A DNA stretch of 64,000 nt, from positions 248,001-312,000 of the IMG/VR virus record IMGVR_UViG_3300028920_000001, one strand, 5' to 3'. The notes below the pieces were generated by a model. The model saw only the letters and a program-made list of their open reading frames with translations, was not told the DNA's origin and searched no databases. Position numbers and translations under genes: made by a program. This document shows positions 1 to 64,000 of the stretch, one piece after another. How positions within the stretch are numbered: position 1 is the first letter of the stretch; each line of letters starts with the position of its first letter.

Positions 1-2
1 GG

Positions 3-308
3 AGACTACGAAAAAGAATAGTTAAGAAAAATCGTAAATCTCGATTTGTACCTTCAGATGCTATTATTGTTCCCCCTGATCATGAAATTTCGCCCATTAT
101 GCCGTCTGCTTATTTAAAGAACCTCCGTATAGTTTTTCTTTCTACTAGTCATGGCATTGGGATGACTTGTATCCTTCCTGATGAGCTCACTTCGTTTACA
201 ACTCCGCCTAAATCTGTTCATTGTATTAATGTCCATACCTTAAGTTCTAAGCGACTAGCACGATTCATAACTTATGATTGGATGGTGGAAGATATTATGG
301 AATCCTAG
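3..308 (+). CDS. Hypothetical protein, 5'-partial, with C-terminal VEDIMES motif
   Basis: Frame is open from the window edge (RLRKRIVKKNRKSRFVPS...) into ORF 99..308. Confidence 0.6.
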   Translation, partial: RLRKRIVKKNRKSRFVPSDAIIVPPDHEISPIMPSAYLKNLRIVFLSTSHGIGMTCILPDELTSFTTPPKSVHCINVHTLSSKRLARFITYDWMVEDIMES

Positions 309-781
309 CTATTCATCAAATCTTGAACTAAAGATAAATCAACAGCTTCTCTAATCTTTTCTTCTGATATTCCTCGTTGTTTGGCTATAGTAACTATCTC
401 AATTATATCTTCAATCAATGCGCTTTCCGGAATAGGTTCTCTTATGGCTTTCTCAGGGGAGCTAAAATACTCAAGATCACCCTCATATTGTATTTCTTTG
501 GATGTCACTCTAAAATTACTTCGAATTTGTCGATTGGAATGGGTTAGATTTTCTAATATGTGTCCTATATAATGGTTCATTTTGTCTGATTTAATATGAT
601 CAAAATAGGCAATAGGTCGTTTTGTACGAATCGCTTCTCGAATAAATCCGATAGCCAATAAAAATGTTCGTCCTTGACCCCGGTTCTTACTATTTAAAAG
701 CCAGTTGATAGTTCGAAGGTGACTTAATTGATCATCGTTAAGTCGAGCTACTAGGTCATAATAATATTGCCAACCACTCAT
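305..781 (-). CDS. Hypothetical protein with degenerate P-loop-like motif; ends VQDLMNS
   Basis: RGQGRT motif; leaderless-type GTAAACT-N6-ATG upstream. Confidence 0.65.
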   Translation of the reverse strand: MSGWQYYYDLVARLNDDQLSHLRTINWLLNSKNRGQGRTFLLAIGFIREAIRTKRPIAYFDHIKSDKMNHYIGHILENLTHSNRQIRSNFRVTSKEIQYEGDLEYFSSPEKAIREPIPESALIEDIIEIVTIAKQRGISEEKIREAVDLSLVQDLMNS

Positions 782-810
782 GTTTAGAGTTTACATTGGT
801 ATCATAAAAT
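782..810. promoter_or_regulatory. Back-to-back leaderless -10 promoters
   Basis: 29-bp gap holds GTAAACT-N6-ATG (minus) and GTATCAT-N5-ATG (plus). Confidence 0.65.
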
Positions 811-1938
811 ATGGTAGATGCTAGTAAAATTGGTTGGGGTCATTATCGAGAGTACGAAGGACCTTTTTTCAAGGGAAATGCCCCTTTTAAGTTTCCTGAA
901 GACCCATCTGAAAATCATAAGAGATTAGCAGTTATTACTGCTACTGAAGGTGGACGTTATAACGCCTATAATGGATATGATCGGTGTATTTGTTCACTTG
1001 GTTTGATTCAGTGGTGTGAGGCTAAGTATTATCTAGTTTCAACTATGCTTGGATATGTAGCTGATTTACACCCGGAGGCTCTTCAGCCTCTTCACACTCA
1101 TTTAGCTAAAATTAGAGCTGAATTCAAAAAGAATCATCGTGATCGTTATCGTTTCTTTTTCAAGGATGAACGGGGTGAAGTTGATCAGGGTCAAGAACAA
1201 AAGCAACTTTTCTTGTTAAACTCGAGTGGACTTCGAAATTCCTGGGATGAAGAATCAAAGTATTATGCTAAGCAAATGGCTTCGGTTCTAGCTTCAGTAT
1301 TTGAAGATAATAATGCTCAAAATGCTCAAGCAGTCTACACTGCTAAAAAATTGATTGGATTTGCTACCAAGCAAGCTCAACAAATTTTATTTGGTCATGA
1401 GCCTTCTGGGAAGGCTGAAGATTGGGTAGGAGCCGCTCAAGCTGCATATTTATCATATGCGGCTAATCTACCTGCTGTGGCATCTAAGCATATTATAAAA
1501 TATCAAGAACAAGCTGGTGACTTCCAACCAAATCAAGAATGGGTGGTTGGAATGTTGAAGCAACTCACTTTCGGGCCTAGTATTTCCATTTATCCACATC
1601 GATACAACGCTATTCGTCCAGTTCTCGAGAAGCTCTACAAAATCGATTTACCTGATTTTGCTAAAGAACTGAAGGAACAAGAAGACTTTCATGCTTCAAA
1701 AGTCGATATTGATATTGATGATGATTTTGATAAGTTAAAAGAACCTAAAGCAGTTCAAGAAGCACTTATTAGTCTGGGTTTTGATTTGGGTCCGCATGGA
1801 GCTGATGGAGTAATTGGTCGCAAAACACTTGCAGCTCTTATGGCTTTCCAACAACATCGTGGACTTAAAGTTGATGGAGTTATAGGATCAGATACTCGAA
1901 AGAAATTATGGGAAGCAATAACTGGTCGGTATTGTTAG
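811..1938 (+). CDS. Endolysin / peptidoglycan hydrolase with C-terminal PG-binding domain
   Basis: C-terminal VQEAL..LGF..GADGVIGRKT..AL..FQ...GL.VDGVIG is PG_binding_1-like; N-terminal TEGG..YD..SLGLIQW is lysozyme-like. Confidence 0.8.
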   Translation: MVDASKIGWGHYREYEGPFFKGNAPFKFPEDPSENHKRLAVITATEGGRYNAYNGYDRCICSLGLIQWCEAKYYLVSTMLGYVADLHPEALQPLHTHLAKIRAEFKKNHRDRYRFFFKDERGEVDQGQEQKQLFLLNSSGLRNSWDEESKYYAKQMASVLASVFEDNNAQNAQAVYTAKKLIGFATKQAQQILFGHEPSGKAEDWVGAAQAAYLSYAANLPAVASKHIIKYQEQAGDFQPNQEWVVGMLKQLTFGPSISIYPHRYNAIRPVLEKLYKIDLPDFAKELKEQEDFHASKVDIDIDDDFDKLKEPKAVQEALISLGFDLGPHGADGVIGRKTLAALMAFQQHRGLKVDGVIGSDTRKKLWEAITGRYC

Positions 1939-1941
1939 ATT

Positions 1942-2130
1942 ATGGTATTTGATTATCCCGATAAACCATTGAAGGAATTAACTGATGTTGAACTTTTGAA
2001 TTTATTAGATAAAGTTTCGGGTGAAGTTAAGATTAGAAATAGTCTAAAGTTAGAAGCTATTGGAAGAAATCCTCAAGAGGCTATCAAAACTGCTATAAAT
2101 ACGTTCATGGAGAATATGGATAAAAAATAA
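1942..2130 (+). CDS. Small hypothetical protein
   Basis: 62-aa ORF preceded by GTATTGT-N6-ATG. Confidence 0.6.
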   Translation: MVFDYPDKPLKELTDVELLNLLDKVSGEVKIRNSLKLEAIGRNPQEAIKTAINTFMENMDKK

Positions 2131-2150
2131 AAACGAACTAATTATCCTGA

Positions 2151-2702
2151 TTAGAATAGCCTCAGAGAATTTCTAGATTCTTCTTCATCATACTTTTGCT
2201 GAAGCCAAAAACGAAGATGAATAAGAGTTTCTTCCAATGCTGCAATAGTGTTTCTTAATTGGTTTGGGTTACAACTACTATCCCAATCAGTTAAGTGGAT
2301 ATAGAGATGTTTATGACTTTCAATAACACTCAATTTGACATCTAATGGAGGAACTCTCATCACTTGAATTCCATCATCCTCCAATTGTAGGTATTCCCAT
2401 TCTTCTTTATTTGAACCATCATAAGGAAAATGACAATAAGTAACTCTTTCGAGCTTCTCAGGTTGAGATCCACGATTAATTTTATTTACCTTAGCTATAC
2501 CGGAAAACGAAATCCAATCGCCGATTTGTAAGCCTGGATTTAATAAATCCTTAAGACGGTACGCTTTTTGATTTAAAGCACATTCAACAGTAACATGGTG
2601 ATTTGGTCCTTTTTGAGTTTCGTAACAAATTCTTCCTGTATCTGTCACATTAATAATCTTAGGATCCATATTACTACAATACAATGAAGCAGTTATTTTC
2701 AC
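2151..2702 (-). CDS. Hypothetical protein
   Basis: 183-aa ORF filling the gap. Confidence 0.55.
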   Translation of the reverse strand: MKITASLYCSNMDPKIINVTDTGRICYETQKGPNHHVTVECALNQKAYRLKDLLNPGLQIGDWISFSGIAKVNKINRGSQPEKLERVTYCHFPYDGSNKEEWEYLQLEDDGIQVMRVPPLDVKLSVIESHKHLYIHLTDWDSSCNPNQLRNTIAALEETLIHLRFWLQQKYDEEESRNSLRLF

Positions 2703-2758
2703 AAAAGGTTAAGTGTTCTAAGTGGTTGCGTTCTATTCGTCTATTAAGTGTAGATCAC

Positions 2759-2995
2759 ATGGCAACTATATTATGGGAATATGAACAGGGCGTATGTAGT
2801 GAATGCGGGTCCCATTCGCATTATGTGCGCAGGTATACAGACGGAAACAAACATAAGATTTTTTGTTTTGCCTGTTGGGACGCACACCAGAACGGTTGTA
2901 TAGTAAGTAGTAGAGAATGGAGAGAATCGGTCTCTTACATTTTCCGTCAGAGGCACAACTTTGGAACCACACAAGCCGCTTCCTGCCTCCATTAA
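2759..2995 (+). CDS. Small CxxC-CxxC zinc-finger protein
   Basis: CSECG...CFAC; start moved to internal ATG 2759 to avoid overlap. Confidence 0.5.
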   Translation: MATILWEYEQGVCSECGSHSHYVRRYTDGNKHKIFCFACWDAHQNGCIVSSREWRESVSYIFRQRHNFGTTQAASCLH

Positions 2996-3641
2996 GAAAT
3001 ATCAACTGTCACTGCAAGATAGCCCCAAAGAATATTTTAAGAAAGCTTATGCTTTCGTAAAGAAGTTTCATCGACAAGAACTGGATTTTATTCAGTCTAC
3101 TAAATTTGAAAAAGTCGATGAAGATTTCTTTTTTAAAGAGTATATTTGGGTTGTATATGCTTCCGGGTTTTCTGCTAAAGTTGTTAGCAAGATGCATCCT
3201 CGATTAGTTGATGCCTTTGGATATTTTGATCAATTAGCACAGAAAGAATTTGATGAAATCTTTGAAAAAGTGAAGCCGATTTGTAGAAATAAACAAAAAG
3301 CGAAATCGGTTTATAATATGGCTGTTTGGATGAGTTCTGAATTGGAGAAATTGTTGTGGGTTGAATTGAAAGATCAAAAATTAAATTCACCCGAAAAATT
3401 AATGAAACTGCCCTATATCGGTAAAATTACTTGTTATCATTTAGCACGCAACATTGGTTTACTCGAATTTGTAAAGCCTGATCTGCATTTAGTTAGAATG
3501 GCAGAACACTGGGGTTATGAGGACTGTATCAAATTATGCGAAGCAGTTCGACCTAAAAATATGTCGTTGGGGGTTGTGGATTTAATATTATGGTATGCTG
3601 CTTCTACTTTCGGCACTCTTGAAATTAAGACCTCTCGTTAA
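2961..3641 (+). CDS. HhH-GPD superfamily DNA glycosylase-like protein
   Basis: HhH motif LMKLPYIGKITC followed by VKPDLHL (catalytic Asp position). Confidence 0.7.
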   Translation: MEPHKPLPASIKKYQLSLQDSPKEYFKKAYAFVKKFHRQELDFIQSTKFEKVDEDFFFKEYIWVVYASGFSAKVVSKMHPRLVDAFGYFDQLAQKEFDEIFEKVKPICRNKQKAKSVYNMAVWMSSELEKLLWVELKDQKLNSPEKLMKLPYIGKITCYHLARNIGLLEFVKPDLHLVRMAEHWGYEDCIKLCEAVRPKNMSLGVVDLILWYAASTFGTLEIKTSR

Positions 3642-3792
3642 AATAAAGGACCGAAGGCGAAATCGAATAAAAGGATTTCAATATTTATTCTTTGTTCTGT
3701 TTCAGATTGTCGATTTAAGTCCTTTGAAATACGTTGATCTTCTTCTTTGCAGACTGTATAATATTCAGGTGGCATGCATTTATTAGATTCAT

Positions 3793-3978
3793 TCATAGAA
3801 GTCCCATTCCCTTGGCCCCACAGCGTTTGCATTCCGCCCATATTATTAATGGTTTTCCTGCCCCATTTTTCTTTTTTATAACTAAGTTATGGCCTATAAT
3901 ACGGCAAATCCAAAGTTTAGAAGGTTTGCCTAGATGTGATTGTTTAGCTTTGAATATGAGATTGGATTCTGCTTTCAA
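3793..3978 (-). CDS. Small Cys/His phage protein
   Basis: CRIIGH...CKRCG pattern; 4-bp overlap with the upstream gene. Confidence 0.55.
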   Translation of the reverse strand: MKAESNLIFKAKQSHLGKPSKLWICRIIGHNLVIKKKNGAGKPLIIWAECKRCGAKGMGLL

Positions 3979-4331
3979 CTAGTACCACCATAGCTGTTAA
4001 TCAAGAAAGTTGACATTAACCAGAGACAGTTGTCACCGGACTCAGTATCTACTGCTATTGTCCAAAAGTTTTTGACATGTGGAATATCTGAAATCGGTGC
4101 TGGGTCTAAAATATCTGTAAAGTCTTCAATCAAATCAGTTTCTTTAAGAAATTCTAATCTAGGTCCAGTTCCAATATTAACATCATCTTTATTTCGAACT
4201 AAAAATACTACGATATCATCAGTTGGACCATCTTCAATTCCATTACGCCAGGCTTCAACTATTTCCTGTTCATTTTCTTTAACTAATTGTTCCAGGATCT
4301 CTTCGGATTTGCTTTCAATCGTTAAGACCAT
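3975..4331 (-). CDS. Acidic hypothetical protein
   Basis: 118-aa ORF; GTAATAT-N5-ATG upstream. Confidence 0.65.
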   Translation of the reverse strand: MVLTIESKSEEILEQLVKENEQEIVEAWRNGIEDGPTDDIVVFLVRNKDDVNIGTGPRLEFLKETDLIEDFTDILDPAPISDIPHVKNFWTIAVDTESGDNCLWLMSTFLINSYGGTS

Positions 4332-4348
4332 AACTAATATTACATTTG

Positions 4349-4403
4349 AAAAGCTATCGCCCCCTTAGGTTGGGGATTAGGGATACCTAAGGGGGCGAAT
4401 AGC
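4349..4403 (-). terminator. Intrinsic terminator
   Basis: Stem cgcccccttaggt/acctaagggggcg followed by TTTT on the minus strand, downstream of 4453..4953. Confidence 0.65.
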
Positions 4404-4452
4404 AAAAGGCATGCCCTCTAGTTTCTGTGAATATCAAGACTTCATCACTTCA

Positions 4453-4953
4453 TCATGAATTCATAATTTTTCTTACCATCTTTAATTTGCTTTTTTCTAT
4501 TTTCTTAGCGTAGAAATGGTAATAATGAGGAAGATGAATTTCAAATTCTGACTGTTCATCTTTAATTGCGTTTTCAATTTCAAGAAAATGTAATATATTC
4601 TCTATAAACGAATTGCAAATAGTACCATTAATTTCGCCGTGATAAAGGGCTTCCAACATTTCTGCTATATAGAGTCCGACTGAACTCTCTATTTCAATTG
4701 AACGATTGTCTTGATCATTTGAAAAGATATAATTCGATAATTTGGTTTTGTTCCAATTTAGCTTCCAATTTACTCTATAATGTTGAATCGTGATTTTCCT
4801 ATTTGATAAAGTGTCTGTTTCCTCTATTTGAAAACAAATAGAGGTTATACTATTACCCCATGCTTTAATAGTTTTATATTTCAAATTGTTGGGTTTGACC
4901 ATTTTTGGTTCTGATCTCCCAACTAGATAATATGCTGATTGTTGTTCAAACAT
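4453..4953 (-). CDS. Hypothetical protein; ends VRKIMNS
   Basis: 166-aa ORF with the shared C-terminal motif. Confidence 0.6.
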   Translation of the reverse strand: MFEQQSAYYLVGRSEPKMVKPNNLKYKTIKAWGNSITSICFQIEETDTLSNRKITIQHYRVNWKLNWNKTKLSNYIFSNDQDNRSIEIESSVGLYIAEMLEALYHGEINGTICNSFIENILHFLEIENAIKDEQSEFEIHLPHYYHFYAKKIEKSKLKMVRKIMNS

Positions 4954-5128
4954 TAGACTTTCGAGCCCAGCTTAGTATGTTTTGTAATGCTGGTAAATAA
5001 ATTATACATCCAACTAGAACAATGATTGAACCTACCCAACTGGTCCAAAATTTATAATAAGACATCCAGGTAAACCAAACAGAAAAAAGAAGAACACAAA
5101 TACTGAAAATAAATACCCGCCAAGTCAT
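4946..5128 (-). CDS. Small membrane protein with two TM segments
   Basis: Two hydrophobic stretches in 60 aa. Confidence 0.55.
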   Translation of the reverse strand: MTWRVFIFSICVLLFSVWFTWMSYYKFWTSWVGSIIVLVGCIIYLPALQNILSWARKSNV

Positions 5129-5161
5129 ATTGAAAATGGATTTTTAAAATCTTATATAAGT

Positions 5162-5395
5162 GTGACTTTCAGACTTGATTGGATTCCAATTTGTGTGTCG
5201 AAGCCTCTTCGTATCTTTACTTTATATTATGGACAACGATACCTTGGGTGTATCACACGTCGATCTGATGAGCTTTTCTGGAAGGCCATACCATATAAGA
5301 TTGGCAGGAAGTCTAAAGTATTGTGTAAAGGTAGTTATAACCAGGTTGTTCGTGAGCTCGAGAATTGGGTAAGACTAAATCTCGATTTGGAGTAA
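5162..5395 (+). CDS. Hypothetical protein
   Basis: 77-aa ORF. Confidence 0.5.
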   Translation: MTFRLDWIPICVSKPLRIFTLYYGQRYLGCITRRSDELFWKAIPYKIGRKSKVLCKGSYNQVVRELENWVRLNLDLE

Positions 5396-5404
5396 AGTTT
5401 AGGT

Positions 5405-5746
5405 ATGAATAATTTAGATATGGTTTGTAGTAAATGCAAAATAGCAGAATGTTGTCCTAAGAAGGGGTCCAGTCCATTAGTTATACCTGGCAAAAAACCA
5501 GAAATGTGCCAGTTAGTTAACGGGTATGGGCGAGATCCGATTTCAGATGATAAATTATCTGAAGAATCTAAACAACTTGTAGATAAACAAGGAAGATGTC
5601 TATCTATTGCTGAAATTCCTGTTTTAGATGAACATACTGGAAAAATCTATCGCGAAATAGTCAAGATCTTTCATCAGCCTATTCTTCATCCACGTGAAAA
5701 AACTAATTGGCAATTAGATATGATATACCCAAGAAGTCATCGATGA
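5405..5746 (+). CDS. Cys-rich hypothetical protein
   Basis: CSKCKIAECC; GTAAAGT-N6-ATG upstream. Confidence 0.6.
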   Translation: MNNLDMVCSKCKIAECCPKKGSSPLVIPGKKPEMCQLVNGYGRDPISDDKLSEESKQLVDKQGRCLSIAEIPVLDEHTGKIYREIVKIFHQPILHPREKTNWQLDMIYPRSHR

Positions 5747-7089
5747 TCACCAATAGTATCAGGTTTCACTGCTCGACACCATTGCATTAATGATGGCCAC
5801 CGGTCTTTTGCTAGTTCATACATTTGATATGCAATTTTACGATATGAAATATGTCCCTGTGGTTGAGTTCGCAATTCTACAATATAATATAATTCCTTAA
5901 GATCCACTTGAAATTGAGATCTATGGAGATAACCCAATGGTATTATATATTGTATTAAATCTGTATCATAAATAACATTTTCATCTATATATTGGGCAGC
6001 TTGAATCATGATTTCATTATATTCATTATTTAATTCAGGATTTTCTGCAATATCCACTGGAGTGCAATATCCATAATTAGTAGATAATGGTTCAATATAT
6101 TGTTCACATCTTCGGTGTCTTTGTAAATCTCTGAATGCGCCATAATCCATCATGATTTCATAAGTGATTTTAATAGTTTTGAATATATCAGGAACTTCAA
6201 ACATGGATGGTCTTTGATTCATGCAATTTTTAAATTCTTCCCAACTCATATAATGCCAAGATGCAACCAAAGATTCAAATGCAGTTTGTTCTAAATCAGG
6301 ATCAGGTAATAAATATGGTCGCGAAATTTTTACATATGGAGATGGATGATCTGCAATGAATTCATCCCCTAATGATCCGAGATTTTTGATTGGAAACTGG
6401 AATTCATTTGGTTCAACATGTTTCATGAGTACAGGGACTACATTTTGTACTGCGGTCAATAATTTTTGTCCAATATGTTGGAATTCTGGATTAGTGTGAC
6501 TTAATAATTCAACAGTTAAATTTCGAATATCCCTGAGGTTTGCGACAGCTGCTAAATTAGTACCGGTTCCAGCAGGTAAAATATATCGAACATTATCAAA
6601 AGCTCGAGCTTTAACTATAGGGTCTTTTAATGTTGCAGGATCATCAGGGTCTTTCTCCATCTTTATAGCACATTCTCTTAATACTTTAGGATATAATCTA
6701 TCATAGGCATCATAAAATCTAGATACAAATTGGAGCATAGATGCAGATGCACCTGGTGGAGTAATGAATGATTCTTTGGAAAATTTTTGATATCTAGTAC
6801 TCTTTTCTGAATATCCGGGTCTTTGGAGTTTTTCAAGAATTTTAGATGCAATAATTGATACCCCTTCAAAGCAAATGGGTAAATTAGCTAATTCTGCTAC
6901 TGAGGAATGATTGTATTTAATTACCCACTTTTCATGAAATTTATCTGCCTCTTCCTTTGATAATTTAGCTAAAATCTCACGAGCTGAAAGAGGCGATCTC
7001 GAATACTTTGCTAGTACAGTTGCTTGTACGGCTGGATCAAGTAATCTACCATCTTGATCGGCCAAACAAAAGATATCAGCTGGAATCAT
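5737..7089 (-). CDS. thyX: Flavin-dependent thymidylate synthase, tandem-domain type
   Basis: HSSVAE, EKSTRY, ARAFDNVRYILP, RDLQRHR, ELRT..QGH motifs; start moved to ATG 7089, which has a GGAG SD. Confidence 0.85.
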   Translation of the reverse strand: MIPADIFCLADQDGRLLDPAVQATVLAKYSRSPLSAREILAKLSKEEADKFHEKWVIKYNHSSVAELANLPICFEGVSIIASKILEKLQRPGYSEKSTRYQKFSKESFITPPGASASMLQFVSRFYDAYDRLYPKVLRECAIKMEKDPDDPATLKDPIVKARAFDNVRYILPAGTGTNLAAVANLRDIRNLTVELLSHTNPEFQHIGQKLLTAVQNVVPVLMKHVEPNEFQFPIKNLGSLGDEFIADHPSPYVKISRPYLLPDPDLEQTAFESLVASWHYMSWEEFKNCMNQRPSMFEVPDIFKTIKITYEIMMDYGAFRDLQRHRRCEQYIEPLSTNYGYCTPVDIAENPELNNEYNEIMIQAAQYIDENVIYDTDLIQYIIPLGYLHRSQFQVDLKELYYIVELRTQPQGHISYRKIAYQMYELAKDRWPSLMQWCRAVKPDTIGDHR

Positions 7090-7099
7090 CGGAGCTCCT

Positions 7100-7738
7100 G
7101 TGGATATGGATGCACAATCCAAACTAAACTTACAGCAAAAAGTTTCTCAAATACAGCATTACTGGTTTGAATCACTGCATAAGCAATCTGCTAGAGTAAG
7201 CCAAGTACGAAGATATGATAAGGGCAAATCTAAGTATATCTTATTTAAAAAACCAATTAAGAAGAATATGCCTGAGGATTTCAGGCCATGGCAGAGTATG
7301 TTATCTCCATCTGCTTTATATAATTGTTCACTTAAATGCCGAAAGGCAATGGGAATCTCTACTCCTGAAGTAAAATGGGTTAGTATTAAAAGATGGGTTA
7401 CTACTACCCCGAGTGGAATTGACTTACCTGAAGGAGTATATTATTCAATCAAACGACACGAAGAATTTGATGCTTCAACAGATCCACCTAAATTCATCAA
7501 AACTCAATATATCTTATTAATGTTTCCTTATGGGAATGTATGGAGTCAAATTGAAAAAAATATACCTATTACTGAGGATTGGATGTTTACTGAACATGAG
7601 AATACGTTAATGCTTGAACATTTAATGCGTAAAGATGCTGCATATCCATTGGACGGATATTTTGGTCGTGTATATGAATATTTAATTAATAATGAAGATC
7701 AAATTGGAATCCATTTAAAGCGAAAGAAAAACAAATAA
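7100..7738 (+). CDS. Hypothetical protein (start uncertain)
   Basis: 212-aa ORF divergent from thyX. Confidence 0.5.
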   Translation: MDMDAQSKLNLQQKVSQIQHYWFESLHKQSARVSQVRRYDKGKSKYILFKKPIKKNMPEDFRPWQSMLSPSALYNCSLKCRKAMGISTPEVKWVSIKRWVTTTPSGIDLPEGVYYSIKRHEEFDASTDPPKFIKTQYILLMFPYGNVWSQIEKNIPITEDWMFTEHENTLMLEHLMRKDAAYPLDGYFGRVYEYLINNEDQIGIHLKRKKNK

Positions 7739-7987
7739 TTATCTAATTTGAATCCATGAGATAGTTTTAAGAATTCTAATTTGTTCTTCTAATTTAAGTC
7801 TAATGTCTTTATCATGACTCTTAGGTAATTTAATTTTTGCCTGTGGGGCTCCATTAGATTCTATTTCAAATTCAATATTTTCAATAAACCCTATTTGTTC
7901 GGTACCAACATAGACGGTGCACCCTCGAGTGCTTATACACACTGTGAGTACACCGTCTCCGAAAACTTTAGGATTATCGAAACTCAC
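7739..7987 (-). CDS. Small hypothetical protein coupled to the purZ-like gene
   Basis: 4-bp ATGA overlap with the stop of 7984..9204. Confidence 0.6.
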   Translation of the reverse strand: MSFDNPKVFGDGVLTVCISTRGCTVYVGTEQIGFIENIEFEIESNGAPQAKIKLPKSHDKDIRLKLEEQIRILKTISWIQIR

Positions 7988-9204
7988 AGCAGGCTGATAA
8001 TATCCTCATGGTCAGCACCGGTTCCGATCAAAACAACCGGTACTTGGGCAATCTCCTCGACTTTATCGATAAATTGACGAGTTTCTGAAGAAAGCTTTTC
8101 TAAAGCCTCTTTTCCGCCACGAATTCCATGGTCTTGCCAATTGAGATACTGAACAAAATTAACTGAAATTTTAGTGACTCCGTTGGTGCGGACCGCATCT
8201 TGTAAGCCAATCCAGGAAAAAGTAGCAACACGACGAATGCGTTTAGTTACTGTCGTTCGTTCACGCTCAGCCAAAATTTTCTTTTCTTCTTCTGGCATTC
8301 CGGCTTGATCAGCTACCTGTTCCCAGGTGAGTTCTTTGCAATCAGGATAAAAATCTCCGGAGTATCCTTTTTGCTTTCCTTCTTCAATCACGTTCCCGAC
8401 TCGGATCGGCACAGTACGGAGATTCATATAGACATCTCCAATCATAGAAGGTGGTATAGCCATATGATCCATAGCTGCCTGTAAGGTGCAATTTCGAGAA
8501 GTGCAATATGGATAATGAGAACCATGATCAATGCTGAGGGCATATCCTTGGCTTCCCTCATGTAGCCAGGTATGCCCTTCGTTTATAATATTGTGAGTTA
8601 AATTACGAAATTCGAAAGCATCTACAACCTTGACTTGTTCACAAAATTCATTAGGCATCCCATCAAGCCACATACTGGTTTCTTCATCAGTATTGATCAA
8701 ATGACGGACAGCATCTAGAACAGGATCACCACCATCACTACTGCTCCTGGCTAGAATAACATCTGGCTTTCGCATGATGCGGTCAGTGATAGCTGCTGCA
8801 GTACCTTGCATAGTCGAAGCCACATGCTTGGTGGAATTGGCGCCAGATTCTTCCCTTTTCTTATGTTCATCTGTAACGATGCTAGTGCGATCATGAATGA
8901 AAATCTTTGGCCTATTTGCTTGATCCCATTCTTTGATCAATTGTTTCCAAAAGAAACCAGAACCGGGCGAGACGAAACACTTAATATCGACGCCCTTAAC
9001 CTTCTTCAAAATAGCGGCAGTAGGCAAAGCCTTGGCTACAAATTTAGTTCCATCTTGGAAAGCAGCTGTATGTCCAGCATTAGGATAGTTTGAAGAAGAA
9101 ACATTTACAATTCCAAACTTATCAGCTAACCAAGCTGAAATTTTTCCTTTTCCACTAGATCCCCATGCCTGATCGATAAGACAATTAAACTTTCCTGTTT
9201 CCAT
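7984..9204 (-). CDS. purZ: Adenylosuccinate synthetase homologue, PurZ type
   Basis: WGSSGKG (Ser where PurA has catalytic Asp), PNAGHT, STMQG, EGSQG, YPYCTSR, PIRVGN, ELTWEQ, TTVTKRIRRV, NFVQYL. Family is clear; PurZ versus PurA is inferred from residues. Confidence 0.75.
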   Translation of the reverse strand: METGKFNCLIDQAWGSSGKGKISAWLADKFGIVNVSSSNYPNAGHTAAFQDGTKFVAKALPTAAILKKVKGVDIKCFVSPGSGFFWKQLIKEWDQANRPKIFIHDRTSIVTDEHKKREESGANSTKHVASTMQGTAAAITDRIMRKPDVILARSSSDGGDPVLDAVRHLINTDEETSMWLDGMPNEFCEQVKVVDAFEFRNLTHNIINEGHTWLHEGSQGYALSIDHGSHYPYCTSRNCTLQAAMDHMAIPPSMIGDVYMNLRTVPIRVGNVIEEGKQKGYSGDFYPDCKELTWEQVADQAGMPEEEKKILAERERTTVTKRIRRVATFSWIGLQDAVRTNGVTKISVNFVQYLNWQDHGIRGGKEALEKLSSETRQFIDKVEEIAQVPVVLIGTGADHEDIISLL

Positions 9205-9250
9205 GGCGGCCCTTTCTTAATTTATTTTACACAAGAAAAAACTTTGTAGG

Positions 9251-10021
9251 TTATTTGGGCCTGAATGTCTCAGTTTCTACTGAAGAAATTCGAACTCGGT
9301 TTTGTTTTCTAAGAATATTCTTTAAGTCTCGAGCTTCAGCATACTTGGCAATTGAATATTCAGGTTGGTCGGGCTGTCCAAGAGCTACTAATCGAGCCCC
9401 GGCTAATTCTTTTGGAGTATATTTCCTACCTTCAAGTTGAAGTTCTTTACGTCGTTTGACTCGATTAGCCCATCGCATATCAAGCATTCGTCGTACTGCT
9501 TTTTCGCTCACAAATTGAATTCGAATAGTGAGATCAAAGGGAATCTTTCGATATAAGCGTAGACTCATACGGCATGCGTAATCGCATCCCAAGGCAAAAG
9601 CATGTTGATATGAATTAGCTCGGATTAAAACATGTGACAACTTGAATTTTGGTGGAAAAATAGCCCTCCAAATTTTAATTTCAGGCGAAACTTCAGCTCC
9701 TGGACCTAATAACTTTTCCAAAGTCTCGTTTCGATAACCCGGGAAAGCTAAGCTCATGGCTGCATCATAAAGCTGATCAAATCTAGTTTTATTGGCCTTA
9801 TGAGCTGGTATAGGAATTTCTTTTAAAAGATCGAGTGGAATAGTATTATTATGAATAAAATCAACAAACATTGCTCTGAAGTAATCTCGGTCCTTTGGGC
9901 TTGAGGCTCTTTGGATATACTCTTCCAGGCGTTCCTTTGGGCTTCTCTCGCGTTTCCCGGCTTTAAAGGTCTTTTGTCCCGTCTTGGACTTAGAGGCTTT
10001 TTTCATACCTTCTCGTGTCAC
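9251..10021 (-). CDS. Basic hypothetical protein
   Basis: 256-aa K/R-rich ORF. Confidence 0.65.
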   Translation of the reverse strand: MTREGMKKASKSKTGQKTFKAGKRERSPKERLEEYIQRASSPKDRDYFRAMFVDFIHNNTIPLDLLKEIPIPAHKANKTRFDQLYDAAMSLAFPGYRNETLEKLLGPGAEVSPEIKIWRAIFPPKFKLSHVLIRANSYQHAFALGCDYACRMSLRLYRKIPFDLTIRIQFVSEKAVRRMLDMRWANRVKRRKELQLEGRKYTPKELAGARLVALGQPDQPEYSIAKYAEARDLKNILRKQNRVRISSVETETFRPK

Positions 10022-10041
10022 GAACGGGTTATATTTAAATA

Positions 10042-10084
10042 ACAGCCGTGAGAGAACTTTTGTTCAGAAGATCTCTTCGGCTGT
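10042..10084. other. Imperfect stem-loop
   Basis: acagccg..agaga / tctct..cggctgt. Confidence 0.5.
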
Positions 10085-10386
10085 AGAGTTATTTCGCATT
10101 GGATGGAGCGTGGGTATAAATGACAATACGAGTCATCTCCCCAATAAGGTTTAGATTTAACAGGGGTTGGATCATAGATCCGACGAGTCTGAACCTTATC
10201 CGAAAGGCGCGGGCGTCGATCCTAAAGATCGTAAAGAATATGAAGATCTGGATTCAGAGCAACTCCTCTCTGAGCCTAGATTTATTCAGAGTAGCCGAGT
10301 TCGGTTTTACCGTTCGTCGTTGCCCCTCTGTTTAGAGATTTTCTTTTCTCTTCTATTCTTTCTTTCGATCCATTCCTAATGCTCTT

Positions 10387-10776
10387 TTGAAAAAACTCAA
10401 TACCATGTATTCAAATACAGATATAAATTCAACGAGCGAAGCGAGTAAGCAGGAAGCGGAAGCGAAGGAGCATTGGGTACTAGAGGGTGAACATAAGGCG
10501 AGTGAAGGATCAGGTTTAGTCCGGACATTTATGATATTTATAGGGCTTCCGATACATATTGAGTATCAAGTAGCTCCAATGCCGATTTTAAATCCGGGCC
10601 GAGTAATCGATCTTGACCTCTCTTTAAGGCATCCGAAGGATCCGAGAAAGGTTAGGAAGATTCAGGGCCCGCACATAGTCTCGAGTTCTAAGCTCAGATA
10701 TGAATCGGACGGAAGACCTTCAAGAAAGGGTCTTTCTCAATATCTGGAAATGAAAATCTTCGAGCTTGCCACGTAA
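10387..10776 (+). CDS. Hypothetical protein (true start probably downstream)
   Basis: C-terminal ~70 aa looks protein-like; the 5' part crosses a GAAGC-repeat tract. Confidence 0.4.
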   Translation: MKKLNTMYSNTDINSTSEASKQEAEAKEHWVLEGEHKASEGSGLVRTFMIFIGLPIHIEYQVAPMPILNPGRVIDLDLSLRHPKDPRKVRKIQGPHIVSSSKLRYESDGRPSRKGLSQYLEMKIFELAT

Positions 10777-10876
10777 GCTCGGGCATGTTATTATCCAGAT
10801 TGTCTGGTGCCGTAAATACTCGGCGCGGCTCTGTAACTCCGTTAAGTCGACGAACCGGTCGTCGCAGGGAGGAAAG

Positions 10877-12265
10877 ATGAAACGCGTAAAAGTTATTATT
10901 CCGACGAACCAGTCATTTTTAAGAGACTGGTATTCGTGGACCCATGGCCGTGTGTCTCGTCACTTCAAGCGGAACAAGGAACGGGTAATTGATACCGCAC
11001 AGAACGTGCGGTTACGTCTCCTCAGCAAAGATTTCATCGGCAGGTGGTTTTTTAAACATCTGACTGAGGACTTAATCACTCGAGAACAAGCTGAGAAAAT
11101 TCTCGGTGGTATTCGAATTGCGTTTGCTGGTTCTATCCATCCGGTGGTGGGTGATCGGTCTGATCCGGAGTCTTTATGGCGCGTATCAGATATTTTGCAG
11201 TTTGCTAAATTTGATTACGATCGTTATTATTACTCAATTCAAAATCACACGATCGATAGTGATCGGATGATCCGCCTACTCGGTTATCCGGAAAAGTCGT
11301 ATGGCTTGTTACAATCATTGTATCGCCAAGGTCGAATTCGTCCTGCTGAATTTACTGAGCATGATTGCACAGGGAAAAAAGATTGTGTATCATGTGATCG
11401 AGGCCGAGCTCGTTTGCGTGGTAAAGGGATTTCTTTAGCTCATAACTGGCTAGATCCGAAAGTTGAATGTCACGTCAGCGCTTTACGTTGGAATGATTCT
11501 CAATTATCCCCATTTTTGCGTAATTGGAAGCGGATGAACTGGATCAAGTGTACTCCCGATTTCATCATGCGTCCTGAAGGCAAAAAGACGGCAACTATTA
11601 CTGCTGGCCTACTCAAGTATGCAGCTATTATTATTGATAATGAAGTTGTCAATGATTTTAAGCGGATGGGTCGCGTTGATGATTTGTCGAACGTGATTCT
11701 GAATAATGGTATGTCTCCTGAGCTTTCTAATAATGAAACTGTTGCTTATGAAGTAGATGAAAAAACTGAGGAAACAAAAGCTGTTCTATGTGATCCTCAG
11801 GCCAATGAGACTTTTGAAGAGTCTGATCGCCGTAGTGATATTACTGCACTGATCAATAGCTCAAATTTGACTGATGAGGAGTATGAAGTCATTTTGAGAA
11901 TTGATCTGCAAAATATGTCGGTTCGTGCTTTTAGTGAGGAGTATGAAATTCAGATTCAGAAAATTCACCGAATTCGAAATTCTGCACTTCGTAAAATGCG
12001 GGGGTCGAAATTAGATGAAGAGGGGATTAAGAATCTGGTCAGATCAATTTGTTTGGGTCATTCAATGACAATTGAGCAAATTTTGTCTCCGGAGCCGTTT
12101 GGCCCGTCGGTCGTTGCTCGGACTGATTTGTTTTCTACTCTTTACGATCATGGAATGAATATTGAGGCTATTTCTGGCTATTTCTTATACCCTCAACCTA
12201 AAATTGTGGCAGCCATTAATCGTAAATGTAATCAGGAAATGCGGGTTCGTAAGCCGAAGGGCTAG
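10877..12265 (+). CDS. Sigma-70/ECF-like factor with large region-2 insertion and C-terminal DnaA-domain-IV-like HTH
   Basis: GGAGG SD before ATG 10877; region-2-like segments (VIDTAQNVRLRLL; LLKYAAIIIDNEVVNDFKR); region 4 LTDEEYEVILRIDLQNMSVRAFSEEYEIQIQKIHRIRNSALRKMR. Confidence 0.65.
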   Translation: MKRVKVIIPTNQSFLRDWYSWTHGRVSRHFKRNKERVIDTAQNVRLRLLSKDFIGRWFFKHLTEDLITREQAEKILGGIRIAFAGSIHPVVGDRSDPESLWRVSDILQFAKFDYDRYYYSIQNHTIDSDRMIRLLGYPEKSYGLLQSLYRQGRIRPAEFTEHDCTGKKDCVSCDRGRARLRGKGISLAHNWLDPKVECHVSALRWNDSQLSPFLRNWKRMNWIKCTPDFIMRPEGKKTATITAGLLKYAAIIIDNEVVNDFKRMGRVDDLSNVILNNGMSPELSNNETVAYEVDEKTEETKAVLCDPQANETFEESDRRSDITALINSSNLTDEEYEVILRIDLQNMSVRAFSEEYEIQIQKIHRIRNSALRKMRGSKLDEEGIKNLVRSICLGHSMTIEQILSPEPFGPSVVARTDLFSTLYDHGMNIEAISGYFLYPQPKIVAAINRKCNQEMRVRKPKG

Positions 12266-12280
12266 ATTTTTATTCTATGA

Positions 12281-13711
12281 GTGGTCATGATGGCCACTCA
12301 AGTACACCTTGCCTCTTCAACTCGTTTGATCCTGGCTATGTTTCAACTTATAGCTGCGATTGAAGATAATTTCGGTAGGGCCTTATTTGATATTTTATCT
12401 AAGCAATATCCGGATCAAGTTGATGATATGGTAGCCAAGTTGTCCGGTTTTCCCGCAGAACAAATTGAAGCGGAGCCGGCAACTGCTAAAAGGGCTGCTT
12501 TTCGTCGACTTGGAAATCGGATGTTAGCAATAGCCCGTCGTGAGCTTCAGCATTCGCCAGATGAGGCGATTGATGTTGTTCAAGATTTTCTTACTTATAT
12601 TGCAACTGGATCAAAGACAGTTGAGGATCCTGAAACTGGTGAAAGGACTGAACGAACTGAAGCGGAGCCATGGGATTTTACCAAGGCTGATGAAAATTGG
12701 CAGGGAGCTTTAAAAAAGATTTTCCGTAATATTAAAACTACTGGGATTAGCCGATCTCAAAAGATTACTGGGATTCGTGATTCTGATAAACGTGAATTTG
12801 GAATGCTGAAATGGAAGATGGAACAAGGTGAAGAACTTGACGCACGTGAGAAGGCTGAATATAAGAAATTAGAGAAACTATTTAAGTCTAAGAAAGTTGA
12901 TCCTGATTCAATTCCGGCGTGGGATCCTGATAAGCCTTGGGGAGCTAAGGAAAAGGGGATTGAAGAAGCCTTCGGTAAGCGTGGTGAAGAAGGTGAAGAA
13001 AAGTCTGGTGGTGAAGGAGCCATTCCGACCACTGATGAAACTGCACTTGGTAAAGCTCTCGATGACAAAGCCGCTGTTCGTGAATTTATCGATTTAATTG
13101 ATCTTCATCTCCCGGATCTTAAGTCATCATTATCTGAAGATACCAGTAAGTTATTTGATTTAATTTTTGAAGATGAAATTGGTTCATTTGGTTCTGACAT
13201 TAAAGAAAATATGGGTCAAGCTTCAGCTCTTAAAGAAAAATATCCGGAACTTTATGAAGCTAATAAGAAGCGCTGGTCTGGATTTGTTGGTGATTTGCGT
13301 AAAAAGTTATTGAAAGAAATTTTCAAATATATAGATACTGAGATGTCGAAGCGTGATTATGAGCGCCTATATGAAGAATTTTTCGCGGACACGACTCCTC
13401 GAGATGTCGAAAAGAGGGAAGAGGCTAAAGTTAAAGAGAAAGAATCCTATCAACGTGGGATTGATGAACGCAAATTAGGTCGTCTTAAGTACAAAAAGGA
13501 TCAGAGTGGTAAGCTTTCCGATCGAGAGCAAAAAGAATGGGATCGTTTGGTTAAGAAACTTAATTTGTCTGAAGAAGAAATTGGAAGAATTGAAGCTGTT
13601 TCGCCTAAATCGAAGAAAGGTCCTGCAGCTGAAGCCATGGCATCTCTTAGCCCAATGGCTCGTAGATTAGCCATTAATTGGTTAATTGACCATGGATGGT
13701 TCACTATATAA
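12281..13711 (+). CDS. Divergent sigma-factor-like protein, possibly virion-associated
   Basis: RMLAIARRELQHSPDEAIDVVQDFLTYI resembles ECF region 2; LSEDTSKLFDLIF...DLRKKLLKEI is region-4-like. Confidence 0.5.
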   Translation: MVMMATQVHLASSTRLILAMFQLIAAIEDNFGRALFDILSKQYPDQVDDMVAKLSGFPAEQIEAEPATAKRAAFRRLGNRMLAIARRELQHSPDEAIDVVQDFLTYIATGSKTVEDPETGERTERTEAEPWDFTKADENWQGALKKIFRNIKTTGISRSQKITGIRDSDKREFGMLKWKMEQGEELDAREKAEYKKLEKLFKSKKVDPDSIPAWDPDKPWGAKEKGIEEAFGKRGEEGEEKSGGEGAIPTTDETALGKALDDKAAVREFIDLIDLHLPDLKSSLSEDTSKLFDLIFEDEIGSFGSDIKENMGQASALKEKYPELYEANKKRWSGFVGDLRKKLLKEIFKYIDTEMSKRDYERLYEEFFADTTPRDVEKREEAKVKEKESYQRGIDERKLGRLKYKKDQSGKLSDREQKEWDRLVKKLNLSEEEIGRIEAVSPKSKKGPAAEAMASLSPMARRLAINWLIDHGWFTI

Positions 13712-14045
13712 TAAATTCACTGGCGAGCGTCCTAACAGACGACTTCGGCTAGTTTCATATGAGTATGCTTGTACTAAGATTCCTCGTTTGGTTTTATTAT
13801 TATTGAGGCAAGAGCAACTAAGAATCACTACCGGGAGTCATCGGGAAGGTTATGATGTAGTTACTATTTATCGGCTTACTCATCCGGAAGATTATTGGGT
13901 ATTGCTTCGGGAAGATTTTGAAAGAGTCAAAAATATAGCGTCAAATTCTACTCTTAGAATATTTGGATCCGAAACTGATCAAGATATTAAGAATCGTATT
14001 TTAGCGCTTGTAAAAGTAGAGTTTTCAGATAGGAAGGTTTTCTAG
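13686..14045 (+). CDS. Hypothetical protein
   Basis: 119-aa ORF in the operon. Confidence 0.55.
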   Translation: MTMDGSLYNKFTGERPNRRLRLVSYEYACTKIPRLVLLLLRQEQLRITTGSHREGYDVVTIYRLTHPEDYWVLLREDFERVKNIASNSTLRIFGSETDQDIKNRILALVKVEFSDRKVF

Positions 14046-14052
14046 GTATTAT

Positions 14053-14253
14053 ATGACTAAGAAGAAGGATCCGGGACCAATCGTTTTAGTTCCGTGTAAG
14101 CGTGGAAGAGATCAAAAGACTGCCGGGACCAGTTGTTCTAGTAAAAAAGCATATAAATTAAGTGAAGACGGGGCTAAGCTTGTGAGGTTTAAGTGCGTTG
14201 AATGTGGACACACTTGGACTATTCCGGTTGGTGGCCAATTCACTGCTGTTTGA
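14053..14253 (+). CDS. Zinc-ribbon protein
   Basis: C..C..FKCVECGHTW. Confidence 0.65.
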   Translation: MTKKKDPGPIVLVPCKRGRDQKTAGTSCSSKKAYKLSEDGAKLVRFKCVECGHTWTIPVGGQFTAV

Positions 14254-14440
14254 TATTAGACACCGTTGGCAGTTGAAGATCGAAAATTCTCCGGCTCACG
14301 GAGGGGATAACCTGTATCAATGTCAAAATTGTGAATATAATATTTTCGCCAAGTCTCCAATGGAAGCTCAATGGCTTTCGGATAAATATGGTCACCCTTA
14401 TTGTAATTATCGCATTATATACAATATAATGGAGTCGTAG
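14198..14440 (+). CDS. Small His/Cys protein ending IYNIMES (start uncertain)
   Basis: HRW..CQNC..C plus the shared C-terminal motif. Confidence 0.5.
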   Translation: MNVDTLGLFRLVANSLLFDIRHRWQLKIENSPAHGGDNLYQCQNCEYNIFAKSPMEAQWLSDKYGHPYCNYRIIYNIMES

Positions 14441-14454
14441 TTGTAATTTTCAAA

Positions 14455-15255
14455 ATGAATTGTGGAGTTGTAGGAAACATTAATGCAGTTCGTACTTTCC
14501 AAAATTTCTTTAGTAGAGAATTTAGAGTCCTAGTTTTAAATGGTCCTTCTTATATTGGGAAGTGGACTTTTGCTAGAAATTGGTTGATTGAACAAGTACA
14601 GGCTGCTGATTTTTTTGAGCCAGATACTTCAATTTCCGGAGCTCGTGAAGTAAAGGCGTTTTTTGAAACTGAACCGTTATTTAGTTCATGGAAAGTAGCC
14701 TTAATTAATGACGCTGATCGACTAAGTGAACCGGCGCAAGATGTTTATCTCAAGATTTTGGAAGAACCGCCATCTAAAGCTCGAATTGTCTTCATTACTG
14801 AAGATTGTGATGCTCTTTTGTCTGCGTTGAAATCTAGACTTCAGCATATTATCCGATGGCATATGCTTTATGGTGGTGAGATGGATGAATTCATTGAGTC
14901 TAGTGAATTCACTGAAGATAAAGAGGCTCGACGTCTTTGTGCAGGTCGTCCTGGTTTGTATAATTTCTTAGCTGGAAAATGTGAACCTTATTCTCAGCTT
15001 TACACAGCTGTAGAACAATCTATTGGTGGTGAATCCTCTTTATTTATGCCTATTCCTGAGATTATTTTGAATCTGAAAAATAAGCGTTCGATTGAGAAAG
15101 ATGCAGCAGCTCAAATAATAAGATCAGCAGCTAAACAAAAATTATCTAAGAATAATCGGAAAGTGTCGAAATTTTATGAATTTGCAGCTATTTTACTTAG
15201 ACAACCATCAGCTAGTGCAGAAATTCATTGGCAAAAAGCTATCTTAGATCTTTGA
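14455..15255 (+). CDS. holB: Clamp-loader delta-prime-like subunit
   Basis: GPSYIGK, INDADRLSEPAQDVYLKILEEPP, ALKSRL. Confidence 0.85.
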   Translation: MNCGVVGNINAVRTFQNFFSREFRVLVLNGPSYIGKWTFARNWLIEQVQAADFFEPDTSISGAREVKAFFETEPLFSSWKVALINDADRLSEPAQDVYLKILEEPPSKARIVFITEDCDALLSALKSRLQHIIRWHMLYGGEMDEFIESSEFTEDKEARRLCAGRPGLYNFLAGKCEPYSQLYTAVEQSIGGESSLFMPIPEIILNLKNKRSIEKDAAAQIIRSAAKQKLSKNNRKVSKFYEFAAILLRQPSASAEIHWQKAILDL

Positions 15256-15270
15256 ATGTAATTTTTTGTC

Positions 15271-16197
15271 TTGGCTAATTTAGTTATCATAAACGGGGAT
15301 GATGAATTCCTCAAAGAACGTGCTGCTTTAGATGAAGCGCATAATTTTTTAACGAATGATATAGACTGGTTTGATTATTCCAATCTTGATCGTTATCTAG
15401 ATGAATCTCAAATGGTTCCGTTGTCGGGGGAAGGTCGAATATTTATCATCCGAAATTCGAAAAAAGTACCAGAACTCCCATGTGGTGAAAATGATGTACT
15501 CATTCTAATATCGCATTCTCAGCTTACCGATGGTAGAGCTAAACGAATACATAGTATAAAGGCGCTGAAAACTTTCGATAATAACAATGAAATCATTAAA
15601 TGGATTTTAGTTGAGGGTAGACGATCTAATATCGATTTATCTAGAGTCGCTGGTGCTTTATATATCAATAATGGAAAACGCTTAAGGAAAATTCATTCTG
15701 AAATCCAAAAATTAATAGCATTAACTGAACCCGGTGATATTGTTTCTCCTGAAGTTGCTAGATCAGTGTTATGTTTTTCTGCTGATCTCACACCTAAACA
15801 AGTAGTGGATGCAATGATTGATGGTAATGCTAGATTAGCACTAGGTTATTACGATAAGCTACAAGAAAAAGCGGATGAGACTGGATGGATCATATCATAT
15901 ATGCAATTTCATGTGCTTCAACAACTAAGAATGGAAGAATTACATCGGAAAGGAGTGGAACATAACGATTCGGCAGCTAAACTTAGTGTTCACCCGTTTG
16001 TATACAAAAAGATGTTAGAAAAACGTTTGGGACTGTGGACTTCAGAGTCTTTATTAAACAGTGTTTCTGCGCTCTGTGATCTCGATCTCGAACATAAGCG
16101 TGGCAACAAAGCAGCTCGATTAGGGTTGGAAGCAGAAATTATTAGACTGTCTGAGGAGTCAGGGAATGTCCAAAGAGTCAGTGGCACGAAAAACTGA
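15271..16197 (+). CDS. holA: Clamp-loader delta-like subunit
   Basis: IINGDDEFL, IHSEIQKL, LSVHPFVYKK, LCDLDLEHKRG..RLGLE. Confidence 0.8.
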   Translation: MANLVIINGDDEFLKERAALDEAHNFLTNDIDWFDYSNLDRYLDESQMVPLSGEGRIFIIRNSKKVPELPCGENDVLILISHSQLTDGRAKRIHSIKALKTFDNNNEIIKWILVEGRRSNIDLSRVAGALYINNGKRLRKIHSEIQKLIALTEPGDIVSPEVARSVLCFSADLTPKQVVDAMIDGNARLALGYYDKLQEKADETGWIISYMQFHVLQQLRMEELHRKGVEHNDSAAKLSVHPFVYKKMLEKRLGLWTSESLLNSVSALCDLDLEHKRGNKAARLGLEAEIIRLSEESGNVQRVSGTKN

Positions 16198-18955
16198 TAT
16201 CGAATCTCCTGGTGTCGCGACCTTAGAAAAAGTAGTGGGGATGCCGAAAGCCGGCAAAGAAGCTGGTACTTGGGAGCGTGTTTTTACTGTAGAAGGTGTA
16301 CATCCATTTGATGAAATAGAATGGAAGACAATAAATGCTAAAATCGTAGCTGAAAATGGTGAAATTAAATACGAGCAAAAAGATGTTGAATTTCCAATTT
16401 GGTGGCATCAGACCAATATTAATGTAGTAGCTAGTAAATATTTTCGTATTATTGATGGAGTTAAAGAAAATTCACTTAAACAAATTATAACTCGAGTAGC
16501 TAACGTTATTACGGATTGGGCTACTGAGCAAGAATACTTTAACACAGAGAATGACGCTAATATTTACAAGCAAGAATTAATTTATGCTTTGGTTCATCAA
16601 TATGGAGCTTTCAATTCTCCAGTATGGTTTAACTTAGGAGTACCTGGTCGTCGTCAAACAGCTAGTGCTTGTTTTATTCAAGGAATTTATGACTCATTAG
16701 ACTCAATACAGACTTTTCAACGTTCTGAACTTAGTATTTTTGCTAGTGGTTCTGGATCAGGTGCTAATTTTAGTGATCTTCGTTCTTCATATGAGAAGCT
16801 TTCATCTGGTGCATATGTGTCTGGTCCAATTGCATGGATGCGTCCTTTAGATCAGGCAGCTGGTGCTATGAAGTCAGGAGGATCCACCCGAAATGCGGCT
16901 AAAATGGTCGTTATGGATATGGATCATCCTGATATCATGGAAACGTTAGACGGTCGTCCAGGTTTCATTCGATGCAAGGCCGTTGAAGAGCAGCGAGCTC
17001 ATGACCTAATTGAGATGGGATATGGAACAGCTTATGATGATCCAAATTCTGCGTACAAGAATGTGATGTATCAGAATGCGAATCATTCGGTGAGTGTGCC
17101 TGATAATTTTATGAAGTCTGTTGAGTCCGATGGACAATGGGAGACTAAAGAACGATTAACTAATGAAACGGTTCATACTTATAAAGCTCGTGATTTATGG
17201 GATGAAATTGCTAAAGCAGCTTGGAAATGTGGAGACCCTGGAGTTCAATTTACTGATACTATCAATAACTGGCATACTACGCCGAAATCTGGGAAAATTC
17301 GTTCGAGTAATCCATGTAGTGAATTCTTACATGTTGACAATACGGCATGTAATTTATGTGGTCTAAATCTTAGCAAGTTTTTTCTTAATGGAGCTCCACT
17401 CGATGTTAAAGCTTTTGAACATGCAGTTCGTATTTTCGTGACTGCACAAAATGCTTTTGTGAATAAGGCTGAATATCCTACACCTGAGATTACTAAGAAC
17501 TCCCATATGCTGAGGCCAATTGGTCTTAATTATGGTGATTTGGGCGCCGTTATCATGAAGCTTGGGTACGCCTATGATTCAGATGAAGGACGTGCAGTAG
17601 CAGCACGTTTAGCTAGTTTGATGACAGGCTATGCTTATCTGTATTCATCTAAATTGGCCGCCCGTACTCAGGTATTTCCTGAGTATGAACGTAATAAGCA
17701 AGATATGTTGCGAGTCATGCGCATGCATCAGAAAGCTGATGCTGACATTTTGAATCGTTGGAACTTATCAGAAGATCCATTATCTGTTAGTGATAAATCA
17801 CAATCAGTTTGGGAACGAGTTAATGCTATTGGCGAGCGTCACGGATTCGCTAATTCTCAGACTACACTTCAAGCTCCGCTTGGCACGATTTCATTTCTCA
17901 TGGGAATGGATACTACCGGTATTGAACCAGCATTTTCGTTGGTATCATATAAATCACTTGTCGGTGGTGGCTTTGAAAAATTAGTTAATCACGCGGTAGA
18001 ACAAGCACTGCTGATGCTTGAGTATTCTGATGATCAAATCACGGAAATTAGGGATTATATTAATCAAAATGATTATATAGAAAAAGCTCCACATCTAAAA
18101 GAAGATCATTTATCAGTATTTGATTGTGCAGCTAACACAGGTCCATCAAAACGTCACATTTCAGCGATGGGTCATCTTAAGATGATGGCTGCCATTCAGC
18201 CACTCATTACCTGTGCTATGAGTAAGACAGTTAATTTACCAGAAGAAACAACTCCGGAGCAAATTGCTGAAACGTATATGGATAGTTGGAAGCTCGGTCT
18301 CAAGTGTGTGGCTCTTTATCGCAATGGGTCAAAGAAATCACAACCTTTGTCGAGTAAAAAAAATAATTTCAAAGAAGAAAGACCTTCAGGAATTCAAGAA
18401 GTAATTAAAGAGATTATTAAAGAGGTCCCTGCACCACGTCGAAAGCTGCCGGAGAATATCTCTGCTAAGCGGCATAAGTTTGTGATTGATGGTTCTAAGG
18501 GTTATTTAATTATGGGTGAATATGAGGATGGAACCTTAGGTGAAATCTTCATCCGATTCGGTAAGAACGGTTCTACGTTAAATGGTCTTATGGATGCGAA
18601 TACGCAATTAGCTAGTATTGCATTACAGCATGGTGTTCCACTTGAGAAGTTGATTCGTGCATTTATTAATACTAAGTTTGAGCCGGCTGGGTTTACTCAG
18701 AATCCCGACATCAGGTTTGCTACAAGTTTACTTGATTATGTTTTCAAATATCTTGATATCAGATACTGTGGTGGTCGAGTTTCAGGTTTAGATGCTCGTC
18801 TCTCCGATCAAGATCATGATATTTCTCATCCGAGTTCTGATCGTCCTAGTATGACGCCAGATGCTCCACCTTGTGTTCATTGCGGTTCTATTACTCGCCG
18901 GAATGGTTCTTGCTATTTATGTGAGACTTGTGGTAACACTTCGGGTTGTAGTTGA
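16166..18955 (+). CDS. nrdJ: Class II (B12-dependent) ribonucleotide reductase with C-terminal TSCPD/Zn domain
   Basis: FNSPVWFN, SACFI, TRNAAKM, SNPCSE, APLGTIS, SKTVNLP, CETCGNTSGCS. Confidence 0.95.
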   Translation: MSKESVARKTDIESPGVATLEKVVGMPKAGKEAGTWERVFTVEGVHPFDEIEWKTINAKIVAENGEIKYEQKDVEFPIWWHQTNINVVASKYFRIIDGVKENSLKQIITRVANVITDWATEQEYFNTENDANIYKQELIYALVHQYGAFNSPVWFNLGVPGRRQTASACFIQGIYDSLDSIQTFQRSELSIFASGSGSGANFSDLRSSYEKLSSGAYVSGPIAWMRPLDQAAGAMKSGGSTRNAAKMVVMDMDHPDIMETLDGRPGFIRCKAVEEQRAHDLIEMGYGTAYDDPNSAYKNVMYQNANHSVSVPDNFMKSVESDGQWETKERLTNETVHTYKARDLWDEIAKAAWKCGDPGVQFTDTINNWHTTPKSGKIRSSNPCSEFLHVDNTACNLCGLNLSKFFLNGAPLDVKAFEHAVRIFVTAQNAFVNKAEYPTPEITKNSHMLRPIGLNYGDLGAVIMKLGYAYDSDEGRAVAARLASLMTGYAYLYSSKLAARTQVFPEYERNKQDMLRVMRMHQKADADILNRWNLSEDPLSVSDKSQSVWERVNAIGERHGFANSQTTLQAPLGTISFLMGMDTTGIEPAFSLVSYKSLVGGGFEKLVNHAVEQALLMLEYSDDQITEIRDYINQNDYIEKAPHLKEDHLSVFDCAANTGPSKRHISAMGHLKMMAAIQPLITCAMSKTVNLPEETTPEQIAETYMDSWKLGLKCVALYRNGSKKSQPLSSKKNNFKEERPSGIQEVIKEIIKEVPAPRRKLPENISAKRHKFVIDGSKGYLIMGEYEDGTLGEIFIRFGKNGSTLNGLMDANTQLASIALQHGVPLEKLIRAFINTKFEPAGFTQNPDIRFATSLLDYVFKYLDIRYCGGRVSGLDARLSDQDHDISHPSSDRPSMTPDAPPCVHCGSITRRNGSCYLCETCGNTSGCS

Positions 18956-18967
18956 GTAAAATAAAAT

Positions 18968-19219
18968 ATGAAATTTGATAATGAACGGGATCGGAATGCC
19001 TACGGATATGATGCTGGAACAATTGTAGAAGGTGAGGTTCGTTGGAGTGAGTCTCTTAATCGATATGTAATTGTAGATGACGAAGACGTTGGATTTGATC
19101 CGAACGCTGTGCTTCAGAAATTAGATGGGATGAAAGTTCGATTTACATTGGTGAGTTTCGAAGCCATCGAAAATATAGAAAAAATGTTAGCGGTTGCTCA
19201 AACAGATGGCACTAACTAA
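18968..19219 (+). CDS. Hypothetical protein
   Basis: 83 aa; GTAAAAT-N5-ATG upstream. Confidence 0.65.
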   Translation: MKFDNERDRNAYGYDAGTIVEGEVRWSESLNRYVIVDDEDVGFDPNAVLQKLDGMKVRFTLVSFEAIENIEKMLAVAQTDGTN

Positions 19220-19248
19220 TATATGGAATAAAATCTTAATTCCCTATA

Positions 19249-20049
19249 TTGAATATGGGTAAAGAGAATTACTCCAGAATTCTTGAATTATATAAATCTG
19301 GATTATCTAAAAGAGAAATAAGAGAACAAGGATTTGGTTGGAATGAAGTAAAGAAAGCTTTGATTGGGAATACTAGGAGTCTCAAAGAAGTTGGCCGAAT
19401 TTATTCTGATAGGTATTTAGAAAAGAACACCCATGAATTGAATAAAAATCAACTTGATTTGATTTACGGGTCCTTACTCGGTGATTCAAGTTTGAGCAGG
19501 TATTCATATACTTTAATGTTTTCAAATACCCATTGTGACGCTCAATATGATTATTCTTTACATATGAAGAAAATATTACCTAGTGGGAATATTTATTCTA
19601 GGATTCAAAAGAGCGGATATAAAATCGGTGTACCAGTTCATTTCTTTTCATATCGAAATAAAGGAGCATTGATAAAAATATGGGATGTTGTGATGATTAA
19701 TAATAAGAAGACAGTGAATAAAAATTGGGTGGAGAGGATCAATAAAGAAGCTCTAGCTTATTGGTTTATGGATGATGGAACATCTTGTTATACTAAGCGT
19801 GAAACTGGCGTGTCTGTCACAATTCAATTTTCTACCTATTCTTTTTCATATTGTGAAAATTGTTTATTGAAGGAAAAACTGGAAGATTTTGGTATACGAT
19901 CTAATGTAAGGAATACTAAAAATGGTCATGTACTGGGGGTATCTAAACTGGATTCTGATAAACTGATTGAATTAATAAAGCCTACAATTGAAAAAGTTCC
20001 ATGCATGCAGTACAAACTCAAATTTACTAAACGTAAACCCCTTTTGTAA
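19249..20049 (+). mobile_element. Free-standing double-motif LAGLIDADG homing endonuclease with N-terminal HTH
   Basis: LIYGSLLGDSS and ALAYWFMDDG motifs; no intein ends. Confidence 0.85.
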
Positions 20050-21154
20050 GATTTCCTTCGCAGTACGGTATTACGTCATTCTTACGAGAAATGAGAACTT
20101 CGTCTCCTCTCGAGAGTTGAAGTTGGTTGAATATTTTAATATTATGGAGTGACACGTGAGTGATAGTTACTCCGCCAATGTGAACTGGTTCTAAGACAGC
20201 TACACCTGTGATACGTCCTGTAGGTCCAACCTGCCATTTAATATCTTTAATATTGGTGGTTCCCATTGCCGGATCAAATTTCCAAGCAATTTGTCCTCGA
20301 GGGCGCATATTGAGCTCACCGATTTCTTCTTGAGCCGGAATATTGTTGAGTCTGATTACGGTGCCGTCGATTTCGTATGGAATTTGATCTCTATTTTCAT
20401 GAATTCGGTGATGCCATTCAATCACTTTGTCTTGATCACCAACTAAATAAGGTGGGATCTCAAATTTCATTTTCTTTAAGACTTTAAATCGCTTTTCTTC
20501 TGAATCGGGTGCAGTTTCAGATATTAAGGTAAAGGCTACGAAGATTAGGTTTTTACAATCAGCTCCTTTATTTTTCTTATCCCTAACTTTGCCGGCTGCT
20601 GTATTTCGTGGATTTGCGTATTGATTCGAATAATATTGTTCAAAAGTTTTTTTGAGCATCATAATTTCACCGCGTACATGGATCCGTTCGCTAGTGATTG
20701 GGACAGACTTAGGGAGATTGGGAATTTGAATAATATTATATGTAACGTCTTCTCCTATTTTTCCATCTCCTCTAGTAACACCGCGAACTAAATTTCCTTT
20801 ATCATAAATTACTTCTAAGCTTGAACCATCTAATTTATAGGTAATTAACAATTCTTCAGGCTTAGTTTCACCATTTACTTCATTTTCAAGATCTACCACC
20901 CATTCAACGAAATCTTCTACTTCGTTGACCTTATTGAGGGATCCCATCGGGATTTCGTGTTGGATCTTCTCCCAAATTGAATGGGCTGAGGGAGTTGCCC
21001 CGATAGTAGTGACTTCAAAATCCTGTGGGGCTAATTGTCTGAGTTTATCAATTTTAGCATCATATTCTTGATCGGATAAAGTTGGAGTGAGATTATAATA
21101 GGCTTCTCGAGCTTCTTTCAGTTCTTTCTGGAGTTTTTTAATTTCTGAATCCAT
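20027..21154 (-). CDS. ligA: NAD-dependent DNA ligase, N-terminal part (Ia, adenylation, OB domains)
   Basis: YYN..P..SDQEYD, KLDG, TRGDG..GEDVT, VRGE, NPRNTAAG, EIDG, AWKF, NDVIP; start moved to ATG 21154 (GTATCTT-N5-ATG). Confidence 0.92.
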   Translation of the reverse strand: MDSEIKKLQKELKEAREAYYNLTPTLSDQEYDAKIDKLRQLAPQDFEVTTIGATPSAHSIWEKIQHEIPMGSLNKVNEVEDFVEWVVDLENEVNGETKPEELLITYKLDGSSLEVIYDKGNLVRGVTRGDGKIGEDVTYNIIQIPNLPKSVPITSERIHVRGEIMMLKKTFEQYYSNQYANPRNTAAGKVRDKKNKGADCKNLIFVAFTLISETAPDSEEKRFKVLKKMKFEIPPYLVGDQDKVIEWHHRIHENRDQIPYEIDGTVIRLNNIPAQEEIGELNMRPRGQIAWKFDPAMGTTNIKDIKWQVGPTGRITGVAVLEPVHIGGVTITHVSLHNIKIFNQLQLSRGDEVLISRKNDVIPYCEGNLTKGVYV

Positions 21155-21187
21155 ATCTAAAGATACATTGGTCAATAGGCCTTTGGT

Positions 21188-21814
21188 ATGGATGTGGATC
21201 TGAATATGACTCACTACAATATTGCCAAAGTTGCCTCTGAAATTGCCAATGACCCTAAACTAGAGGTGGTTTCTAAGCCAACTCATCTAGCAAAGGTGGC
21301 TACAGAGGTTCAGCAGAATCTTAAAATAGCTGCATCTAAGGACCAAGATGCTGAATGGCATCGGGTAAATTCCTATATTGCTGATATTTTAAAGGATGCT
21401 CATGTTCTTTATGCCAAGTTAGCTCGTCTTCAGAGTGATTTTTCGGATGTAGAACTGGCTAAGTTAGAAAAGATTTCTGAGCGGGTTTTAGAATTAGGTG
21501 AGCAGCTATCACAATTCTCGAAAGGATTTTATGAGGGCAAAATTGAAATGGTGAAGGAATTTTCTTATTCTGGCCCTGGTGGTTCAGCTCAATTGGAAGT
21601 ATCTAAAGAAGAACCTGAATCTGCTGAAGAACCCACTGAAGCAGATCTGGATATCGAATTAGACTTAGAAGGTGAATCTGATTTCTCCGATTATGAGGAA
21701 GAAGAGTCTGAAGGAGAGCCTAAAGAAGCCAGCTCTTCTGGTGAAGGCCGTGGTGAAGGTGGAGAAGGCGGCGTAGAAGAAGAAGACGGGAAGAAGGAAG
21801 AGGAAGAAGACTGA
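21188..21814 (+). CDS. Acidic-tailed protein with leader-like IAKVASEIA motif; possible virion internal protein
   Basis: N-terminal motif resembles the KIASRIAA family; E-rich tail. Confidence 0.6.
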   Translation: MDVDLNMTHYNIAKVASEIANDPKLEVVSKPTHLAKVATEVQQNLKIAASKDQDAEWHRVNSYIADILKDAHVLYAKLARLQSDFSDVELAKLEKISERVLELGEQLSQFSKGFYEGKIEMVKEFSYSGPGGSAQLEVSKEEPESAEEPTEADLDIELDLEGESDFSDYEEEESEGEPKEASSSGEGRGEGGEGGVEEEDGKKEEEED

Positions 21815-21833
21815 TACATTGTAAATTCAATGT

Positions 21834-22628
21834 ATGTCAGAGTTTTTTCGTATTCCTGAGTCGTGTCCTGTATGTGGCCGTCCGACGTCTTTAGAAGGCG
21901 ATTTTCTTTTTTGTAGAAATAGGTCTTGCCCAGCCAAATTAACGGGTTCTATTCAAGTTTGGGTAAAACAATTAGGATTACTTCATTGGGGGGATGCCTT
22001 AATCGAGGCTTTAACCAATCCGGATGATCCTAAAATTGAATCTGTAGCAGATTTATATAGATTGTCTGTTGAAGATATTGCTACTTGTTGTTCTGGGATG
22101 AAGGTAGCTCAAAAATGTTATGATGTTCTGCATGCAAATAAAGAAATAGCATTGGAATTATTGCTTGCCTCTCTTAATATTCCTAATTTTGGTTTAGCTA
22201 CCGCTACTGATGTAGTTCAGGCTGGATTTAATACTGTCGACAAGATAATATCTATGACTTATAGTGATTTGCTTAAAGTACCTAATGTTGGTGAAAAGAC
22301 TGCTGAGCAAGTCATTCAGGGTCTCATGTTGAGATTGGAATTAATTAAGGATCTCGAACAGGTTTTAAATATTAAAGAACCTCAGTCGGGTGGTTCTCTT
22401 CAGGGCAAGTCATTTTGTATTACTGGTGAGCTTTCGAAGCCTCGGAAAGCTGTGGAAAAAATGATATTGGATGCAGGTGGCCTGGCTAAGAGTTCGGTTA
22501 CTAAAACATTATCATACTTGGTAACAAATGACTCTGCCACTACATCAGGTAAGATGAAGAAAGCGCAAAAATATGGAGTATCGATTATCAATGAACAGGA
22601 TTTATATAATTTATTAAATGCAAATTAA
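21834..22628 (+). CDS. ligA: NAD-dependent DNA ligase, C-terminal part (Zn finger, HhH, BRCT)
   Basis: CPVCG..C.N..CPA, ADLYRL, LNIPNFG, VPNVGEKTA, BRCT GKSFCITGEL..SVTK..YLV..K.KKA.KYGV.IINE. Confidence 0.92.
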   Translation: MSEFFRIPESCPVCGRPTSLEGDFLFCRNRSCPAKLTGSIQVWVKQLGLLHWGDALIEALTNPDDPKIESVADLYRLSVEDIATCCSGMKVAQKCYDVLHANKEIALELLLASLNIPNFGLATATDVVQAGFNTVDKIISMTYSDLLKVPNVGEKTAEQVIQGLMLRLELIKDLEQVLNIKEPQSGGSLQGKSFCITGELSKPRKAVEKMILDAGGLAKSSVTKTLSYLVTNDSATTSGKMKKAQKYGVSIINEQDLYNLLNAN

Positions 22629-22652
22629 TTTGTTAATGTAATTTAGTATAAC

Positions 22653-24911
22653 GTGGATGAATTAGTATGCAAGATCGATGGGGTGGTATTTTCTAATCGT
22701 GGTACTGGGTTTTTCATACTTAAAGCCAAAGATGGTTCTGGTTCAAAAGTTTCCATAAAAGGAACTTTTCCTGGATTAAATTTAAATATTGGTGTTAAAG
22801 CTAAATTTTGTGGTAATTATGAGATTCATCCTACTTATGGTAAGCAATTAATTGCTCAATCTTGTGAGCTTCTTCCTGAAAAGGGAAGAAATGGAACTAT
22901 TACTTATTTAATTAATAATGTTCCTTCAATCGGGCCTATTACTGCAGCCAAGCTTTATAGTGTCTTTGGTGATGAACTTTTGAATGTTTTAGAAAATGAA
23001 TCAGATAAAATTTTAGAGCTAGATTTTCTTACTCGAGCTCAATCCAATGCTATTTTAACAGAATGGAAGAAATCTTCTGAATTACGAACAGTTGCTATTT
23101 TTCTTACTGATTTGGGTCTTAATGCAGCTCAAGTAAGGTCGGTTTATTCTAAATTTGGGATTGATACTACTCAAAGGGTTAAGGACAATCCATATATTTT
23201 ATATGAGTGTTCTAACATTGGGTTTATGACTGCTGATTCTGCTGCCCGTACTTTAGGTATTGGCGTTGATGATATCAGACGAGTTCGGGCTATGATTCTT
23301 TATATCATGTCTGAATTGTCTTTATCAGAAGGACACATATATGTTACTTCTAAGCAAATCAACGATTATGTAAAGAAAATTTTTAATCGTACTTCACTTG
23401 ATTCTTTTTCTCATGGTGAATATATTGCTGAGTCCCATTATTATGAAGCTCTAACTGATTTAATTAAACAAGGTGATGTTGTATCTAAACAGAATCGTCT
23501 ATACCTTGCTCCTCATTGGGTTTATGAAAGTATGTCTGCTGAGTATCTTAGTGGTATGATAACCAAAACTCCTCGAGTATTTGGAAATTTTCAGAAATTT
23601 TTATCAGATTTCGAAAAGAATCGAAATTTGACTTTATCGGATGAGCAAAAAGAAGCTTTCTTTGCTTTAGAACACTCCCAGGTTTGTGTTGTTTCTGGTT
23701 TTCCTGGTACCGGAAAGACTCTTCTTACTTCTGCTTTTGTTCACTTATTTGAGGAAGCGCGATTACATTATGTATTAATGTCACCTACCGGTATCGCTGC
23801 TAAGCGGCTGTCACAGGTTACAGGTAAGCCTGCTTTTACCATTCACCGTGCTTTAGGATATGGTCGTGATGGGACTTGGGAATTTTCAGCTTCTAACCGA
23901 TTTTATTCAGATGCGATTATTGTTGATGAGATGTCGATGGTAGATAGTTCTACTTTTTACCATTTAATTTCTGCTTTAGATCCGTCTACTATTCTTGTTT
24001 TAATCGGTGATGTTGCTCAGTTGCCATCAGTTGGCGCAGGCTATGTTTTAAATAATCTTATGAATTGTGAAGACGTACCCTGTGTTTCATTAACTAAAAT
24101 CTTTAGACAAGAGAAACAATCTGACATTGTCACTGTTGCTCATTCTATTCTAGCTGGTGAGCCTGTTGATACAACTTTTAAGCCTGAATCAGAGTTTCTT
24201 TTCTTGCCATTTGAACAAGATAAAATTTTAGGTGAAGTTTGTAAAATCACCTCTAGAATGAAGGAAAAAAGCACAAATTTCCAGGTGATTGCTCCTACTT
24301 ACAATGGAGACTTGGGAGTTGATAATTTGAATAAGGAGCTTCGTACAGTCCTGAATTCAAGATTCGCAAAAAGTAAAGCTAATAAATTAAAGTTACGTTT
24401 AGGTGAAAATTCCTCGAAGGAAATATACGAGGGCGATCGTGTGATGGTAGTGAGAAATGACTATGATCGAATGATATTTAATGGGGACGTAGGAAAAGTT
24501 GAGCGGATTTCTCTTAGAGACGACGAAGTTCAGGTCAGGATTTTTGAATGGTTTAATCAAGATATTATCAATCCGACTTATGAAGATAAGATTTTCAAAT
24601 TCACAGTTGAAGAAGCGATGCATGTTTTAAGAGTGGCTTTTGCCTGCACTACTCATAAAGTTCAAGGTCAGGAATTTGATTATGTAATCATGCCTATGAC
24701 TATGAAGTACGGCATCATGCTGTATCGAAATCTAATTTATACTGCTCTTACTCGAGCCAAGAAAAAGGCATTTATATTTGGTGATCCATCAGCATTCCAA
24801 TTTGCAATTGGTAATAATAGAGAAACTATTCGAAATTCAGCATTGTCTGAATTAATCCATTCCCATATTGAATCTCAGGATGAGAGTATGAATAAATGTT
24901 CTTCAATGTAA
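22653..24911 (+). CDS. recD2: RecD2-like SF1B helicase
   Basis: HPTYGKQ, IGPITA, GFPGTGKT, SPTGIAAKRL, VDEMSM, GDVAQLPSVG, THKVQGQE, YTALTRAK. Confidence 0.93.
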   Translation: MDELVCKIDGVVFSNRGTGFFILKAKDGSGSKVSIKGTFPGLNLNIGVKAKFCGNYEIHPTYGKQLIAQSCELLPEKGRNGTITYLINNVPSIGPITAAKLYSVFGDELLNVLENESDKILELDFLTRAQSNAILTEWKKSSELRTVAIFLTDLGLNAAQVRSVYSKFGIDTTQRVKDNPYILYECSNIGFMTADSAARTLGIGVDDIRRVRAMILYIMSELSLSEGHIYVTSKQINDYVKKIFNRTSLDSFSHGEYIAESHYYEALTDLIKQGDVVSKQNRLYLAPHWVYESMSAEYLSGMITKTPRVFGNFQKFLSDFEKNRNLTLSDEQKEAFFALEHSQVCVVSGFPGTGKTLLTSAFVHLFEEARLHYVLMSPTGIAAKRLSQVTGKPAFTIHRALGYGRDGTWEFSASNRFYSDAIIVDEMSMVDSSTFYHLISALDPSTILVLIGDVAQLPSVGAGYVLNNLMNCEDVPCVSLTKIFRQEKQSDIVTVAHSILAGEPVDTTFKPESEFLFLPFEQDKILGEVCKITSRMKEKSTNFQVIAPTYNGDLGVDNLNKELRTVLNSRFAKSKANKLKLRLGENSSKEIYEGDRVMVVRNDYDRMIFNGDVGKVERISLRDDEVQVRIFEWFNQDIINPTYEDKIFKFTVEEAMHVLRVAFACTTHKVQGQEFDYVIMPMTMKYGIMLYRNLIYTALTRAKKKAFIFGDPSAFQFAIGNNRETIRNSALSELIHSHIESQDESMNKCSSM

Positions 24912-24930
24912 AAATATATAGGAGAACATA

Positions 24931-25929
24931 TTGTCTGAGTTTAGATTTGTTACTTCATCCGATGAACATCTTGCTGATCTAAGTCCTGGATTCAGGAAGG
25001 ATGGATATCGGAATGCCATATTTCGAAAATTAGAGTGGCAAGGTAAGTTCGCTAAAAAATTCGGGGCTGATGCTCTTTTACGAGGTGGGGACTTTTTCCA
25101 CGTTCGGGCGGCTAATAAGACCACTATGGCCACCTTGGCCGAAGCTGCTAGAATACATCGTCGATACCCCTGTCGCACTTATGCTTTGGCTGGTAACCAT
25201 GATATGTGTTATGGTGACCCTGATACTATAGCGAAGCAACCACTTGGAGTGATGATTGAATCTAAATCTTTCTGGCCTCTTCGAGATGAATATTTTATCC
25301 ATGGATCAATGAGGGTCAGAGTTATCGGTGTTGAATACACTCCTGATTTGGATTATGATGGATTAGCTAGTATGATCCGAAAGAAGGATGGGGATACTTA
25401 TACTATTGCTGTTGTTCACGCTTTAGCTGCTAATTCACCTGAGAAGAAAATGGAGGCATTTTTCGGTGAGAGAATATTTGATTATCGGGATTTAGTATTT
25501 CAGGGGTGTCCTGATGTCTATATCTTTGGTCATTATCACAAAGACCAAGGAATTCAAGAACATTTAGGTGTTCAGTTTGTGAATTTAGGTGCTATTTCAC
25601 GTGGTGCTTTGACTTTTGAAAATTTGAGTCGCGTTCCCAAGATATCATCGATTATATGTAGTTCTCAAGGAATTTCAATTGAGGAGCACATAGTTCCTCA
25701 TGATGACGCCTCGGAAGTTTTTGACTTAGAGCGAAAACAACAATTGGATAAAGAAAGGCGGTCTTTTGATAGTTTCTTAGAGAAATTAAAGACGAATGCT
25801 CAGTTGTCTTCTGATGGAGGTGTTAAGGAGTATTTAGCTAAATTTCAAGAATCTGATTATCCTGCCGACTTGAAACGTGTTGTGGTTGAAACCTTAGAAG
25901 CTGCTGAAGCTGGTGTCTTAGAAGAATGA
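24931..25929 (+). CDS. sbcD: SbcD/Mre11-like metallophosphoesterase nuclease
   Basis: SDEH, GGDFFH, GNHD, VVH, GHYH motifs. Confidence 0.85.
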   Translation: MSEFRFVTSSDEHLADLSPGFRKDGYRNAIFRKLEWQGKFAKKFGADALLRGGDFFHVRAANKTTMATLAEAARIHRRYPCRTYALAGNHDMCYGDPDTIAKQPLGVMIESKSFWPLRDEYFIHGSMRVRVIGVEYTPDLDYDGLASMIRKKDGDTYTIAVVHALAANSPEKKMEAFFGERIFDYRDLVFQGCPDVYIFGHYHKDQGIQEHLGVQFVNLGAISRGALTFENLSRVPKISSIICSSQGISIEEHIVPHDDASEVFDLERKQQLDKERRSFDSFLEKLKTNAQLSSDGGVKEYLAKFQESDYPADLKRVVVETLEAAEAGVLEE

Positions 25930-26774
25930 TGTCTGGATACGATCTTTATCTTAGTTACTCCGGGCGTCGGGCTTATTTAATTTGTCCGAAGAAGTATTAT
26001 AATCAATACGTAAAGAAAATTCCTCCAGAATATGACCCTCGTACTCATATGTTCGGATCTGCTATAGGGAAAGTGTTTGAATGGTTTTATAATAATAGAG
26101 TTTGGTCTCATCCTAATCCTGAACGAGAAACACTTAATTTAATAGTTCCTGCTATCAATCAAATTTTCAAGGAAGAAAAATTTAGTAAAGATACTGATAA
26201 GGGGTATACAGCTCAGCTTCTTGATGACATGAAACAATATGTTTCAGCCGGTATTGAAGTAATCAGGGATTATAAACTTGTCACTCCACGCAGTATAGCG
26301 GAGCAAGATTTAACTTTAAATTGTACTAATAGTGATTTTGGAATTACAATTCGGATTGGTGGGAAGGCTGATTTTTTACACGGGTATGATGATAAAATTT
26401 GGTTAATCGATGGTAAGGGTTCTAAATATAGAGATCAATACACTGATCCTGAACAATTAATCTGGTATGCTTTACAGCATTATTTAAAATATCATATAGC
26501 TCCATCTAGGATCGGATTTTTATTTTGGAGGTTTCCAGACGATCCTTTACAGTGGATTGAATATAATGAACAATCATTAAAGAATAGTCTGAATCTTACT
26601 TTTGAAGTAGCTCAAAACATCAGGTCTGGTTCGTTTAATACTAAGCCTTCCAAAAATTGTAATCTTTGCGATTATAAGAAGACTTGCACAGATGGCCAAG
26701 AATATTTGGAGGCAATGAATGTCGATAGTAAGGATACTGTTGATGATTCAGTATTCGATATCGAATTTGTTTAA
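25926..26774 (+). CDS. PD-(D/E)XK nuclease (RecB/AddB/Cas4-like)
   Basis: LSYS..CPKKY, GKADF..LIDGK, QLIWY, C-terminal CNLCDYKKTC. Confidence 0.85.
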   Translation: MMSGYDLYLSYSGRRAYLICPKKYYNQYVKKIPPEYDPRTHMFGSAIGKVFEWFYNNRVWSHPNPERETLNLIVPAINQIFKEEKFSKDTDKGYTAQLLDDMKQYVSAGIEVIRDYKLVTPRSIAEQDLTLNCTNSDFGITIRIGGKADFLHGYDDKIWLIDGKGSKYRDQYTDPEQLIWYALQHYLKYHIAPSRIGFLFWRFPDDPLQWIEYNEQSLKNSLNLTFEVAQNIRSGSFNTKPSKNCNLCDYKKTCTDGQEYLEAMNVDSKDTVDDSVFDIEFV

Positions 26775-27094
26775 TGGCGGAGGTTGTGATGGACCAAGAA
26801 TCTATATCTAACCAAATTGATGATTTGGTTAAGTTACATAGAGAATTAACCGAGAGAAAAGATAAACTAGTTCAAGATAAGAACAAGATCGAAGCAGAAC
26901 TTAAAGTGAATAAACGAGCGTTAGAACAAACTATGAATGAAGCTCGAGAAGAAGGATTTAATCCAAACAATTTAAAAGAAGAATTACAAAAGGAAGCTGA
27001 AGCTGTTCAAATTAAACTCAATGTTTTGAAGGGTGATATTGAAGCTGGGGAAAAGATTGTTGAGCCCATTTTGAGGGAAATCGATAATGCCTAA
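26774..27094 (+). CDS. Coiled-coil protein
   Basis: Heptad-rich 106 aa, coupled to both neighbours. Confidence 0.7.
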   Translation: MAEVVMDQESISNQIDDLVKLHRELTERKDKLVQDKNKIEAELKVNKRALEQTMNEAREEGFNPNNLKEELQKEAEAVQIKLNVLKGDIEAGEKIVEPILREIDNA

Positions 27095-28217
27095 GTTTCA
27101 CTTCAAATCTGATGTTTTGAAGATGGGATTAGCTTTGGCTAGGTTAGTAAAGCCAGAATCTGGAAGTGGTATAAAAGGAGATTATTGTTTTAAATTTTTA
27201 CCGAATTCTTTGGTTATTTTTTCTTATGATAAACGTCGGTTTGTAAGAGCTTCTATTGCATGTGAAGCAGAGATCGATGAGCAATTTGAATCTGATGAAT
27301 TTTATTTATTACCAGATCGAACGGCATTATTTGATGTTGACCTGGAGAATATAACGGCTACATTAAATGCTAAATCTCTTTCAATTAAAGTATATGGCGA
27401 TGGTAAATCACGTCAAGCTAATCTCAAGAGACGTTCTGCGCAGTCTCGTCGTCCATCAGTTCCGGGATTTCCTGATTCTGAATATATTTCTGTTAATCGG
27501 ATAAACTTAGAATCAGCTTTACACCAAGTATCATGTTCTGCTTTGGTAAAAGAAACCAAAACTGAAGAAGATATGAGGATTAATCAGGTTCATTTCTATC
27601 CGGAACATAATTGTATTGTTTCTAGTACTAGATATTATGGTTCTGTTGTTCAACTTAATGAGCCTATTGGATTGGATGTTTCTATTGTAAGTGCTGACAT
27701 TCCTGCTATTCGTGGATTCTTGAACAAGATAAAATCTGATTGTGTGCAAATTTGTCAGGATGACAGGAATTTTAGCGTAATTGATCCTAATACTGAATCT
27801 TATTTATCAGTTGGGAAAGTTGCAACCAATAAGCCTAAATTTGATGTTTTAGATAAGGATAGATTTCAAACTTGTCTTCAGTTAGATTTAAAAACTCTAT
27901 CAAAGAATCTTGAATGGGCTTCTTTAGCAATTGAGGGTACTCAAAGGTTGGGGTTTCAGGCAGAACGAGAATCGGTTAAATTATTCAATGCTAAAGAAGA
28001 ATTAGCTGAAATTCCTGTTCAGTTTGTGCGTGGAGATAAACTAATTGCTGATTTTCCGGTTAGGTATTTACATATGATGGTGAAGCATCTCAGCAAAGAT
28101 CCTATACTTTATTATGATCATGAACGGGCCCCTAATATTCTTGGAGTTTCTCAGATTGATGATGAGGATCAACAAATTGATTTCATACATTTCTTACCAA
28201 GTATGAGGATGAGATGA
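27087..28217 (+). CDS. dnaN: Probable DNA sliding clamp (DnaN-like)
   Basis: 376 aa; INQVHF..IVSSTRYY like clamp domain II; C-terminal HFLPSMR; DnaX/HolA/HolB in the window. Divergent. Confidence 0.6.
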   Translation: MPKFHFKSDVLKMGLALARLVKPESGSGIKGDYCFKFLPNSLVIFSYDKRRFVRASIACEAEIDEQFESDEFYLLPDRTALFDVDLENITATLNAKSLSIKVYGDGKSRQANLKRRSAQSRRPSVPGFPDSEYISVNRINLESALHQVSCSALVKETKTEEDMRINQVHFYPEHNCIVSSTRYYGSVVQLNEPIGLDVSIVSADIPAIRGFLNKIKSDCVQICQDDRNFSVIDPNTESYLSVGKVATNKPKFDVLDKDRFQTCLQLDLKTLSKNLEWASLAIEGTQRLGFQAERESVKLFNAKEELAEIPVQFVRGDKLIADFPVRYLHMMVKHLSKDPILYYDHERAPNILGVSQIDDEDQQIDFIHFLPSMRMR

Positions 28218-28870
28218 CTGACTTAGGAACTCTTCCTAATCAATTAGCATCTTTTAAACAGAAAATACTCAAGGTTAAAGCCTACCGTAGTTTAATTCGT
28301 ACACAAATTAAATCTGAAGAGGAAAAGGTATTAAAATTAAAATACGATGCTGATCTAAATCAAAGGAGTTCAGAAATAATTAAATCGTGGCTAGAGGAAC
28401 TATTGAAGGCTAATATTGATTCAGTGGCAGATTTAGTAACTAATGGATTTAATCACATAATTGATGATCAGAATTTGCAGTTTCGTATCAAACAGGATAT
28501 CAAATATAATCGTCTATCTATTAGTTTTGCAATTTCTGAAGATGGTATTGAAGGTGATCCACTAACTTCATTTGGTGGTGGTGCTGTCTTAGTGGCTTCA
28601 CTGATTTTGAGATTAAGCGTAATGGCTCGTATGAATATGGCTAATTTATTGTTGTTAGACGAATCGATGTCAGCATTAGCCAATAGATATGTACCAGCAG
28701 CTGCAGAATTTATGAAACAAATTTCTGAAAAAACTGGTGTGAATATTTTGATGGTAACACATAACGAAGAATTTATGTCTAATGCTCATATTGCATATGA
28801 AGGTATTTTAATCCCTGCCGGGAAAGATAGGCCAAAGGCTCTCCAACTTAAACGCAGATTCGTACAGTAG
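28214..28870 (+). CDS. SbcC/Rad50 C-terminal ATPase half
   Basis: Signature SFGGG, Walker B LLLLDES, H-loop MVTHN; no Walker A. Confidence 0.8.
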   Translation: MTDLGTLPNQLASFKQKILKVKAYRSLIRTQIKSEEEKVLKLKYDADLNQRSSEIIKSWLEELLKANIDSVADLVTNGFNHIIDDQNLQFRIKQDIKYNRLSISFAISEDGIEGDPLTSFGGGAVLVASLILRLSVMARMNMANLLLLDESMSALANRYVPAAAEFMKQISEKTGVNILMVTHNEEFMSNAHIAYEGILIPAGKDRPKALQLKRRFVQ

Positions 28871-28874
28871 ACTT

Positions 28875-29453
28875 GTGAAATCTAAAAGGCAAATTTACTT
28901 GAGGCTGAAGAAGCTTTATTTCCGCTATCTGAAGAAGTATGTTAAAAGTACTCAAAAAAGGGCTTGTGCTAATTGTAGATATTGTGAAAATCATGTTATC
29001 AGGTCATTATCTTATGATCGTAAGCCGATTGCGCAGTACGAACTTTATCCGACTCATGTGTCAACGACTTTATTAATTGAACCTGAGCCAGGACCAATTT
29101 CACTTTGTATGTATGGAGCGGAGAATCCTGCAAAGTGGAATGGTAACACGTGTAATGATGAGATAGCTAAAGGTTGTAATCTTTTCATTCCGTCCGTTTC
29201 GAGACAAGAAGCGCAAAATAATTTCGATGAATTAATGAATGACGATGATTGGGTGCTTGAACATTATAATGATATAGCTGTACTACAGTGGATATTAGAC
29301 GATCGCATTGTTAGTCATTTATCTTGGTGGGATCGTTTGTTAATTTGGATTAGGTCTAAATTAACAAAGCCTGATCCACTTGTTCCTCAGTTACCGCCAC
29401 CTGACATTCCAGAGGATTTTTGGGATGATTTTACTTCGAATTCTGGAACATGA
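28875..29453 (+). CDS. Cys-rich hypothetical protein
   Basis: CANCRYC..C..C..C. Confidence 0.6.
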   Translation: MKSKRQIYLRLKKLYFRYLKKYVKSTQKRACANCRYCENHVIRSLSYDRKPIAQYELYPTHVSTTLLIEPEPGPISLCMYGAENPAKWNGNTCNDEIAKGCNLFIPSVSRQEAQNNFDELMNDDDWVLEHYNDIAVLQWILDDRIVSHLSWWDRLLIWIRSKLTKPDPLVPQLPPPDIPEDFWDDFTSNSGT

Positions 29454-30024
29454 TTTACATCGATCTCGAGATGCAAATTCTGTTCCATTAATGATTTCTA
29501 CCCCTGTTCCTCCTAAATCAGTGCCTGCTATCGTTAGTGATACTCGAGGGCGGTTCATTGCAATTAGAAAAATGAGGCAAGAAGGGAATTTTATTGCTTC
29601 TGGTGTATTTGAATATGATTCAGATAGAGTAGATGATGTAGTATCTGATTTGTTTGATGCAGCTTATGTTTTATCCTGCGAAGATAAACTAGGTAACACA
29701 TTTTCGGGCAAAGATGCTCCTAAGCGTGCTTTCAATTACATAAAGAGAAGTTCTGGGATCCCAGGTCAGCCTCATGTTTGTTTAGTTCCTGAATCCTGGA
29801 AAGAAACAAAGATTAAACAATTTTTTGGGGTTAAGAATCTTGAAAATGTAAGAAAGTATCAAAAATTCTGTCGAATTGTTTCGACTAAGGTTTCAATCCC
29901 GGTTTTTTGTTCTAGACCTGACATGGTTGGGATGTATACTCAATTTTTAGGCGGCAAAACTAGTATAATTCTACATAATGTAAAATTAGGGTTGGCTTTT
30001 GTGGTCCCGACTGGCGGATCCTAA
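29425..30024 (+). CDS. Hypothetical protein, possible capsid-fold paralogue
   Basis: C-terminus resembles the MCP C-terminus; start moved to ATG 29425. Confidence 0.5.
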   Translation: MILLRILEHDLHRSRDANSVPLMISTPVPPKSVPAIVSDTRGRFIAIRKMRQEGNFIASGVFEYDSDRVDDVVSDLFDAAYVLSCEDKLGNTFSGKDAPKRAFNYIKRSSGIPGQPHVCLVPESWKETKIKQFFGVKNLENVRKYQKFCRIVSTKVSIPVFCSRPDMVGMYTQFLGGKTSIILHNVKLGLAFVVPTGGS

Positions 30025-30812
30025 TGTCATTTTTGAACCCGTTTTTAGATTGGGCTAATAGTTGCCTGGATGAAGAAGAGGATGCTCAAGAATATTTACT
30101 AAGTCGTGGTATTTCTGAAGAACAATGGAAACGACATCGGATTGGTTATATTAACGGTGCATATGAAGTTGATCCGTCTGTTGATCCAGCTCATAATGAA
30201 AATTGTGGGGATAAACATCAAAAACATTTATGGTGTGATATTTGTCGTTATCAGTGGTGGTCTTCAACTTGGGAAGGAGAAGAGGATAGACCTAAACAAC
30301 GATTTATCGGGAAGAGGCTGATTGGAAATATAGTGTTTCCATTAACTGCTTACACTGGTGCAGTGATAGGATTTCAGGTTAGATCAATAATAGAGAAATC
30401 ATATGATACATTTGCCATAAAACGCAGACCTGAGGGTTATTTTTTCGGTACTCAGGCTGCTATTAATTCAATTTGGTCTACTAAAGAAGTTACTTTAGTG
30501 GAGGGAGGGCCTGATCATTTGGTGTGGGAGCGTTTAATTTCTCCTAATGTATTGGCTTTAACTACTAGTGCTGTCGGCAAGGCTCAATTTCGATTTTTGA
30601 GGAGATTTGTAAAGACTGTAAATATGTGTCTTGATATGGATGGTCCTGGTCGTCAAGGTGTATTATCTTTTATCGAATATAATGCAGATTATTTTAATAT
30701 TCGGAACATCAAATATCCATCTCTTAGAAAGGGAGATAAGGATCTTGGTGATCTGTGGAAACGGTGGGGAGACGAAAAATTCAGGAGATACTTCTTGAAT
30801 AATTGGAGATAA
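30024..30812 (+). CDS. dnaG: DnaG-type primase catalytic core
   Basis: YLLSRGI..IGY, IVFPL..IGFQVR, TOPRIM LVEGGPD, LDMD, KDLGD. Confidence 0.85.
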   Translation: MSFLNPFLDWANSCLDEEEDAQEYLLSRGISEEQWKRHRIGYINGAYEVDPSVDPAHNENCGDKHQKHLWCDICRYQWWSSTWEGEEDRPKQRFIGKRLIGNIVFPLTAYTGAVIGFQVRSIIEKSYDTFAIKRRPEGYFFGTQAAINSIWSTKEVTLVEGGPDHLVWERLISPNVLALTTSAVGKAQFRFLRRFVKTVNMCLDMDGPGRQGVLSFIEYNADYFNIRNIKYPSLRKGDKDLGDLWKRWGDEKFRRYFLNNWR

Positions 30813-31276
30813 TTATGGCTGGAAAAGAAAAAAAGCCAAACCTTGCGCAAATGCCACTTATATTTAGCGGTTTTGAAGCCGCCGAGGAAATAGCTATTAA
30901 ATTAATCAGGAAACATCATCCTGATTTAGCTTCTGCGAGAATTAAGTATATTTGTCGAAATAAAGCAAAGAAACGTAGTGGTAATCCTGTTCCTGGTCAT
31001 GTTTACAAAATGTCTCCAATGTATTCGTTTTTAACTGATTTTGACTATGTTGTAGAAATTGCTCTTGATGTATGGAATTATTTTAATCCTCATCAACGGA
31101 ATGCTGTTATTGATCATCTTCTTACTCGTTGCTATGGAGAAGAAAATGAACATACCGGAGATATGAGATGGAAGATTCGTCCTCCAGAAATACAAGAATT
31201 TACTGAAGTAGCCGAACGTTATGGTCAGTGGCACGAAGGATTAGTGGAGATGGAGAAGTGTCTCCGGAAGAGGTAA
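30803..31276 (+). CDS. Phage metallopeptidase-like protein with degenerate HExxH
   Basis: W......AVIDHLLTRC, IRPPEIQEF.EVAERYG.W. Confidence 0.6.
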   Translation: MEIIMAGKEKKPNLAQMPLIFSGFEAAEEIAIKLIRKHHPDLASARIKYICRNKAKKRSGNPVPGHVYKMSPMYSFLTDFDYVVEIALDVWNYFNPHQRNAVIDHLLTRCYGEENEHTGDMRWKIRPPEIQEFTEVAERYGQWHEGLVEMEKCLRKR

Positions 31277-31277
31277 A

Positions 31278-32738
31278 GTGTCAGCTAAGCTTGACCTGAA
31301 ATATCGTCCTCAAAAGTTCGCTGAAGTTTTAGGTAATGAAGGAGTTAAGCAACTTCTTCTAGTTCGAAGTAAAAAAGGCGAATTTACTAACCAATCAATG
31401 ATGTTTAGTGGCCCAAAAGGCTGTGGGAAAACATCATTAGCCAGATTAGTAGCTCGTTCGATTGTATGCACTGCGCGGGTGGAAGGCGAACCGTGTAATG
31501 AATGCATGGCTTGTAAGTCTGTACTGGAAGAGACTTCAACTAGTGTGGAGGAGCTTGATGCTGCATCTCAAGGAACAGTAGACAAAATTCGATCTATGGT
31601 AAGAGATATTGAATACGAGCCTTTGGATGGAGCTGAAACTAGTATTTATATAGTAGACGAAGCTCAGCGATTATCTAAAGCTGCACAGGACGCTTTTCTT
31701 AGAGCCATTGAGAATCGACAATTTATAGTCATATTTTGTACCACTGAACCGCATAAAATTCAAGGTCCGATTAGAGACAGACTCGAGGAGTACCCGATTC
31801 GTCCTCCAACTGAAGACGAATTAGTTCACCGAATGACTGAGATTTGTCAAAAGGAACAAATTCAAGCTTCAGATGAGGTTTTACACTTAATAGCTCAAAT
31901 TCATGGTAATACTCCGCGTTCGAGTTTTTTAGCTATTGACTCTCTTTCAGATCTTGGTGAAATTACTGTCGAAAATGCCAAAAAGCTGTTCAGATTTGAC
32001 AGTTACAAATTAACGGATTTAGTGCTTACTTTAGTAGATTCCGATCCAGTTAAAGCATTTGAGTATCTCGATATGTTATCTAATCTTGAAAGTTCTACTT
32101 GGATTCGTGACGCTATCGTATTGGCAGTTTCTAGTGCATTTCGTGAGAGTATTGGAGCTAAATCTACGTATTTAGTCCCTACTCATTTTTTCTCTATTCG
32201 ACAACGAAATTGGATTAAATTAGCTCAGAAGATTGGTGGGATAGATCGACCTTCCATAGCTGACATCGAAGCAGCGTTATTGGTGGATAGTCAGGCTGTT
32301 CCTGAATCTGAGTTTAATACTGAACTTTTTTCAAATCCTAAAATGTCGTCGGCCAAATCTGTTGACGGTCAGGCGTTGGAAGTCGAAATGACAACAGTGT
32401 CTGAGTCTGCTGATCATCCTTTACGAAATTCTCTTTCTGAACTTCAAGAAGCACGTACTGAAAACTTGTCAAATTATATGAACAAGCCTGTTCTGAATTT
32501 GCCTCCGATAGAATCAACATCAACCGAACCGAAGTCTAAGGAAGCTAAACCTGTAAAATCGATAGAAGTGGAGGGAGTTAGATTTTCATCTACTGAGAGT
32601 TTAACTTCTTTGGATGATAAAATAGAAAAGTCGGAATTGAAGAAAGATATTAAACGTGATTTACTTGAGGTAGAGTTAGATAAATCACGTGTCCCAGTTA
32701 CCTCCAAAGAGTTCTCCAAACTCCTCAAAGATATTTAA
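31278..32738 (+). CDS. dnaX: DNA polymerase III gamma/tau subunit
   Basis: KYRPQKFAEVLG, GPKGCGKTSLAR, PCNECMAC, ELDAAS, IVDEAQRLS, CTTEPHKI. Confidence 0.93.
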   Translation: MSAKLDLKYRPQKFAEVLGNEGVKQLLLVRSKKGEFTNQSMMFSGPKGCGKTSLARLVARSIVCTARVEGEPCNECMACKSVLEETSTSVEELDAASQGTVDKIRSMVRDIEYEPLDGAETSIYIVDEAQRLSKAAQDAFLRAIENRQFIVIFCTTEPHKIQGPIRDRLEEYPIRPPTEDELVHRMTEICQKEQIQASDEVLHLIAQIHGNTPRSSFLAIDSLSDLGEITVENAKKLFRFDSYKLTDLVLTLVDSDPVKAFEYLDMLSNLESSTWIRDAIVLAVSSAFRESIGAKSTYLVPTHFFSIRQRNWIKLAQKIGGIDRPSIADIEAALLVDSQAVPESEFNTELFSNPKMSSAKSVDGQALEVEMTTVSESADHPLRNSLSELQEARTENLSNYMNKPVLNLPPIESTSTEPKSKEAKPVKSIEVEGVRFSSTESLTSLDDKIEKSELKKDIKRDLLEVELDKSRVPVTSKEFSKLLKDI

Positions 32739-33243
32739 GTGGGTAATAGTAGAATTAACTTCAACTGGAGAAAAGGAAGAAAATATTCAAAGTATTATTC
32801 AATCTGCTCATAAATTATTGAAAAAACCTGACTTGGCAGTATTTGTTCCTGCTATTTCCCAGACAGTTCGTGATGATTCTCAAACAATGTTTTATATGAA
32901 TGGATATGTATTTATAGAATACATGCTAGGTGTGAATTATCTAAGATTGAGAGAGACTACTTATTTTAGGGATGTTCTTTGTTCTTCTTATAATAATAAC
33001 GAACCTCAATATTCTTTGCTTGATGATTCGGAATTAGATTCTATTCGAAGGGGAATGGATGATCTTAAAGTAGGGGAGTATAAGGAGGGGGACGCAGTTT
33101 TAGTAAAAGAGGGATGTTATCGTAATCTTCCTGGTGTAGTTTCTTTAGTATATGAAGATAAACAAAATATCCAAGTAGCGGTGAATCTCTTGTCTAAGAG
33201 GATGCTGATCGATTTTCCAGTTACTTACGTAGAGAAGGTATGA
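32689..33243 (+). CDS. nusG: NusG-family transcription factor
   Basis: NGN domain (WVIV..VFVP..YMNGYVFI) and KOW (GDAVLVKEGCYRNLPGVV). Confidence 0.8.
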   Translation: MSQLPPKSSPNSSKIFKWVIVELTSTGEKEENIQSIIQSAHKLLKKPDLAVFVPAISQTVRDDSQTMFYMNGYVFIEYMLGVNYLRLRETTYFRDVLCSSYNNNEPQYSLLDDSELDSIRRGMDDLKVGEYKEGDAVLVKEGCYRNLPGVVSLVYEDKQNIQVAVNLLSKRMLIDFPVTYVEKV

Positions 33244-34220
33244 TAAATAGGAATATTTTGATTGACGGCAACAATTTATTGCATCGCATTTATTATGCTT
33301 TGGTCAAAGATAAAGAACCACTTACTTCTCATTCCGGTTATCCCACTGGTCTCATTTTTGGTGTTTTTCATACTATTTCTGACTGGATCGGGGATATATC
33401 AGATCCAACTCGGATGGAATTCTTTTTAGATGGTGTTCCAAAACGCCGATTGGATATCGATCCTCAGTATAAATTCAAAGAAGATTCCATTCAACCTGGT
33501 AAAGATCCATGTCCTATTAAGTTATCTGATGGATTTGAAGCAAAAAATGAAGTCGAAGTTATTGCTCATTTGTTTCAATTATTAGGAGCTGATCTTTACT
33601 ATCATAAAGAGGAAGAAGCGGATGATTTAATTGCATCTTACATTAAACGACATGAGAATGATGTTAATATCATAATATCTAATGATAAAGATTTTTATCA
33701 GCTATTAGCTGATAATCCAAGAGTTATTATTTATAAACCAGGTGTTAGTGGGGATCGATTTTTTGATGCTGAGCGGGCGGAAGAAGATCTGTTTAAAAAA
33801 TTCAAAGTGAGAATACCTCCGGCTAATGTCAGAATGTTTAAGGCTTTGACTGGAGACCCGTCTGATAATATTACAGGAATTCCTAGGCTTAGGAAAAGGG
33901 TAGCTGCTCCATTATGCGAATGTAAAAGCGTAGATGAACTGTATGAGACTGGCCTTCCAGGGCTGTCTAAAGCTGAACGTGAAAAGGCTATTTCACTTAA
34001 GGAAAAAATTGCAACTAATTTTGAATTAGTTGCATTGCATGATGATCTAGATATTGAAATTATACGTAATCGAATTGAGTCTGATTTTGAAATGGCATCT
34101 AAGATTTTCAAGGAAGATTTAAATATTAATTCCGTTTATCCTTATACATTTGAATTTAAATCGAAGGGAACATTCCGAACGTCTTTTTGTGGCGTTGCTG
34201 ATTTCCTTCAGGATATTTAA
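33240..34220 (+). CDS. 5'-3' exonuclease / flap endonuclease (PolA N-terminal-like)
   Basis: LIDGNNLLHR, EADDLIAS, ISNDKDFYQL, ALTGDPSDNITGI. Confidence 0.92.
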   Translation: MINRNILIDGNNLLHRIYYALVKDKEPLTSHSGYPTGLIFGVFHTISDWIGDISDPTRMEFFLDGVPKRRLDIDPQYKFKEDSIQPGKDPCPIKLSDGFEAKNEVEVIAHLFQLLGADLYYHKEEEADDLIASYIKRHENDVNIIISNDKDFYQLLADNPRVIIYKPGVSGDRFFDAERAEEDLFKKFKVRIPPANVRMFKALTGDPSDNITGIPRLRKRVAAPLCECKSVDELYETGLPGLSKAEREKAISLKEKIATNFELVALHDDLDIEIIRNRIESDFEMASKIFKEDLNINSVYPYTFEFKSKGTFRTSFCGVADFLQDI

Positions 34221-34245
34221 AAACTTTCAACATTGCTATTATCGG

Positions 34246-34366
34246 TAAAGTATTTATGGTTGCTTATGCAACCTCGGTCGATATCATACCTAATATAAAA
34301 CAGACCTCGATATTATAATGATACCTACACAACCACGACACATATTGTGTCCGACCGAGGTTGCCA
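34246..34366 (+). promoter_or_regulatory. Structured 5' leader with SD-occluding stem
   Basis: -10 TAAAGT at 34246; perfect 13-bp inverted repeat 34268-34280 / 34352-34364 covers the GAGG SD. Confidence 0.6.
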
Positions 34367-35146
34367 ATGACGTCTTCTCATGTTTTGATCCAAGATCCGA
34401 ATGATATTTCTGCACGATATAGTAATGATGATAGATTAGGTTTTGATGGGGAAGATGATTTTGATGATTTTGATGGTTTAGATGAACATATTGAAGATCA
34501 GTTAGCTCCAGCAATCCCTGATGAAGTTTCTACTAAGAAATTAGCTTTTGAGGCGATTGAGCGATTTTTATACAGGATTCCGCCTCGAGAAGCGGATTTA
34601 ATTACTTTATATTATAAGAATCATTTAAAGCAAGAACAAATAGCTAAATTATTCAATATTACTCAGGCTGCAGTTTCCTATCGTCTTCATCGTGGAATTA
34701 AGAGAATTCAATTCCTTCGAACAATTCCTGAATTAGAGCGTGATACTTTTGAGCTCGAGCTCGGACCTAAGTTTTCTGATCAAGATCGGGAAATTTTGTG
34801 GCGGATGTATAAAACGACATGTCAGTCTGCAATAGCTAAGCAGATGGGACTAACCCAAGGTCGCGTTCGTCATCGTTTCTTTAGGTCATTGAGTCGAATT
34901 AAGGAATTGATTGCTGATGAAGCCAAAGAAACTCAGATTGGTCTTAGAATGGAACAAAGAAAGGGAGTTAACATTACAGATGAAGAGATTCAAATAGAGG
35001 TGAATGAAACTATTAATAATTGTAAATATTCTAAATATTGGACTGTTTTTTTTGCAATTTCAGACAAATACTTCAATATCTTACATGAAGTTAGCCTACC
35101 GCAATTTCAAAATAGGGGCGACGCTCAGATTTTATCGGGTGGATAG
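34367..35146 (+). CDS. Regulator with tandem sigma-70 region-4 HTHs
   Basis: IPPREADLITLYY..LKQEQIAKLFNITQAAVSYRLHRG and FSDQDREIL..QSAIAKQMGLTQGRVRHRFFR; no region 2. Confidence 0.75.
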   Translation: MTSSHVLIQDPNDISARYSNDDRLGFDGEDDFDDFDGLDEHIEDQLAPAIPDEVSTKKLAFEAIERFLYRIPPREADLITLYYKNHLKQEQIAKLFNITQAAVSYRLHRGIKRIQFLRTIPELERDTFELELGPKFSDQDREILWRMYKTTCQSAIAKQMGLTQGRVRHRFFRSLSRIKELIADEAKETQIGLRMEQRKGVNITDEEIQIEVNETINNCKYSKYWTVFFAISDKYFNILHEVSLPQFQNRGDAQILSGG

Positions 35147-35180
35147 GTGTTAAGGTATTTATCAAATGTAATGTGTAATT

Positions 35181-36827
35181 GTGGATATCTTACAAAATTT
35201 GTTGGATCGAGGTATTGAGTCTAGTAATCTTAATACTGAAAAGACTTTAAAACATTTAGTCAAATTCGGACTAAACTCTAAGTCCGAAGTATATGCTGTT
35301 TGTAAATGTGGTAACGAAAGATTAATTAAATTAGCTTCTATTTTGAGAGTTATTAAACGAACTGGTTCATATCAATGTAATTCATGTGCTGTCAAAAATA
35401 AATGGGATGACCCATCTTATGCTCAGAGGCATAAGGACGGTGTTTCCAATTCATGGACAAAATCTAAAAGACAGAAACAATCTGTTATTTCCAGAGATTT
35501 ATGGTCCGATAGTAAATTTCGGGAGAAACAGCGGACTCTATCTATTGAATTATGGGACGATAAAGATAAAAGAGAAGAAGCTTCGAAATTTGCTAAGAAT
35601 TTATGGAGGAATTTAGAATATAGAAAACGTCATGAAGAAGTATGGGCTGATTCTAAATATAAAGCTGATAATTCTGAAAGAATAAAGAAAGTCTGGCAAA
35701 GGTCTGATTACAAAGAAAAATTTGAAAAACTGTGGGCTGATTCAGATTTCAAAAAGAAATTGTCTAAATGTGCTAAGCTTCTTTGGGAAAGTGAGGAGTA
35801 TAGACAGAAAGTAGTTATTGCACAGCGTAGACTTTGGGAGAATCAAAAATATAGAGAAAGGATGGCTAATATTAGAGCATCTCATTCTGGGAAAGATTCG
35901 ATTCTAGAACGAGTTACTCAGCAATTACTTAATCTTTTGAATGTGGAATATAATAAACATTATGTGATTGGTCCTTATGAATTTGATCTATTTGTTCAGT
36001 CTTATGATTTGCTGATTGAGTGTCAAGGAGAGTATTGGCATTCTCTAGATAAAGCAAAGAAAAATGATGCTGTAAAATCTACATATATAGATGAATATTT
36101 TCCTCAATTACAATTACTTTATCTATATGAAAGGGATTTTCTTAATCCTGAGATTGTTAAACAAAAGTTAGCTAAGGCTATTTATGGAGAAAATACTGAG
36201 GTTACTGAAATTGATTTCTTATTTTCCGATATTCAGATTCAAAAATTAGATATGAAGAAAAAGTTAAAGGATTCTTTTTATTCAGAGCCTGAAGAATTTC
36301 TTCAATCATTTCATTATGCGGGCTTTGGAAGATCAGCTAAAGTAATTTACGGGGCTTATTTAGGTGATAAGTTAACTGCGATTTGCAAGTTTGCAGGAGT
36401 GGTAAGAAAAGAAGTAGCTACGTCTATGAAATTAAAGCCATCAGAGGTCTTAGAATTAGATAGGTTTTGCATTCATCCCGAATATCAAAAGAAGAATTTC
36501 GCCTCTTGGTTTATTTCTCGTTGTTCTAAATTAGTATTTGAGGAATTTTCGAAGTTAAAGTATTTAGTTTCTTTTGCTGATACTACCTACGAACATTTTG
36601 GAACGATTTATAAAGCTGCTAATTGGCAAGAATTCCATAGAACTAGACCTAGTTATCATTATATGTCTGATGATGGTTTCATCATGCATAAGAAGACATT
36701 ATATGGACATGCTCGTTCAATGAAAAAGACTGAAAGAGAATACGCCAAAGAATTTGGATATACCAGGATCTATGGGAAGGAAAAAATTAAATTTATTTAT
36801 CCTAAGCTAATTTCAGCTTCTTGTTAA
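35181..36827 (+). CDS. Vsr/DUF559-like endonuclease fused to a Mom-like GNAT domain
   Basis: Trp-periodic helical repeats; YEFDLF..LIECQGEYWH; LELDRFC, LVSFADT, GTIYKAANW. Confidence 0.75.
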   Translation: MDILQNLLDRGIESSNLNTEKTLKHLVKFGLNSKSEVYAVCKCGNERLIKLASILRVIKRTGSYQCNSCAVKNKWDDPSYAQRHKDGVSNSWTKSKRQKQSVISRDLWSDSKFREKQRTLSIELWDDKDKREEASKFAKNLWRNLEYRKRHEEVWADSKYKADNSERIKKVWQRSDYKEKFEKLWADSDFKKKLSKCAKLLWESEEYRQKVVIAQRRLWENQKYRERMANIRASHSGKDSILERVTQQLLNLLNVEYNKHYVIGPYEFDLFVQSYDLLIECQGEYWHSLDKAKKNDAVKSTYIDEYFPQLQLLYLYERDFLNPEIVKQKLAKAIYGENTEVTEIDFLFSDIQIQKLDMKKKLKDSFYSEPEEFLQSFHYAGFGRSAKVIYGAYLGDKLTAICKFAGVVRKEVATSMKLKPSEVLELDRFCIHPEYQKKNFASWFISRCSKLVFEEFSKLKYLVSFADTTYEHFGTIYKAANWQEFHRTRPSYHYMSDDGFIMHKKTLYGHARSMKKTEREYAKEFGYTRIYGKEKIKFIYPKLISASC

Positions 36828-36842
36828 CTTTCAAAATCGAAT

Positions 36843-37754
36843 ATGGCTAATCCTGTTGTTGCCGGCGGCTGCTATGGGTTCAATATTGAATCTATAGGCG
36901 GAACTTGGAGTTGGAATGTTCATGCTGATAACACTCAGGGTCTAGGTCAGTTATTTAAGGTTCAGGATATCAATACCCCATATGGATCTCTTTATACTGC
37001 CATGATCCCTATTCCTGGGGACGTTGTTTTAGCAATGGCAGATTCGTTATCCGATGTTCAAGATCAGTTAGCTCCAATGTTGTCTTTAACGCAAGGAAGC
37101 GTTTCGTCTTTCAATATTGTAATTACTGAAGGCGATTCAAATGTTGACATCGGAACTATCGGTATTCAAAATGTGGGTGCTTTCGGTTCATTTATGGTAG
37201 CCACGGCTACTCCTACAGTTTCCTGGCTTCAGACCAATCCTAGTTACATAAGCGATTTAGGTAAGAATGGTACTGGCAATTTTGGTTTTACGTTATTGAC
37301 TGGTGCACTTTTAAATGCTAATTCTCCTTATACGGGAATAGTGAATTTGCAGGACAATCGAAATGTCCCAACTACTATTCCAATTAGTTTTACGGTTACT
37401 GTAAATCCGCGTCCGGTAATTTCAGCAGTGCCGTTGTCATTGGCCTTTACCCATAGTTTATCACTGAACACTTCGAGTGGTGCTCAGCAAGTTGAAATTG
37501 AGAATGTAGGACCGGCATCTTCTGTATTAAATGTTAGTTTGGTCCGAGTAAATAACAACTCGAGTTGGATTGATTTCACTCCGACTGCTGCTGGACCTTT
37601 AAATTCTGGAGATTCTACTCTTATTACTTTTAGTGTTGTTAAAGCTAATGTTCCATTATCTCCTGGAGTTTATCAAGATACTATTCGGATTTCTTCTCCT
37701 AATGCCGCTAACTCGCCAGTTGATGTCACAGTAACATTGACCGTTAGTGCATAA
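36843..37754 (+). CDS. Virion protein with Ig/BACON-like beta domains
   Basis: S/T/V/N-rich; WL/WI..P..G.L..G, G.Y...I.I...NA.NSP..V.VTLTV. Confidence 0.7.
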   Translation: MANPVVAGGCYGFNIESIGGTWSWNVHADNTQGLGQLFKVQDINTPYGSLYTAMIPIPGDVVLAMADSLSDVQDQLAPMLSLTQGSVSSFNIVITEGDSNVDIGTIGIQNVGAFGSFMVATATPTVSWLQTNPSYISDLGKNGTGNFGFTLLTGALLNANSPYTGIVNLQDNRNVPTTIPISFTVTVNPRPVISAVPLSLAFTHSLSLNTSSGAQQVEIENVGPASSVLNVSLVRVNNNSSWIDFTPTAAGPLNSGDSTLITFSVVKANVPLSPGVYQDTIRISSPNAANSPVDVTVTLTVSA

Positions 37755-37787
37755 ACTTGTTGTTAAATTTTCTCAGGGAGGACAAAT

Positions 37788-38060
37788 ATGAGTAAATTTA
37801 ATATCGAGGATCTTCGGTTTTCTTCCAGTTCAATTGATGATTTTTTCAAGAGTCCTGAACCCAGGGTTCATACTTCTTCGACGGTTGGGAAGGTCCGGGT
37901 TTCAGGACTTCATGAATTAGCCGGATTTAGTTTTATAGCTGAAGATAAACTGGTTAGGACTAGTAAACAAGACTTTTGGCAATTAGGTCAAGATGATGAT
38001 GGGTATTTCATCGAACGTTTGGTCAGTGACGATGATGGGCCGATCAAGGAAGAAGAATAA
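37788..38060 (+). CDS. Head-cluster hypothetical protein
   Basis: GGAGG SD; 90 aa. Confidence 0.7.
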   Translation: MSKFNIEDLRFSSSSIDDFFKSPEPRVHTSSTVGKVRVSGLHELAGFSFIAEDKLVRTSKQDFWQLGQDDDGYFIERLVSDDDGPIKEEE

Positions 38061-39184
38061 TGGACCTAGATAAGATTGCCCGTCGGATTAGTTCTTCTGG
38101 TCGCATTCGTACGGCTGGACGAATTGAATTCGTCCGTGATCAAGGTCCTCTTCGTCGTGATTTGCGTGCCAAGGGGTTTTCATTTAGCTCCGATACCTTA
38201 AAGGATTTAGCTAAAGTATTATGGGCTGCTGAACGAGCTCATAGTTATGGAATGGCTGCTCTAAGATTATTTTCTAAGACCCCTGCCTCTGAGATCAGTC
38301 CTGATGGATTATTGGGTGGCCGTGGGTATATTCAGCAAATTAAAGAGATGCGTTCTAATCTTTCTCAAGCTGTTGAAGTTCTATCTGCATTTTCAGATAC
38401 TATGCATGATGAAGTAAATGCAGATCATTGGGCTGGTGCTAGTGAATCAGAACCTGAAATTGAAGAGATTGTAGAACAAGCTGATGCTGTGAAAGCTGCC
38501 CCCGAGCAGTACGTTGAGGAGCAATTTGAACAGCAAGTTCCGGAAGCATCTGAAGATTTTAATCAGTTAACAAATCCTTCTCCGGAAGAAATGAATCCGG
38601 TAGTAGAAAATTCTGGCCCTCCGGATTGGGATTGGGGTCAAGAAGAGACTCAGATTCAGTCTTCGGAGAAAGCAATCCACCGCCCAAAAGATCCAAAGGA
38701 CTCTGATTTAAGAGTCCTGAAGGGCCAAATATCGAGCTCATCAATTCCAGTAGAGACTTTGCCTGGTCCCAGAGTGAAGCATATTGGGCCGGGTGAGGGT
38801 GATCAGGAATTCGGATATTATGCCGATGATGATGAGCGGCCAAGTGATGATCCTATCGGAGAAGGATTTCGTTTTCTAGAAGAAGTATATCAGGATTGGG
38901 ACATTGGAAAGGGTGGGGTGACTGGTTATGATAATCCCACCGATGGTGATACATCAAAATTTAAGCAATCTGCTCTTAAATTGGCAAATTATTCATGGCT
39001 TCCTGGTTCTCGAAATGAAAAATTAATGCCATACTATGATCCTAATGCTACTGATGAAGATGTTGAATGGATGAGAGCTCATGATCAGCCTGAGCCTCCG
39101 AAAAGCTTAGCGCCTCCTCCTGAAAATATGTTGCCTGATAAATTATGGGAGGCTCGACGTAATGCCGACATCTCTTCCGACTGA
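38060..39184 (+). CDS. Acidic putative internal head protein with MDLDKIARRISS leader
   Basis: Shared N-terminal motif; TAATG coupling. Confidence 0.65.
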   Translation: MDLDKIARRISSSGRIRTAGRIEFVRDQGPLRRDLRAKGFSFSSDTLKDLAKVLWAAERAHSYGMAALRLFSKTPASEISPDGLLGGRGYIQQIKEMRSNLSQAVEVLSAFSDTMHDEVNADHWAGASESEPEIEEIVEQADAVKAAPEQYVEEQFEQQVPEASEDFNQLTNPSPEEMNPVVENSGPPDWDWGQEETQIQSSEKAIHRPKDPKDSDLRVLKGQISSSSIPVETLPGPRVKHIGPGEGDQEFGYYADDDERPSDDPIGEGFRFLEEVYQDWDIGKGGVTGYDNPTDGDTSKFKQSALKLANYSWLPGSRNEKLMPYYDPNATDEDVEWMRAHDQPEPPKSLAPPPENMLPDKLWEARRNADISSD

Positions 39185-40289
39185 AGATGCGGCTGATAAG
39201 GCTGTTAAAGATTTTGGAATTGGAACATATGATTCCGAATCAGATGATACTAGTGTAAAAGGCGAAGATACTGAAGGTAAAACTAAAAAAGGGAAGTCTC
39301 TTCCGGATGGAGGCGGATCTTTAGCTCCGGATCCAGAGGAGTGGCTTAGTTATCCTTATCCGGTATTAGATTATAGTAAATCATATTCTGCAAATACTCT
39401 TCCCGGGGATCTAGATCGTCCTCCGCGTGGACGGAGGCCAGCGGATGATACTAAAAATGTAGTTGCTGATGAATGGGATATTGAAGATTATGATGAGCCG
39501 GAAGAAGCTCTCCCAGAGGGAGATACTGGGAATAGGCATTCTGAATTACCAAGTGATAAGAGTAATCCATCATCCCGTGCTGACTATTATGATAAATTAA
39601 CCATCGGAAAGGCTATTAAGGATATTTGGCCAAGTGAAGATTCTGGGGCCTATGTAAGTCAAGATAAGGATGAATCTGAAACTGAAAAAGATGAAGAATC
39701 CCTTCCTACACCAGCTAAAAATGAAGTTTGTATGGATGATTTTTTAGGAGCCTTAGGAAATATTTGGTCTGGATTTGTAATGGATGATTTATCCAATCCT
39801 ACAGGGTTCCCATCAGAAGATTTTAGTGAAGAAGTGGATTATATGGATACTGATTCCGGCGGAAGTCTTCAACCATTTGGATATGGACCAATGGCTAGCA
39901 ATAATTTAAATGTGAGAATATCAACTGATTTGGAGTTAGTTGGAGAATTGACTAAAGAATTCTTGAGCAAACATGGGAAGAAGAACATTACGCGTCGTAA
40001 TGTTCTTGCTTTTTTGCAAGAAAAATCTCTACCTCAATATTTGGCATCTGATATTGTTCGGTGTATGAAGCTACGTCATAAAGTTCATATCCCTGATGTC
40101 ATGGACACTTTTCCGGTTAAGACTGCATCATCGGAAGAAATGAGTTTATATCGAATTCGTGATCAACTTGTTGGATATGAGATTCAAAATATGACCGATC
40201 CAACAACGGCCGCTAAATTTCGTCGATGTGCTGCCGATTTATCTCAAATCATAGCGCATCTAGAGAAGCTCGAGGATAGAAATGGCTGA
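39162..40289 (+). CDS. Acidic low-complexity putative head protein
   Basis: D/E/P-rich; repeated xLP motifs; VKTAS site. Confidence 0.65.
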   Translation: MPTSLPTEDAADKAVKDFGIGTYDSESDDTSVKGEDTEGKTKKGKSLPDGGGSLAPDPEEWLSYPYPVLDYSKSYSANTLPGDLDRPPRGRRPADDTKNVVADEWDIEDYDEPEEALPEGDTGNRHSELPSDKSNPSSRADYYDKLTIGKAIKDIWPSEDSGAYVSQDKDESETEKDEESLPTPAKNEVCMDDFLGALGNIWSGFVMDDLSNPTGFPSEDFSEEVDYMDTDSGGSLQPFGYGPMASNNLNVRISTDLELVGELTKEFLSKHGKKNITRRNVLAFLQEKSLPQYLASDIVRCMKLRHKVHIPDVMDTFPVKTASSEEMSLYRIRDQLVGYEIQNMTDPTTAAKFRRCAADLSQIIAHLEKLEDRNG

Positions 40290-42210
40290 TAAGAAGCTTC
40301 CGGATCTTCAGGATAGAGGTTTGGGTGACCTCACCCATCTTATGCACAATCAGAGTGTATCTGATCTCTCTTGGCTTGATATTGATCCTGAAGAATACCG
40401 TAGACAAGAGGCCCTGCCGAAGCAAAATCTGGATATGATTCCGGAGTTGGCACAGGCTTTAAGTCAAGAAGAAGATGGAGTCCCTCAAATGATTCCTCTT
40501 CGTCCTCAGACTATTGTAAATACGAATCCGCTTGAATACACAGATCCGGTTTCGCCCAGGAGTGGTCTTGGTGTAGATCCGAGAAAAGTTGAAATTCAAC
40601 TTGCTCATCACATTATGGCTGGCCTTTCAGATTCTTTAATTGAGAAGAATCTGAAATCTGAGTTTAGTTCTTCTCAAATTCGATCTGCATCAGTTAATGC
40701 ACGTCAACTTCTTGGTGAGCGTCATTTGTTAGGGAAAGTGTATATTAATGCTTCTCATTTTCCTCGATGCGCTCAGCGTGGTTCTCATAAGGATTTTGTA
40801 CGAAAGCACGCTAGCAAGGCTCTTTACGTTTTAGCTAAAGATGAATGTAATGGATGCGTCCATAATAATTGTGGGAATTGTTCGGTATTCAAGAAGCGAA
40901 TTGTTAGTTCTGTTCCTTATGATGAGTATACTTTTGCTCATTACTTAACTGGATTAGTTGCTGAAAAGCGTCTTATTCCGGAGGAAACTGCTAATATTCC
41001 GACCGATTCTGAGGGACGTAAGAAGCTGTTGGAATTAGGATTTAGTCGCTCTCCTGCGTTTGCTCGTAGCGTTCAGACCATTCAATACCAAAATACTGAA
41101 AAAAAGACAGATGCTGTAACTATGGATGACATTCGTGGTTACATGGCTAGGCAAGCATCTCGGGGTCCAGACCCTATGCCTAGTTCTATATATTTAGTAG
41201 CAGCTAAAAAACTTCAACATGGTGTTATTAGCTCAGACTCATTAGCTGCATCCTCTAATCCTGAAATTCGGAAATTAGCATCTGAATACGGGATTATTGG
41301 TCATACTTATCTAGATGCAGATGCATTGGGTGGATGTGCTGCAGCTTTAGATTTTATTAACAAAAAAAGGGTTCGTCCAAGTTTTGTGCTTTTGCGTTCG
41401 ACGGATGCGGAAGTATCTAGCAAGCCTTTTACGGAATTGGCTCAAATCACTAAGGTAACTGCTAATTATCCCAAATTAGGGAAAGAGCATTTAATTAATG
41501 CATTGGAATTGGCAGTGACTCAAAATCGAATTAGTGCTAAAAATGCTCAAAGTGTTTTGAAGAAGGCTTCTGACGATATTGATTGGCCTAGCTTAATTGC
41601 TCAAGTTAACTTATTTACTCCGGAGCCAAGAACAAAAACGCCTCAGTATCAGGGTCCGAAGATTAGAGGATATCATGGTGGCACTGTCATAGCTGAACAT
41701 GATGCTGAGTCGGTTCGGTTAGATATTGCTCGAATGATGAATGCTGGTCTTTCCGGTAAGGATTTGAAGAAGGCCATTCTGAGTCGATATAGCGTTGAGA
41801 GTCTTCGTCCTCTTCGTTCAATTATTGAACGGGCTGCTGCTGATGATGGAGTTCAGGGTCACTATTTTGTTGATCCTTCTGTTTACCCGGACTATGGTAA
41901 AGGTTGTAGGAATGGATCTAAGTCTTCTAATAGACGTGCATCTTATATTCTAGCTGGATCATCTTGTACTGGATGTACGCTTCAGACTTATCCGGGATAT
42001 TGTTCTAAATATTGTAAGCAGATGATTAGATCTGTGCCACAGGCGGTTCGAATTGCGGCGGCAGAACGAAGATCTGCCCGGGTGGCTAATAATGCTCCAA
42101 TTAATGATCCTGCCGAACAGTTTGGACTCGAGAAGCCTGAAATTGAAATTGAACCCGATCCTAAAGTCAAATCAGTTGATATTTCGATTTCCGGGCCGAC
42201 TATTGATTAA
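40282..42210 (+). CDS. Putative virion protein with internally repeated Cys-rich modules
   Basis: Three G-[KH]-x-[YF] modules, two of them with CxGC...C clusters. Confidence 0.7.
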   Translation: MADKKLPDLQDRGLGDLTHLMHNQSVSDLSWLDIDPEEYRRQEALPKQNLDMIPELAQALSQEEDGVPQMIPLRPQTIVNTNPLEYTDPVSPRSGLGVDPRKVEIQLAHHIMAGLSDSLIEKNLKSEFSSSQIRSASVNARQLLGERHLLGKVYINASHFPRCAQRGSHKDFVRKHASKALYVLAKDECNGCVHNNCGNCSVFKKRIVSSVPYDEYTFAHYLTGLVAEKRLIPEETANIPTDSEGRKKLLELGFSRSPAFARSVQTIQYQNTEKKTDAVTMDDIRGYMARQASRGPDPMPSSIYLVAAKKLQHGVISSDSLAASSNPEIRKLASEYGIIGHTYLDADALGGCAAALDFINKKRVRPSFVLLRSTDAEVSSKPFTELAQITKVTANYPKLGKEHLINALELAVTQNRISAKNAQSVLKKASDDIDWPSLIAQVNLFTPEPRTKTPQYQGPKIRGYHGGTVIAEHDAESVRLDIARMMNAGLSGKDLKKAILSRYSVESLRPLRSIIERAAADDGVQGHYFVDPSVYPDYGKGCRNGSKSSNRRASYILAGSSCTGCTLQTYPGYCSKYCKQMIRSVPQAVRIAAAERRSARVANNAPINDPAEQFGLEKPEIEIEPDPKVKSVDISISGPTID

Positions 42211-42247
42211 TTAAATATTAATTAAATATTTTAGGTAGGGTTAGAGT

Positions 42248-42853
42248 ATGGATGATGGCCCTACCGATGATCAGGATAAGGGTAACGGCGACGGCAAAGG
42301 GAAATTAATAACTTTCCCTGGTGGTAAGAAAGTTGACCCTGAAGAAGTTGGCCTGGATAGTATAGTAGGCCAAACTGGGGATATTCCTACTCCAGATATT
42401 TTAGATCCAGTGTACTTAGATAAAGAATTGCGGGAGCGAGTTGAATATGTAAAGAAACAGGCTCTAGTTCAGGCTATCACTGAAAAAAAGAGTACTATTG
42501 ACACTATCGATGCTGTTTTGGTTGAAATAGCGGAAGAATTAGCTCATCTTAAATTTGAAAGAAGAAAAGCTGCTAAAGAAGGTAAAAATACTGCGAGCTA
42601 TACCATTGGTAGAATAGGTTCTCTGACTAAATTAGCTGATTTATTATTGAAGAAGAAAGAATCTATGATGCAAGAGGAACTGGACCTGAAATCGTCCAGA
42701 TTCCAGGCAGTTTTTAGAGTTTGGATGGAATTTTTCCATGATTCGATGGAAAAATCTGGTATTTCTCCAGAAGTAATTGATGTTATATTTCAACAGATGA
42801 AAGCTGATATGGTTGATTGGGAAAGAAAAATGTCTACTGCCGGTATTGAATAA
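42248..42853 (+). CDS. Candidate terminase small subunit
   Basis: Helical 201-aa protein coupled (TAATG) to terL; positional inference only. Confidence 0.4.
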   Translation: MDDGPTDDQDKGNGDGKGKLITFPGGKKVDPEEVGLDSIVGQTGDIPTPDILDPVYLDKELRERVEYVKKQALVQAITEKKSTIDTIDAVLVEIAEELAHLKFERRKAAKEGKNTASYTIGRIGSLTKLADLLLKKKESMMQEELDLKSSRFQAVFRVWMEFFHDSMEKSGISPEVIDVIFQQMKADMVDWERKMSTAGIE

Positions 42854-44799
42854 TGCCTAGTATTGAGAAACAAGAAAAAAGTAAATTAACTGGACTTGTT
42901 GACGATTTTCTAATTAAAAGAAAGAAAATTAGTTCTGGAAATGATAGTGATGATAGTACTACATTTCTTACTATTATTGATTTTATCGAACGATTTAAAT
43001 TACTTCCATATGGTTTATTTCCAGTTCAAAAGTTCATATTGAAATTATATTATAATATTCCATTAGATGATAAGTTACCTGGAGACGAGCGGGATAGAAT
43101 CTATGTAACTCCGAATTTTAGATCCAATAAACGGGTCTATATGACGGAAGTTAAATACCTCGAATATTTATATAGTCAAGGTCGCTGCAATATAAAAGAG
43201 CAGGGTGATATTCGATATGAATTAATTTTAGTATTGGGACGACGAAGTGGGAAAAGTGCACTAGCTTCTTTAATCGCAGCTTATGAACTTTATAAATTAT
43301 TAGCTCGTGATTGTCCTCAGAAATTCTATGGGATGCCAGTTTCCAGTGAAATTCGAGTATTAGATGTTGCAAATGACAAAGACCAAGCTGAGATTGTTTA
43401 CCAAGATATTGCTGGATACGTAGAAAGTGTTGATTATTTTAGAACGTCGTTGGCTAATCATACGACACAATTTATGAAATTCAAAACTCCCCATGATAAA
43501 AGAAAATTTGGTGACGAAGGGCGCTCAACATTAACAGCTACATTCAAGAGCTCAATTGCTAAAGGTCTTCGTGGTCGTGGTGTTATTTGTTTTATTCTGG
43601 ATGAATTTGCATTCTTCTTAAATGAAAGCGGTAAGTCTAATGCGCGTGAAGTTTACCGAGCTATTACTCCATCGCTTAAGCAATTTACTCCAAAAGATTC
43701 TAAAGACAAACGAAAAGCTATCGCAAAATCTGAAGGTAGAACTGTTGTTATTTCTTCCCCTGATGCAAAAGATGGATTCTTTTATCATCTTTACCAACTT
43801 TCTTTGACTAAGGATGTTGCTGCGTCGAATATGCTAATGATTCAGGCTCCGACGTGGGAAGTTAATCCTACATTGAGCCAGCAAGATTATGAAATTGAAT
43901 ATGCTAAAGATCCTCGGGCATTTATTACCGAGTATGGAGCTCAATTTTCTGATCGAGTTCGTGGTTGGATAGAAGATGCGAAGGACTTACAAGATTGCAT
44001 TATTGATGATTTAAAGCCATTGGTACGTGGTAATCCTCGAGAGCCCTTCTGGGCCGGGTTGGACTTCGGAATTTCGAAGGATGGTACTGCTGTTGCTCTA
44101 ACTCATTTGTTGAATGGAAGGATTACTCTTGGTTATCATGAAGCTTGGTATGCTGGAAAAAACTGGAAAGAGACTAATCCTCATCTTACTAATCCCTTAG
44201 TTCCGTATGCGCGAACTCTTCAAGACGTTAAACGACTCGATATTGATGAGATAGCTAACTGGTTATTTGTCTTATCTAAACGATTTTATATTTTGAAAGG
44301 AGTATTTGACCAATGGGCCGGTCCAGTATTTGAACAAAAATTACATAAAACTGGACTTCAGCAATTTGAAATGCGTCATTTCAGTACTGCCGATAGTTCT
44401 AAAGTATACCAAAACGCCAAGATGTTCATGTACACCACTCAGTTGGCATTTTATGATTATCCGATTCCTAAGCAAGTTATTCAGGAAGATGGCCTAGTTC
44501 TACACTCTCCTTTAATTGCTGAAATGTTAGAACTTCAAGCTACTTCAGCGGGGAAAAATTTAATCTCTGTAGAGGCTCCAAACATTCCAGGAAAGCATGA
44601 TGATAATTCCGATGCTGTGATGAGAAGTATTTATCTAGCTGCTGAGTATATTTCTGAAAATCCTGGAATTTTGGATATTAGTCATATTGAAGTAATGCCG
44701 ATGGCTCGCAAAAATTATGGTTATCGGCATTTCCATCGGGCTCGAACCAGGCTCCATGGCCCTCCTCCGCCTGAAAGGCGTGTCTTTAGGCGGGGATAA
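42853..44799 (+). CDS. terL: Terminase large subunit
   Basis: Walker A GRRSGKS, Walker B FILDEFAFF, ISSP, nuclease GLDFG..D, FDQW, HDDNSDA. Confidence 0.92.
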   Translation: MPSIEKQEKSKLTGLVDDFLIKRKKISSGNDSDDSTTFLTIIDFIERFKLLPYGLFPVQKFILKLYYNIPLDDKLPGDERDRIYVTPNFRSNKRVYMTEVKYLEYLYSQGRCNIKEQGDIRYELILVLGRRSGKSALASLIAAYELYKLLARDCPQKFYGMPVSSEIRVLDVANDKDQAEIVYQDIAGYVESVDYFRTSLANHTTQFMKFKTPHDKRKFGDEGRSTLTATFKSSIAKGLRGRGVICFILDEFAFFLNESGKSNAREVYRAITPSLKQFTPKDSKDKRKAIAKSEGRTVVISSPDAKDGFFYHLYQLSLTKDVAASNMLMIQAPTWEVNPTLSQQDYEIEYAKDPRAFITEYGAQFSDRVRGWIEDAKDLQDCIIDDLKPLVRGNPREPFWAGLDFGISKDGTAVALTHLLNGRITLGYHEAWYAGKNWKETNPHLTNPLVPYARTLQDVKRLDIDEIANWLFVLSKRFYILKGVFDQWAGPVFEQKLHKTGLQQFEMRHFSTADSSKVYQNAKMFMYTTQLAFYDYPIPKQVIQEDGLVLHSPLIAEMLELQATSAGKNLISVEAPNIPGKHDDNSDAVMRSIYLAAEYISENPGILDISHIEVMPMARKNYGYRHFHRARTRLHGPPPPERRVFRRG

Positions 44800-44824
44800 G
44801 CCTGTTATATTGTCATCAATTTAA

Positions 44825-45088
44825 ATGCCCACGAAAGCCGGTATTACTAATACTGCTGCCTATCGAGTTATTAGGGAAGTTATGGATCATGTGTTTGATC
44901 CGGATACTGAACTTGAAGAAGATGATGTAATTGGGATCTGTGATATTTTTAGGGATTTGAATGGATCTTGGGAGTCGGTCATGAGTGGGGATATGGATGA
45001 ATATCAGAAATTGGAGAATGCTATTGAATCTAGATTAAGTCTAAATCAAATGGCCAGACAGCTCGCCTCACAGTCTTTTAAAAGGTAA
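44825..45088 (+). CDS. Hypothetical protein; C-terminal LNQMARQLAS
   Basis: 87-aa ORF. Confidence 0.65.
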   Translation: MPTKAGITNTAAYRVIREVMDHVFDPDTELEEDDVIGICDIFRDLNGSWESVMSGDMDEYQKLENAIESRLSLNQMARQLASQSFKR

Positions 45089-45097
45089 GGTTTAACA

Positions 45098-45490
45098 GTG
45101 GAGAACCAAGTCGAATCCAACTTTGAAGCTCAGGAGCGGGAGCGGGAAGTTAAGAGGAGAAAGGCTCGGTTGGCTCGAGCTCGGGAGGATCGAATTCGGA
45201 ATCTGGATTCTTTCTTTGCTATTTATAACCAAATCCAAACTAAAACTGATAAAATCGTTATTTCACTTAAGGAGGTTATGAATTTAACATTATCCTTAAA
45301 TCAAAAGATGACTTCCGGTAATTATAGGGAAATGAATTTGGTGAGGCGGTTAAAGATGCAATTGATGCTGCAAACTTTTAGTGCAGCCATTAATCAGTTA
45401 TCTAGAGTAAGTAAGCTTTCTAAAATATTGTCTCCAGCGGTGAAGGAGGAAGCTATTCACCAAATTGAATCTCCTCCTACATTTGAGTAA
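45098..45490 (+). CDS. Helical hypothetical protein
   Basis: 130-aa ORF between terL and portal. Confidence 0.6.
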   Translation: MENQVESNFEAQEREREVKRRKARLARAREDRIRNLDSFFAIYNQIQTKTDKIVISLKEVMNLTLSLNQKMTSGNYREMNLVRRLKMQLMLQTFSAAINQLSRVSKLSKILSPAVKEEAIHQIESPPTFE

Positions 45491-45495
45491 AAACC

Positions 45496-47319
45496 ATGGC
45501 AGCTAAGAAGAACGGGAATGGACGAGTTAGAACCGGTCAAATTCCGGTTCAGCACGTTAATATCCAGAAGGTTCCTTCCAAAAAGCTAACTAAATTAGAA
45601 AGGCAAGCCCGGAGAGAAGCTGCTCAATCTATTCGTGTGGCTGCTACCTGTGGTCCAATTGGTGGATCTGGATTAGGAAGCGGGGGTTTTGGTGGTTATG
45701 GGAATGCCGATATTGGATTAGCTAATTCCAATTTTTACAGTCCTCAGTTATCAACTGACTTTTTAGAGTTACCTCAATCTGAGCGTGAAAAACGCGAGTT
45801 ATTTAGATTTTGGTATACAACTCATCCAATCGTTGGGGCATCAATTGATTTTCATACTGATGTCCCGATGTCAAAAATTCGGTTGTCTCTGCCGAAGGGG
45901 AAAGATCACAAAAGAAATAAGCAGATCTTGCATTACTATCAAGAAATGTGCAGGCGACTGCGGCTTTTCCAAGTTCTCTACGATGCCACTCATGAATATT
46001 GGTTACATGGAAATGTGTTTATTTTCTGTGAAGACCAAGATATGGCACCAGAACTTCCTGATTCTATCTTCGTGAAAGAAGTGGAAGAAGAAATTGGTGA
46101 AGTTGATGCATTAGGAAACCCGACGGTTCGTAAAGAAAAGAAACAAGTAGAGAAATCTGAAAAAGAAAGAATGGATGCCATTCACGAATATGTGGCTGAT
46201 AAATATCAGGGATGGCAGCGTCTTCAAATTTTGCCGCCAGAGCAAGTTAAACTAGAAGTTTTTCAGTATACTAATAAAGTTAATATGGAACTTATCCCGA
46301 GCGAAAAAGATCGTTTGGTGGTATTGAGAGCTGAAGATCAAGGGGATCCGGAAGCTAGAAGAATTGCTGATGATATTCCAGAACAAATTAAAGAGAATTT
46401 ACTTAACGGTCAGCCTATTCCATTAAATACTAGTCCTTACGAAGATTATATTTGTTCTTCGTTTTGTTATCATTTATCGCACAAAAAATCATCTTATGAT
46501 GATCGTGGAATTTCAATTTTAGAGCGTTGTCTTCGTACTCTTCTCTATCAAGATAAACTTCGTCAAGCCCAGACTTCGATTGCCTCCCGTGCAATGACAC
46601 CAAAGCGCATTGTGTGGGCAGACAAAATGTCTCAAACAGATGTGGAAGATCTGCGAGATCAGGTTGATCAAGCTCTGATTGATCCGGATTTCACTATTAT
46701 TACTAATTTTGAGCTTCATTGGGATGAGATTGGAGCTCGAGATCGTCTTTTAGATTTAGGTACTGAATACGAGATTACAAATAAATTATTGTTTATCGGC
46801 CTTCGAATTACTGAGGCTATGTTAACAGGAGAAAGTACCTATTCCGGGGAGCGTATTCATCTGGACGTGATGAATACAATGTATTTGCTTTACCGTGAGA
46901 CAATAGCGGAATTCGTTGAGGAGCAGATTTTTGCACCGGTAGCCGAAAAGAAAGGTTTTTGGGAAATTGATGAATATGGGAATCGGGTTCTTCTTTATCC
47001 GAAGCTTCAGTTTACCCGACTGGCTCTTCGAGATAATGCTGAACTTCAGGATTTCATGTTTAATTTATATCAAAAAGGCTCATTGCCTATTTCATATATT
47101 TATGAACTTTTGAACATTGATGTTGATGACGCCCATTCGGAACTTCAGAAGGATGTATTTACTCTGAAGGATTCTCAGATGAATGAATTGGTCAGGAACC
47201 TTCTAGGTGCGGCCGGGGAAAAGCTTTTGGATGAGACCGATGTGATTGATAAGATAGTAAAAAGTCTTGGTCTTAAACATGAAAAGAAAGAAGGAGATCG
47301 TTTTGGTAAGGAAGAATAA
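45496..47319 (+). CDS. Portal protein
   Basis: Position after terL; HPIVGASIDFH, EYWLHGNVF, RGISILERC, LTGESTYS; 607 aa. Confidence 0.8.
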   Translation: MAAKKNGNGRVRTGQIPVQHVNIQKVPSKKLTKLERQARREAAQSIRVAATCGPIGGSGLGSGGFGGYGNADIGLANSNFYSPQLSTDFLELPQSEREKRELFRFWYTTHPIVGASIDFHTDVPMSKIRLSLPKGKDHKRNKQILHYYQEMCRRLRLFQVLYDATHEYWLHGNVFIFCEDQDMAPELPDSIFVKEVEEEIGEVDALGNPTVRKEKKQVEKSEKERMDAIHEYVADKYQGWQRLQILPPEQVKLEVFQYTNKVNMELIPSEKDRLVVLRAEDQGDPEARRIADDIPEQIKENLLNGQPIPLNTSPYEDYICSSFCYHLSHKKSSYDDRGISILERCLRTLLYQDKLRQAQTSIASRAMTPKRIVWADKMSQTDVEDLRDQVDQALIDPDFTIITNFELHWDEIGARDRLLDLGTEYEITNKLLFIGLRITEAMLTGESTYSGERIHLDVMNTMYLLYRETIAEFVEEQIFAPVAEKKGFWEIDEYGNRVLLYPKLQFTRLALRDNAELQDFMFNLYQKGSLPISYIYELLNIDVDDAHSELQKDVFTLKDSQMNELVRNLLGAAGEKLLDETDVIDKIVKSLGLKHEKKEGDRFGKEE

Positions 47320-47347
47320 TAAACCTTAATTTAAATATCTAAATCGA

Positions 47348-49582
47348 ATGTTGCATCAAGGTGACAGCTCTTTGAGTCCTGCTGAAAAGGAGGATCAAGA
47401 GATTGAACATCGAATGAAGAGTATTAAGGAACGTCCTCATTCTAGAAAGTACAGATCTCGGCGTCCTGATCGTAGTAAACGTAGACAAAGGATGAAAATT
47501 GAAGATTCAGATATCCAAGCTCCTGTAAAGGCGGATCCAGATTTGTCAAAGATGGCTGCACGTATAGCAGTTGAACCCTTTGAAGATATTAGAGAACTCT
47601 TTAATAAGCGTGCTCAGTCGATTTTCAGGGCTTTATCTGAACTTTCTACTCCTTTAGCTGATGCATTTCATTCTGAAATGCATGAAAAATTCATAGATGT
47701 TTGGGATAATACTAAGAAACAACAACTACTATTACAGGAAATGGGAGAATTTAAAGATAAAATTAAGGGTGAAGTAAAAAAATACGGTAGGATATTAGGA
47801 AAAGCTGAACCGGCAGCTGTGGCAAGAATTATTGCTGATAATTGGCCTGATAAATCAGATTGGCAAACTCGAGCGGCCATAATTGGTGGAATAAGAAAAG
47901 CAGCAGACGATTCTAAGCTTCCTGAAGCTATTAAAGTCCCTTTTCTACGTCAAGACATTCCTAATGTATTAGCAGACAATAAAGCAATAAAGGCAATTCT
48001 TAAATCTAATGTGAAAAAATCCGGGGCTGATGAAAATGATTTATTCAGATTTGCTCAGTTAGTGGCTGCTTATCAAGTTTTATCTAAAAATCCGGATAAA
48101 ATTTCTACTGATCAATTAATGGCAGATGTTAAAAAATTGGCAGGATCATTAGACGAGCAGGTTTCTGAAGTTGTTGATCTTAATAACATTATGAATATTT
48201 GGACTAGTGCTTTAGGTCAGATTAAAGCCAAAGATACGAATATAGATTATAAACCAAATGATTATGATAAATTGTTGAAAAATCTGAGCAGTTTTTTTGA
48301 TCAAAGTAAATATGTGAATCCTGAACCTACCATGAAGGAGATGGAAAAACTATTGAAAGAAGAATTTAAAGATATTCCACCTGAAATGGAAGCAATGTTT
48401 AAGGGGTTCAAACGTGCAGCAACTTCTAATGAAACTCCAAGGATTAGGATAATGGCTAAAAAAGTCGTTGACTATGCTAAAGTGGCCGGTCGGGTTGCTA
48501 CCTATCATGGAATAATTGATCAAAGGGGCAATCCTACAGATCCTATTAATACCGGGTGGAAATCGTACGATAAAAGATATTTCGGTGAAGATAATTATAA
48601 ATCAATTGTTAAATATGCCAAAGAATTGCTAACTCAAGATTGGTTTAAATATGGATGGGGAGAGAAAAAGAGCGATGCTAGCCTTAGAGCCGCTCTTGAT
48701 GTAGCTATCTATGTGGGAGATTCCACACTTCATCAATCTAAGATTGATTCAGAGACATATAATATGCTCTTGAATCGATTGGCGGGTTGGGGATATGATT
48801 CATTTTCGGAGACTATTGTCTTTGAATCCGGAAAAGGCACCAAGAGGAGCGCTTCAATGAAGGCAGAAATCCAAAATTTAGTTCGGATTGCTAATGATAT
48901 CCGTCAGACTAATCCTACGGTGGCCTTTGAGATGTTAAAGAACATCAGAGGACTTACTGCTGGGCTTGGTATTGAGCCTGAGCTTGAGCCTGAGCCCCCT
49001 ACTACTTCTGGTGCTAAAGAAGATATTTCTAAGGCAATTGAAGAAACCATTTCTGAAATGTCCGGAGAGGAACCTGACAAGGTAGCTCAGGCTATTGCTG
49101 ATATTCTCGAAAAAGGCTTCGAGAAGATGCGTCCCAAGTCCCCTGAAGACCTTCAAACAGGCCTGGAAGAGCTCGTTGAAGCTGCTGGAGAGGTTATGGG
49201 CGGTCAGGCAGCAGTCGGATCTACTCTTGGGTACTTGGTTAGGGTGGCCTATAAAGCCCCTTCTCTTCGTCCCTTAATTCTGCCGGTGGTCGCGGCAGCT
49301 AAAAAAGGTAAGGGTAAAGGTAAAGCCCAGCCTAAGGGTAAAGGTAAAGCCCAGCCTAAGGGTAAAGGTAAGGCCCAGCCTAAGGGTAAAGGTAAAGCCC
49401 AGCCTAAGGGTAAAGGTAAAGCCCCACCATTTGGTGGTAAGAAGGCCCCACCATTTGGTGGTAAGAAGGCCCCACCATTTGGTAAGAAGGACGAAGAGGA
49501 AAAGAAGACCGCTAAAGGTAAAAAGACTTCTAAAGGTAAGAAGCGTCGGTCTTCTATTACCGCCACAGATCTGGAATGGTGA
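47348..49582 (+). CDS. Large putative internal head protein with Lys/Gly/Pro repeat tail
   Basis: Internal DLSKMAARIA; (KGKGKAQP)4 and GGKKAPPF repeats. Confidence 0.7.
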   Translation: MLHQGDSSLSPAEKEDQEIEHRMKSIKERPHSRKYRSRRPDRSKRRQRMKIEDSDIQAPVKADPDLSKMAARIAVEPFEDIRELFNKRAQSIFRALSELSTPLADAFHSEMHEKFIDVWDNTKKQQLLLQEMGEFKDKIKGEVKKYGRILGKAEPAAVARIIADNWPDKSDWQTRAAIIGGIRKAADDSKLPEAIKVPFLRQDIPNVLADNKAIKAILKSNVKKSGADENDLFRFAQLVAAYQVLSKNPDKISTDQLMADVKKLAGSLDEQVSEVVDLNNIMNIWTSALGQIKAKDTNIDYKPNDYDKLLKNLSSFFDQSKYVNPEPTMKEMEKLLKEEFKDIPPEMEAMFKGFKRAATSNETPRIRIMAKKVVDYAKVAGRVATYHGIIDQRGNPTDPINTGWKSYDKRYFGEDNYKSIVKYAKELLTQDWFKYGWGEKKSDASLRAALDVAIYVGDSTLHQSKIDSETYNMLLNRLAGWGYDSFSETIVFESGKGTKRSASMKAEIQNLVRIANDIRQTNPTVAFEMLKNIRGLTAGLGIEPELEPEPPTTSGAKEDISKAIEETISEMSGEEPDKVAQAIADILEKGFEKMRPKSPEDLQTGLEELVEAAGEVMGGQAAVGSTLGYLVRVAYKAPSLRPLILPVVAAAKKGKGKGKAQPKGKGKAQPKGKGKAQPKGKGKAQPKGKGKAPPFGGKKAPPFGGKKAPPFGKKDEEEKKTAKGKKTSKGKKRRSSITATDLEW
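49310..49490 (+). repeat. Coding 24-bp tandem repeats of two unit types
   Basis: aagggtaaaggtaaagcccagcct x4 (one substitution), a hybrid unit, then ggtggtaagaaggccccaccattt x2. Confidence 0.95.
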
Positions 49583-49624
49583 TACGATTTCTATATCGTT
49601 GATCTAGTCAGGAGACTCCACACC

Positions 49625-50110
49625 ATGAAGAAGCAAGTTGCCAATTTAGTTCTTTCCAAGCTTGACAGTACTGCCAGCACAATTGAGACCCTTGCCAAAG
49701 AGGGTAAAATTGAGCGACAGGCGGCGAGTCAGCTAATTAAGAATCTGGACTCGTTTGCTGATAAGTTTGAAGTAGCAGCATTCGGAGAAAAGAATCTTAA
49801 GGCCCGTCAAGCTAAGGTTATTCAGCAGGATAATGATGAGCCGTATATGAAGACCTTTGACAATGTCAATGAGGTTCATCAGTCTGATGCTGACGAGCCT
49901 TATATGCATAAGTCTCCTCCGTCGTTCAATTCCAAGGGAATTGATAACTACGACCAGGATGCTAGCTCGACGGTTTCTACTCGTGATGAATATCAGGTTC
50001 GCGATTTGAGCGAGCATGCTGACGGCACCAAGCCGCAGCCGTCCTGGCCGAATGGCTCGGCCGGTAAGAGCACTCGTCAGGGTACTGCAAAGCCGAAGTC
50101 TTGGGCCTAA
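49625..50110 (+). CDS. Putative head protein
   Basis: AGGAG SD; duplicated DEPYM; GC-richer codons. Confidence 0.7.
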   Translation: MKKQVANLVLSKLDSTASTIETLAKEGKIERQAASQLIKNLDSFADKFEVAAFGEKNLKARQAKVIQQDNDEPYMKTFDNVNEVHQSDADEPYMHKSPPSFNSKGIDNYDQDASSTVSTRDEYQVRDLSEHADGTKPQPSWPNGSAGKSTRQGTAKPKSWA

Positions 50111-50148
50111 TCTTCAACTAGGCTTTTAACCCTAGATTGGAGTAAGGC

Positions 50149-50901
50149 ATGCGGAGCAGAGTTGCGTTTGTAGACGATCAAGTTATGGCGAAGGACTATG
50201 CCACGGGTGACATCGTGCGCAAAGTCAATTTCCGTGACTATTTTCAAACTCCGTATGCCGGTCGTGTCATTTATTCTAACCCGAAGACTGGAAAAGTCCA
50301 GGTTCAATGGCCTTGGGGAGCTGAACAGGAGTCTCCAACCGAATTGATTCGGGAAATCAATCCGAAGTTTGTTCCTCCGATCGCCTTGAATCAATGGTAT
50401 TCTACTTGGGAGGGTTCTCGTCTAATCAATGACAAGGACCTTCTCAAGGAAGAAGATAAATGGCGTAAGTCCCTTACTGCTTCTACCGTTCAAATTATTA
50501 CCAAGCATGAACAAAATACCATGCCGGTGTGGCGGCATGCTTGTAAGGCTTGGCATAATGGTTTAGATGAGGTTGAAGCTTTCCGGATTCTTTCTTTCCA
50601 ATTTGGAGAGGAATTCGGTGACGAAACAATCAGATTAACTATTTCTAATCTCTATAATCTCGGACGTCGAACTAAACTAGCGATTTATTGGAAAGATAAT
50701 ACTCGTCGATATAAAGTTACGAAGAAAGAAAAAGAAACTGGGAAATTAAAGTGTCCGCGTTGCAGTGGAACTCGGATGAAGCCGCGAGTTTATCGACAAG
50801 GCAAAAAATTGATTCAGTGTCGTGATTGTGGTTTTTCAATTTCTCCGAAAGATTTGATTTGGCCCTCTGAGACAATTACTGATATTGAAGATGATGAATA
50901 A
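50149..50901 (+). CDS. Head-cluster protein with C-terminal zinc ribbon
   Basis: CPRC...CRDCG. Confidence 0.7.
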   Translation: MRSRVAFVDDQVMAKDYATGDIVRKVNFRDYFQTPYAGRVIYSNPKTGKVQVQWPWGAEQESPTELIREINPKFVPPIALNQWYSTWEGSRLINDKDLLKEEDKWRKSLTASTVQIITKHEQNTMPVWRHACKAWHNGLDEVEAFRILSFQFGEEFGDETIRLTISNLYNLGRRTKLAIYWKDNTRRYKVTKKEKETGKLKCPRCSGTRMKPRVYRQGKKLIQCRDCGFSISPKDLIWPSETITDIEDDE

Positions 50902-50903
50902 AT

Positions 50904-51413
50904 TTAAGATTCCATAATCATTTGGACATCCATCAGTTCCTGAGCTGCACAAATCACTCCATCCCATTCCCATTGATTATGCCAATGGGTAGTGATTTTT
51001 CTTGAGATCGGCCTATTTTCTATAGGTCCTTTATCAATATTATGCTGTCCAAACTGTCGACAGGCAAATTGAGTAGCCGCAGCTATAATTATACGAGTTC
51101 TGAACATTTCGAATGACCAGTGTTGGTTATAATTTTTGAGATTAAAATACATAGTATTTTTATCTTCGGATTTGAGATCCATACTGAAGACTAATACTAT
51201 TTGATTATAATAACCCATCCGATCTAAGGTCTCAAACTGTTTTTCTTCAAATTTATGAACTTTTAACTGAATGTTTTCTAAATTTGGAACTGGTTGAATT
51301 TGTCCTTTGCTATCTTGGATTTCAATATATTTCTTCACTTTCTTTTTAGACCGTTCCCATCTTCCTCCGATGGTACTTCGGCGGTCTGGATGAGCTCCTC
51401 GGATTCGAGGCAT
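50904..51413 (-). CDS. Hypothetical protein ending VQMIMES, antisense within the head operon
   Basis: GTAATAT-N5-ATG upstream; shared C-terminal motif. Confidence 0.65.
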   Translation of the reverse strand: MPRIRGAHPDRRSTIGGRWERSKKKVKKYIEIQDSKGQIQPVPNLENIQLKVHKFEEKQFETLDRMGYYNQIVLVFSMDLKSEDKNTMYFNLKNYNQHWSFEMFRTRIIIAAATQFACRQFGQHNIDKGPIENRPISRKITTHWHNQWEWDGVICAAQELMDVQMIMES

Positions 51414-51464
51414 GGATAATATTACATCTCAGAATTTTGATAATGAATCATATGCAGGGAATTT

Positions 51465-54224
51465 ATGGCCTTCAAGCGTAAAGCAAATGCTATAGTTTCA
51501 AAATCTGACATCCATTTCGAAGAATGGATGGATGAAATTCGTAAAAATAATGAAGGGGCCGTTCCTAAGGATTACGTAGGACGAGTTGCTAAAGACGTTC
51601 TTCGTAAATGTGACCCGAATAAATATTTACTGTCTCATGCCACTATAGTCGCATCAGTTGATGTGTATGCCCCTCAGGGCGTCAAGACTGGCAAGATGAC
51701 AGATAATCGGGGAATGGAAATTGAGGTTAAGTGGCCTGAATATCGAATTAAGCCTGAATGTCAAGAATTGATCAATAATAATGGAGATGCTTGGGAAAGA
51801 TCTTTACTGTTATCGACATATCGGACCTTTATTGGGGCTCCGAACTATTTAGAGCATATACAAATCCCAGAATTATCCAAGGGATTTATTGTTGATGCGA
51901 TTGCTCGAGACCTTGGTAATACTTGTTATATTGATATTCTGGTTGGTACTGATCGCAAACATAATGTACTTATTCAGGATATTTTATCTAACAAGTTAAA
52001 TGCGATGAGTATGGGGTGCTTTGTTGCTGGTACTAAAGTTACTTTAGCAGATGGCTCCATGATTTCTATTGAAGATATTAGACCTGACATGCATGTTTTC
52101 TCTCAAAAGGGGAATGCTTGTCGAGTAAAGAATTTACAAATCCGAGAAAATCGATGGGGGATGTGTGAAATTAAGACAACTGGTCATTTTAAGTTGTCTT
52201 GCACTGATAATCATAAATGGTATGCAGTTCCTAGAGAAGAGGTTGAATATCGATCTACTTATAGGAAGAATCAAGTTCCGATAAATAAAGACTATGGATT
52301 TGAATATCGTGAAGCTGGTGATTTGAAAGTTGGTGATATAGTCGCTTTCCCGATTCCTCAAAAGGTTGTTGAGACTGATATATCAGAATCTGATGCTAGG
52401 TTAATCGGTATTTTTGCTGCTGATGGGTGGAAGTTTGAAAATACTCATGATTCTACTATTGGTTTAGGTTTTTGTTTGAATAGATTTGAATCTCAAACGA
52501 TTAATGACGTTGTTAATAAGATAGAACAAATCATGTGGTTGTCTGGGGAAAACCGGATGACTGCAAATGGGCATTCTTGTAATCGTTCGGTTAATTCTTC
52601 GATTCGGAGAAATGCTTGTTATTTAACATCAACTAGTCGTAAAGCTAGAAATCTGATTGATGAATTTGTGCATGGCAGAACAGCCAAGACTAAGATTTTT
52701 GATGAAGCGGTTTTGTGCTGGCCTAAGAATTTACAAAAGGCTCTTTTATCAGGTTATGTTGATGGGGATGGATCGGTTTCAACGGCTAAAAGGAAAACTA
52801 AGAATCTTCATATTAGTAGCAGAAATCCTGATTTGATTAATCAACTGAGGTTAATTGCAGCCCGTTGTGGATTGATTACTACTATAAGCAAAGCGAAAAG
52901 AAAAGGTACTAAATTAGTTCCCGGTGGAGCTGGGGTTGACTATCAGCTTCGATTTATGAATAATGGTGTTAATCAAATCAATGCTAATAAACTAAATGAT
53001 ATTGAAATTAAAGAAAGTCTAGTTGGTTTAAATAAACGATGGATCACTGATAAATATATTTATACTACTGTTGAATCAATTCGAAGATTTGATTATGATG
53101 GATTTGTATATGATATGGAGGTTGAGGGAGACCATTCATATACAGTGAATGGTATCGGGGTGTCTAATTGTGTGTCGTTATTTACGATTTGCACCCATTG
53201 TGGCAATGTAGCTATTGATGATACTCAATTTTGTAGTCATGTTGCATATGATGGAAAGAACTCTGAATTTATCGATGAGAATGGCCAGAAGCATCGACTA
53301 GCAGAATTGATTGGTCACACTACAGTTCCTAATAGTAATCAATTTATCGAGGCTTCTTGGGTTCGAGCTCCAGCATTTTCTGGTGCCCAGCGTAGGAATG
53401 TGTTAAACGCTGAGATGCCAACTATCGCTACTAAGATTGAAGCTGCCGGTAAGATTTATGAAATTAAGTGCAGCCAGGATGAATTGGAAGGTATTTTAAG
53501 AGCCGCGTCGATTGATCCGAAGTTAAATGTGTTGCATACAGCCCAAGATGAAGAGGATGATGCAGCCGGATCTGCTTTAGATGAGCTTATGGGTGGTGGG
53601 GACGAAGAAGCAAAGCCGGAAGATAAAGATGAAGAGGTTAAAGCTGAGGCTGAAAAAGATAAAGCTGAAGCTGAAACTGAAGGTGGGGAAGAAACTCCGG
53701 CAGAACCGGCTAAGCCCAAGATTGATAAATTGGTAGAAAAAGCTCAGGAACAGCTATTACAGACGATTGTTAATGATTTGAGTGAACGTTTAGCTCCTAA
53801 ACCTGAAGATGTTGGGGTTGCAATTCCCGGTATTGAGGAAGCTAGTTATAATGATAATCTAGTTCGAGCATCTCAATTTGATAAGAGGCTCCAATCTATA
53901 TTTAAGGATTATCCCAAGATTGTCAAATGGGCATCTCGGGTTAATAGATTGATTCATCTCGGTGGTCGAGATGCTATCAAGAGAGCAGGATATACTCCTT
54001 CAGATCTGATAGTTTTTTCATGGATAAATGATACTGTTAGATCTAAGGTTTATCCACCGGGTCTATATAAACTTGCCATGAAGATTGGTCCAATCAATTC
54101 TTTCCCTAGCGAAACTTCTTATTTCGCTGCGTGTCAAATTGATTTGAACCGTCCTCTGGTCCCTGGCGAGAAGAGATTCCTTCGGCAGAAGGGTCGAATC
54201 GCGTCGCTGTCCACCAAATTTTAA
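51465..54224 (+). CDS. Probable prohead maturation protease containing an intein
   Basis: NNNGDAW, YRTFIGAPNYLEH, SKGFIVDA, SMG|C, FIEASWV..PAF; lies before scaffold and MCP. Confidence 0.7.
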   Translation: MAFKRKANAIVSKSDIHFEEWMDEIRKNNEGAVPKDYVGRVAKDVLRKCDPNKYLLSHATIVASVDVYAPQGVKTGKMTDNRGMEIEVKWPEYRIKPECQELINNNGDAWERSLLLSTYRTFIGAPNYLEHIQIPELSKGFIVDAIARDLGNTCYIDILVGTDRKHNVLIQDILSNKLNAMSMGCFVAGTKVTLADGSMISIEDIRPDMHVFSQKGNACRVKNLQIRENRWGMCEIKTTGHFKLSCTDNHKWYAVPREEVEYRSTYRKNQVPINKDYGFEYREAGDLKVGDIVAFPIPQKVVETDISESDARLIGIFAADGWKFENTHDSTIGLGFCLNRFESQTINDVVNKIEQIMWLSGENRMTANGHSCNRSVNSSIRRNACYLTSTSRKARNLIDEFVHGRTAKTKIFDEAVLCWPKNLQKALLSGYVDGDGSVSTAKRKTKNLHISSRNPDLINQLRLIAARCGLITTISKAKRKGTKLVPGGAGVDYQLRFMNNGVNQINANKLNDIEIKESLVGLNKRWITDKYIYTTVESIRRFDYDGFVYDMEVEGDHSYTVNGIGVSNCVSLFTICTHCGNVAIDDTQFCSHVAYDGKNSEFIDENGQKHRLAELIGHTTVPNSNQFIEASWVRAPAFSGAQRRNVLNAEMPTIATKIEAAGKIYEIKCSQDELEGILRAASIDPKLNVLHTAQDEEDDAAGSALDELMGGGDEEAKPEDKDEEVKAEAEKDKAEAETEGGEETPAEPAKPKIDKLVEKAQEQLLQTIVNDLSERLAPKPEDVGVAIPGIEEASYNDNLVRASQFDKRLQSIFKDYPKIVKWASRVNRLIHLGGRDAIKRAGYTPSDLIVFSWINDTVRSKVYPPGLYKLAMKIGPINSFPSETSYFAACQIDLNRPLVPGEKRFLRQKGRIASLSTKF
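52017..53168 (+). mobile_element. Intein (384 aa) with LAGLIDADG endonuclease
   Basis: Starts CFVAGT; block B TDNHKW; LIGIFAADG and LLSGYVDGDG; ends VYDMEVEGDHSY..NGIGVSN, followed by Cys+1. Confidence 0.93.
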
Positions 54225-54266
54225 GGCATTGATAAGCGGATATCCTAATAGGAGGCATTTGTAACA

Positions 54267-55535
54267 ATGACTCGTCGTCGAAGCACTTGGCAGCAGCCGA
54301 AACCCACTTCTCATCAGGCAGCCACAAGTCGTAAAGCAGAAGATATTTACGACATGAATCAGGAGCATCCGCAACCCTCCGCAACGGAGTATGAGAGCGG
54401 AAGCCCCGATAGTTGGGCTGAAACTCCTACCACCAATAAGAACGTGGAAGGTGATTACGATGGTGATCACGTGAAGCGTAATGAGGTTGGCTTAGGTGAA
54501 CTCCGGGATGATACCTGGAGTCACAAAGATGCCGATCGGTGGAATGGTGGCGGCAAATATGACAATCAGGGTAAGTTAGCGGCCAAAAAGGCTTCGTTAG
54601 CTGAGCGGATTGCTCATGCCACGCTTCGAACCGATAATAAGGATCTGGTCACTCAGCAGGCGGCAGATTTAATGAATCTGCCAATTAAGGTCCTGGCTGC
54701 TACCGCTGAGCGGATGAATAAGGTATCCCCGGATGCCTTGGACAAAGAGCGGAAGTATCGTCGGGCTTTGGCTTGCTGCAAGCTGAGCGCCAACATTCTC
54801 GGTGAGACGGCCACTGAGGAGCAAGTTGAGCGGTTAGCACAGACCATCATGACGATCGATGATCCTACTCTCAAGTCGATTTTGAAGATATCGGCTGAGG
54901 TTCGGACAGCCGAGTGCAATTGTCCTCCTGGTGAGTGCACTTGTGACGACAAGACTGCTGGTGAGTTAAAGCCTCCGATGGGAGAAGGTGAAGAAGAATC
55001 CGAAGAGGAGACTGCAGCTGCTAAGTGCATGGGTGCTGACGACGAGAAGAAGCTCGAGGAAATGCTTCCTGAGCAAAGAGAAGAGACAGGATGTCTGGTT
55101 CCGGTCGCACCTGCTCCAGCACCTGCTTTGACCGAGATGTTTGAAGAGGCTCCGGCCCCAGCCGCACCGGTCATGTCTCCTCCAGTTCCGGCGGGACCTG
55201 TTGCCCCCGCGACTGCTACTGATTCTCCGGAAATCACTTTCGATGATGAATCGGACATCACCTTTGATGAGCCGGAGGAGCCTTCCGCCATGACTGCTAC
55301 TGATCAGCAGGAATTGTCGGCTCTCTTTGATGATGACGAAGAGGTTCAGGCCCAGCGTCAAATTCAGGCATCTGAGCAAGAGCAGAAAGCTCGTGAGCTC
55401 GGTAACTATGGTCCACACCCGGCTGCACGTACTGCCTCTGATGGTGCCAAGAAGCTTGGTGCTGTGACTCGCACTGCGTCCAATAAGGATGAAGACGAAC
55501 TTGCGGCTCTTTGGGCCGGAAACGAACTCGCATAA
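54267..55535 (+). CDS. Probable capsid scaffolding protein
   Basis: Acidic, Pro/Ala-rich, many R/K-T-A sites; GGAGG SD; between protease and capsid genes. Confidence 0.65.
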   Translation: MTRRRSTWQQPKPTSHQAATSRKAEDIYDMNQEHPQPSATEYESGSPDSWAETPTTNKNVEGDYDGDHVKRNEVGLGELRDDTWSHKDADRWNGGGKYDNQGKLAAKKASLAERIAHATLRTDNKDLVTQQAADLMNLPIKVLAATAERMNKVSPDALDKERKYRRALACCKLSANILGETATEEQVERLAQTIMTIDDPTLKSILKISAEVRTAECNCPPGECTCDDKTAGELKPPMGEGEEESEEETAAAKCMGADDEKKLEEMLPEQREETGCLVPVAPAPAPALTEMFEEAPAPAAPVMSPPVPAGPVAPATATDSPEITFDDESDITFDEPEEPSAMTATDQQELSALFDDDEEVQAQRQIQASEQEQKARELGNYGPHPAARTASDGAKKLGAVTRTASNKDEDELAALWAGNELA

Positions 55536-55748
55536 TGACTACGGTTCTACCTAACGGGGAACCACCACAAATACCAGAGCAAATATATAAACTGGGTTCA
55601 GTAACCGGAGGTTTTGGGTCAGATTTGATTTGATGATATTGGAAGGAGAGACGATTTCGCGGTTCGCCGGACTTGAAATTATCTCCTGAAGAGATTCGAA
55701 GAATACAGATTTGATTCTAAACTCAACGAAACTGGAGAATTATTAATC

Positions 55749-56423
55749 ATGGGATCCATCGGCGGACAGAGCTCGGGTGACTTTACGCTCACCCAGGGTG
55801 CGCTGCGTATCCTGTACTCGGTCATTAAGGGAGACACCATTCCCGATTTGGCTGAGGACGCGTTCACGCAGAACAACCCAAATGTCATAACGACCGCCAT
55901 TGCTGTCTCAACCACTCTTCCCACGAATGTGAAGAAGGGCGTGTTGGGTGGCTCGGTGGCGTTTGTTCGCCCGGACATCGGTGAGAATACCGTCGGTGGC
56001 GCGGTCCAAGTTGCTGCGGCTTATGTCGCAAAGACCCGCCCTCTCGGTTTGTTCCTCAATGATGCTCTGGGTAACGCAAATGAAAACACCCCCGGTGTGG
56101 GGTCTGGCAAGGGACCGTTCCTTCGCGGTGGCGCAGCTGGCGTGAAGATCTACGAGACCCAACTGCAAACCACGGTCAGTGGTGGTGCGGTTGGTGATCC
56201 GATCACTTACGCGGTGGGCGATCGCCTTTATGCCAGTGTCAACGGCCTGCTTACGAACGTGTGGCAGGATTCGTACGAGACGCAGTGGATTACGACAGCT
56301 ACCACCGGTTCCGGTGTTGCTGGCGCCGCCATTGAGCCGGACGTCACCTGCATGGGTGTGGTCCTTTCACCTCCAGATTCTGCTTCGGCAGAGATCTTCT
56401 TCGAAGTTGCTTTCCTCCCGTGA
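55749..56423 (+). CDS. Capsid decoration / minor capsid protein
   Basis: Immediately upstream of MCP; PLGLF.ND, YET, YAVGD.LYAS.NGLLT. Confidence 0.7.
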   Translation: MGSIGGQSSGDFTLTQGALRILYSVIKGDTIPDLAEDAFTQNNPNVITTAIAVSTTLPTNVKKGVLGGSVAFVRPDIGENTVGGAVQVAAAYVAKTRPLGLFLNDALGNANENTPGVGSGKGPFLRGGAAGVKIYETQLQTTVSGGAVGDPITYAVGDRLYASVNGLLTNVWQDSYETQWITTATTGSGVAGAAIEPDVTCMGVVLSPPDSASAEIFFEVAFLP

Positions 56424-56456
56424 GGGCGCTAGAAGGAATGAAAGGGCAAATTAGTC

Positions 56457-57350
56457 ATGGCTAACCCTTACGGCGTTCAGGTTGTTGACAACACGATCAA
56501 GGAGAGGATCGCTGAGAAGTGGATCAGCACGTCTCCTGGTCGCAAGCGCATTGCCGCTTCAATGATCCAACCGCTCCGCGAGCGGAGGGATTACTCATCT
56601 GTTGGACGTAAGACCTTCTTGGTCGAGCAGATTCCTGATGGAGCTCTCGCGATTTACGACAAGGATCCGGACGTTACGGCGTACGTGATCGGTGAAGAGG
56701 GTAACAGCATCACGGCCGTAATGAAGCCGCGTCGCGTTATCTTCCCGTTGTTCGAGATTGCGGCTCTCCCCAAGGCTCCTCTGACTCAGATCAAGGAGCG
56801 TCGGTACGACCTGCTCAAGCGTATGCAGGACCTCGGTAAGGCTCAGGTCCAGGCTGCTGAGGACGATCGCGTTTTCAGCATCATGGATGCGATTGCCATT
56901 AACGGGTTCGATTCGCTTGCGGGTCAGACCAACCCGGATATTCCGGTGGTGGCGCCGATTTCGCCGGCCATCCTTGCGGATGCGTTCGCCGAGATCGAGT
57001 TCCACGATCTGCGTGTTGCTCGCGTTTACATGAACGCGAAGGATTACGCAGACATCCGGAAGTTCGGCCGCGACGTGCTCGACATCGAGAGTCAGGCCGT
57101 CCTGTGGAAGACTGGAATGATGGCTACTGGTTGGAACGCCCAGTTCATCGTTTCCCGTCTCGTGCCGCAGGGTGTGGTCTACTGTTGCTGTGAGCCCGAG
57201 ATGTTCGGACGGATTCCGGTTCGTACCGAGCTCACGGTTCTGAGCGCGGATAACCCTGAGGAACGTACCATTGGTTTCTCGATGTTCGAGAATCTGGGCA
57301 TCGGCGCCTATAATCCTAGGGGTCTGGTGCGCCTCATTGTGACGCGGTAA
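56457..57350 (+). CDS. Major capsid protein (HK97-like fold)
   Basis: 297 aa; QAAEDDRVF, VYMNAKDYADIRKF, VSRLVPQG, ENLGIGAYNPRG; strong codon bias; position. Confidence 0.85.
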   Translation: MANPYGVQVVDNTIKERIAEKWISTSPGRKRIAASMIQPLRERRDYSSVGRKTFLVEQIPDGALAIYDKDPDVTAYVIGEEGNSITAVMKPRRVIFPLFEIAALPKAPLTQIKERRYDLLKRMQDLGKAQVQAAEDDRVFSIMDAIAINGFDSLAGQTNPDIPVVAPISPAILADAFAEIEFHDLRVARVYMNAKDYADIRKFGRDVLDIESQAVLWKTGMMATGWNAQFIVSRLVPQGVVYCCCEPEMFGRIPVRTELTVLSADNPEERTIGFSMFENLGIGAYNPRGLVRLIVTR

Positions 57351-57355
57351 CGCAC

Positions 57356-57419
57356 TTCCAACGTCCTTTTCGGCCCGGTTGGCTATTTCAGGCCTTCCGG
57401 GCCGAAGAGTGTTTGGGAA
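57356..57419 (+). terminator. Long GC-rich hairpin ending the capsid operon
   Basis: ttcggcccgg / ccgggccgaa core stem with imperfect extension; weak U-tract. Confidence 0.6.
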
Positions 57420-57445
57420 TGTAAAGAAAAGCCGTAAGAAAATAC

Positions 57446-57475
57446 TTGACTTTTGTTATTAATGTTTGTTATACT
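57446..57475 (+). promoter_or_regulatory. Near-consensus sigma-70 promoter, leaderless
   Basis: TTGACT-N18-TATACT with extended TG, 5 nt before ATG 57481. Confidence 0.75.
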
Positions 57476-57480
57476 TATTA

Positions 57481-57630
57481 ATGTTTGTGATTGAAGAAAC
57501 TAAAATATGCTATCAATGCGGAGGTGAATTTCCGATATCTGTAGATGAGATTGATCCGGAAACTCAGACATCTACGGCTGAGCATATGGAACAAGGTGAT
57601 GACATTTTATCTATGATTCAAGAAGCCTAA
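57481..57630 (+). CDS. 49-aa protein with CxxC, absent from the ORF track
   Basis: MFVIEETKICYQCGGEF...ILSMIQEA; directly behind the promoter. Confidence 0.55.
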   Translation: MFVIEETKICYQCGGEFPISVDEIDPETQTSTAEHMEQGDDILSMIQEA

Positions 57631-57756
57631 CTTTGGAATTTTTTCATATTGTATAATTCGTTGTGTATACCCCTGGGTAAAATTAGTCCCTCAAGATGCT
57701 TGGTCGAAGCACTAGGCTTTGAATCCTCCATTTAATTAGATTTCGGAGGATCTATC

Positions 57757-58302
57757 ATGAAAGTTGGGGAATTAATTTCTGAGCTTCAAAAATTTGATTC
57801 TGAAGCTGAAGTAGGTTGTGGTCTTTCCAAGCTTTCAGGATGGGCTCAGAAAATTGATGATGTTTTAATGTCTGAAGAGGGCATTGTTTTTATTAATATG
57901 GGGCGTGAAACTATTGGTGAAAATGAATTAACGCTTGCGTCTACCAAAGTAAATCTTTCTAAAATTGCTTCGAGAATTGCCGCTGTTGAAGGATTGGAAG
58001 ATCCTTGGACTGATATTTCAGAAGAAGTTAAGCGGATTCTTGAAAGTAAAGGCGCAGATCTTGAAGAAGATCAACGTGCTGCAGAACAATTTGTTGATCT
58101 AATTTTGAATTATGCTGATATGAGTCTTGGTCCTCATTCTTCAGAGGATATGGCCCCCATTGAAGCATTTGAGGCCGGGCTGCGTATGAAGCAGCCTGTG
58201 TATCATACAGTAGATCCATTTAATCCTGAAGATGAGCATTATTATTTTGAGGAAGCTTCCAAGGATGCATTTTTAAGGGCTCTTCAGGGAGAAGCTGAGT
58301 GA
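57757..58302 (+). CDS. Leader-array protein 1 (internal VNLSKIASRIAA)
   Basis: GGAGG SD; motif at 57949-57984. Confidence 0.75.
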   Translation: MKVGELISELQKFDSEAEVGCGLSKLSGWAQKIDDVLMSEEGIVFINMGRETIGENELTLASTKVNLSKIASRIAAVEGLEDPWTDISEEVKRILESKGADLEEDQRAAEQFVDLILNYADMSLGPHSSEDMAPIEAFEAGLRMKQPVYHTVDPFNPEDEHYYFEEASKDAFLRALQGEAE

Positions 58303-58619
58303 TGAATCTCTCCAAGATTGCCTCGAGAATCGCTGCGGCTAATACTGCATACCGAGTTATTACTGATGAGCCGGTAGGCATTACTATCGGATTTGAACCT
58401 AAAGGTTTTGAATATGATGAATTTCAAATTCAATCTGATGATGGTGGAGATAATGTTTATATTCAAGAAGATGGAGAAACTTTAATCATTTCTAAGGACC
58501 CTAATCTTAATGGTGAATTTCCTGAACCTGATTTATTAATCTGGCGCACTCCAGATGAATTTAAGAGTTGGATTGCAGAGATGGATGAAGAGGAAGAGAT
58601 GGATGAAAAGGAAGAATAA
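58302..58619 (+). CDS. Leader-array protein 2 (MNLSKIASRIAA)
   Basis: TGATG coupling; acidic. Confidence 0.75.
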   Translation: MNLSKIASRIAAANTAYRVITDEPVGITIGFEPKGFEYDEFQIQSDDGGDNVYIQEDGETLIISKDPNLNGEFPEPDLLIWRTPDEFKSWIAEMDEEEEMDEKEE

Positions 58620-59305
58620 TGAATCTTTTTAGGATTGCCTCTCGAATAGCCAATATTACTAATTTTAAATCATTTAAATATGATATTGGTGATGAACGAG
58701 CTTTTGGACGGTTAGAATTTGAAGCTGATACCCCTAAGGGTGCTCTTAAGTATGAAGCTAACATAAATACTGATGGTGAGATGGAAGACGAAAAAGCAAT
58801 TTTAGACGGCGAACCTGTTGAATTGGATTTGGGTATTAATCTTCCTCATTATTATAAAATTGACCCTGAGTTTTGGACTTACACGGAGGAAGAGGCGGAA
58901 GAACATAGGGAAGAACAGCCTTCGGATGAAGAAGCTAAACAAATTGTGACCGAAGCTATAGATTATTGGATTAGCTCAGGGGCTGAGACTGGTAAGCCCT
59001 ATCAAGAAGGGGATGAACCTAGGTTGCCTCATAAAGTTTCTGAATCACAAATGAATGCTTGGAATGAGATGAGGAGTCAAATCAATAAAGCTCTTAGATC
59101 TGTTCAAAAGGATGATATCGAAAGTGGAATTGAGTCGCTGGAGGCGGCTAAAGAAAAAGCTTCATCGAATATGATTAAAAAAATTGATCAAGCGATTGAG
59201 ATGGTAAAATCAGATTCTGAAAAATCAAAAGCAGTGATATATAATTTATGGAATCGAGGAGTTGGTGGTTCCATTACAGATTGGATTTCTGAATCTATCG
59301 TATAA
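58619..59305 (+). CDS. Leader-array protein 3 (MNLFRIASRIAN)
   Basis: TAATG coupling; acidic. Confidence 0.75.
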   Translation: MNLFRIASRIANITNFKSFKYDIGDERAFGRLEFEADTPKGALKYEANINTDGEMEDEKAILDGEPVELDLGINLPHYYKIDPEFWTYTEEEAEEHREEQPSDEEAKQIVTEAIDYWISSGAETGKPYQEGDEPRLPHKVSESQMNAWNEMRSQINKALRSVQKDDIESGIESLEAAKEKASSNMIKKIDQAIEMVKSDSEKSKAVIYNLWNRGVGGSITDWISESIV

Positions 59306-59313
59306 TTGGAGGA

Positions 59314-59559
59314 ATGATGGACTTTAATAGAATCGCTTCTCGAGTTGCTGCCAATACCAATCAATGGCTTTGGATTAGTGAGTCATGGGAAGGTGGTAGA
59401 ATAATTCAAGCTGCTGATGATGGGGCAGCTTATGAAATCGCTATTCAAAGTAGAATGGATGATTCAAATCAATCTCGGGAAGAAGCGGAAGAATGGTTTG
59501 AAAAGAATGATCAATTGGTTCCAATCCTAAATTTACCTCCATTAACTGGAGCTGAGTAA
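59314..59559 (+). CDS. Leader-array protein 4 (MDFNRIASRVAA)
   Basis: GGAGG SD; acidic. Confidence 0.75.
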   Translation: MMDFNRIASRVAANTNQWLWISESWEGGRIIQAADDGAAYEIAIQSRMDDSNQSREEAEEWFEKNDQLVPILNLPPLTGAE

Positions 59560-59912
59560 TGAATTTTTCTAAGATTGCTTCCCGAATTGCAGCTGATAAA
59601 TCTCAACATACTATTATGTTTGAATTTGCAGAGCCGGATGAAGAAACAATAGTCTATACTGCTGATTTATCAAATGAAGAATTAAATCAACTTAAACAAT
59701 TATTTACGGAGTTACAAGAAAAAGCTGGTGATAATTGGGGAGACACTTTAGCTGCTTGGTCAATTGATTCTGCTGATTCTGCTGAAGCTGTTGAGCATTT
59801 CACTAATTTTCCAGATTTATTAAATGATATCGCTTTAAATTCTCGTTATAATGAAACTGACACTCCTGGTGAATTTTATGGTGGTTCAATCGCTTTATTG
59901 GAAGGAAGATGA
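59559..59912 (+). CDS. Leader-array protein 5 (MNFSKIASRIAA)
   Basis: TAATG coupling. Confidence 0.75.
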   Translation: MNFSKIASRIAADKSQHTIMFEFAEPDEETIVYTADLSNEELNQLKQLFTELQEKAGDNWGDTLAAWSIDSADSAEAVEHFTNFPDLLNDIALNSRYNETDTPGEFYGGSIALLEGR

Positions 59913-60229
59913 TGAATTTTTCTAGAATCGCCTCCCGTATTGCTGCCACTGAAGATGAGATAACTCTCCTCAGTAAGCAAGATGTGATTAATCTAGTATC
60001 TCGGACTTTAGAAGTGGAGCCAGCCTCCATCGAATTTAAGACTTTTGAATTTACGGTTCATGGCGGTTCCTATGGCGGCCCAACTTCAATTGGGGCTCGA
60101 GGCGGTGGTGAAGTTGACGGCCGCGATTTTTATTTCTCAATTCAGGGTCATGTTTGGGCCGATAAAGAAGGCGTGAAATACGATCCGAATCCTGACAATA
60201 ATCCTATGGAAATTATGTGGGAGGATTGA
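59909..60229 (+). CDS. Leader-array protein 6 (MNFSRIASRIAA)
   Basis: ATGATG overlap with the previous stop. Confidence 0.75.
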   Translation: MMNFSRIASRIAATEDEITLLSKQDVINLVSRTLEVEPASIEFKTFEFTVHGGSYGGPTSIGARGGGEVDGRDFYFSIQGHVWADKEGVKYDPNPDNNPMEIMWED

Positions 60230-60591
60230 TGGACTTTAATAAAATTGCTTCCCGGATTGCTGCAAGGGAGGTAAATATCCAATATGATCTTGATTTTGAT
60301 TGGGATGAAGAGTTATCTTCTGCTCGTCAAAGTGGAACAGTTAGTATTTCTCTTGGTCCAACTGATGAAGAAATTATAGATTACTTAGAAAGTGATGAAG
60401 GTGATTCTATTTTGAATAATCTATCTTCTGATCCAAATGGATATGTTTCATTAGTTCCTCAGACTATCAATGGTCAGTCTGCTGATATTTCCGGTAATGA
60501 TTATTTATCATTCACTAGCAGGGCTATTATAAATTATCTTCAGTCTAATCCTGGAGTTCGGGAATTTAAAGTTACGGGTCTGATTGAGTAG
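60229..60591 (+). CDS. Leader-array protein 7 (MDFNKIASRIAA)
   Basis: TGATG coupling; start moved to 60229. Confidence 0.75.
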   Translation: MDFNKIASRIAAREVNIQYDLDFDWDEELSSARQSGTVSISLGPTDEEIIDYLESDEGDSILNNLSSDPNGYVSLVPQTINGQSADISGNDYLSFTSRAIINYLQSNPGVREFKVTGLIE

Positions 60592-60600
60592 CAAGCATGA

Positions 60601-61257
60601 TTAACGATATCGGCGCATAGTGATTCGGGCTGAAGGTTTATTTATTGCTACTTCTCCGTAAGTAAATTTACGATCTAAAAATTCTTTAAAAATTTCTTTC
60701 ATGCTATGATGTTTAAAGAAGGACATATCAAATCCTTCGCCTAATTTATACTGAACATGACCTACTTGGTTACCTAAGTATCCGGCGACTTCTACAAATC
60801 TATCCCCATCTTCTTTATAGGTGGTGAATTTCCAGCGGGGATACATGAAATTGTTGAATACTAACCGGGCGCCTGGAGGCATGATTGCCTCCATAGTGGC
60901 CGCCAATTTAGCCATATCCAAATAGCCAAGTGCTTGTCGAATGACGCAAAGTGAAGGTTTTGGGGATGGTGGGTAAATTTCAGGATTTTGAACATCTCCG
61001 GTAATACAAACTATTTCCGGATTTGGACAACGTGGATTGAGGTCGATTAGTACAGGCTGATGTTCAGCTCCTCTTTTCAGCGCTTCTAAAGCTACAACTC
61101 CAGTTCCACCACAGAGATCATATAGAACATCGGTTTTGGGATTGTAGCGACCAAAATCAAGTAGGGAGCCGGGATTTTTTAACCATCGGATATAAAGACG
61201 GTCATACTTGTCGGTGGTACATTTAAACATAGACATTATGAATGTGTCCGTTTTCAT
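60601..61257 (-). CDS. Class I SAM-dependent methyltransferase
   Basis: Motif I YDLCGGTG; LIDLN; GDV; RQALGYL..PPGARLVF. Confidence 0.75.
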   Translation of the reverse strand: MKTDTFIMSMFKCTTDKYDRLYIRWLKNPGSLLDFGRYNPKTDVLYDLCGGTGVVALEALKRGAEHQPVLIDLNPRCPNPEIVCITGDVQNPEIYPPSPKPSLCVIRQALGYLDMAKLAATMEAIMPPGARLVFNNFMYPRWKFTTYKEDGDRFVEVAGYLGNQVGHVQYKLGEGFDMSFFKHHSMKEIFKEFLDRKFTYGEVAINKPSARITMRRYR

Positions 61258-62287
61258 TCACGCCTGCTACAAATCCATGACTTTCAATATTGAAAGCAGG
61301 TTGTAGAATAGCGCGTTGACTATCACGCACAGTTCCAGGAGGGGCATATGGGAATTCTGGGACTCCTATATCTAAGAATTGATGTAAATGTACAACTCCA
61401 GGATACTTAGGATGTGCATCGAAAAATTGATGAAGCAATGGGGCATTCATTGTCGCTTTGACTCCATCCGTTTCGACTAATAATTTTTGATGGTTAACTC
61501 TCACCATCACACATTCTCGAACTCGAATATAGGGATGCTTGTGGCGGGGAGTCACTAGCATGGTTCCATCGTTACCACGTACAGCCAGACACCCGAATTG
61601 TTTGTCTTCACCAGCATAAGTGCTATGAAAACTATCACGATATCGGTCTAACAATTTCTGCATTAAGGGTTCGCATTGTGCGCGATAGGCAGCAAGCTTT
61701 AGATTTTGGACACTGTGATAATGCTTATCTTCAATAATCTGTCGGATTTCTTCATTCAGGGCTCTGAATTCATTATTATAATAGAGGACAGCTCCGTCAG
61801 GGAAACAGAGCATTTTCTTTTTTAAATTGGTTTTATCGTTAGCAACCACGGCGTGGCAGCGAGCTCGAGCCATGAGTTGTTGAGCTTTGACAATAGTATC
61901 TTCAGGTTGTTCTCGGGAAGTAAGTTTGCAACCGATGAGGGTAAGATTTGGATTTTGTTTCCTCATTTCATCGATAACATATGGGGCTCGAGTGAGAATA
62001 AGATTAATCTCATCGAGGTTGGTGGGCATCTTTCCTTCATAGGGATCGGTGCAGATATAGTTAATGACGGCCGCCGTCATCACAGCGGCATTTACTTTAG
62101 GAGCGGCTTCAATACAATAATCTCGATAGTGTTTATATTCTGAATTGATTACCATGGTAATGGAATGACCATGATTTTGAAGATGCTCTCCTAGGCGAGT
62201 AGCCCAGGTCCCTCGAGCATGATTGGTCAAGATCTTATTGTCGTCGATATGGGTATAAACGGGACCGCCAGTAATCAGAATATCCAT
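61223..62287 (-). CDS. CoaB/DFP-like ligase domain fused to class II aldolase-like domain
   Basis: ILITGGP..ID..LTNHARG, MTAAVINY, GKMP, LIGCKL, VVAND; then GCLAVR..LVTPR, H..F....VVHLH, HGFV. Confidence 0.7.
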   Translation of the reverse strand: MDILITGGPVYTHIDDNKILTNHARGTWATRLGEHLQNHGHSITMVINSEYKHYRDYCIEAAPKVNAAVMTAAVINYICTDPYEGKMPTNLDEINLILTRAPYVIDEMRKQNPNLTLIGCKLTSREQPEDTIVKAQQLMARARCHAVVANDKTNLKKKMLCFPDGAVLYYNNEFRALNEEIRQIIEDKHYHSVQNLKLAAYRAQCEPLMQKLLDRYRDSFHSTYAGEDKQFGCLAVRGNDGTMLVTPRHKHPYIRVRECVMVRVNHQKLLVETDGVKATMNAPLLHQFFDAHPKYPGVVHLHQFLDIGVPEFPYAPPGTVRDSQRAILQPAFNIESHGFVAGVNENGHIHNVYV

Positions 62288-62316
62288 ATTTAGATATACA
62301 ACGGATATCTAAATAT

Positions 62317-62877
62317 TTACGCGGCTTCCATTAAGGTTACTACTCTTTGAATTGAGTTCTGAAGCTCACCGGCTTTGCTAGCTGCTTCTTCCAAAGCTTT
62401 GACTATTTCCTTTCGGTTGTTACTTTTATCCCTTGGAAGTCTATATTCAAAAGGTTTTAGTTCGGGAGCTCGTTCCAGTTCTTGATGCTCATAAAGATGA
62501 GTAAGACGACGTCGAACGTTGTCTTTATCAATTTTATTCTTTGCTTTGAGTTTTTTACAAATTTCGATTGAGGATAATTGGGTGCTGGGTCCGAAGAGTC
62601 CCTTTATTTTGGTATCTAGATCTTGGCTACTTAGGCCAACTTGGCCGTTTTTATACCACCAATAACGACCTTTTCGATCTAAGTGTCCTTTATCTCTGGC
62701 ATACATTAGTGATCTTCGGGTTGAGTTAATGGAGAGGGGTCTTCCTTGACTGTTAATCCATTTTTGGCATTCTTCAGTGGTTTTTTTCTGGTCGTTGCCT
62801 AACAACTTCTTTAGCCAATGAACCAACATCATGGCGTCATTAATTAGTTGCTTAGTGGTACGGAGCTTATTGGCCAT
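62317..62877 (-). CDS. Probable winged-HTH DNA-binding protein
   Basis: AAGGAG SD; two wHTH-like segments (STRRSL..ARDKGHL; VRRRLTHLYEHQEL). Confidence 0.55.
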   Translation of the reverse strand: MANKLRTTKQLINDAMMLVHWLKKLLGNDQKKTTEECQKWINSQGRPLSINSTRRSLMYARDKGHLDRKGRYWWYKNGQVGLSSQDLDTKIKGLFGPSTQLSSIEICKKLKAKNKIDKDNVRRRLTHLYEHQELERAPELKPFEYRLPRDKSNNRKEIVKALEEAASKAGELQNSIQRVVTLMEAA

Positions 62878-63052
62878 TGTGATCTCCTTCAGGATACATT
62901 ACACTCTGGAGGATCGAGTTTGCTACTGAGGATCTCGGTTCTCTTGATGAGCTCGCTTCTCTTCATAACCTTACCGCTCTGAATCGGCGATTAAAACTCC
63001 AAAAGAGCGCCGCTATTCAGGACCATTGATTGAAACTGTAATTTAAATAATA

Positions 63053-63274
63053 ATGCAGATATTCAGCTTCACGATTGTTTTGGATGAAATTAATATTTCT
63101 GATGAGATGGCTAATGATCTATACGGTGGGGGGTGTGATGATGCTCTCTTAGCACGTCAAGGAGGAGAGGTTACCCTGGATTTTGATCGTGAAGCTGAAG
63201 ACGAGCAGTCAGCTATTGATTCGGCGATTGAGGATGTCCGCAAGGCAGGATATAAAGTCAGATTTGTTCGTTAG
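63053..63274 (+). CDS. Small ferredoxin/ACT-like hypothetical protein
   Basis: LYGGGCDDALL..VTLDFDREA..AI.SAI.DV..AG. Confidence 0.65.
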   Translation: MQIFSFTIVLDEINISDEMANDLYGGGCDDALLARQGGEVTLDFDREAEDEQSAIDSAIEDVRKAGYKVRFVR

Positions 63275-63326
63275 GCTTTCAATCTGACTTCACAATTAGG
63301 TTTCCAAGACCTCAAGGAGTTGATTC

Positions 63327-63512
63327 ATGGTTAAGCCTAGTGATGTTGCAAATCGTCTTCGTCAGATCGCAGCCGCGATTGATAATTCGAAATCTCCGAA
63401 ACGGGAACTAGTTGCTGAGGATTTGCAGGAAGTTCTTAGCGTTCTTGAGAATGCGGAGCCCCCGGCAGCAGAGCCCCCGGCAGCAGAGCCCCCGGCACCC
63501 CCGGCCGAATAA
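63327..63512 (+). CDS. Small protein with VANRLRQIAAA motif and EPPAA repeats
   Basis: AGGAG SD; 15-bp repeats. Confidence 0.7.
   Translation: MVKPSDVANRLRQIAAAIDNSKSPKRELVAEDLQEVLSVLENAEPPAAEPPAAEPPAPPAE
63456..63497 (+). repeat. Coding 15-bp tandem repeat
   Basis: gagcccccggcagca x2 plus a partial third copy. Confidence 0.9.
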
Positions 63513-63519
63513 GTCCTGC

Positions 63520-63843
63520 ATGGACTTGGCCAGGATTGCCAGGCGATTGGTCATCGCCAGGCAAATCGCGTATGGCGATGAAGGGACTGGTCTAACTTGG
63601 CAGGCGGATTTCCCTGCGACAACTCCTTGTGAGCACTGCGGGGCAGATGCTCGTCTTGCTTTCACCCTATTGGAAGAGGGTGAGGATGACGAATATATTT
63701 GTAATTTACATGATAATGATCACGAAGAAGGTGGGGAAGGTTTTTGGCTTCATGATGCCGGAGCTTTTGCCTTGTATATTTGTACTGATATAGATTGTGT
63801 AACTAAAACGGGTGGCACTACTACACTTTGGAATCAAGCCTGA
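63520..63843 (+). CDS. Leader-family protein (MDLARIARRLV) with Cys/His cluster
   Basis: Start moved to ATG 63520; CEHC..C..H..HD..C..C. Confidence 0.7.
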   Translation: MDLARIARRLVIARQIAYGDEGTGLTWQADFPATTPCEHCGADARLAFTLLEEGEDDEYICNLHDNDHEEGGEGFWLHDAGAFALYICTDIDCVTKTGGTTTLWNQA

Positions 63844-64000
63844 TGGATTTTATTAAGATGGCCGCTCGAATTTCAGGGTTAGCTCCTGAATGGTACTCGA
63901 GCGGACGTGAATTTTTAAATAATCAAACACCAATAGATTCTGGTAAAACTCCGGCTGAGGAAAAAGCTGGTACTTCTCTTCCCGGGGATAATCCTGAAGG
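63843..64000 (+). CDS. Leader-family protein (MDFIKMAARISG), 3'-partial
   Basis: TGATG coupling; runs off the window. Confidence 0.65.
   Translation, partial: MDFIKMAARISGLAPEWYSSGREFLNNQTPIDSGKTPAEEKAGTSLPGDNPE

What the first reader, a model, noticed from the sequence alone, without database searches (positions are those of the whole stretch)
37788..55535. Recurring [R/K/H]-x-A-[S/A/G] sites in head proteins suggest the protease specificity
Seen: RIRTAG (38060), VKTASS (39162), IRSAS and VRIAAA (40282), IRVAAT (portal N-terminus), KRAATS and KRSAS (47348), LRAAS, LHTAQ and LVRAS (protease tail), VRTAE, DKTAG, ARTAS and TRTAS (scaffold). They often fall at borders between folded and acidic segments, and the shared leader ends in R-I-A-A. 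Inference: the protease cuts after basic-x-Ala, unlike the post-Glu cleavage of T4 gp21 and phiKZ gp175.
Basis: partly seen in the sequence, partly recalled or inferred. Interest (0 to 1): 0.6.

Follow-up and report, generated by a model that had tools for sequence, protein, structure and literature searches.

The report
Predicted cleavage motif of megaphage head protease
A four-residue pattern (Lys/Arg, any residue, Ala, then Ser/Ala/Gly) recurs far more often than chance in the head proteins of this 427-kb phage and its distant relatives, at places where a capsid-maturation protease would be expected to cut, so it is probably that protease's recognition site, although no cleavage has been measured.

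Summary
The motif [RKH]-x-A-[SAG] is real: 36 sites in 6,171 head-block residues against 15.2±3.8 in shuffles (z 5.4), three times the density in the rest of the genome. Permuted control motifs show no excess.

The same excess recurs in the head blocks of phage G, Tunturi 5 and LR745208 (z about 7 each), but not in their tail or neighbouring genes. A residue-by-residue scan gives K/R, then V/T/Q/L/K/I (never P), then only Ala, then S > A, G.

A subset of sites are conserved islands in otherwise variable sequence:
- just after the protease domain (87 of 130 distant cluster representatives, against 26 in shuffles);
- 32 residues from the scaffold C-terminus (56 of 58 homologues);
- near the protease C-terminus;
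- in ORF 47348;
- in the capsid-protein N-arm.

A 12-residue N-terminal leader, M-N-[LF]-x-[KR]-I-A-S-R-I-A-A, heads seven adjacent small acidic proteins and others (13 matches against 0.2 expected).

The protease is intein-interrupted and its best structural match is T4 gp21. The layout resembles T4 targeting leaders and herpesvirus R and M sites (Ala↓Ser).

Cleavage itself, and the exact bond cut, remain inferred. Three quoted strings do not fit the motif, and several sites are not conserved.

The parts
51465..54224 (+). Prohead (capsid maturation) protease gene, 919 codons. It is interrupted by an intein at nt 52017-53168 (residues 185-568), inserted between SMG and C of the invariant SMGC motif.
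   Evidence: PHROG 18299 'head maturation protease', E 3.2e-9; Pfam intein and LAGLIDADG domains. A natural intein-free allele, L066:3797-5401, is 99% identical over the C-extein. The AF2 model of that allele best matches T4 gp21, 5jbl. H131, S182 and H234 are invariant in 24 homologues.
53499..53510 (+). R-A-A-S (in LRAAS) about 45 residues after the last conserved strand of the protease domain. Candidate self-release site.
   Evidence: Motif kept in 36 of 41 homologues; motif identity 0.68 against flank 0.21. It lies at the start of the disordered stretch 287-366 of the model. A [RK]xA[SAG] site lies 15-75 aa after the domain in 87 of 130 cluster representatives, against 26.3±4.7 in shuffled tails, with a peak at 40-50 aa.
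54195..54206 (+). R-I-A-S, starting nine residues before the protease C-terminus.
   Evidence: Kept in 31 of 42 homologues; motif identity 0.69 against flank 0.36. Among distant representatives a site within the last 16 aa occurs in 15 of 130, against 6.1±2.3 in shuffles.
54267..55535 (+). Scaffold-like acidic protein (422 aa, net charge -37) between the protease and the decoration and capsid genes. It has seven motif sites.
   Evidence: Position and composition; 58 homologues in IMG/VR loci.
55428..55439 (+). R-T-A-S, whose Ala is 32 residues from the scaffold C-terminus. It is the best conserved site and the candidate maturation (M-like) site.
   Evidence: Kept in 56 of 58 homologues; motif identity 0.87 against flank 0.36. 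It is the top M1 'conserved island'.
55470..55481 (+). Second R-T-A-S, 18 residues from the scaffold C-terminus.
   Evidence: Kept in only 14 of 58 close homologues. In the distant relatives L001, L002 and L070 the motif (AKVAS, TKVAS, IRVAS) sits at this position, just before the terminal L-x-x-L-W segment.
54312..54323 (+). H-Q-A-A near the scaffold N-terminus.
   Evidence: Relatives mostly have R-Q-A-A here; pattern kept in 45 of 52. This is the only support for His at the first position.
56547..56558 (+). R-I-A-A in the N-arm of the major capsid protein (gene 56457-57350).
   Evidence: Kept in 59 of 64 homologues. Sequence conservation of the capsid protein begins at G28-R29, just before it. 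The motif is absent from the phage G and Myrna capsid proteins, so use of this site is uncertain.
45634..45645 (+). R-V-A-A at the end of the basic 50-residue N-terminus of the portal (gene 45496-47319), before a Gly-rich linker.
   Evidence: Pattern kept in 4 of 6 homologues that align there.
48845..48856 (+). R-S-A-S at residue 500 of ORF 47348-49582 (744 aa, modular).
   Evidence: Kept in 23 of 27 homologues; motif identity 0.74 against flank 0.35. In L039 the homologous gene is split into two ORFs close to this point.
47537..47572 (+). Leader-like element D-L-S-K-M-A-A-R-I-A-V inside ORF 47348 (residues 64-75), after a very basic N-terminus.
   Evidence: Match to the leader pattern.
49715..49726 (+). 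R-Q-A-A at residue 31 of ORF 49625-50110.
   Evidence: Pattern kept in 22 of 30 homologues although residue identity is only 0.21 (DARLAS, DPKVAA, DPRLAS).
38060..38119 (+). N-terminus of ORF 38060-39184: the leader-like M-D-L-D-K-I-A-R-R-I followed by R-T-A-G.
40282..42210 (+). ORF of 642 aa with eight motif sites, six of them [RK]-x-A-S. Candidate multiply processed head protein.
   Evidence: Only one detectable homologue, so conservation was not testable.
40119..40130 (+). K-T-A-S at residue 320 of ORF 39162-40289.
   Evidence: No homologue was found in the fetched loci.
57757..60591 (+). Seven consecutive small acidic ORFs. Each carries the leader M-(M)-[ND]-[LF]-x-[KR]-I-A-S-R-[IV]-A-[AN]. 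It is N-terminal in six and at residues 65-77 in the first.
   Evidence: The proteins are similar only over the first 13-23 residues.
63520..64000 (+). Two more ORFs with leader-like N-termini (M-D-L-A-R-I-A-R-R-L and M-D-F-I-K-M-A-A-R-I). The second runs off the window.

Best explanation
The window holds the head-assembly block of a complete 427-kb phage of the phage G / Tunturi 5 / LR745208 lineage. Its prohead protease is a serine protease whose closest solved relative is T4 gp21. The gene carries an intein in the active-site motif that must splice out first.

The protease most likely recognises [K/R]-x-A-[S/A/G] on proteins inside the procapsid. The x favours V, T, Q, L, K or I and is never P.

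Shown here:
- the motif is position-specific and enriched only in head-block proteins, in four phages that share little sequence;
- a subset of sites are conserved islands;
- a 12-residue leader made of two overlapping copies of the motif heads a family of otherwise unrelated small acidic proteins.

Inferred:
- The protease frees itself at the site about 45 residues after its catalytic domain.
- It cuts the scaffold about 32 residues from its C-terminus, detaching it from the shell.
- It trims the portal N-terminus, and perhaps the capsid-protein N-terminus.
- It clips the leaders from cargo proteins after the leader has brought them into the procapsid, as in T4.
- It chops proteins with many sites, such as ORF 40282.
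- By analogy with herpesvirus assemblin, the cut would be between Ala and the small residue that follows.
For: Enrichment in the window: 36 observed against 15.2±3.8, z 5.4; odds ratio 3.2 against the rest of the genome; permuted controls flat.

An unbiased scan of about 1,000 reduced-alphabet patterns puts basic-aliphatic-Ala on top (p 9e-11 with the leader ORFs). Without them it is the top non-repeat pattern (p 2e-5).

Replication:
- phage G head block, 28 against 8.6 (z 7.1);
- Tunturi 5, 29 against 9.2 (z 7.0);
- LR745208, 46 against 16.1 (z 7.5);
- phage G neighbouring genes, z 2.0; Tunturi 5 tail genes, z 1.0.

Single-position scan over the four head blocks:
- position 1: only K (3.3x, p 3e-21) and R (2.3x);
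- position 3: only A (2.9x, p 7e-25);
- position 4: S (4.1x, p 6e-18), A and G;
- position 2: P occurs 0 times against 2.3 expected.

Conserved islands: scaffold 388 (56/58), protease 679 (36/41), protease 911 (31/42), ORF 47348 residue 500 (23/27). Motif sites are over-represented among islands in variable surroundings: 3/15 against 31/1,555, p 0.0035.

Protease family-wide: 87 of 130 representatives of 50%-identity clusters have a site 15-75 aa after the domain, against 26.3±4.7 in shuffles. Total tail sites are 314 against 121±10.

Leader: 13 matches against 0.2 in shuffles (maximum 2). An N-terminal motif is present in 13 of 91 genes of the block against 19 of 526 elsewhere, p 2e-4.

Folded cores (terminase, portal body, capsid body, decoration protein, protease domain) hold 0 sites against 3.3 expected, P 0.028.

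Protease identity. No ClpP or S78 gene was found elsewhere in the complete genome.

T4-like and phiKZ-like post-Glu patterns are not enriched.
Against: - No mature N-terminus or cleavage product has been observed for this phage or, in the literature I could reach, for its relatives.
- Many individual sites are not conserved. Across all contexts, motif sites are retained in register no better than several control patterns.
- Some conserved copies lie in places where cutting has no obvious purpose, for example R-I-A-S, which starts nine residues before the protease end.
- The phage G and Myrna capsid proteins lack the N-arm site.
- The phage G N-terminal leader, MKRL[IVMF]KK[SAG], mostly lacks the Ala.
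- The fold match to gp21 is modest (Z 6.5; Foldseek E 6.6e-3), and the protease model has mean pLDDT 66.9.
Confidence: 0.6

Rival explanations
1. The motif is a docking or address signal only. It would bind a common receptor in the procapsid (scaffold, capsid inner face or portal) and bring proteins in, without being the protease's cutting site.
For: Its most striking form is a terminal leader on many unrelated proteins. A conserved copy lies at the very C-terminus of the protease (R-I-A-S), where a tether is more plausible than a cut. The conserved scaffold copy sits next to another conserved block, G-A-K-K-L-G.
Against: An address needs one copy per protein, yet ORF 40282 has 8, the LR745208 scaffold has 12, and protease tails have 2-7. 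The demand for Ala followed by Ser/Ala/Gly, and the ban on Pro, is typical of a protease subsite profile. A site sits right after the catalytic domain across the family. The two roles are not exclusive: in T4 the targeting leader ends in the cleavage site.
Confidence: 0.2
2. The excess is a by-product of composition or secondary structure: Ala-rich amphipathic helices in scaffold-like proteins, with no specific reader of the motif.
For: Head-block proteins are somewhat richer in Ala and Lys than the rest of the genome. The motif often lies in predicted helices. In-register retention is no better than for some control patterns.
Against: Per-protein shuffles already control for composition. Permuted motifs with the same residues are flat. 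The single-position scan admits only K/R, only A, and only S/A/G. The pattern is kept while residues change, for example DARLAS, DPKVAA, DPRLAS. It also holds a fixed distance from the protease domain in 130 diverged representatives.
Confidence: 0.07
3. The sites are cut by a different enzyme (a host protease or a second phage protease), or mark another modification such as phosphorylation of Ser in R-x-x-S.
For: R-x-x-S resembles basophilic kinase sites. Phage G also encodes ClpP and ClpX, which were detected in its virions (PMC12484599).
Against: No ClpP or S78 protease gene is found in this complete genome. More than half of the sites have Ala or Gly instead of Ser, which rules out phosphorylation as the common reading. 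The motif is confined to head-block proteins and tracks the prohead protease's own tail.
Confidence: 0.05

Closest known systems
T4 prohead protease gp21 with the capsid-targeting sequence (CTS) of the internal proteins
   Same: T4 gp21 is the best structural match of the protease (5jbl). Both have a short shared N-terminal leader on several otherwise unrelated small head proteins, ending in the presumed protease motif. Both involve processing of the portal-proximal and core proteins.
   Different: T4 cuts after Glu in [L/I]-x-E (established knowledge; PMC5694885). That pattern is not enriched here. There is no sequence-level membership in Pfam S77 (although the control was silent). The leader sequence is unrelated. 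The cargo proteins here are acidic.
phiKZ gp175 / SPN3US gp245 prohead proteases of giant phages
   Same: Both are giant-phage heads with many processed internal proteins. Both have motif-defined cleavage with several sites per propeptide (PMC10052503).
   Different: Those enzymes cut after A-x-E or [S/A/G]-x-E. Here [SAG]-x-E is not enriched (z -1.3) and the motif has a basic residue and Ala instead. The phage lineage also differs (phage G-like, HK97-type capsid protein).
Herpesvirus assemblin (protease with R site and M site)
   Same: In both, Ala is followed by Ser or another small residue at the presumed cut. One site lies directly after the protease domain and one lies 25-37 residues from the scaffold C-terminus, freeing the scaffold from the capsid protein (PMC4498786). 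Both have the His-Ser-His order of invariant residues.
   Different: Herpesvirus sites have a hydrophobic residue at P4 or P3 (V/L-x-A↓S, Y-L-Q-A↓T) rather than Lys/Arg at P3. Here the protease and scaffold are separate genes with unlike C-termini. Assemblin did not appear among the listed fold matches.
HK97 gp4-type prohead proteases (Pfam Peptidase_S78)
   Same: Both have the gene order portal, protease, scaffold or delta domain, capsid protein, with an HK97-fold capsid protein. Both have a C-terminal tail on the protease thought to anchor it inside the procapsid.
   Different: There is no match to PF04586 anywhere in the genome. Here there is a separate scaffold protein instead of a delta domain.

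Membership tests
Assemblin-fold prohead serine proteases (T4 gp21, HK97 gp4, phiKZ gp175, herpesvirus assemblin) | Profile match to a head-maturation protease family | tested here: met
   PHROG 18299 'head maturation protease', E 3.2e-9, on the N-extein. Tunturi 5 homologue gp331 is annotated as head maturation protease.
Assemblin-fold prohead serine proteases (T4 gp21, HK97 gp4, phiKZ gp175, herpesvirus assemblin) | Fold of the catalytic domain like a solved member | tested here: inconclusive
   T4 gp21 (5jbl) is the top hit of both searches and covers model residues 49-244. The scores are modest: Foldseek E 6.6e-3, VIA Z 6.5, rmsd 3.5 over 120 residues. The model has mean pLDDT 66.9.
Assemblin-fold prohead serine proteases (T4 gp21, HK97 gp4, phiKZ gp175, herpesvirus assemblin) | Invariant His and Ser (plus a third His or Glu) in the order His-Ser-His | tested here: met
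   H131, S182 (in SMGC) and H234 are invariant in 24 homologues. The H-S spacing of 51 is similar to T4's from memory. Which residue is the third catalytic member was not verified in three dimensions.
Assemblin-fold prohead serine proteases (T4 gp21, HK97 gp4, phiKZ gp175, herpesvirus assemblin) | Gene lies between the portal and the scaffold and capsid genes | tested here: met
   Order: portal 45496, protease 51465, scaffold 54267, decoration 55749, capsid 56457. The same order holds in LR745208, Tunturi 5 and phage G.
Pfam Peptidase_S78 (HK97) / Peptidase_S77 (T4) | Sequence match above the curated cut-off | tested here: not met
   No match in the ORF or anywhere in the genome. For S77 the control genomes were silent too, so that negative result is weak.
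T4-type capsid-targeting leaders | One short N-terminal peptide shared by several otherwise unrelated proteins | tested here: met
   Seven adjacent ORFs plus at least six others. Similarity is confined to the first 13-23 residues. There are 13 pattern matches against 0.2 in shuffles.
T4-type capsid-targeting leaders | Leader ends in the protease's recognition motif | tested here: met
   The leader core K-I-A-S-R-I-A-A is two overlapping copies of the enriched motif, and conservation stops right after it. That the motif is the protease's site is itself inferred.
T4-type capsid-targeting leaders | Leader-bearing proteins are packaged in the head and lose the leader | not testable with these tools
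   No virion proteome exists for this phage. Phage G proteome tables and the phage G structure paper were not held.
Herpesvirus-style R-site and M-site arrangement | Site directly after the protease domain and site 25-40 residues from the scaffold C-terminus | tested here: met
   87 of 130 representatives have the first. 56 of 58 scaffold homologues have the second, whose Ala is 32 residues from the end in the window.
Herpesvirus-style R-site and M-site arrangement | Scissile bond Ala↓Ser | not testable with these tools
   Only the residue preferences are seen.
Herpesvirus-style R-site and M-site arrangement | Protease and scaffold share a C-terminus through nested in-frame genes | tested here: not met
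   They are separate genes with unlike C-terminal sequences.
Post-Glu specificity of T4 gp21 and phiKZ gp175 | [LIV]-x-E or [SAG]-x-E enriched in head proteins | tested here: not met
   z 1.6 and -1.3 against shuffles, with no excess over the rest of the genome.

The most novel reading that the evidence does not exclude
A very large clade of phage G-like jumbo and megaphages (over 1,600 protease clusters at 50% identity) shares one addressing-and-processing code. A transferable leader of about 12 residues loads some 20 unrelated, mostly small acidic cargo proteins per genome into the procapsid. An assemblin-like protease with P3 Lys/Arg, P1 Ala and P1' Ser/Ala/Gly specificity then removes the leader, frees itself and detaches the scaffold. 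The arrangement is closer to herpesvirus R and M sites than to any phage protease studied so far. The leader alone would then predict the injected protein cargo of uncultured megaphages.
Probability: 0.35. Interest if true: 0.75.

Novelty: new variant of a known kind. Interest (0 to 1): 0.6.

Why it matters
Recognition motifs of prohead proteases are known by experiment for only a few phages (T4, the phiKZ group, HK97). They are what allow mature virion proteins, propeptides and packaged cargo to be read from sequence.

A well-defined motif and leader for the phage G lineage would allow three things:
- It could be tested at once in two cultured members, phage G and Tunturi 5.
- It would let head-internal and probably injected proteins be predicted in hundreds of uncultured huge-phage genomes.
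- It would add a phage example with an Ala/small-residue site and an R/M-like layout, which bears on the shared ancestry of phage and herpesvirus capsid maturation.

Tried and rejected
- Complex prediction on the protease domain with the scaffold C-terminal 73 residues gave 'no answer' (score 0.00). It is not evidence either way.
- The AF2 model of the capsid protein, meant to place the N-arm site, had pLDDT 49.8 and was useless.
- A global test of whether motif sites are retained in register better than ten control patterns did not discriminate, because folded regions keep everything. It was replaced by the conserved-island test.
- blastn of the terminase-portal DNA against phages found nothing.
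- A profile search of solved structures by sequence found only low-complexity matches.
- The phage G structure and proteomics paper (PMC7316594) is not held. The supplements of the 2025 phage G multi-omics paper are not held. The Tunturi paper has no proteomics.
- Four literature searches found no statement of this motif.
- The Myrna (cluster C) capsid protein lacks the N-arm motif, and its gene order differs, so it was not pursued.
- Phage G's leader, MKRL[IVMF]KK[SAG], was considered as the same signal and rejected. It is analogous in position but different in sequence and usually lacks the Ala.
The natural intein-free allele L066:3797-5401 was used by reference instead.
- No reads tools were used.

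Full report
**What the window is.** The window is bases 248,001-312,000 of a complete 426,960-bp phage genome with direct terminal repeats. The capsid protein (56457-57350) is 73% identical to that of the uncultured 485-kb phage LR745208. It is 45% identical to that of Tunturiibacter phage Tunturi 5 and 36% identical to phage G gp27.

The finding's range is the head-assembly block, all on the + strand:
- three unannotated acidic or Cys-rich ORFs (38060, 39162, 40282);
- large terminase (42853);
- portal (45496);
- a modular 744-aa ORF (47348);
- two small ORFs;
- the prohead protease (51465);
- an acidic scaffold-like protein (54267);
- a decoration-like protein (55749);
- the capsid protein.

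**The observation.** LHTAQ, VRTAE and LVRAS do not fit the stated motif.

[RKH]-x-A-[SAG] occurs 36 times in the 6,171 residues of the block. Per-protein shuffles give 15.2±3.8 (z 5.4). The density is 5.83 per 1,000 residues, against 1.85 in the other 601 predicted proteins (odds ratio 3.2, p 1.6e-8). Permuted motifs built from the same residues are not enriched. T4-like [LIV]-x-E and phiKZ-like [SAG]-x-E patterns are not enriched either.

I also enumerated about 1,000 reduced-alphabet patterns without prior choice. Basic-aliphatic-Ala patterns came first when the leader ORFs are included (p 9e-11). Without them, basic-aliphatic-Ala is the first non-repeat pattern (p 2e-5).

**Independent replication.** The motif was defined on the window, so the relatives serve as test sets. 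Observed against shuffled counts:

| Gene set | Observed | Shuffled | z |
|---|---|---|---|
| Phage G head block | 28 | 8.6 | 7.1 |
| Tunturi 5 head block | 29 | 9.2 | 7.0 |
| LR745208 head block | 46 | 16.1 | 7.5 |
| Phage G neighbouring genes | 9 | 4.7 | 2.0 |
| Tunturi 5 tail genes | 24 | 19.9 | 1.0 |

I then varied one position at a time over the four head blocks pooled:
- First position: only Lys (3.3-fold, p 3e-21) and Arg (2.3-fold) are favoured. His is marginal.
- Third position: only Ala (2.9-fold, p 7e-25).
- Fourth position: Ser (4.1-fold, p 6e-18), Ala and Gly.
- Free position: V, T, Q, L, K and I are favoured, and Pro is absent.

Flanking positions show little preference. A profile this sharp points to a specific reader of the motif.

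**Which sites are conserved.** I fetched 79 IMG/VR loci around capsid-protein homologues and aligned the homologues of each head protein.

| Site | Pattern kept | Motif identity | Flank identity |
|---|---|---|---|
| Scaffold residue 388, R-T-A-S | 56/58 | 0.87 | 0.36 |
| Protease residue 679, L-R-A-A-S | 36/41 | 0.68 | 0.21 |
| Protease residue 911, R-I-A-S | 31/42 | 0.69 | 0.36 |
| ORF 47348 residue 500, R-S-A-S | 23/27 | 0.74 | 0.35 |
| Capsid N-arm, R-I-A-A | 59/64 | 0.64 | 0.65 |
| Scaffold residue 16 (R-Q-A-A in relatives) | 45/52 | 0.52 | 0.51 |
| ORF 49625 residue 31 | 22/30 | 0.21 | 0.47 |

The last row shows the pattern surviving while the residues change.

In variable surroundings, motif sites are over-represented among conserved four-residue islands: 3 of 15 against 31 of 1,555 (p 0.0035; Mann-Whitney p 0.025).

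Other sites are not conserved: DKTAG, the second scaffold R-T-A-S, and ORF 47348 residues 68, 183 and 263. These may be chance or lineage-specific.

In the more distant relatives L001, L002 and L070 the scaffold motif sits just before the terminal L-x-x-L-W segment. The position drifts while the motif persists, as short linear motifs do.

**The protease and its own tail.** The ORF carries a 384-residue LAGLIDADG intein between SMG and C of the invariant SMGC motif. A natural intein-free allele, L066:3797-5401, is 99% identical over the C-extein and served as the spliced form.

Its AF2 model has mean pLDDT 66.9. It shows a catalytic domain (residues 50-245), a helix, a disordered stretch (287-366) and a confident helical C-terminal domain. 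T4 gp21 is the best match by both Foldseek (E 6.6e-3) and VIA-align (Z 6.5 over 120 residues). H131, S182 and H234 are invariant.

The L-R-A-A-S site lies at the start of the disordered stretch.

A profile search of 1.84 billion cluster representatives found 1,629 relatives. Of the 130 best with a usable tail, 87 have a [RK]-x-A-[SAG] site 15-75 residues after the domain. Shuffled tails give 26.3±4.7. The sites peak at 40-50 residues and their sequences are very diverse. Total tail sites are 314 against 121±10.

The proteases of phage G, Tunturi 5 and LR745208 each carry two or more copies in their tails.

**The shared leader.** Seven consecutive small acidic ORFs after the capsid gene (57757-60591) carry M-(M)-[ND]-[LF]-x-[KR]-I-A-S-R-[IV]-A-[AN]. 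They are alike only over those first residues.

The leader pattern occurs 13 times in the genome's six frames, all on the + strand between window coordinates -7211 and 63855. In the predicted proteome there are 13 matches against 0.2 in shuffles.

Leader-like copies head ORF 38060 and lie inside ORF 47348. Looser copies occur on genes elsewhere in the genome. Relatives carry similar N-termini.

The leader is two overlapping copies of the motif, and conservation ends with it.

**Mechanism.** The most economical reading is that the motif is the recognition site of the prohead protease. On that reading:
- the leaders bring cargo into the procapsid and are then clipped, as with the T4 targeting sequence;
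- the protease releases itself at the site behind its domain;
- the scaffold loses its last 32 or so residues.

The last two steps mirror the herpesvirus R and M sites, which are Ala followed by Ser or Thr. The M-site cut removes 37 residues in pseudorabies virus (PMC4498786).

The complete genome has no ClpP or S78 gene that could serve instead. Folded cores (terminase, portal body, capsid body, decoration protein, protease domain) contain no site, against 3.3 expected (P 0.028).

What is shown is enrichment, specificity, conservation and placement. What is inferred is that cutting happens, and that it falls after the Ala.

**Rivals.**
- An address-only role fits the leaders and the copy at the protease C-terminus. 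It does not explain proteins with 8-12 copies or the subsite-like residue profile. The two roles can coexist.
- Compositional bias is excluded by shuffles, permuted controls and the single-position scan.
- Phosphorylation of R-x-x-S fails because over half of the sites have Ala or Gly.

**Known or new.** Searches of the held literature found experimentally defined motifs only for T4 and the phiKZ group, both of which cut after Glu. Nothing was found for phage G, Tunturi 5 or huge phages. The phage G cryo-EM and proteomics paper could not be read, so prior knowledge there cannot be excluded.

I rate the finding a new variant of a known kind: a prohead protease and targeting-leader system with a different, herpesvirus-like site. 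Confidence that the motif is the protease's site is about 0.6.

Noticed in passing
window 52017-53168 (inside 51465-54224); L008, L014, L054, L055; P0002-P0151: The protease gene is a hot spot for inteins. The window has a 384-residue LAGLIDADG intein exactly between SMG and C of the active-site motif, and many relatives have one at the same place. Others have an intein-sized insert near residue 105, and L054 has both. Cluster representatives reach 1,963 residues with up to five matched stretches. An intein-free allele 99% identical over the C-extein exists (L066).
   Followed up: partly
L003 (phage G) and W01:C1 28218, 35181, 73330, 207449, 244460, 255160, 446709: Phage G has its own 8-residue N-terminal leader, M-K-R-L-[IVMF]-K-K-[SAG], on at least ten genes scattered over the genome. 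There were 8 exact DNA-pattern matches, all on the forward strand, and none for the reversed control pattern. One match (416047) is followed by stop codons and is probably not a gene. Its role is unknown. It is analogous in position to the window's leader but different in sequence.
   Followed up: partly
window 49250-49480 (C-terminus of ORF 47348-49582): Tandem peptide repeats occur in a very basic tail: K-G-K-G-K-A-Q-P (about five copies) followed by F-G-G-K-K-A-P-P (about three copies). This tail is one of the most variable parts of the protein among relatives.
   Followed up: no
window 54000-58000: G+C rises to 0.51 over the scaffold, decoration and capsid genes, against 0.34-0.42 in the surrounding 2-kb bins.
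   Followed up: no
genome positions given as window coordinates -162012, -141080, -140583, -87009 (- strand), 21188, 102998, 107518: Further ORFs far from the head block start with leader-like peptides (for example M-N-L-N-K-I-A-A-R-M and M-V-N-L-S-R-I-A-A-K-I-A-A). They are candidates for additional packaged proteins.
   Followed up: no
window 57757-57960: The first ORF of the leader array has 64 in-frame residues before its leader. The codon before the leader is GTA, which is not a start codon. This copy is therefore either an N-terminally extended protein with an internal leader, or its true start is unclear. A 400-bp gap without a called gene precedes it.
   Followed up: no
genome 381769-385581 (window 133769-137581): A 1,270-residue Ala/Gly-rich protein outside the head block has 13 [RK]-x-A-[SAG] sites, the largest excess outside the block. 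It was not identified; it may be a tape-measure-like protein.
   Followed up: no

What the first reader, a model, noticed from the sequence alone, without database searches (positions are those of the whole stretch)
57757..60591. Array of unrelated acidic proteins sharing a 12-aa leader: candidate capsid-loading cargo system
Seen: seven consecutive ORFs, mostly coupled by TGATG/TAATG overlaps, carry M-[ND]-[LF]-x-[KR]-I-A-S-R-[IV]-A-[AN] (at the N-terminus in six, internal in the first). After the motif the proteins are dissimilar and very acidic. Codons in the motif vary synonymously (TCG/TCT/TCC; AGA/CGA/CGT/CGG), so the peptide appears to be what is conserved, not the DNA. Variants start ORFs 38060, 63520 and 63843, occur near the start of 21188, lie inside 47348 (DLSKMAARIA), and sit near the C-termini of 12281 and 44825. 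Known: T4 internal proteins use a short N-terminal capsid-targeting sequence that the prohead protease removes, and are injected with the DNA. Inference: a portable signal loads a variable set of proteins (anti-defence factors, DNA mimics) into the head. The array lies just after the capsid operon.
Basis: partly seen in the sequence, partly recalled or inferred. Interest (0 to 1): 0.88.

Follow-up and report, generated by a model that had tools for sequence, protein, structure and literature searches.

The report
Portable leader peptide in huge phage
Seven neighbouring small acidic proteins of an uncultivated 427-kb phage, and about 30 unrelated proteins in its relatives, carry the same 11-residue helix, most likely a docking tag that brings varied cargo to one shared partner, possibly the assembling capsid.

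Summary
Seven consecutive + strand genes (57757-60591), just after the major capsid gene, carry M-[ND]-[LF]-x-[KR]-I-A-S-R-[IV]-A. It sits at Met1 in six and at residue 66 in the first. Codons differ synonymously while the peptide stays fixed, so selection acts on the peptide. The bodies show no detectable similarity and all have pI 4.1-4.5.

The window is part of a 427-kb IMG/VR contig, a distant relative of Bacillus phage G. The same leader heads about 30 distinct proteins in relatives whose capsid protein is 84-93% identical, and it shows no excess in bacterial genomes. One tagged body elsewhere is a recognisable HAD/NIF phosphatase.

A second portable module of about 40 residues sits next to many leader genes. 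It carries Dps, pentapeptide-repeat and LRV bodies.

A leader-like motif also lies in a conserved protein encoded between portal and prohead protease.

That the leader is a portable docking peptide with one shared partner is well supported. That the partner is the prohead, as with the T4 capsid-targeting sequence, is plausible but untested (about 0.4). There are no virion data, no cleavage motif, and many leader genes lie far from head genes. I rate it a new variant of a known kind.

The parts
57757..58302 (+). Array gene 1 (181 aa, pI 4.3). A fusion: a small N-terminal domain (aa 1-40, phrog_22847/5861), then an internal leader at aa 66-77 (nt 57949-57984), then an acidic body.
58302..58619 (+). 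Array gene 2 (105 aa, pI 4.1), leader at Met1. Its start overlaps the stop of gene 1 (TGATG).
58619..59305 (+). Array gene 3 (228 aa, pI 4.5), leader at Met1, TAATG overlap. Weak orthologue at L090:6108.
59317..59559 (+). Array gene 4 (80 aa, pI 4.2), leader at Met1 (Val at position 10). The only junction without an overlap.
59559..59912 (+). Array gene 5 (117 aa, pI 4.1), leader at Met1, TAATG overlap.
59912..60229 (+). Array gene 6 (105 aa, pI 4.5), leader at Met1, TGATG overlap.
60229..60591 (+). Array gene 7 (120 aa, pI 4.1), leader at Met1, TGATG overlap. The array ends against convergent genes.
47348..49582 (+). Conserved 744-aa all-alpha protein encoded between portal and protease. A leader-like motif at aa 65-74 (nt 47540-47569) sits in a low-confidence N-terminal tail. 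Orthologues keep a DLS...IA-x-R-[IV]-A element at this place.
38060..39184 (+). 374-aa ORF that starts with a leader variant (15.7 bits). No family match.
63327..63512 (+). Member of the second portable module (about 40 aa, N- or C-terminal in relatives).
63520..63843 (+). 107-aa ORF that starts with a weak leader variant (5.3 bits).
63843..64000 (+). ORF with a leader variant at Met1 (12.7 bits). It runs off the window and is 123 aa in L001.
57366..57409 (+). Very stable hairpin just after the capsid gene stop (fold of 57351-57425: -41.9 kcal/mol, z -6.1). Terminator-like or stabiliser; it separates the capsid gene from the array.
56457..57350 (+). Major capsid protein (HK97 type). 36% identical to phage G gp27 and 84-93% to the clade that carries the leader.
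51465..54224 (+). Prohead protease interrupted by a 384-aa intein (nt 52017-53168).
54267..55535 (+). Putative scaffold (422 aa, acidic, low-complexity C-terminal half), assigned by position only.
45496..47319 (+). Portal protein.

Best explanation
The array encodes seven unrelated, small, very acidic accessory proteins, translationally coupled. Each is tagged with the same 11-residue amphipathic helix, M-[ND]-[LF]-x-[KR]-I-A-[SAT]-R-[IV]-A, with a hydrophobic face at positions 3, 6, 7, 10 and 11 and basic residues at 5 and 9.

Shown: the tag is kept by purifying selection on the peptide. It is portable, occurring on about 30 unrelated bodies in one clade of 180-436 kb phages. It tends to occur in tandem arrays and next to a second portable module of about 40 residues. 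It changes in concert within a genome.

Inferred: the tag is a docking peptide for one shared, highly conserved, phage-encoded partner. That partner is most likely a component of the assembling prohead (scaffold or core, the inner face of the capsid protein, or the portal). The tagged proteins would then be loaded into the head and delivered with the DNA, as T4 internal proteins are through their capsid-targeting sequence. Whether the prohead protease then removes the tag is open.
For: - Selection acts on the peptide: 78 synonymous against 6 non-synonymous codon pairs in the core.
- 30 of 31 distinct leaders sit at Met1.
- The back-translated pattern hits 19 stretches of IMG/VR, almost all on contigs that carry the same capsid clade. 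In 596 Gb of bacterial genomes it gives only about 21 hits, mostly internal to ORFs or not in an ORF.
- Bodies are unrelated, and some have different recognisable folds.
- A second array of three leader genes lies 200 kb away in the same genome.
- The motif recurs in a conserved protein encoded between portal and protease, as an isolated helix in a low-confidence N-terminal tail. It also recurs in a conserved 454-aa protein of the structural region.
- Several relatives have genes carrying the second module inserted inside the head module.
- 4 of 13 leader clusters on large contigs lie within 10 kb of the capsid gene, against about 7% expected (my arithmetic).
- All three Q5 leaders among 35 fall in one genome, on different proteins, one of which has R5 orthologues elsewhere. 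This points to one shared partner per genome.
- The leader core is nearly invariant across genomes whose capsid protein is 84-93% identical, while scaffold and the 744-aa protein are only 27-60% identical.
- A prohead protease is present.
- Precedent: diverse T4 internal proteins share only a capsid-targeting sequence (PMC3012670, PMC7411985).
Against: - There is no virion proteomics for any member, and no cultured relative has the leader: phage G, Tunturi_5 and LR745208 lack it near their capsid genes.
- 9 of 13 clusters are more than 10 kb from the capsid gene, some among non-structural genes.
- No conserved residue or cleavage motif follows position 11.
- The bodies are strongly acidic. To my knowledge T4 internal proteins are basic, which suits sitting beside packed DNA.
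- A strong hairpin and a promoter-like site lie between the capsid gene and the array, so co-expression with head genes is not shown.
- In the Q5 genome, no private substitution appears in the capsid, decoration-like or scaffold proteins, and none at an acidic column of the protease C-domain.
- The structure models of the 744-aa protein and the protease gave no informative fold match.
Confidence: 0.4

Rival explanations
1. The leader docks the proteins onto a hub that is not the capsid. This could be a universally conserved host machine (RNA polymerase, a chaperone, a protease adaptor) or a non-structural phage complex. The proteins would be intracellular take-over or anti-defence effectors that are never packaged.
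For: - Most leader clusters lie far from head genes, some among accessory genes such as phosphoesterase and macro-domain-like neighbours in L082.
- Small acidic proteins are typical of early phage effectors (general knowledge).
- A hairpin and a promoter-like site lie upstream of the array.
- The Q5 genome has no compensating change in capsid or scaffold.
Against: - The motif is embedded in a conserved head-module protein, and genes with the sister module are inserted in head modules.
- Leader clusters are enriched near the capsid gene.
- The leader is invariant across phages of very different GC content, hence probably different hosts. This fits a conserved phage partner better than a host-specific one.
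Confidence: 0.27
2. The leader is an N-terminal degradation or turnover signal. It would resemble the polar-hydrophobic-x-basic-hydrophobic class of ClpX recognition signals that I recall, and would give all tagged proteins a short, programmed lifetime.
For: - The leader sits at Met1 in 30 of 31 cases.
- Residues 2-6 read polar, hydrophobic, x, basic, hydrophobic. The link to ClpX signals rests on my own knowledge and was not tested.
Against: - Conservation extends through residues 7-11 (A7 and A11 invariant, R9 nearly so), beyond what a degron of that class needs.
- The motif also works, or at least persists, internally in three proteins at aa 55-66.
- The sister module occurs at C-termini too.
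Confidence: 0.1
3. The seven genes are tandem paralogues of one ancestral gene. Their bodies have diverged beyond recognition, and the N-terminal helix is simply the slowest-evolving part, for example an oligomerisation helix.
For: - The genes are arranged in tandem and the leaders pair up (genes 1/2, 5/6, 4/7).
- The second array in L082 does contain real paralogues that share a further L-x-L-x-G-P-F element.
- None of the seven bodies has a fold assignment.
Against: - No body similarity is detectable at all, even within the leader pairs (Z at most -0.7).
- Body lengths range from 68 to 216 aa.
- Elsewhere in the clade the same leader heads a NIF phosphatase (above Pfam's cut-off), a weak kinase-like (APH) match and other families.
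- An orthologous body family carries leaders that follow the genome, not the family.
Confidence: 0.1
4. The conserved element acts at the nucleic-acid level, as a translation-initiation enhancer, a recombination linker for cassette exchange or an RNA-binding site. The peptide would be incidental.
For: It sits at the start of genes that are translationally coupled.
Against: - Third codon positions vary freely. Ser is read by TCG/TCT/TCC and Arg by AGA/CGA/CGT/CGG, which differ at first positions too.
- The invariant alignment columns lie at first and second codon positions.
- The same peptide is encoded in GC-rich relatives with different codons.
Confidence: 0.02

Closest known systems
T4 capsid-targeting sequence (CTS) of internal proteins IPI, IPII, IPIII and Alt
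   Same: A short N-terminal peptide of about 10-20 residues is the only thing shared by otherwise diverse, non-essential proteins (PMC3012670, PMC7411985). To my knowledge the loci also vary between close relatives, as seen here. A prohead protease is present in both systems.
   Different: The capsid lineage is different (relatives of phage G, HK97-type 297-aa capsid protein). The protease was not assignable to the T4 gp21 family. No conserved cleavage site follows the leader. The bodies are very acidic rather than basic. Packaging and cleavage are untested. I did not align the leader with the T4 peptide.
N-terminal propeptides of ejection and head proteins in giant phages SPN3US and phiKZ
   Same: Many head proteins of a giant phage carry N-terminal extensions thought to target them into the prohead (PMC7411985, PMC10052503).
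   Different: Those propeptides are long (111-130 residues) and end at an A-x-E site cut by the protease (PMC7411985). I know of no shared motif among them. Here the tag is an 11-residue conserved helix with no Glu-type site.
Encapsulin cargo-loading peptides (own knowledge; not checked in the paper library)
   Same: Short terminal peptides dock varied enzymes, classically ferritin-like proteins, onto the inside of an HK97-fold shell without cleavage. Here a Dps-family protein of the same genome carries the sister module, and that module occurs at either terminus.
   Different: This shell is a true phage capsid with terminase, portal and tail genes. The consensus differs. Cargo genes are scattered over the genome. 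Binding to the shell is untested.
Scaffolding-protein coat-binding helix-turn-helix of phage P22 (own knowledge)
   Same: A small basic helical element at a protein terminus binds the inner capsid surface. The 40-residue sister module looks like two helices joined by a turn, with conserved Arg and Lys.
   Different: In P22 the element belongs to one essential scaffold protein, not to a family of variable accessory proteins. No sequence similarity was tested.

Membership tests
T4-type capsid-targeting-sequence proteins | A short N-terminal peptide shared by otherwise unrelated proteins | tested here: met
   30 of 31 leaders sit at Met1, the bodies are unrelated, and some have different Pfam folds.
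T4-type capsid-targeting-sequence proteins | Sequence similarity of the peptide to the T4 CTS | not tested
   The T4 peptide was not fetched or typed. The capsid and protease lineages differ, so homology is not expected.
T4-type capsid-targeting-sequence proteins | The peptide ends at a conserved prohead-protease cleavage site and is removed | tested here: inconclusive
   Positions 12 onward are not conserved and no Glu-type site is present. A protease gene exists, but its specificity is unknown and the model of its catalytic domain was poor.
T4-type capsid-targeting-sequence proteins | The proteins are present in the mature head and are ejected with the DNA | not testable with these tools
   There is no cultured member and no proteomics. 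The nearest cultured relatives lack the leader near their capsid genes.
Encapsulin cargo-loading peptide systems | A shell that packages protein only, with cargo genes in the shell operon | tested here: not met
   Terminase, portal, protease and capsid genes of a tailed phage are present. Cargo genes are scattered.
Encapsulin cargo-loading peptide systems | A terminal docking peptide on enzymatic cargo such as ferritin-like proteins | tested here: inconclusive
   Dps, pentapeptide-repeat and LRV bodies carry the sister module, and a NIF phosphatase carries the leader. Docking to the shell is untested.
Tandem paralogue family | Detectable similarity or a common fold of the bodies | tested here: not met
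   No BLAST pair has E<1. Shuffle-calibrated local alignments give a best Z of 3.0 among 21 pairs. Folds of the seven bodies were not predicted, so a common fold is not excluded.
N-terminal degron | The signal must be at the free N-terminus and confers instability | tested here: inconclusive
   The position at Met1 is the rule, but three proteins carry the motif internally. Stability is not testable here.

The most novel reading that the evidence does not exclude
A true tailed-phage capsid uses encapsulin-style cargo loading. Two interchangeable docking modules would be involved: an 11-residue helix, and a 40-residue two-helix module that works at either terminus. They would bind the conserved inner surface of the HK97-fold shell or its portal without being cleaved. 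They would load a changeable set of enzymes and effectors (Dps, HAD phosphatase, pentapeptide-repeat protein, small acidic proteins) for delivery with the DNA. This would be a living link between phage capsids and encapsulins, and a sequence rule for reading the injected proteome of uncultivated huge phages.
Probability: 0.12. Interest if true: 0.85.

Novelty: new variant of a known kind. Interest (0 to 1): 0.62.

Why it matters
If the leader is a head-targeting tag, the packaged and injected protein set of a whole clade of uncultivated 180-436 kb phages could be read directly from sequence. That set appears to include enzymes not known as phage cargo. The tag would also be a compact handle for loading foreign proteins into very large capsids.

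Even if the partner is not the capsid, the leader is a clear case of a portable, clade-specific short linear motif that ties many unrelated accessory proteins to one hub. This gives a direct experimental entry point, a peptide pull-down, into the biology of phages that have no cultured host.

Tried and rejected
- A word-indexed protein search restricted to residues 1-40 of array gene 5 found only the gene itself.
- A full HMMER search of 1.84 billion representatives with a leader profile gave only 6 hits at E<=0.001. Four are clade proteins and two are repeat proteins. A 12-residue motif is too short for a census there.
- AlphaFold models of the 744-aa protein (pLDDT 64) and of an intein-free protease (pLDDT 54, catalytic part poor) gave no Foldseek match at E<=0.001 in PDB. 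The 744-aa model also had none in BFVD. Neither protein gave a Pfam hit, and the protease gave no PDB sequence hit.
- The 744-aa protein is not detectably related to the Tunturi_5 'DNA ejection protein' that occupies a comparable position upstream of the protease.
- I looked for a shared promoter motif. There are too few intergenic regions, and sigma-70-like sites are not above the shuffle level.
- I looked for a compensating private substitution in the capsid, decoration-like, scaffold and protease C-domain proteins of the one genome whose leaders all have Gln at position 5. None was found at an acidic column; the only private changes were two in the protease C-domain, P to S and N to L.
- Resemblances considered and dropped as not significant:
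  - the A-x-E-R-[IVL]-A-R stretch of the scaffold, which is no better conserved than its surroundings;
  - the R-I-A-A-S stretch of the capsid N-arm and the C-terminal K-G-R-I-A-S of the protease, both low or negative matrix scores;
  - similarity of the 40-residue module to residues 501-540 of the 744-aa protein, which the module HMM does not find.
A DNA pattern was used instead.
- A megablast of 51000-62500 against GenBank phages gave no match.
Full report
**What is there**

The window carries, on the + strand, a tailed-phage head module:
- large terminase, 42853-44799;
- portal, 45496-47319;
- a 744-aa protein, 47348-49582;
- two small conserved genes;
- a prohead protease, 51465-54224;
- a 422-aa acidic protein in the scaffold position, 54267-55535;
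- a 224-aa protein;
- the major capsid protein, 56457-57350.

A very stable hairpin follows the capsid gene (57366-57409; -41.9 kcal/mol, z -6.1). A 400-base spacer comes next. Then come seven co-oriented genes, 57757-60591, which end against convergent genes.

Each of the seven proteins carries [ND]-[LF]-x-[KR]-I-A-S-R-[IV]-A.
- In six the motif starts right after the initiator Met (starts at 58302, 58619, 59317, 59559, 59912, 60229). In the first gene it lies at residues 66-77, behind a small domain of its own, with no start codon nearby.
- Five of six junctions are one-base stop/start overlaps, so the genes are probably translationally coupled.
- The back-translated pattern matches six times in the window and never in 100 shuffles. 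A position matrix gives nine hits of at least 12 bits where 0.025 are expected.
- In the six core codons, 78 gene pairs differ synonymously and 6 non-synonymously. Nucleotide identity falls from 0.71 in the leader to 0.34 and 0.30 on either side. The peptide is what is conserved.
- The bodies show no similarity: no BLAST pair has E<1, and the best shuffle-calibrated Z is 3.0 among 21 pairs.
- All seven have pI 4.1-4.5, against 14% of the other ORFs below 4.6.
- None of the seven bodies matches Pfam or PHROGs. The only hit is the small N-terminal domain of gene 1.

63520 and 21188 are weak. The C-termini of 12281 and 44825 are not supported.

**Where it comes from**

The window is identical to part of IMG/VR contig IMGVR_UViG_3300028920_000001, which is 426,960 bp long. 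Its capsid, portal and protease proteins are distant homologues of Bacillus phage G gp27, gp14 and gp19. Its capsid and protease also match Tunturiibacter phage Tunturi_5. About 65 of the 80 IMG/VR loci carry a capsid protein 84-93% identical to this one. Many sit on contigs of 180-436 kb with very different GC content.

**The leader is a clade-wide portable tag**

- A degenerate DNA pattern for the leader hits 19 stretches of IMG/VR. Almost all are on contigs that also hold this capsid clade.
- The same pattern gives 21 stretches in 596 Gb of bacterial and archaeal genomes. Most of these lie inside long ORFs or in no ORF, so there is no excess.
- In 1.2 Mb of clade DNA I count 30 distinct leader proteins of 53-291 aa, mostly acidic. 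In a slightly earlier count, 30 of 31 leaders sit at Met1.
- The window's own genome has a second array of three leader genes about 200 kb away.
- Some bodies are recognisable and unrelated to one another. One is a NIF/FCP1-type HAD phosphatase (1.4e-8). A pair has a weak kinase-like (APH) match. One family of about 245 aa is found in three genomes.
- Phage G, Tunturi_5 and the 485-kb record LR745208 have no leader within 20 kb of their capsid genes.

**A second module**

Next to many leader genes, and in several relatives inside the head module, lie genes that begin with a conserved module of about 40 residues. The consensus begins M-K-P-S-Q and continues through L-R-R-I-A and N-P-D-R. A few genes end with the module instead.
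- There are 37 distinct copies in the DNA held, and a DNA pattern for it again hits only clade contigs.
- Its bodies include a Dps-family protein of the window's own genome (PDB 1JIG, 6e-8; Pfam Ferritin), a pentapeptide-repeat protein (1.8e-77) and an LRV-repeat protein (3.6e-22).
- The window's member is 63327-63512. Two genes with leader variants follow it.

**Links to the head**

- The 744-aa protein encoded between portal and protease carries the only other strong match to the leader in the window (23 bits, residues 65-74). Its orthologues keep a D-L-S ... I-A-x-R-[IV]-A element at the same place, after an acidic helix and an Arg-rich stretch.
- In the AlphaFold model that element is a short isolated helix in a low-confidence N-terminal tail, as expected of a docking motif.
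- A conserved 454-aa protein of the structural region has a similar internal motif at about residue 57.
- Of 13 leader clusters on large contigs, 4 lie within 10 kb of the capsid gene, where about 7% would be expected (coordinates; my arithmetic).
- The three leaders with Gln instead of Lys/Arg at position 5 all belong to one genome. They sit on different proteins, and one of these has orthologues with Arg elsewhere. Among 35 leaders, the chance of that grouping is about 1.5e-4. This fits one shared partner per genome.
- The leader core is almost invariant across genomes in which only the capsid protein is comparably conserved.

**Interpretation**

What is shown: a peptide-level, portable, clade-specific tag on unrelated accessory proteins, with signs of a common partner.

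What is inferred: the partner is part of the prohead, so the tagged proteins are loaded into the head, as in the T4 system. There, diverse internal proteins share only a capsid-targeting sequence that the prohead protease removes (PMC3012670, PMC7411985). I put this at about 0.4.

Against it:
- there are no particle data;
- there is no cleavage motif after the leader;
- the cargo is strongly acidic;
- most clusters lie far from head genes;
- a hairpin and a promoter-like site lie ahead of the array;
- the Gln-5 genome shows no compensating change in capsid or scaffold.

The main rival is docking to a non-capsid hub, with the proteins acting as unpackaged effectors (about 0.27). A degron, and a family of paralogues diverged beyond recognition, are each about 0.1. 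A nucleic-acid-level element is excluded by the codon data.

**Comparison and novelty**

The logic is that of the T4 capsid-targeting sequence and, more loosely, of the propeptides of giant phages such as SPN3US. The sister module on a Dps protein also recalls encapsulin cargo peptides.

Membership in the T4 family is not established. Only the first defining feature, a shared short N-terminal peptide on unrelated proteins, is met. Cleavage and packaging are untested, and the capsid lineage is different.

I found no description of this motif in the paper library. I therefore rate it a new variant of a known kind, with interest 0.62.

Noticed in passing
window 52017-53168 (within 51465-54224): The prohead protease gene is split by a 384-aa class-1 intein with a LAGLIDADG homing-endonuclease domain (Cys1 ... 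Asn, then Cys+1). Intein-free orthologues of about 517 aa exist in relatives, and other relatives carry an intein of similar size.
   Followed up: partly
window 54000-57400 against its flanks: The head genes are 51% GC in a genome that is otherwise 34-42% GC. The capsid protein is 84-93% identical across contigs of very different GC content. This suggests unusually strong constraint on the head genes or their exchange between phages.
   Followed up: no
window 57366-57409: A very stable hairpin lies directly after the capsid gene stop (-41.9 kcal/mol, z -6.1) without a clear U-tract. It may be a terminator, an attenuator or an mRNA stabiliser.
   Followed up: partly
window 63327-63512; L082:2637-3188; L085:1918-2688; L044:3563-4315: A second portable module of about 40 residues occurs at N- or C-termini of unrelated bodies (Dps, pentapeptide repeats, LRV repeats). 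It is clade-specific and often lies next to leader genes or inside head modules.
   Followed up: partly
L091:3664-3822 (- strand): A 53-aa ORF begins with the leader, and its R-I-A-S core is then repeated six times in tandem.
   Followed up: no
P0004: A 541-aa protein that looks like a bacterial response regulator carries about eight tandem units of 17 residues built around L-D-Q-I-A-S-R-V. That is the same core as the leader. Its origin and meaning are unknown.
   Followed up: no
window 57757-58302; L099:2-262 (- strand): The small N-terminal domain of array gene 1 (phrog_22847/5861) occurs after the leader in a relative's protein, so the domain order around the leader is swapped.
   Followed up: partly
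window 47348-49582, C-terminal 90 residues: The 744-aa head-module protein ends in a very basic, low-confidence tail with repeated P-P-F-G-G-K-K units. Its N-terminus has an Arg-rich stretch conserved in orthologues.
   Followed up: no
window 60601-62287 (- strand): The convergent genes after the array encode a methyltransferase-like protein and a protein with a DFP (CoaB-like) domain. These may be DNA-modification functions.
   Followed up: no
window 35181-36827: A 548-aa ORF matches families annotated as HNH or homing endonuclease and as Mom-like DNA modification protein.
   Followed up: no
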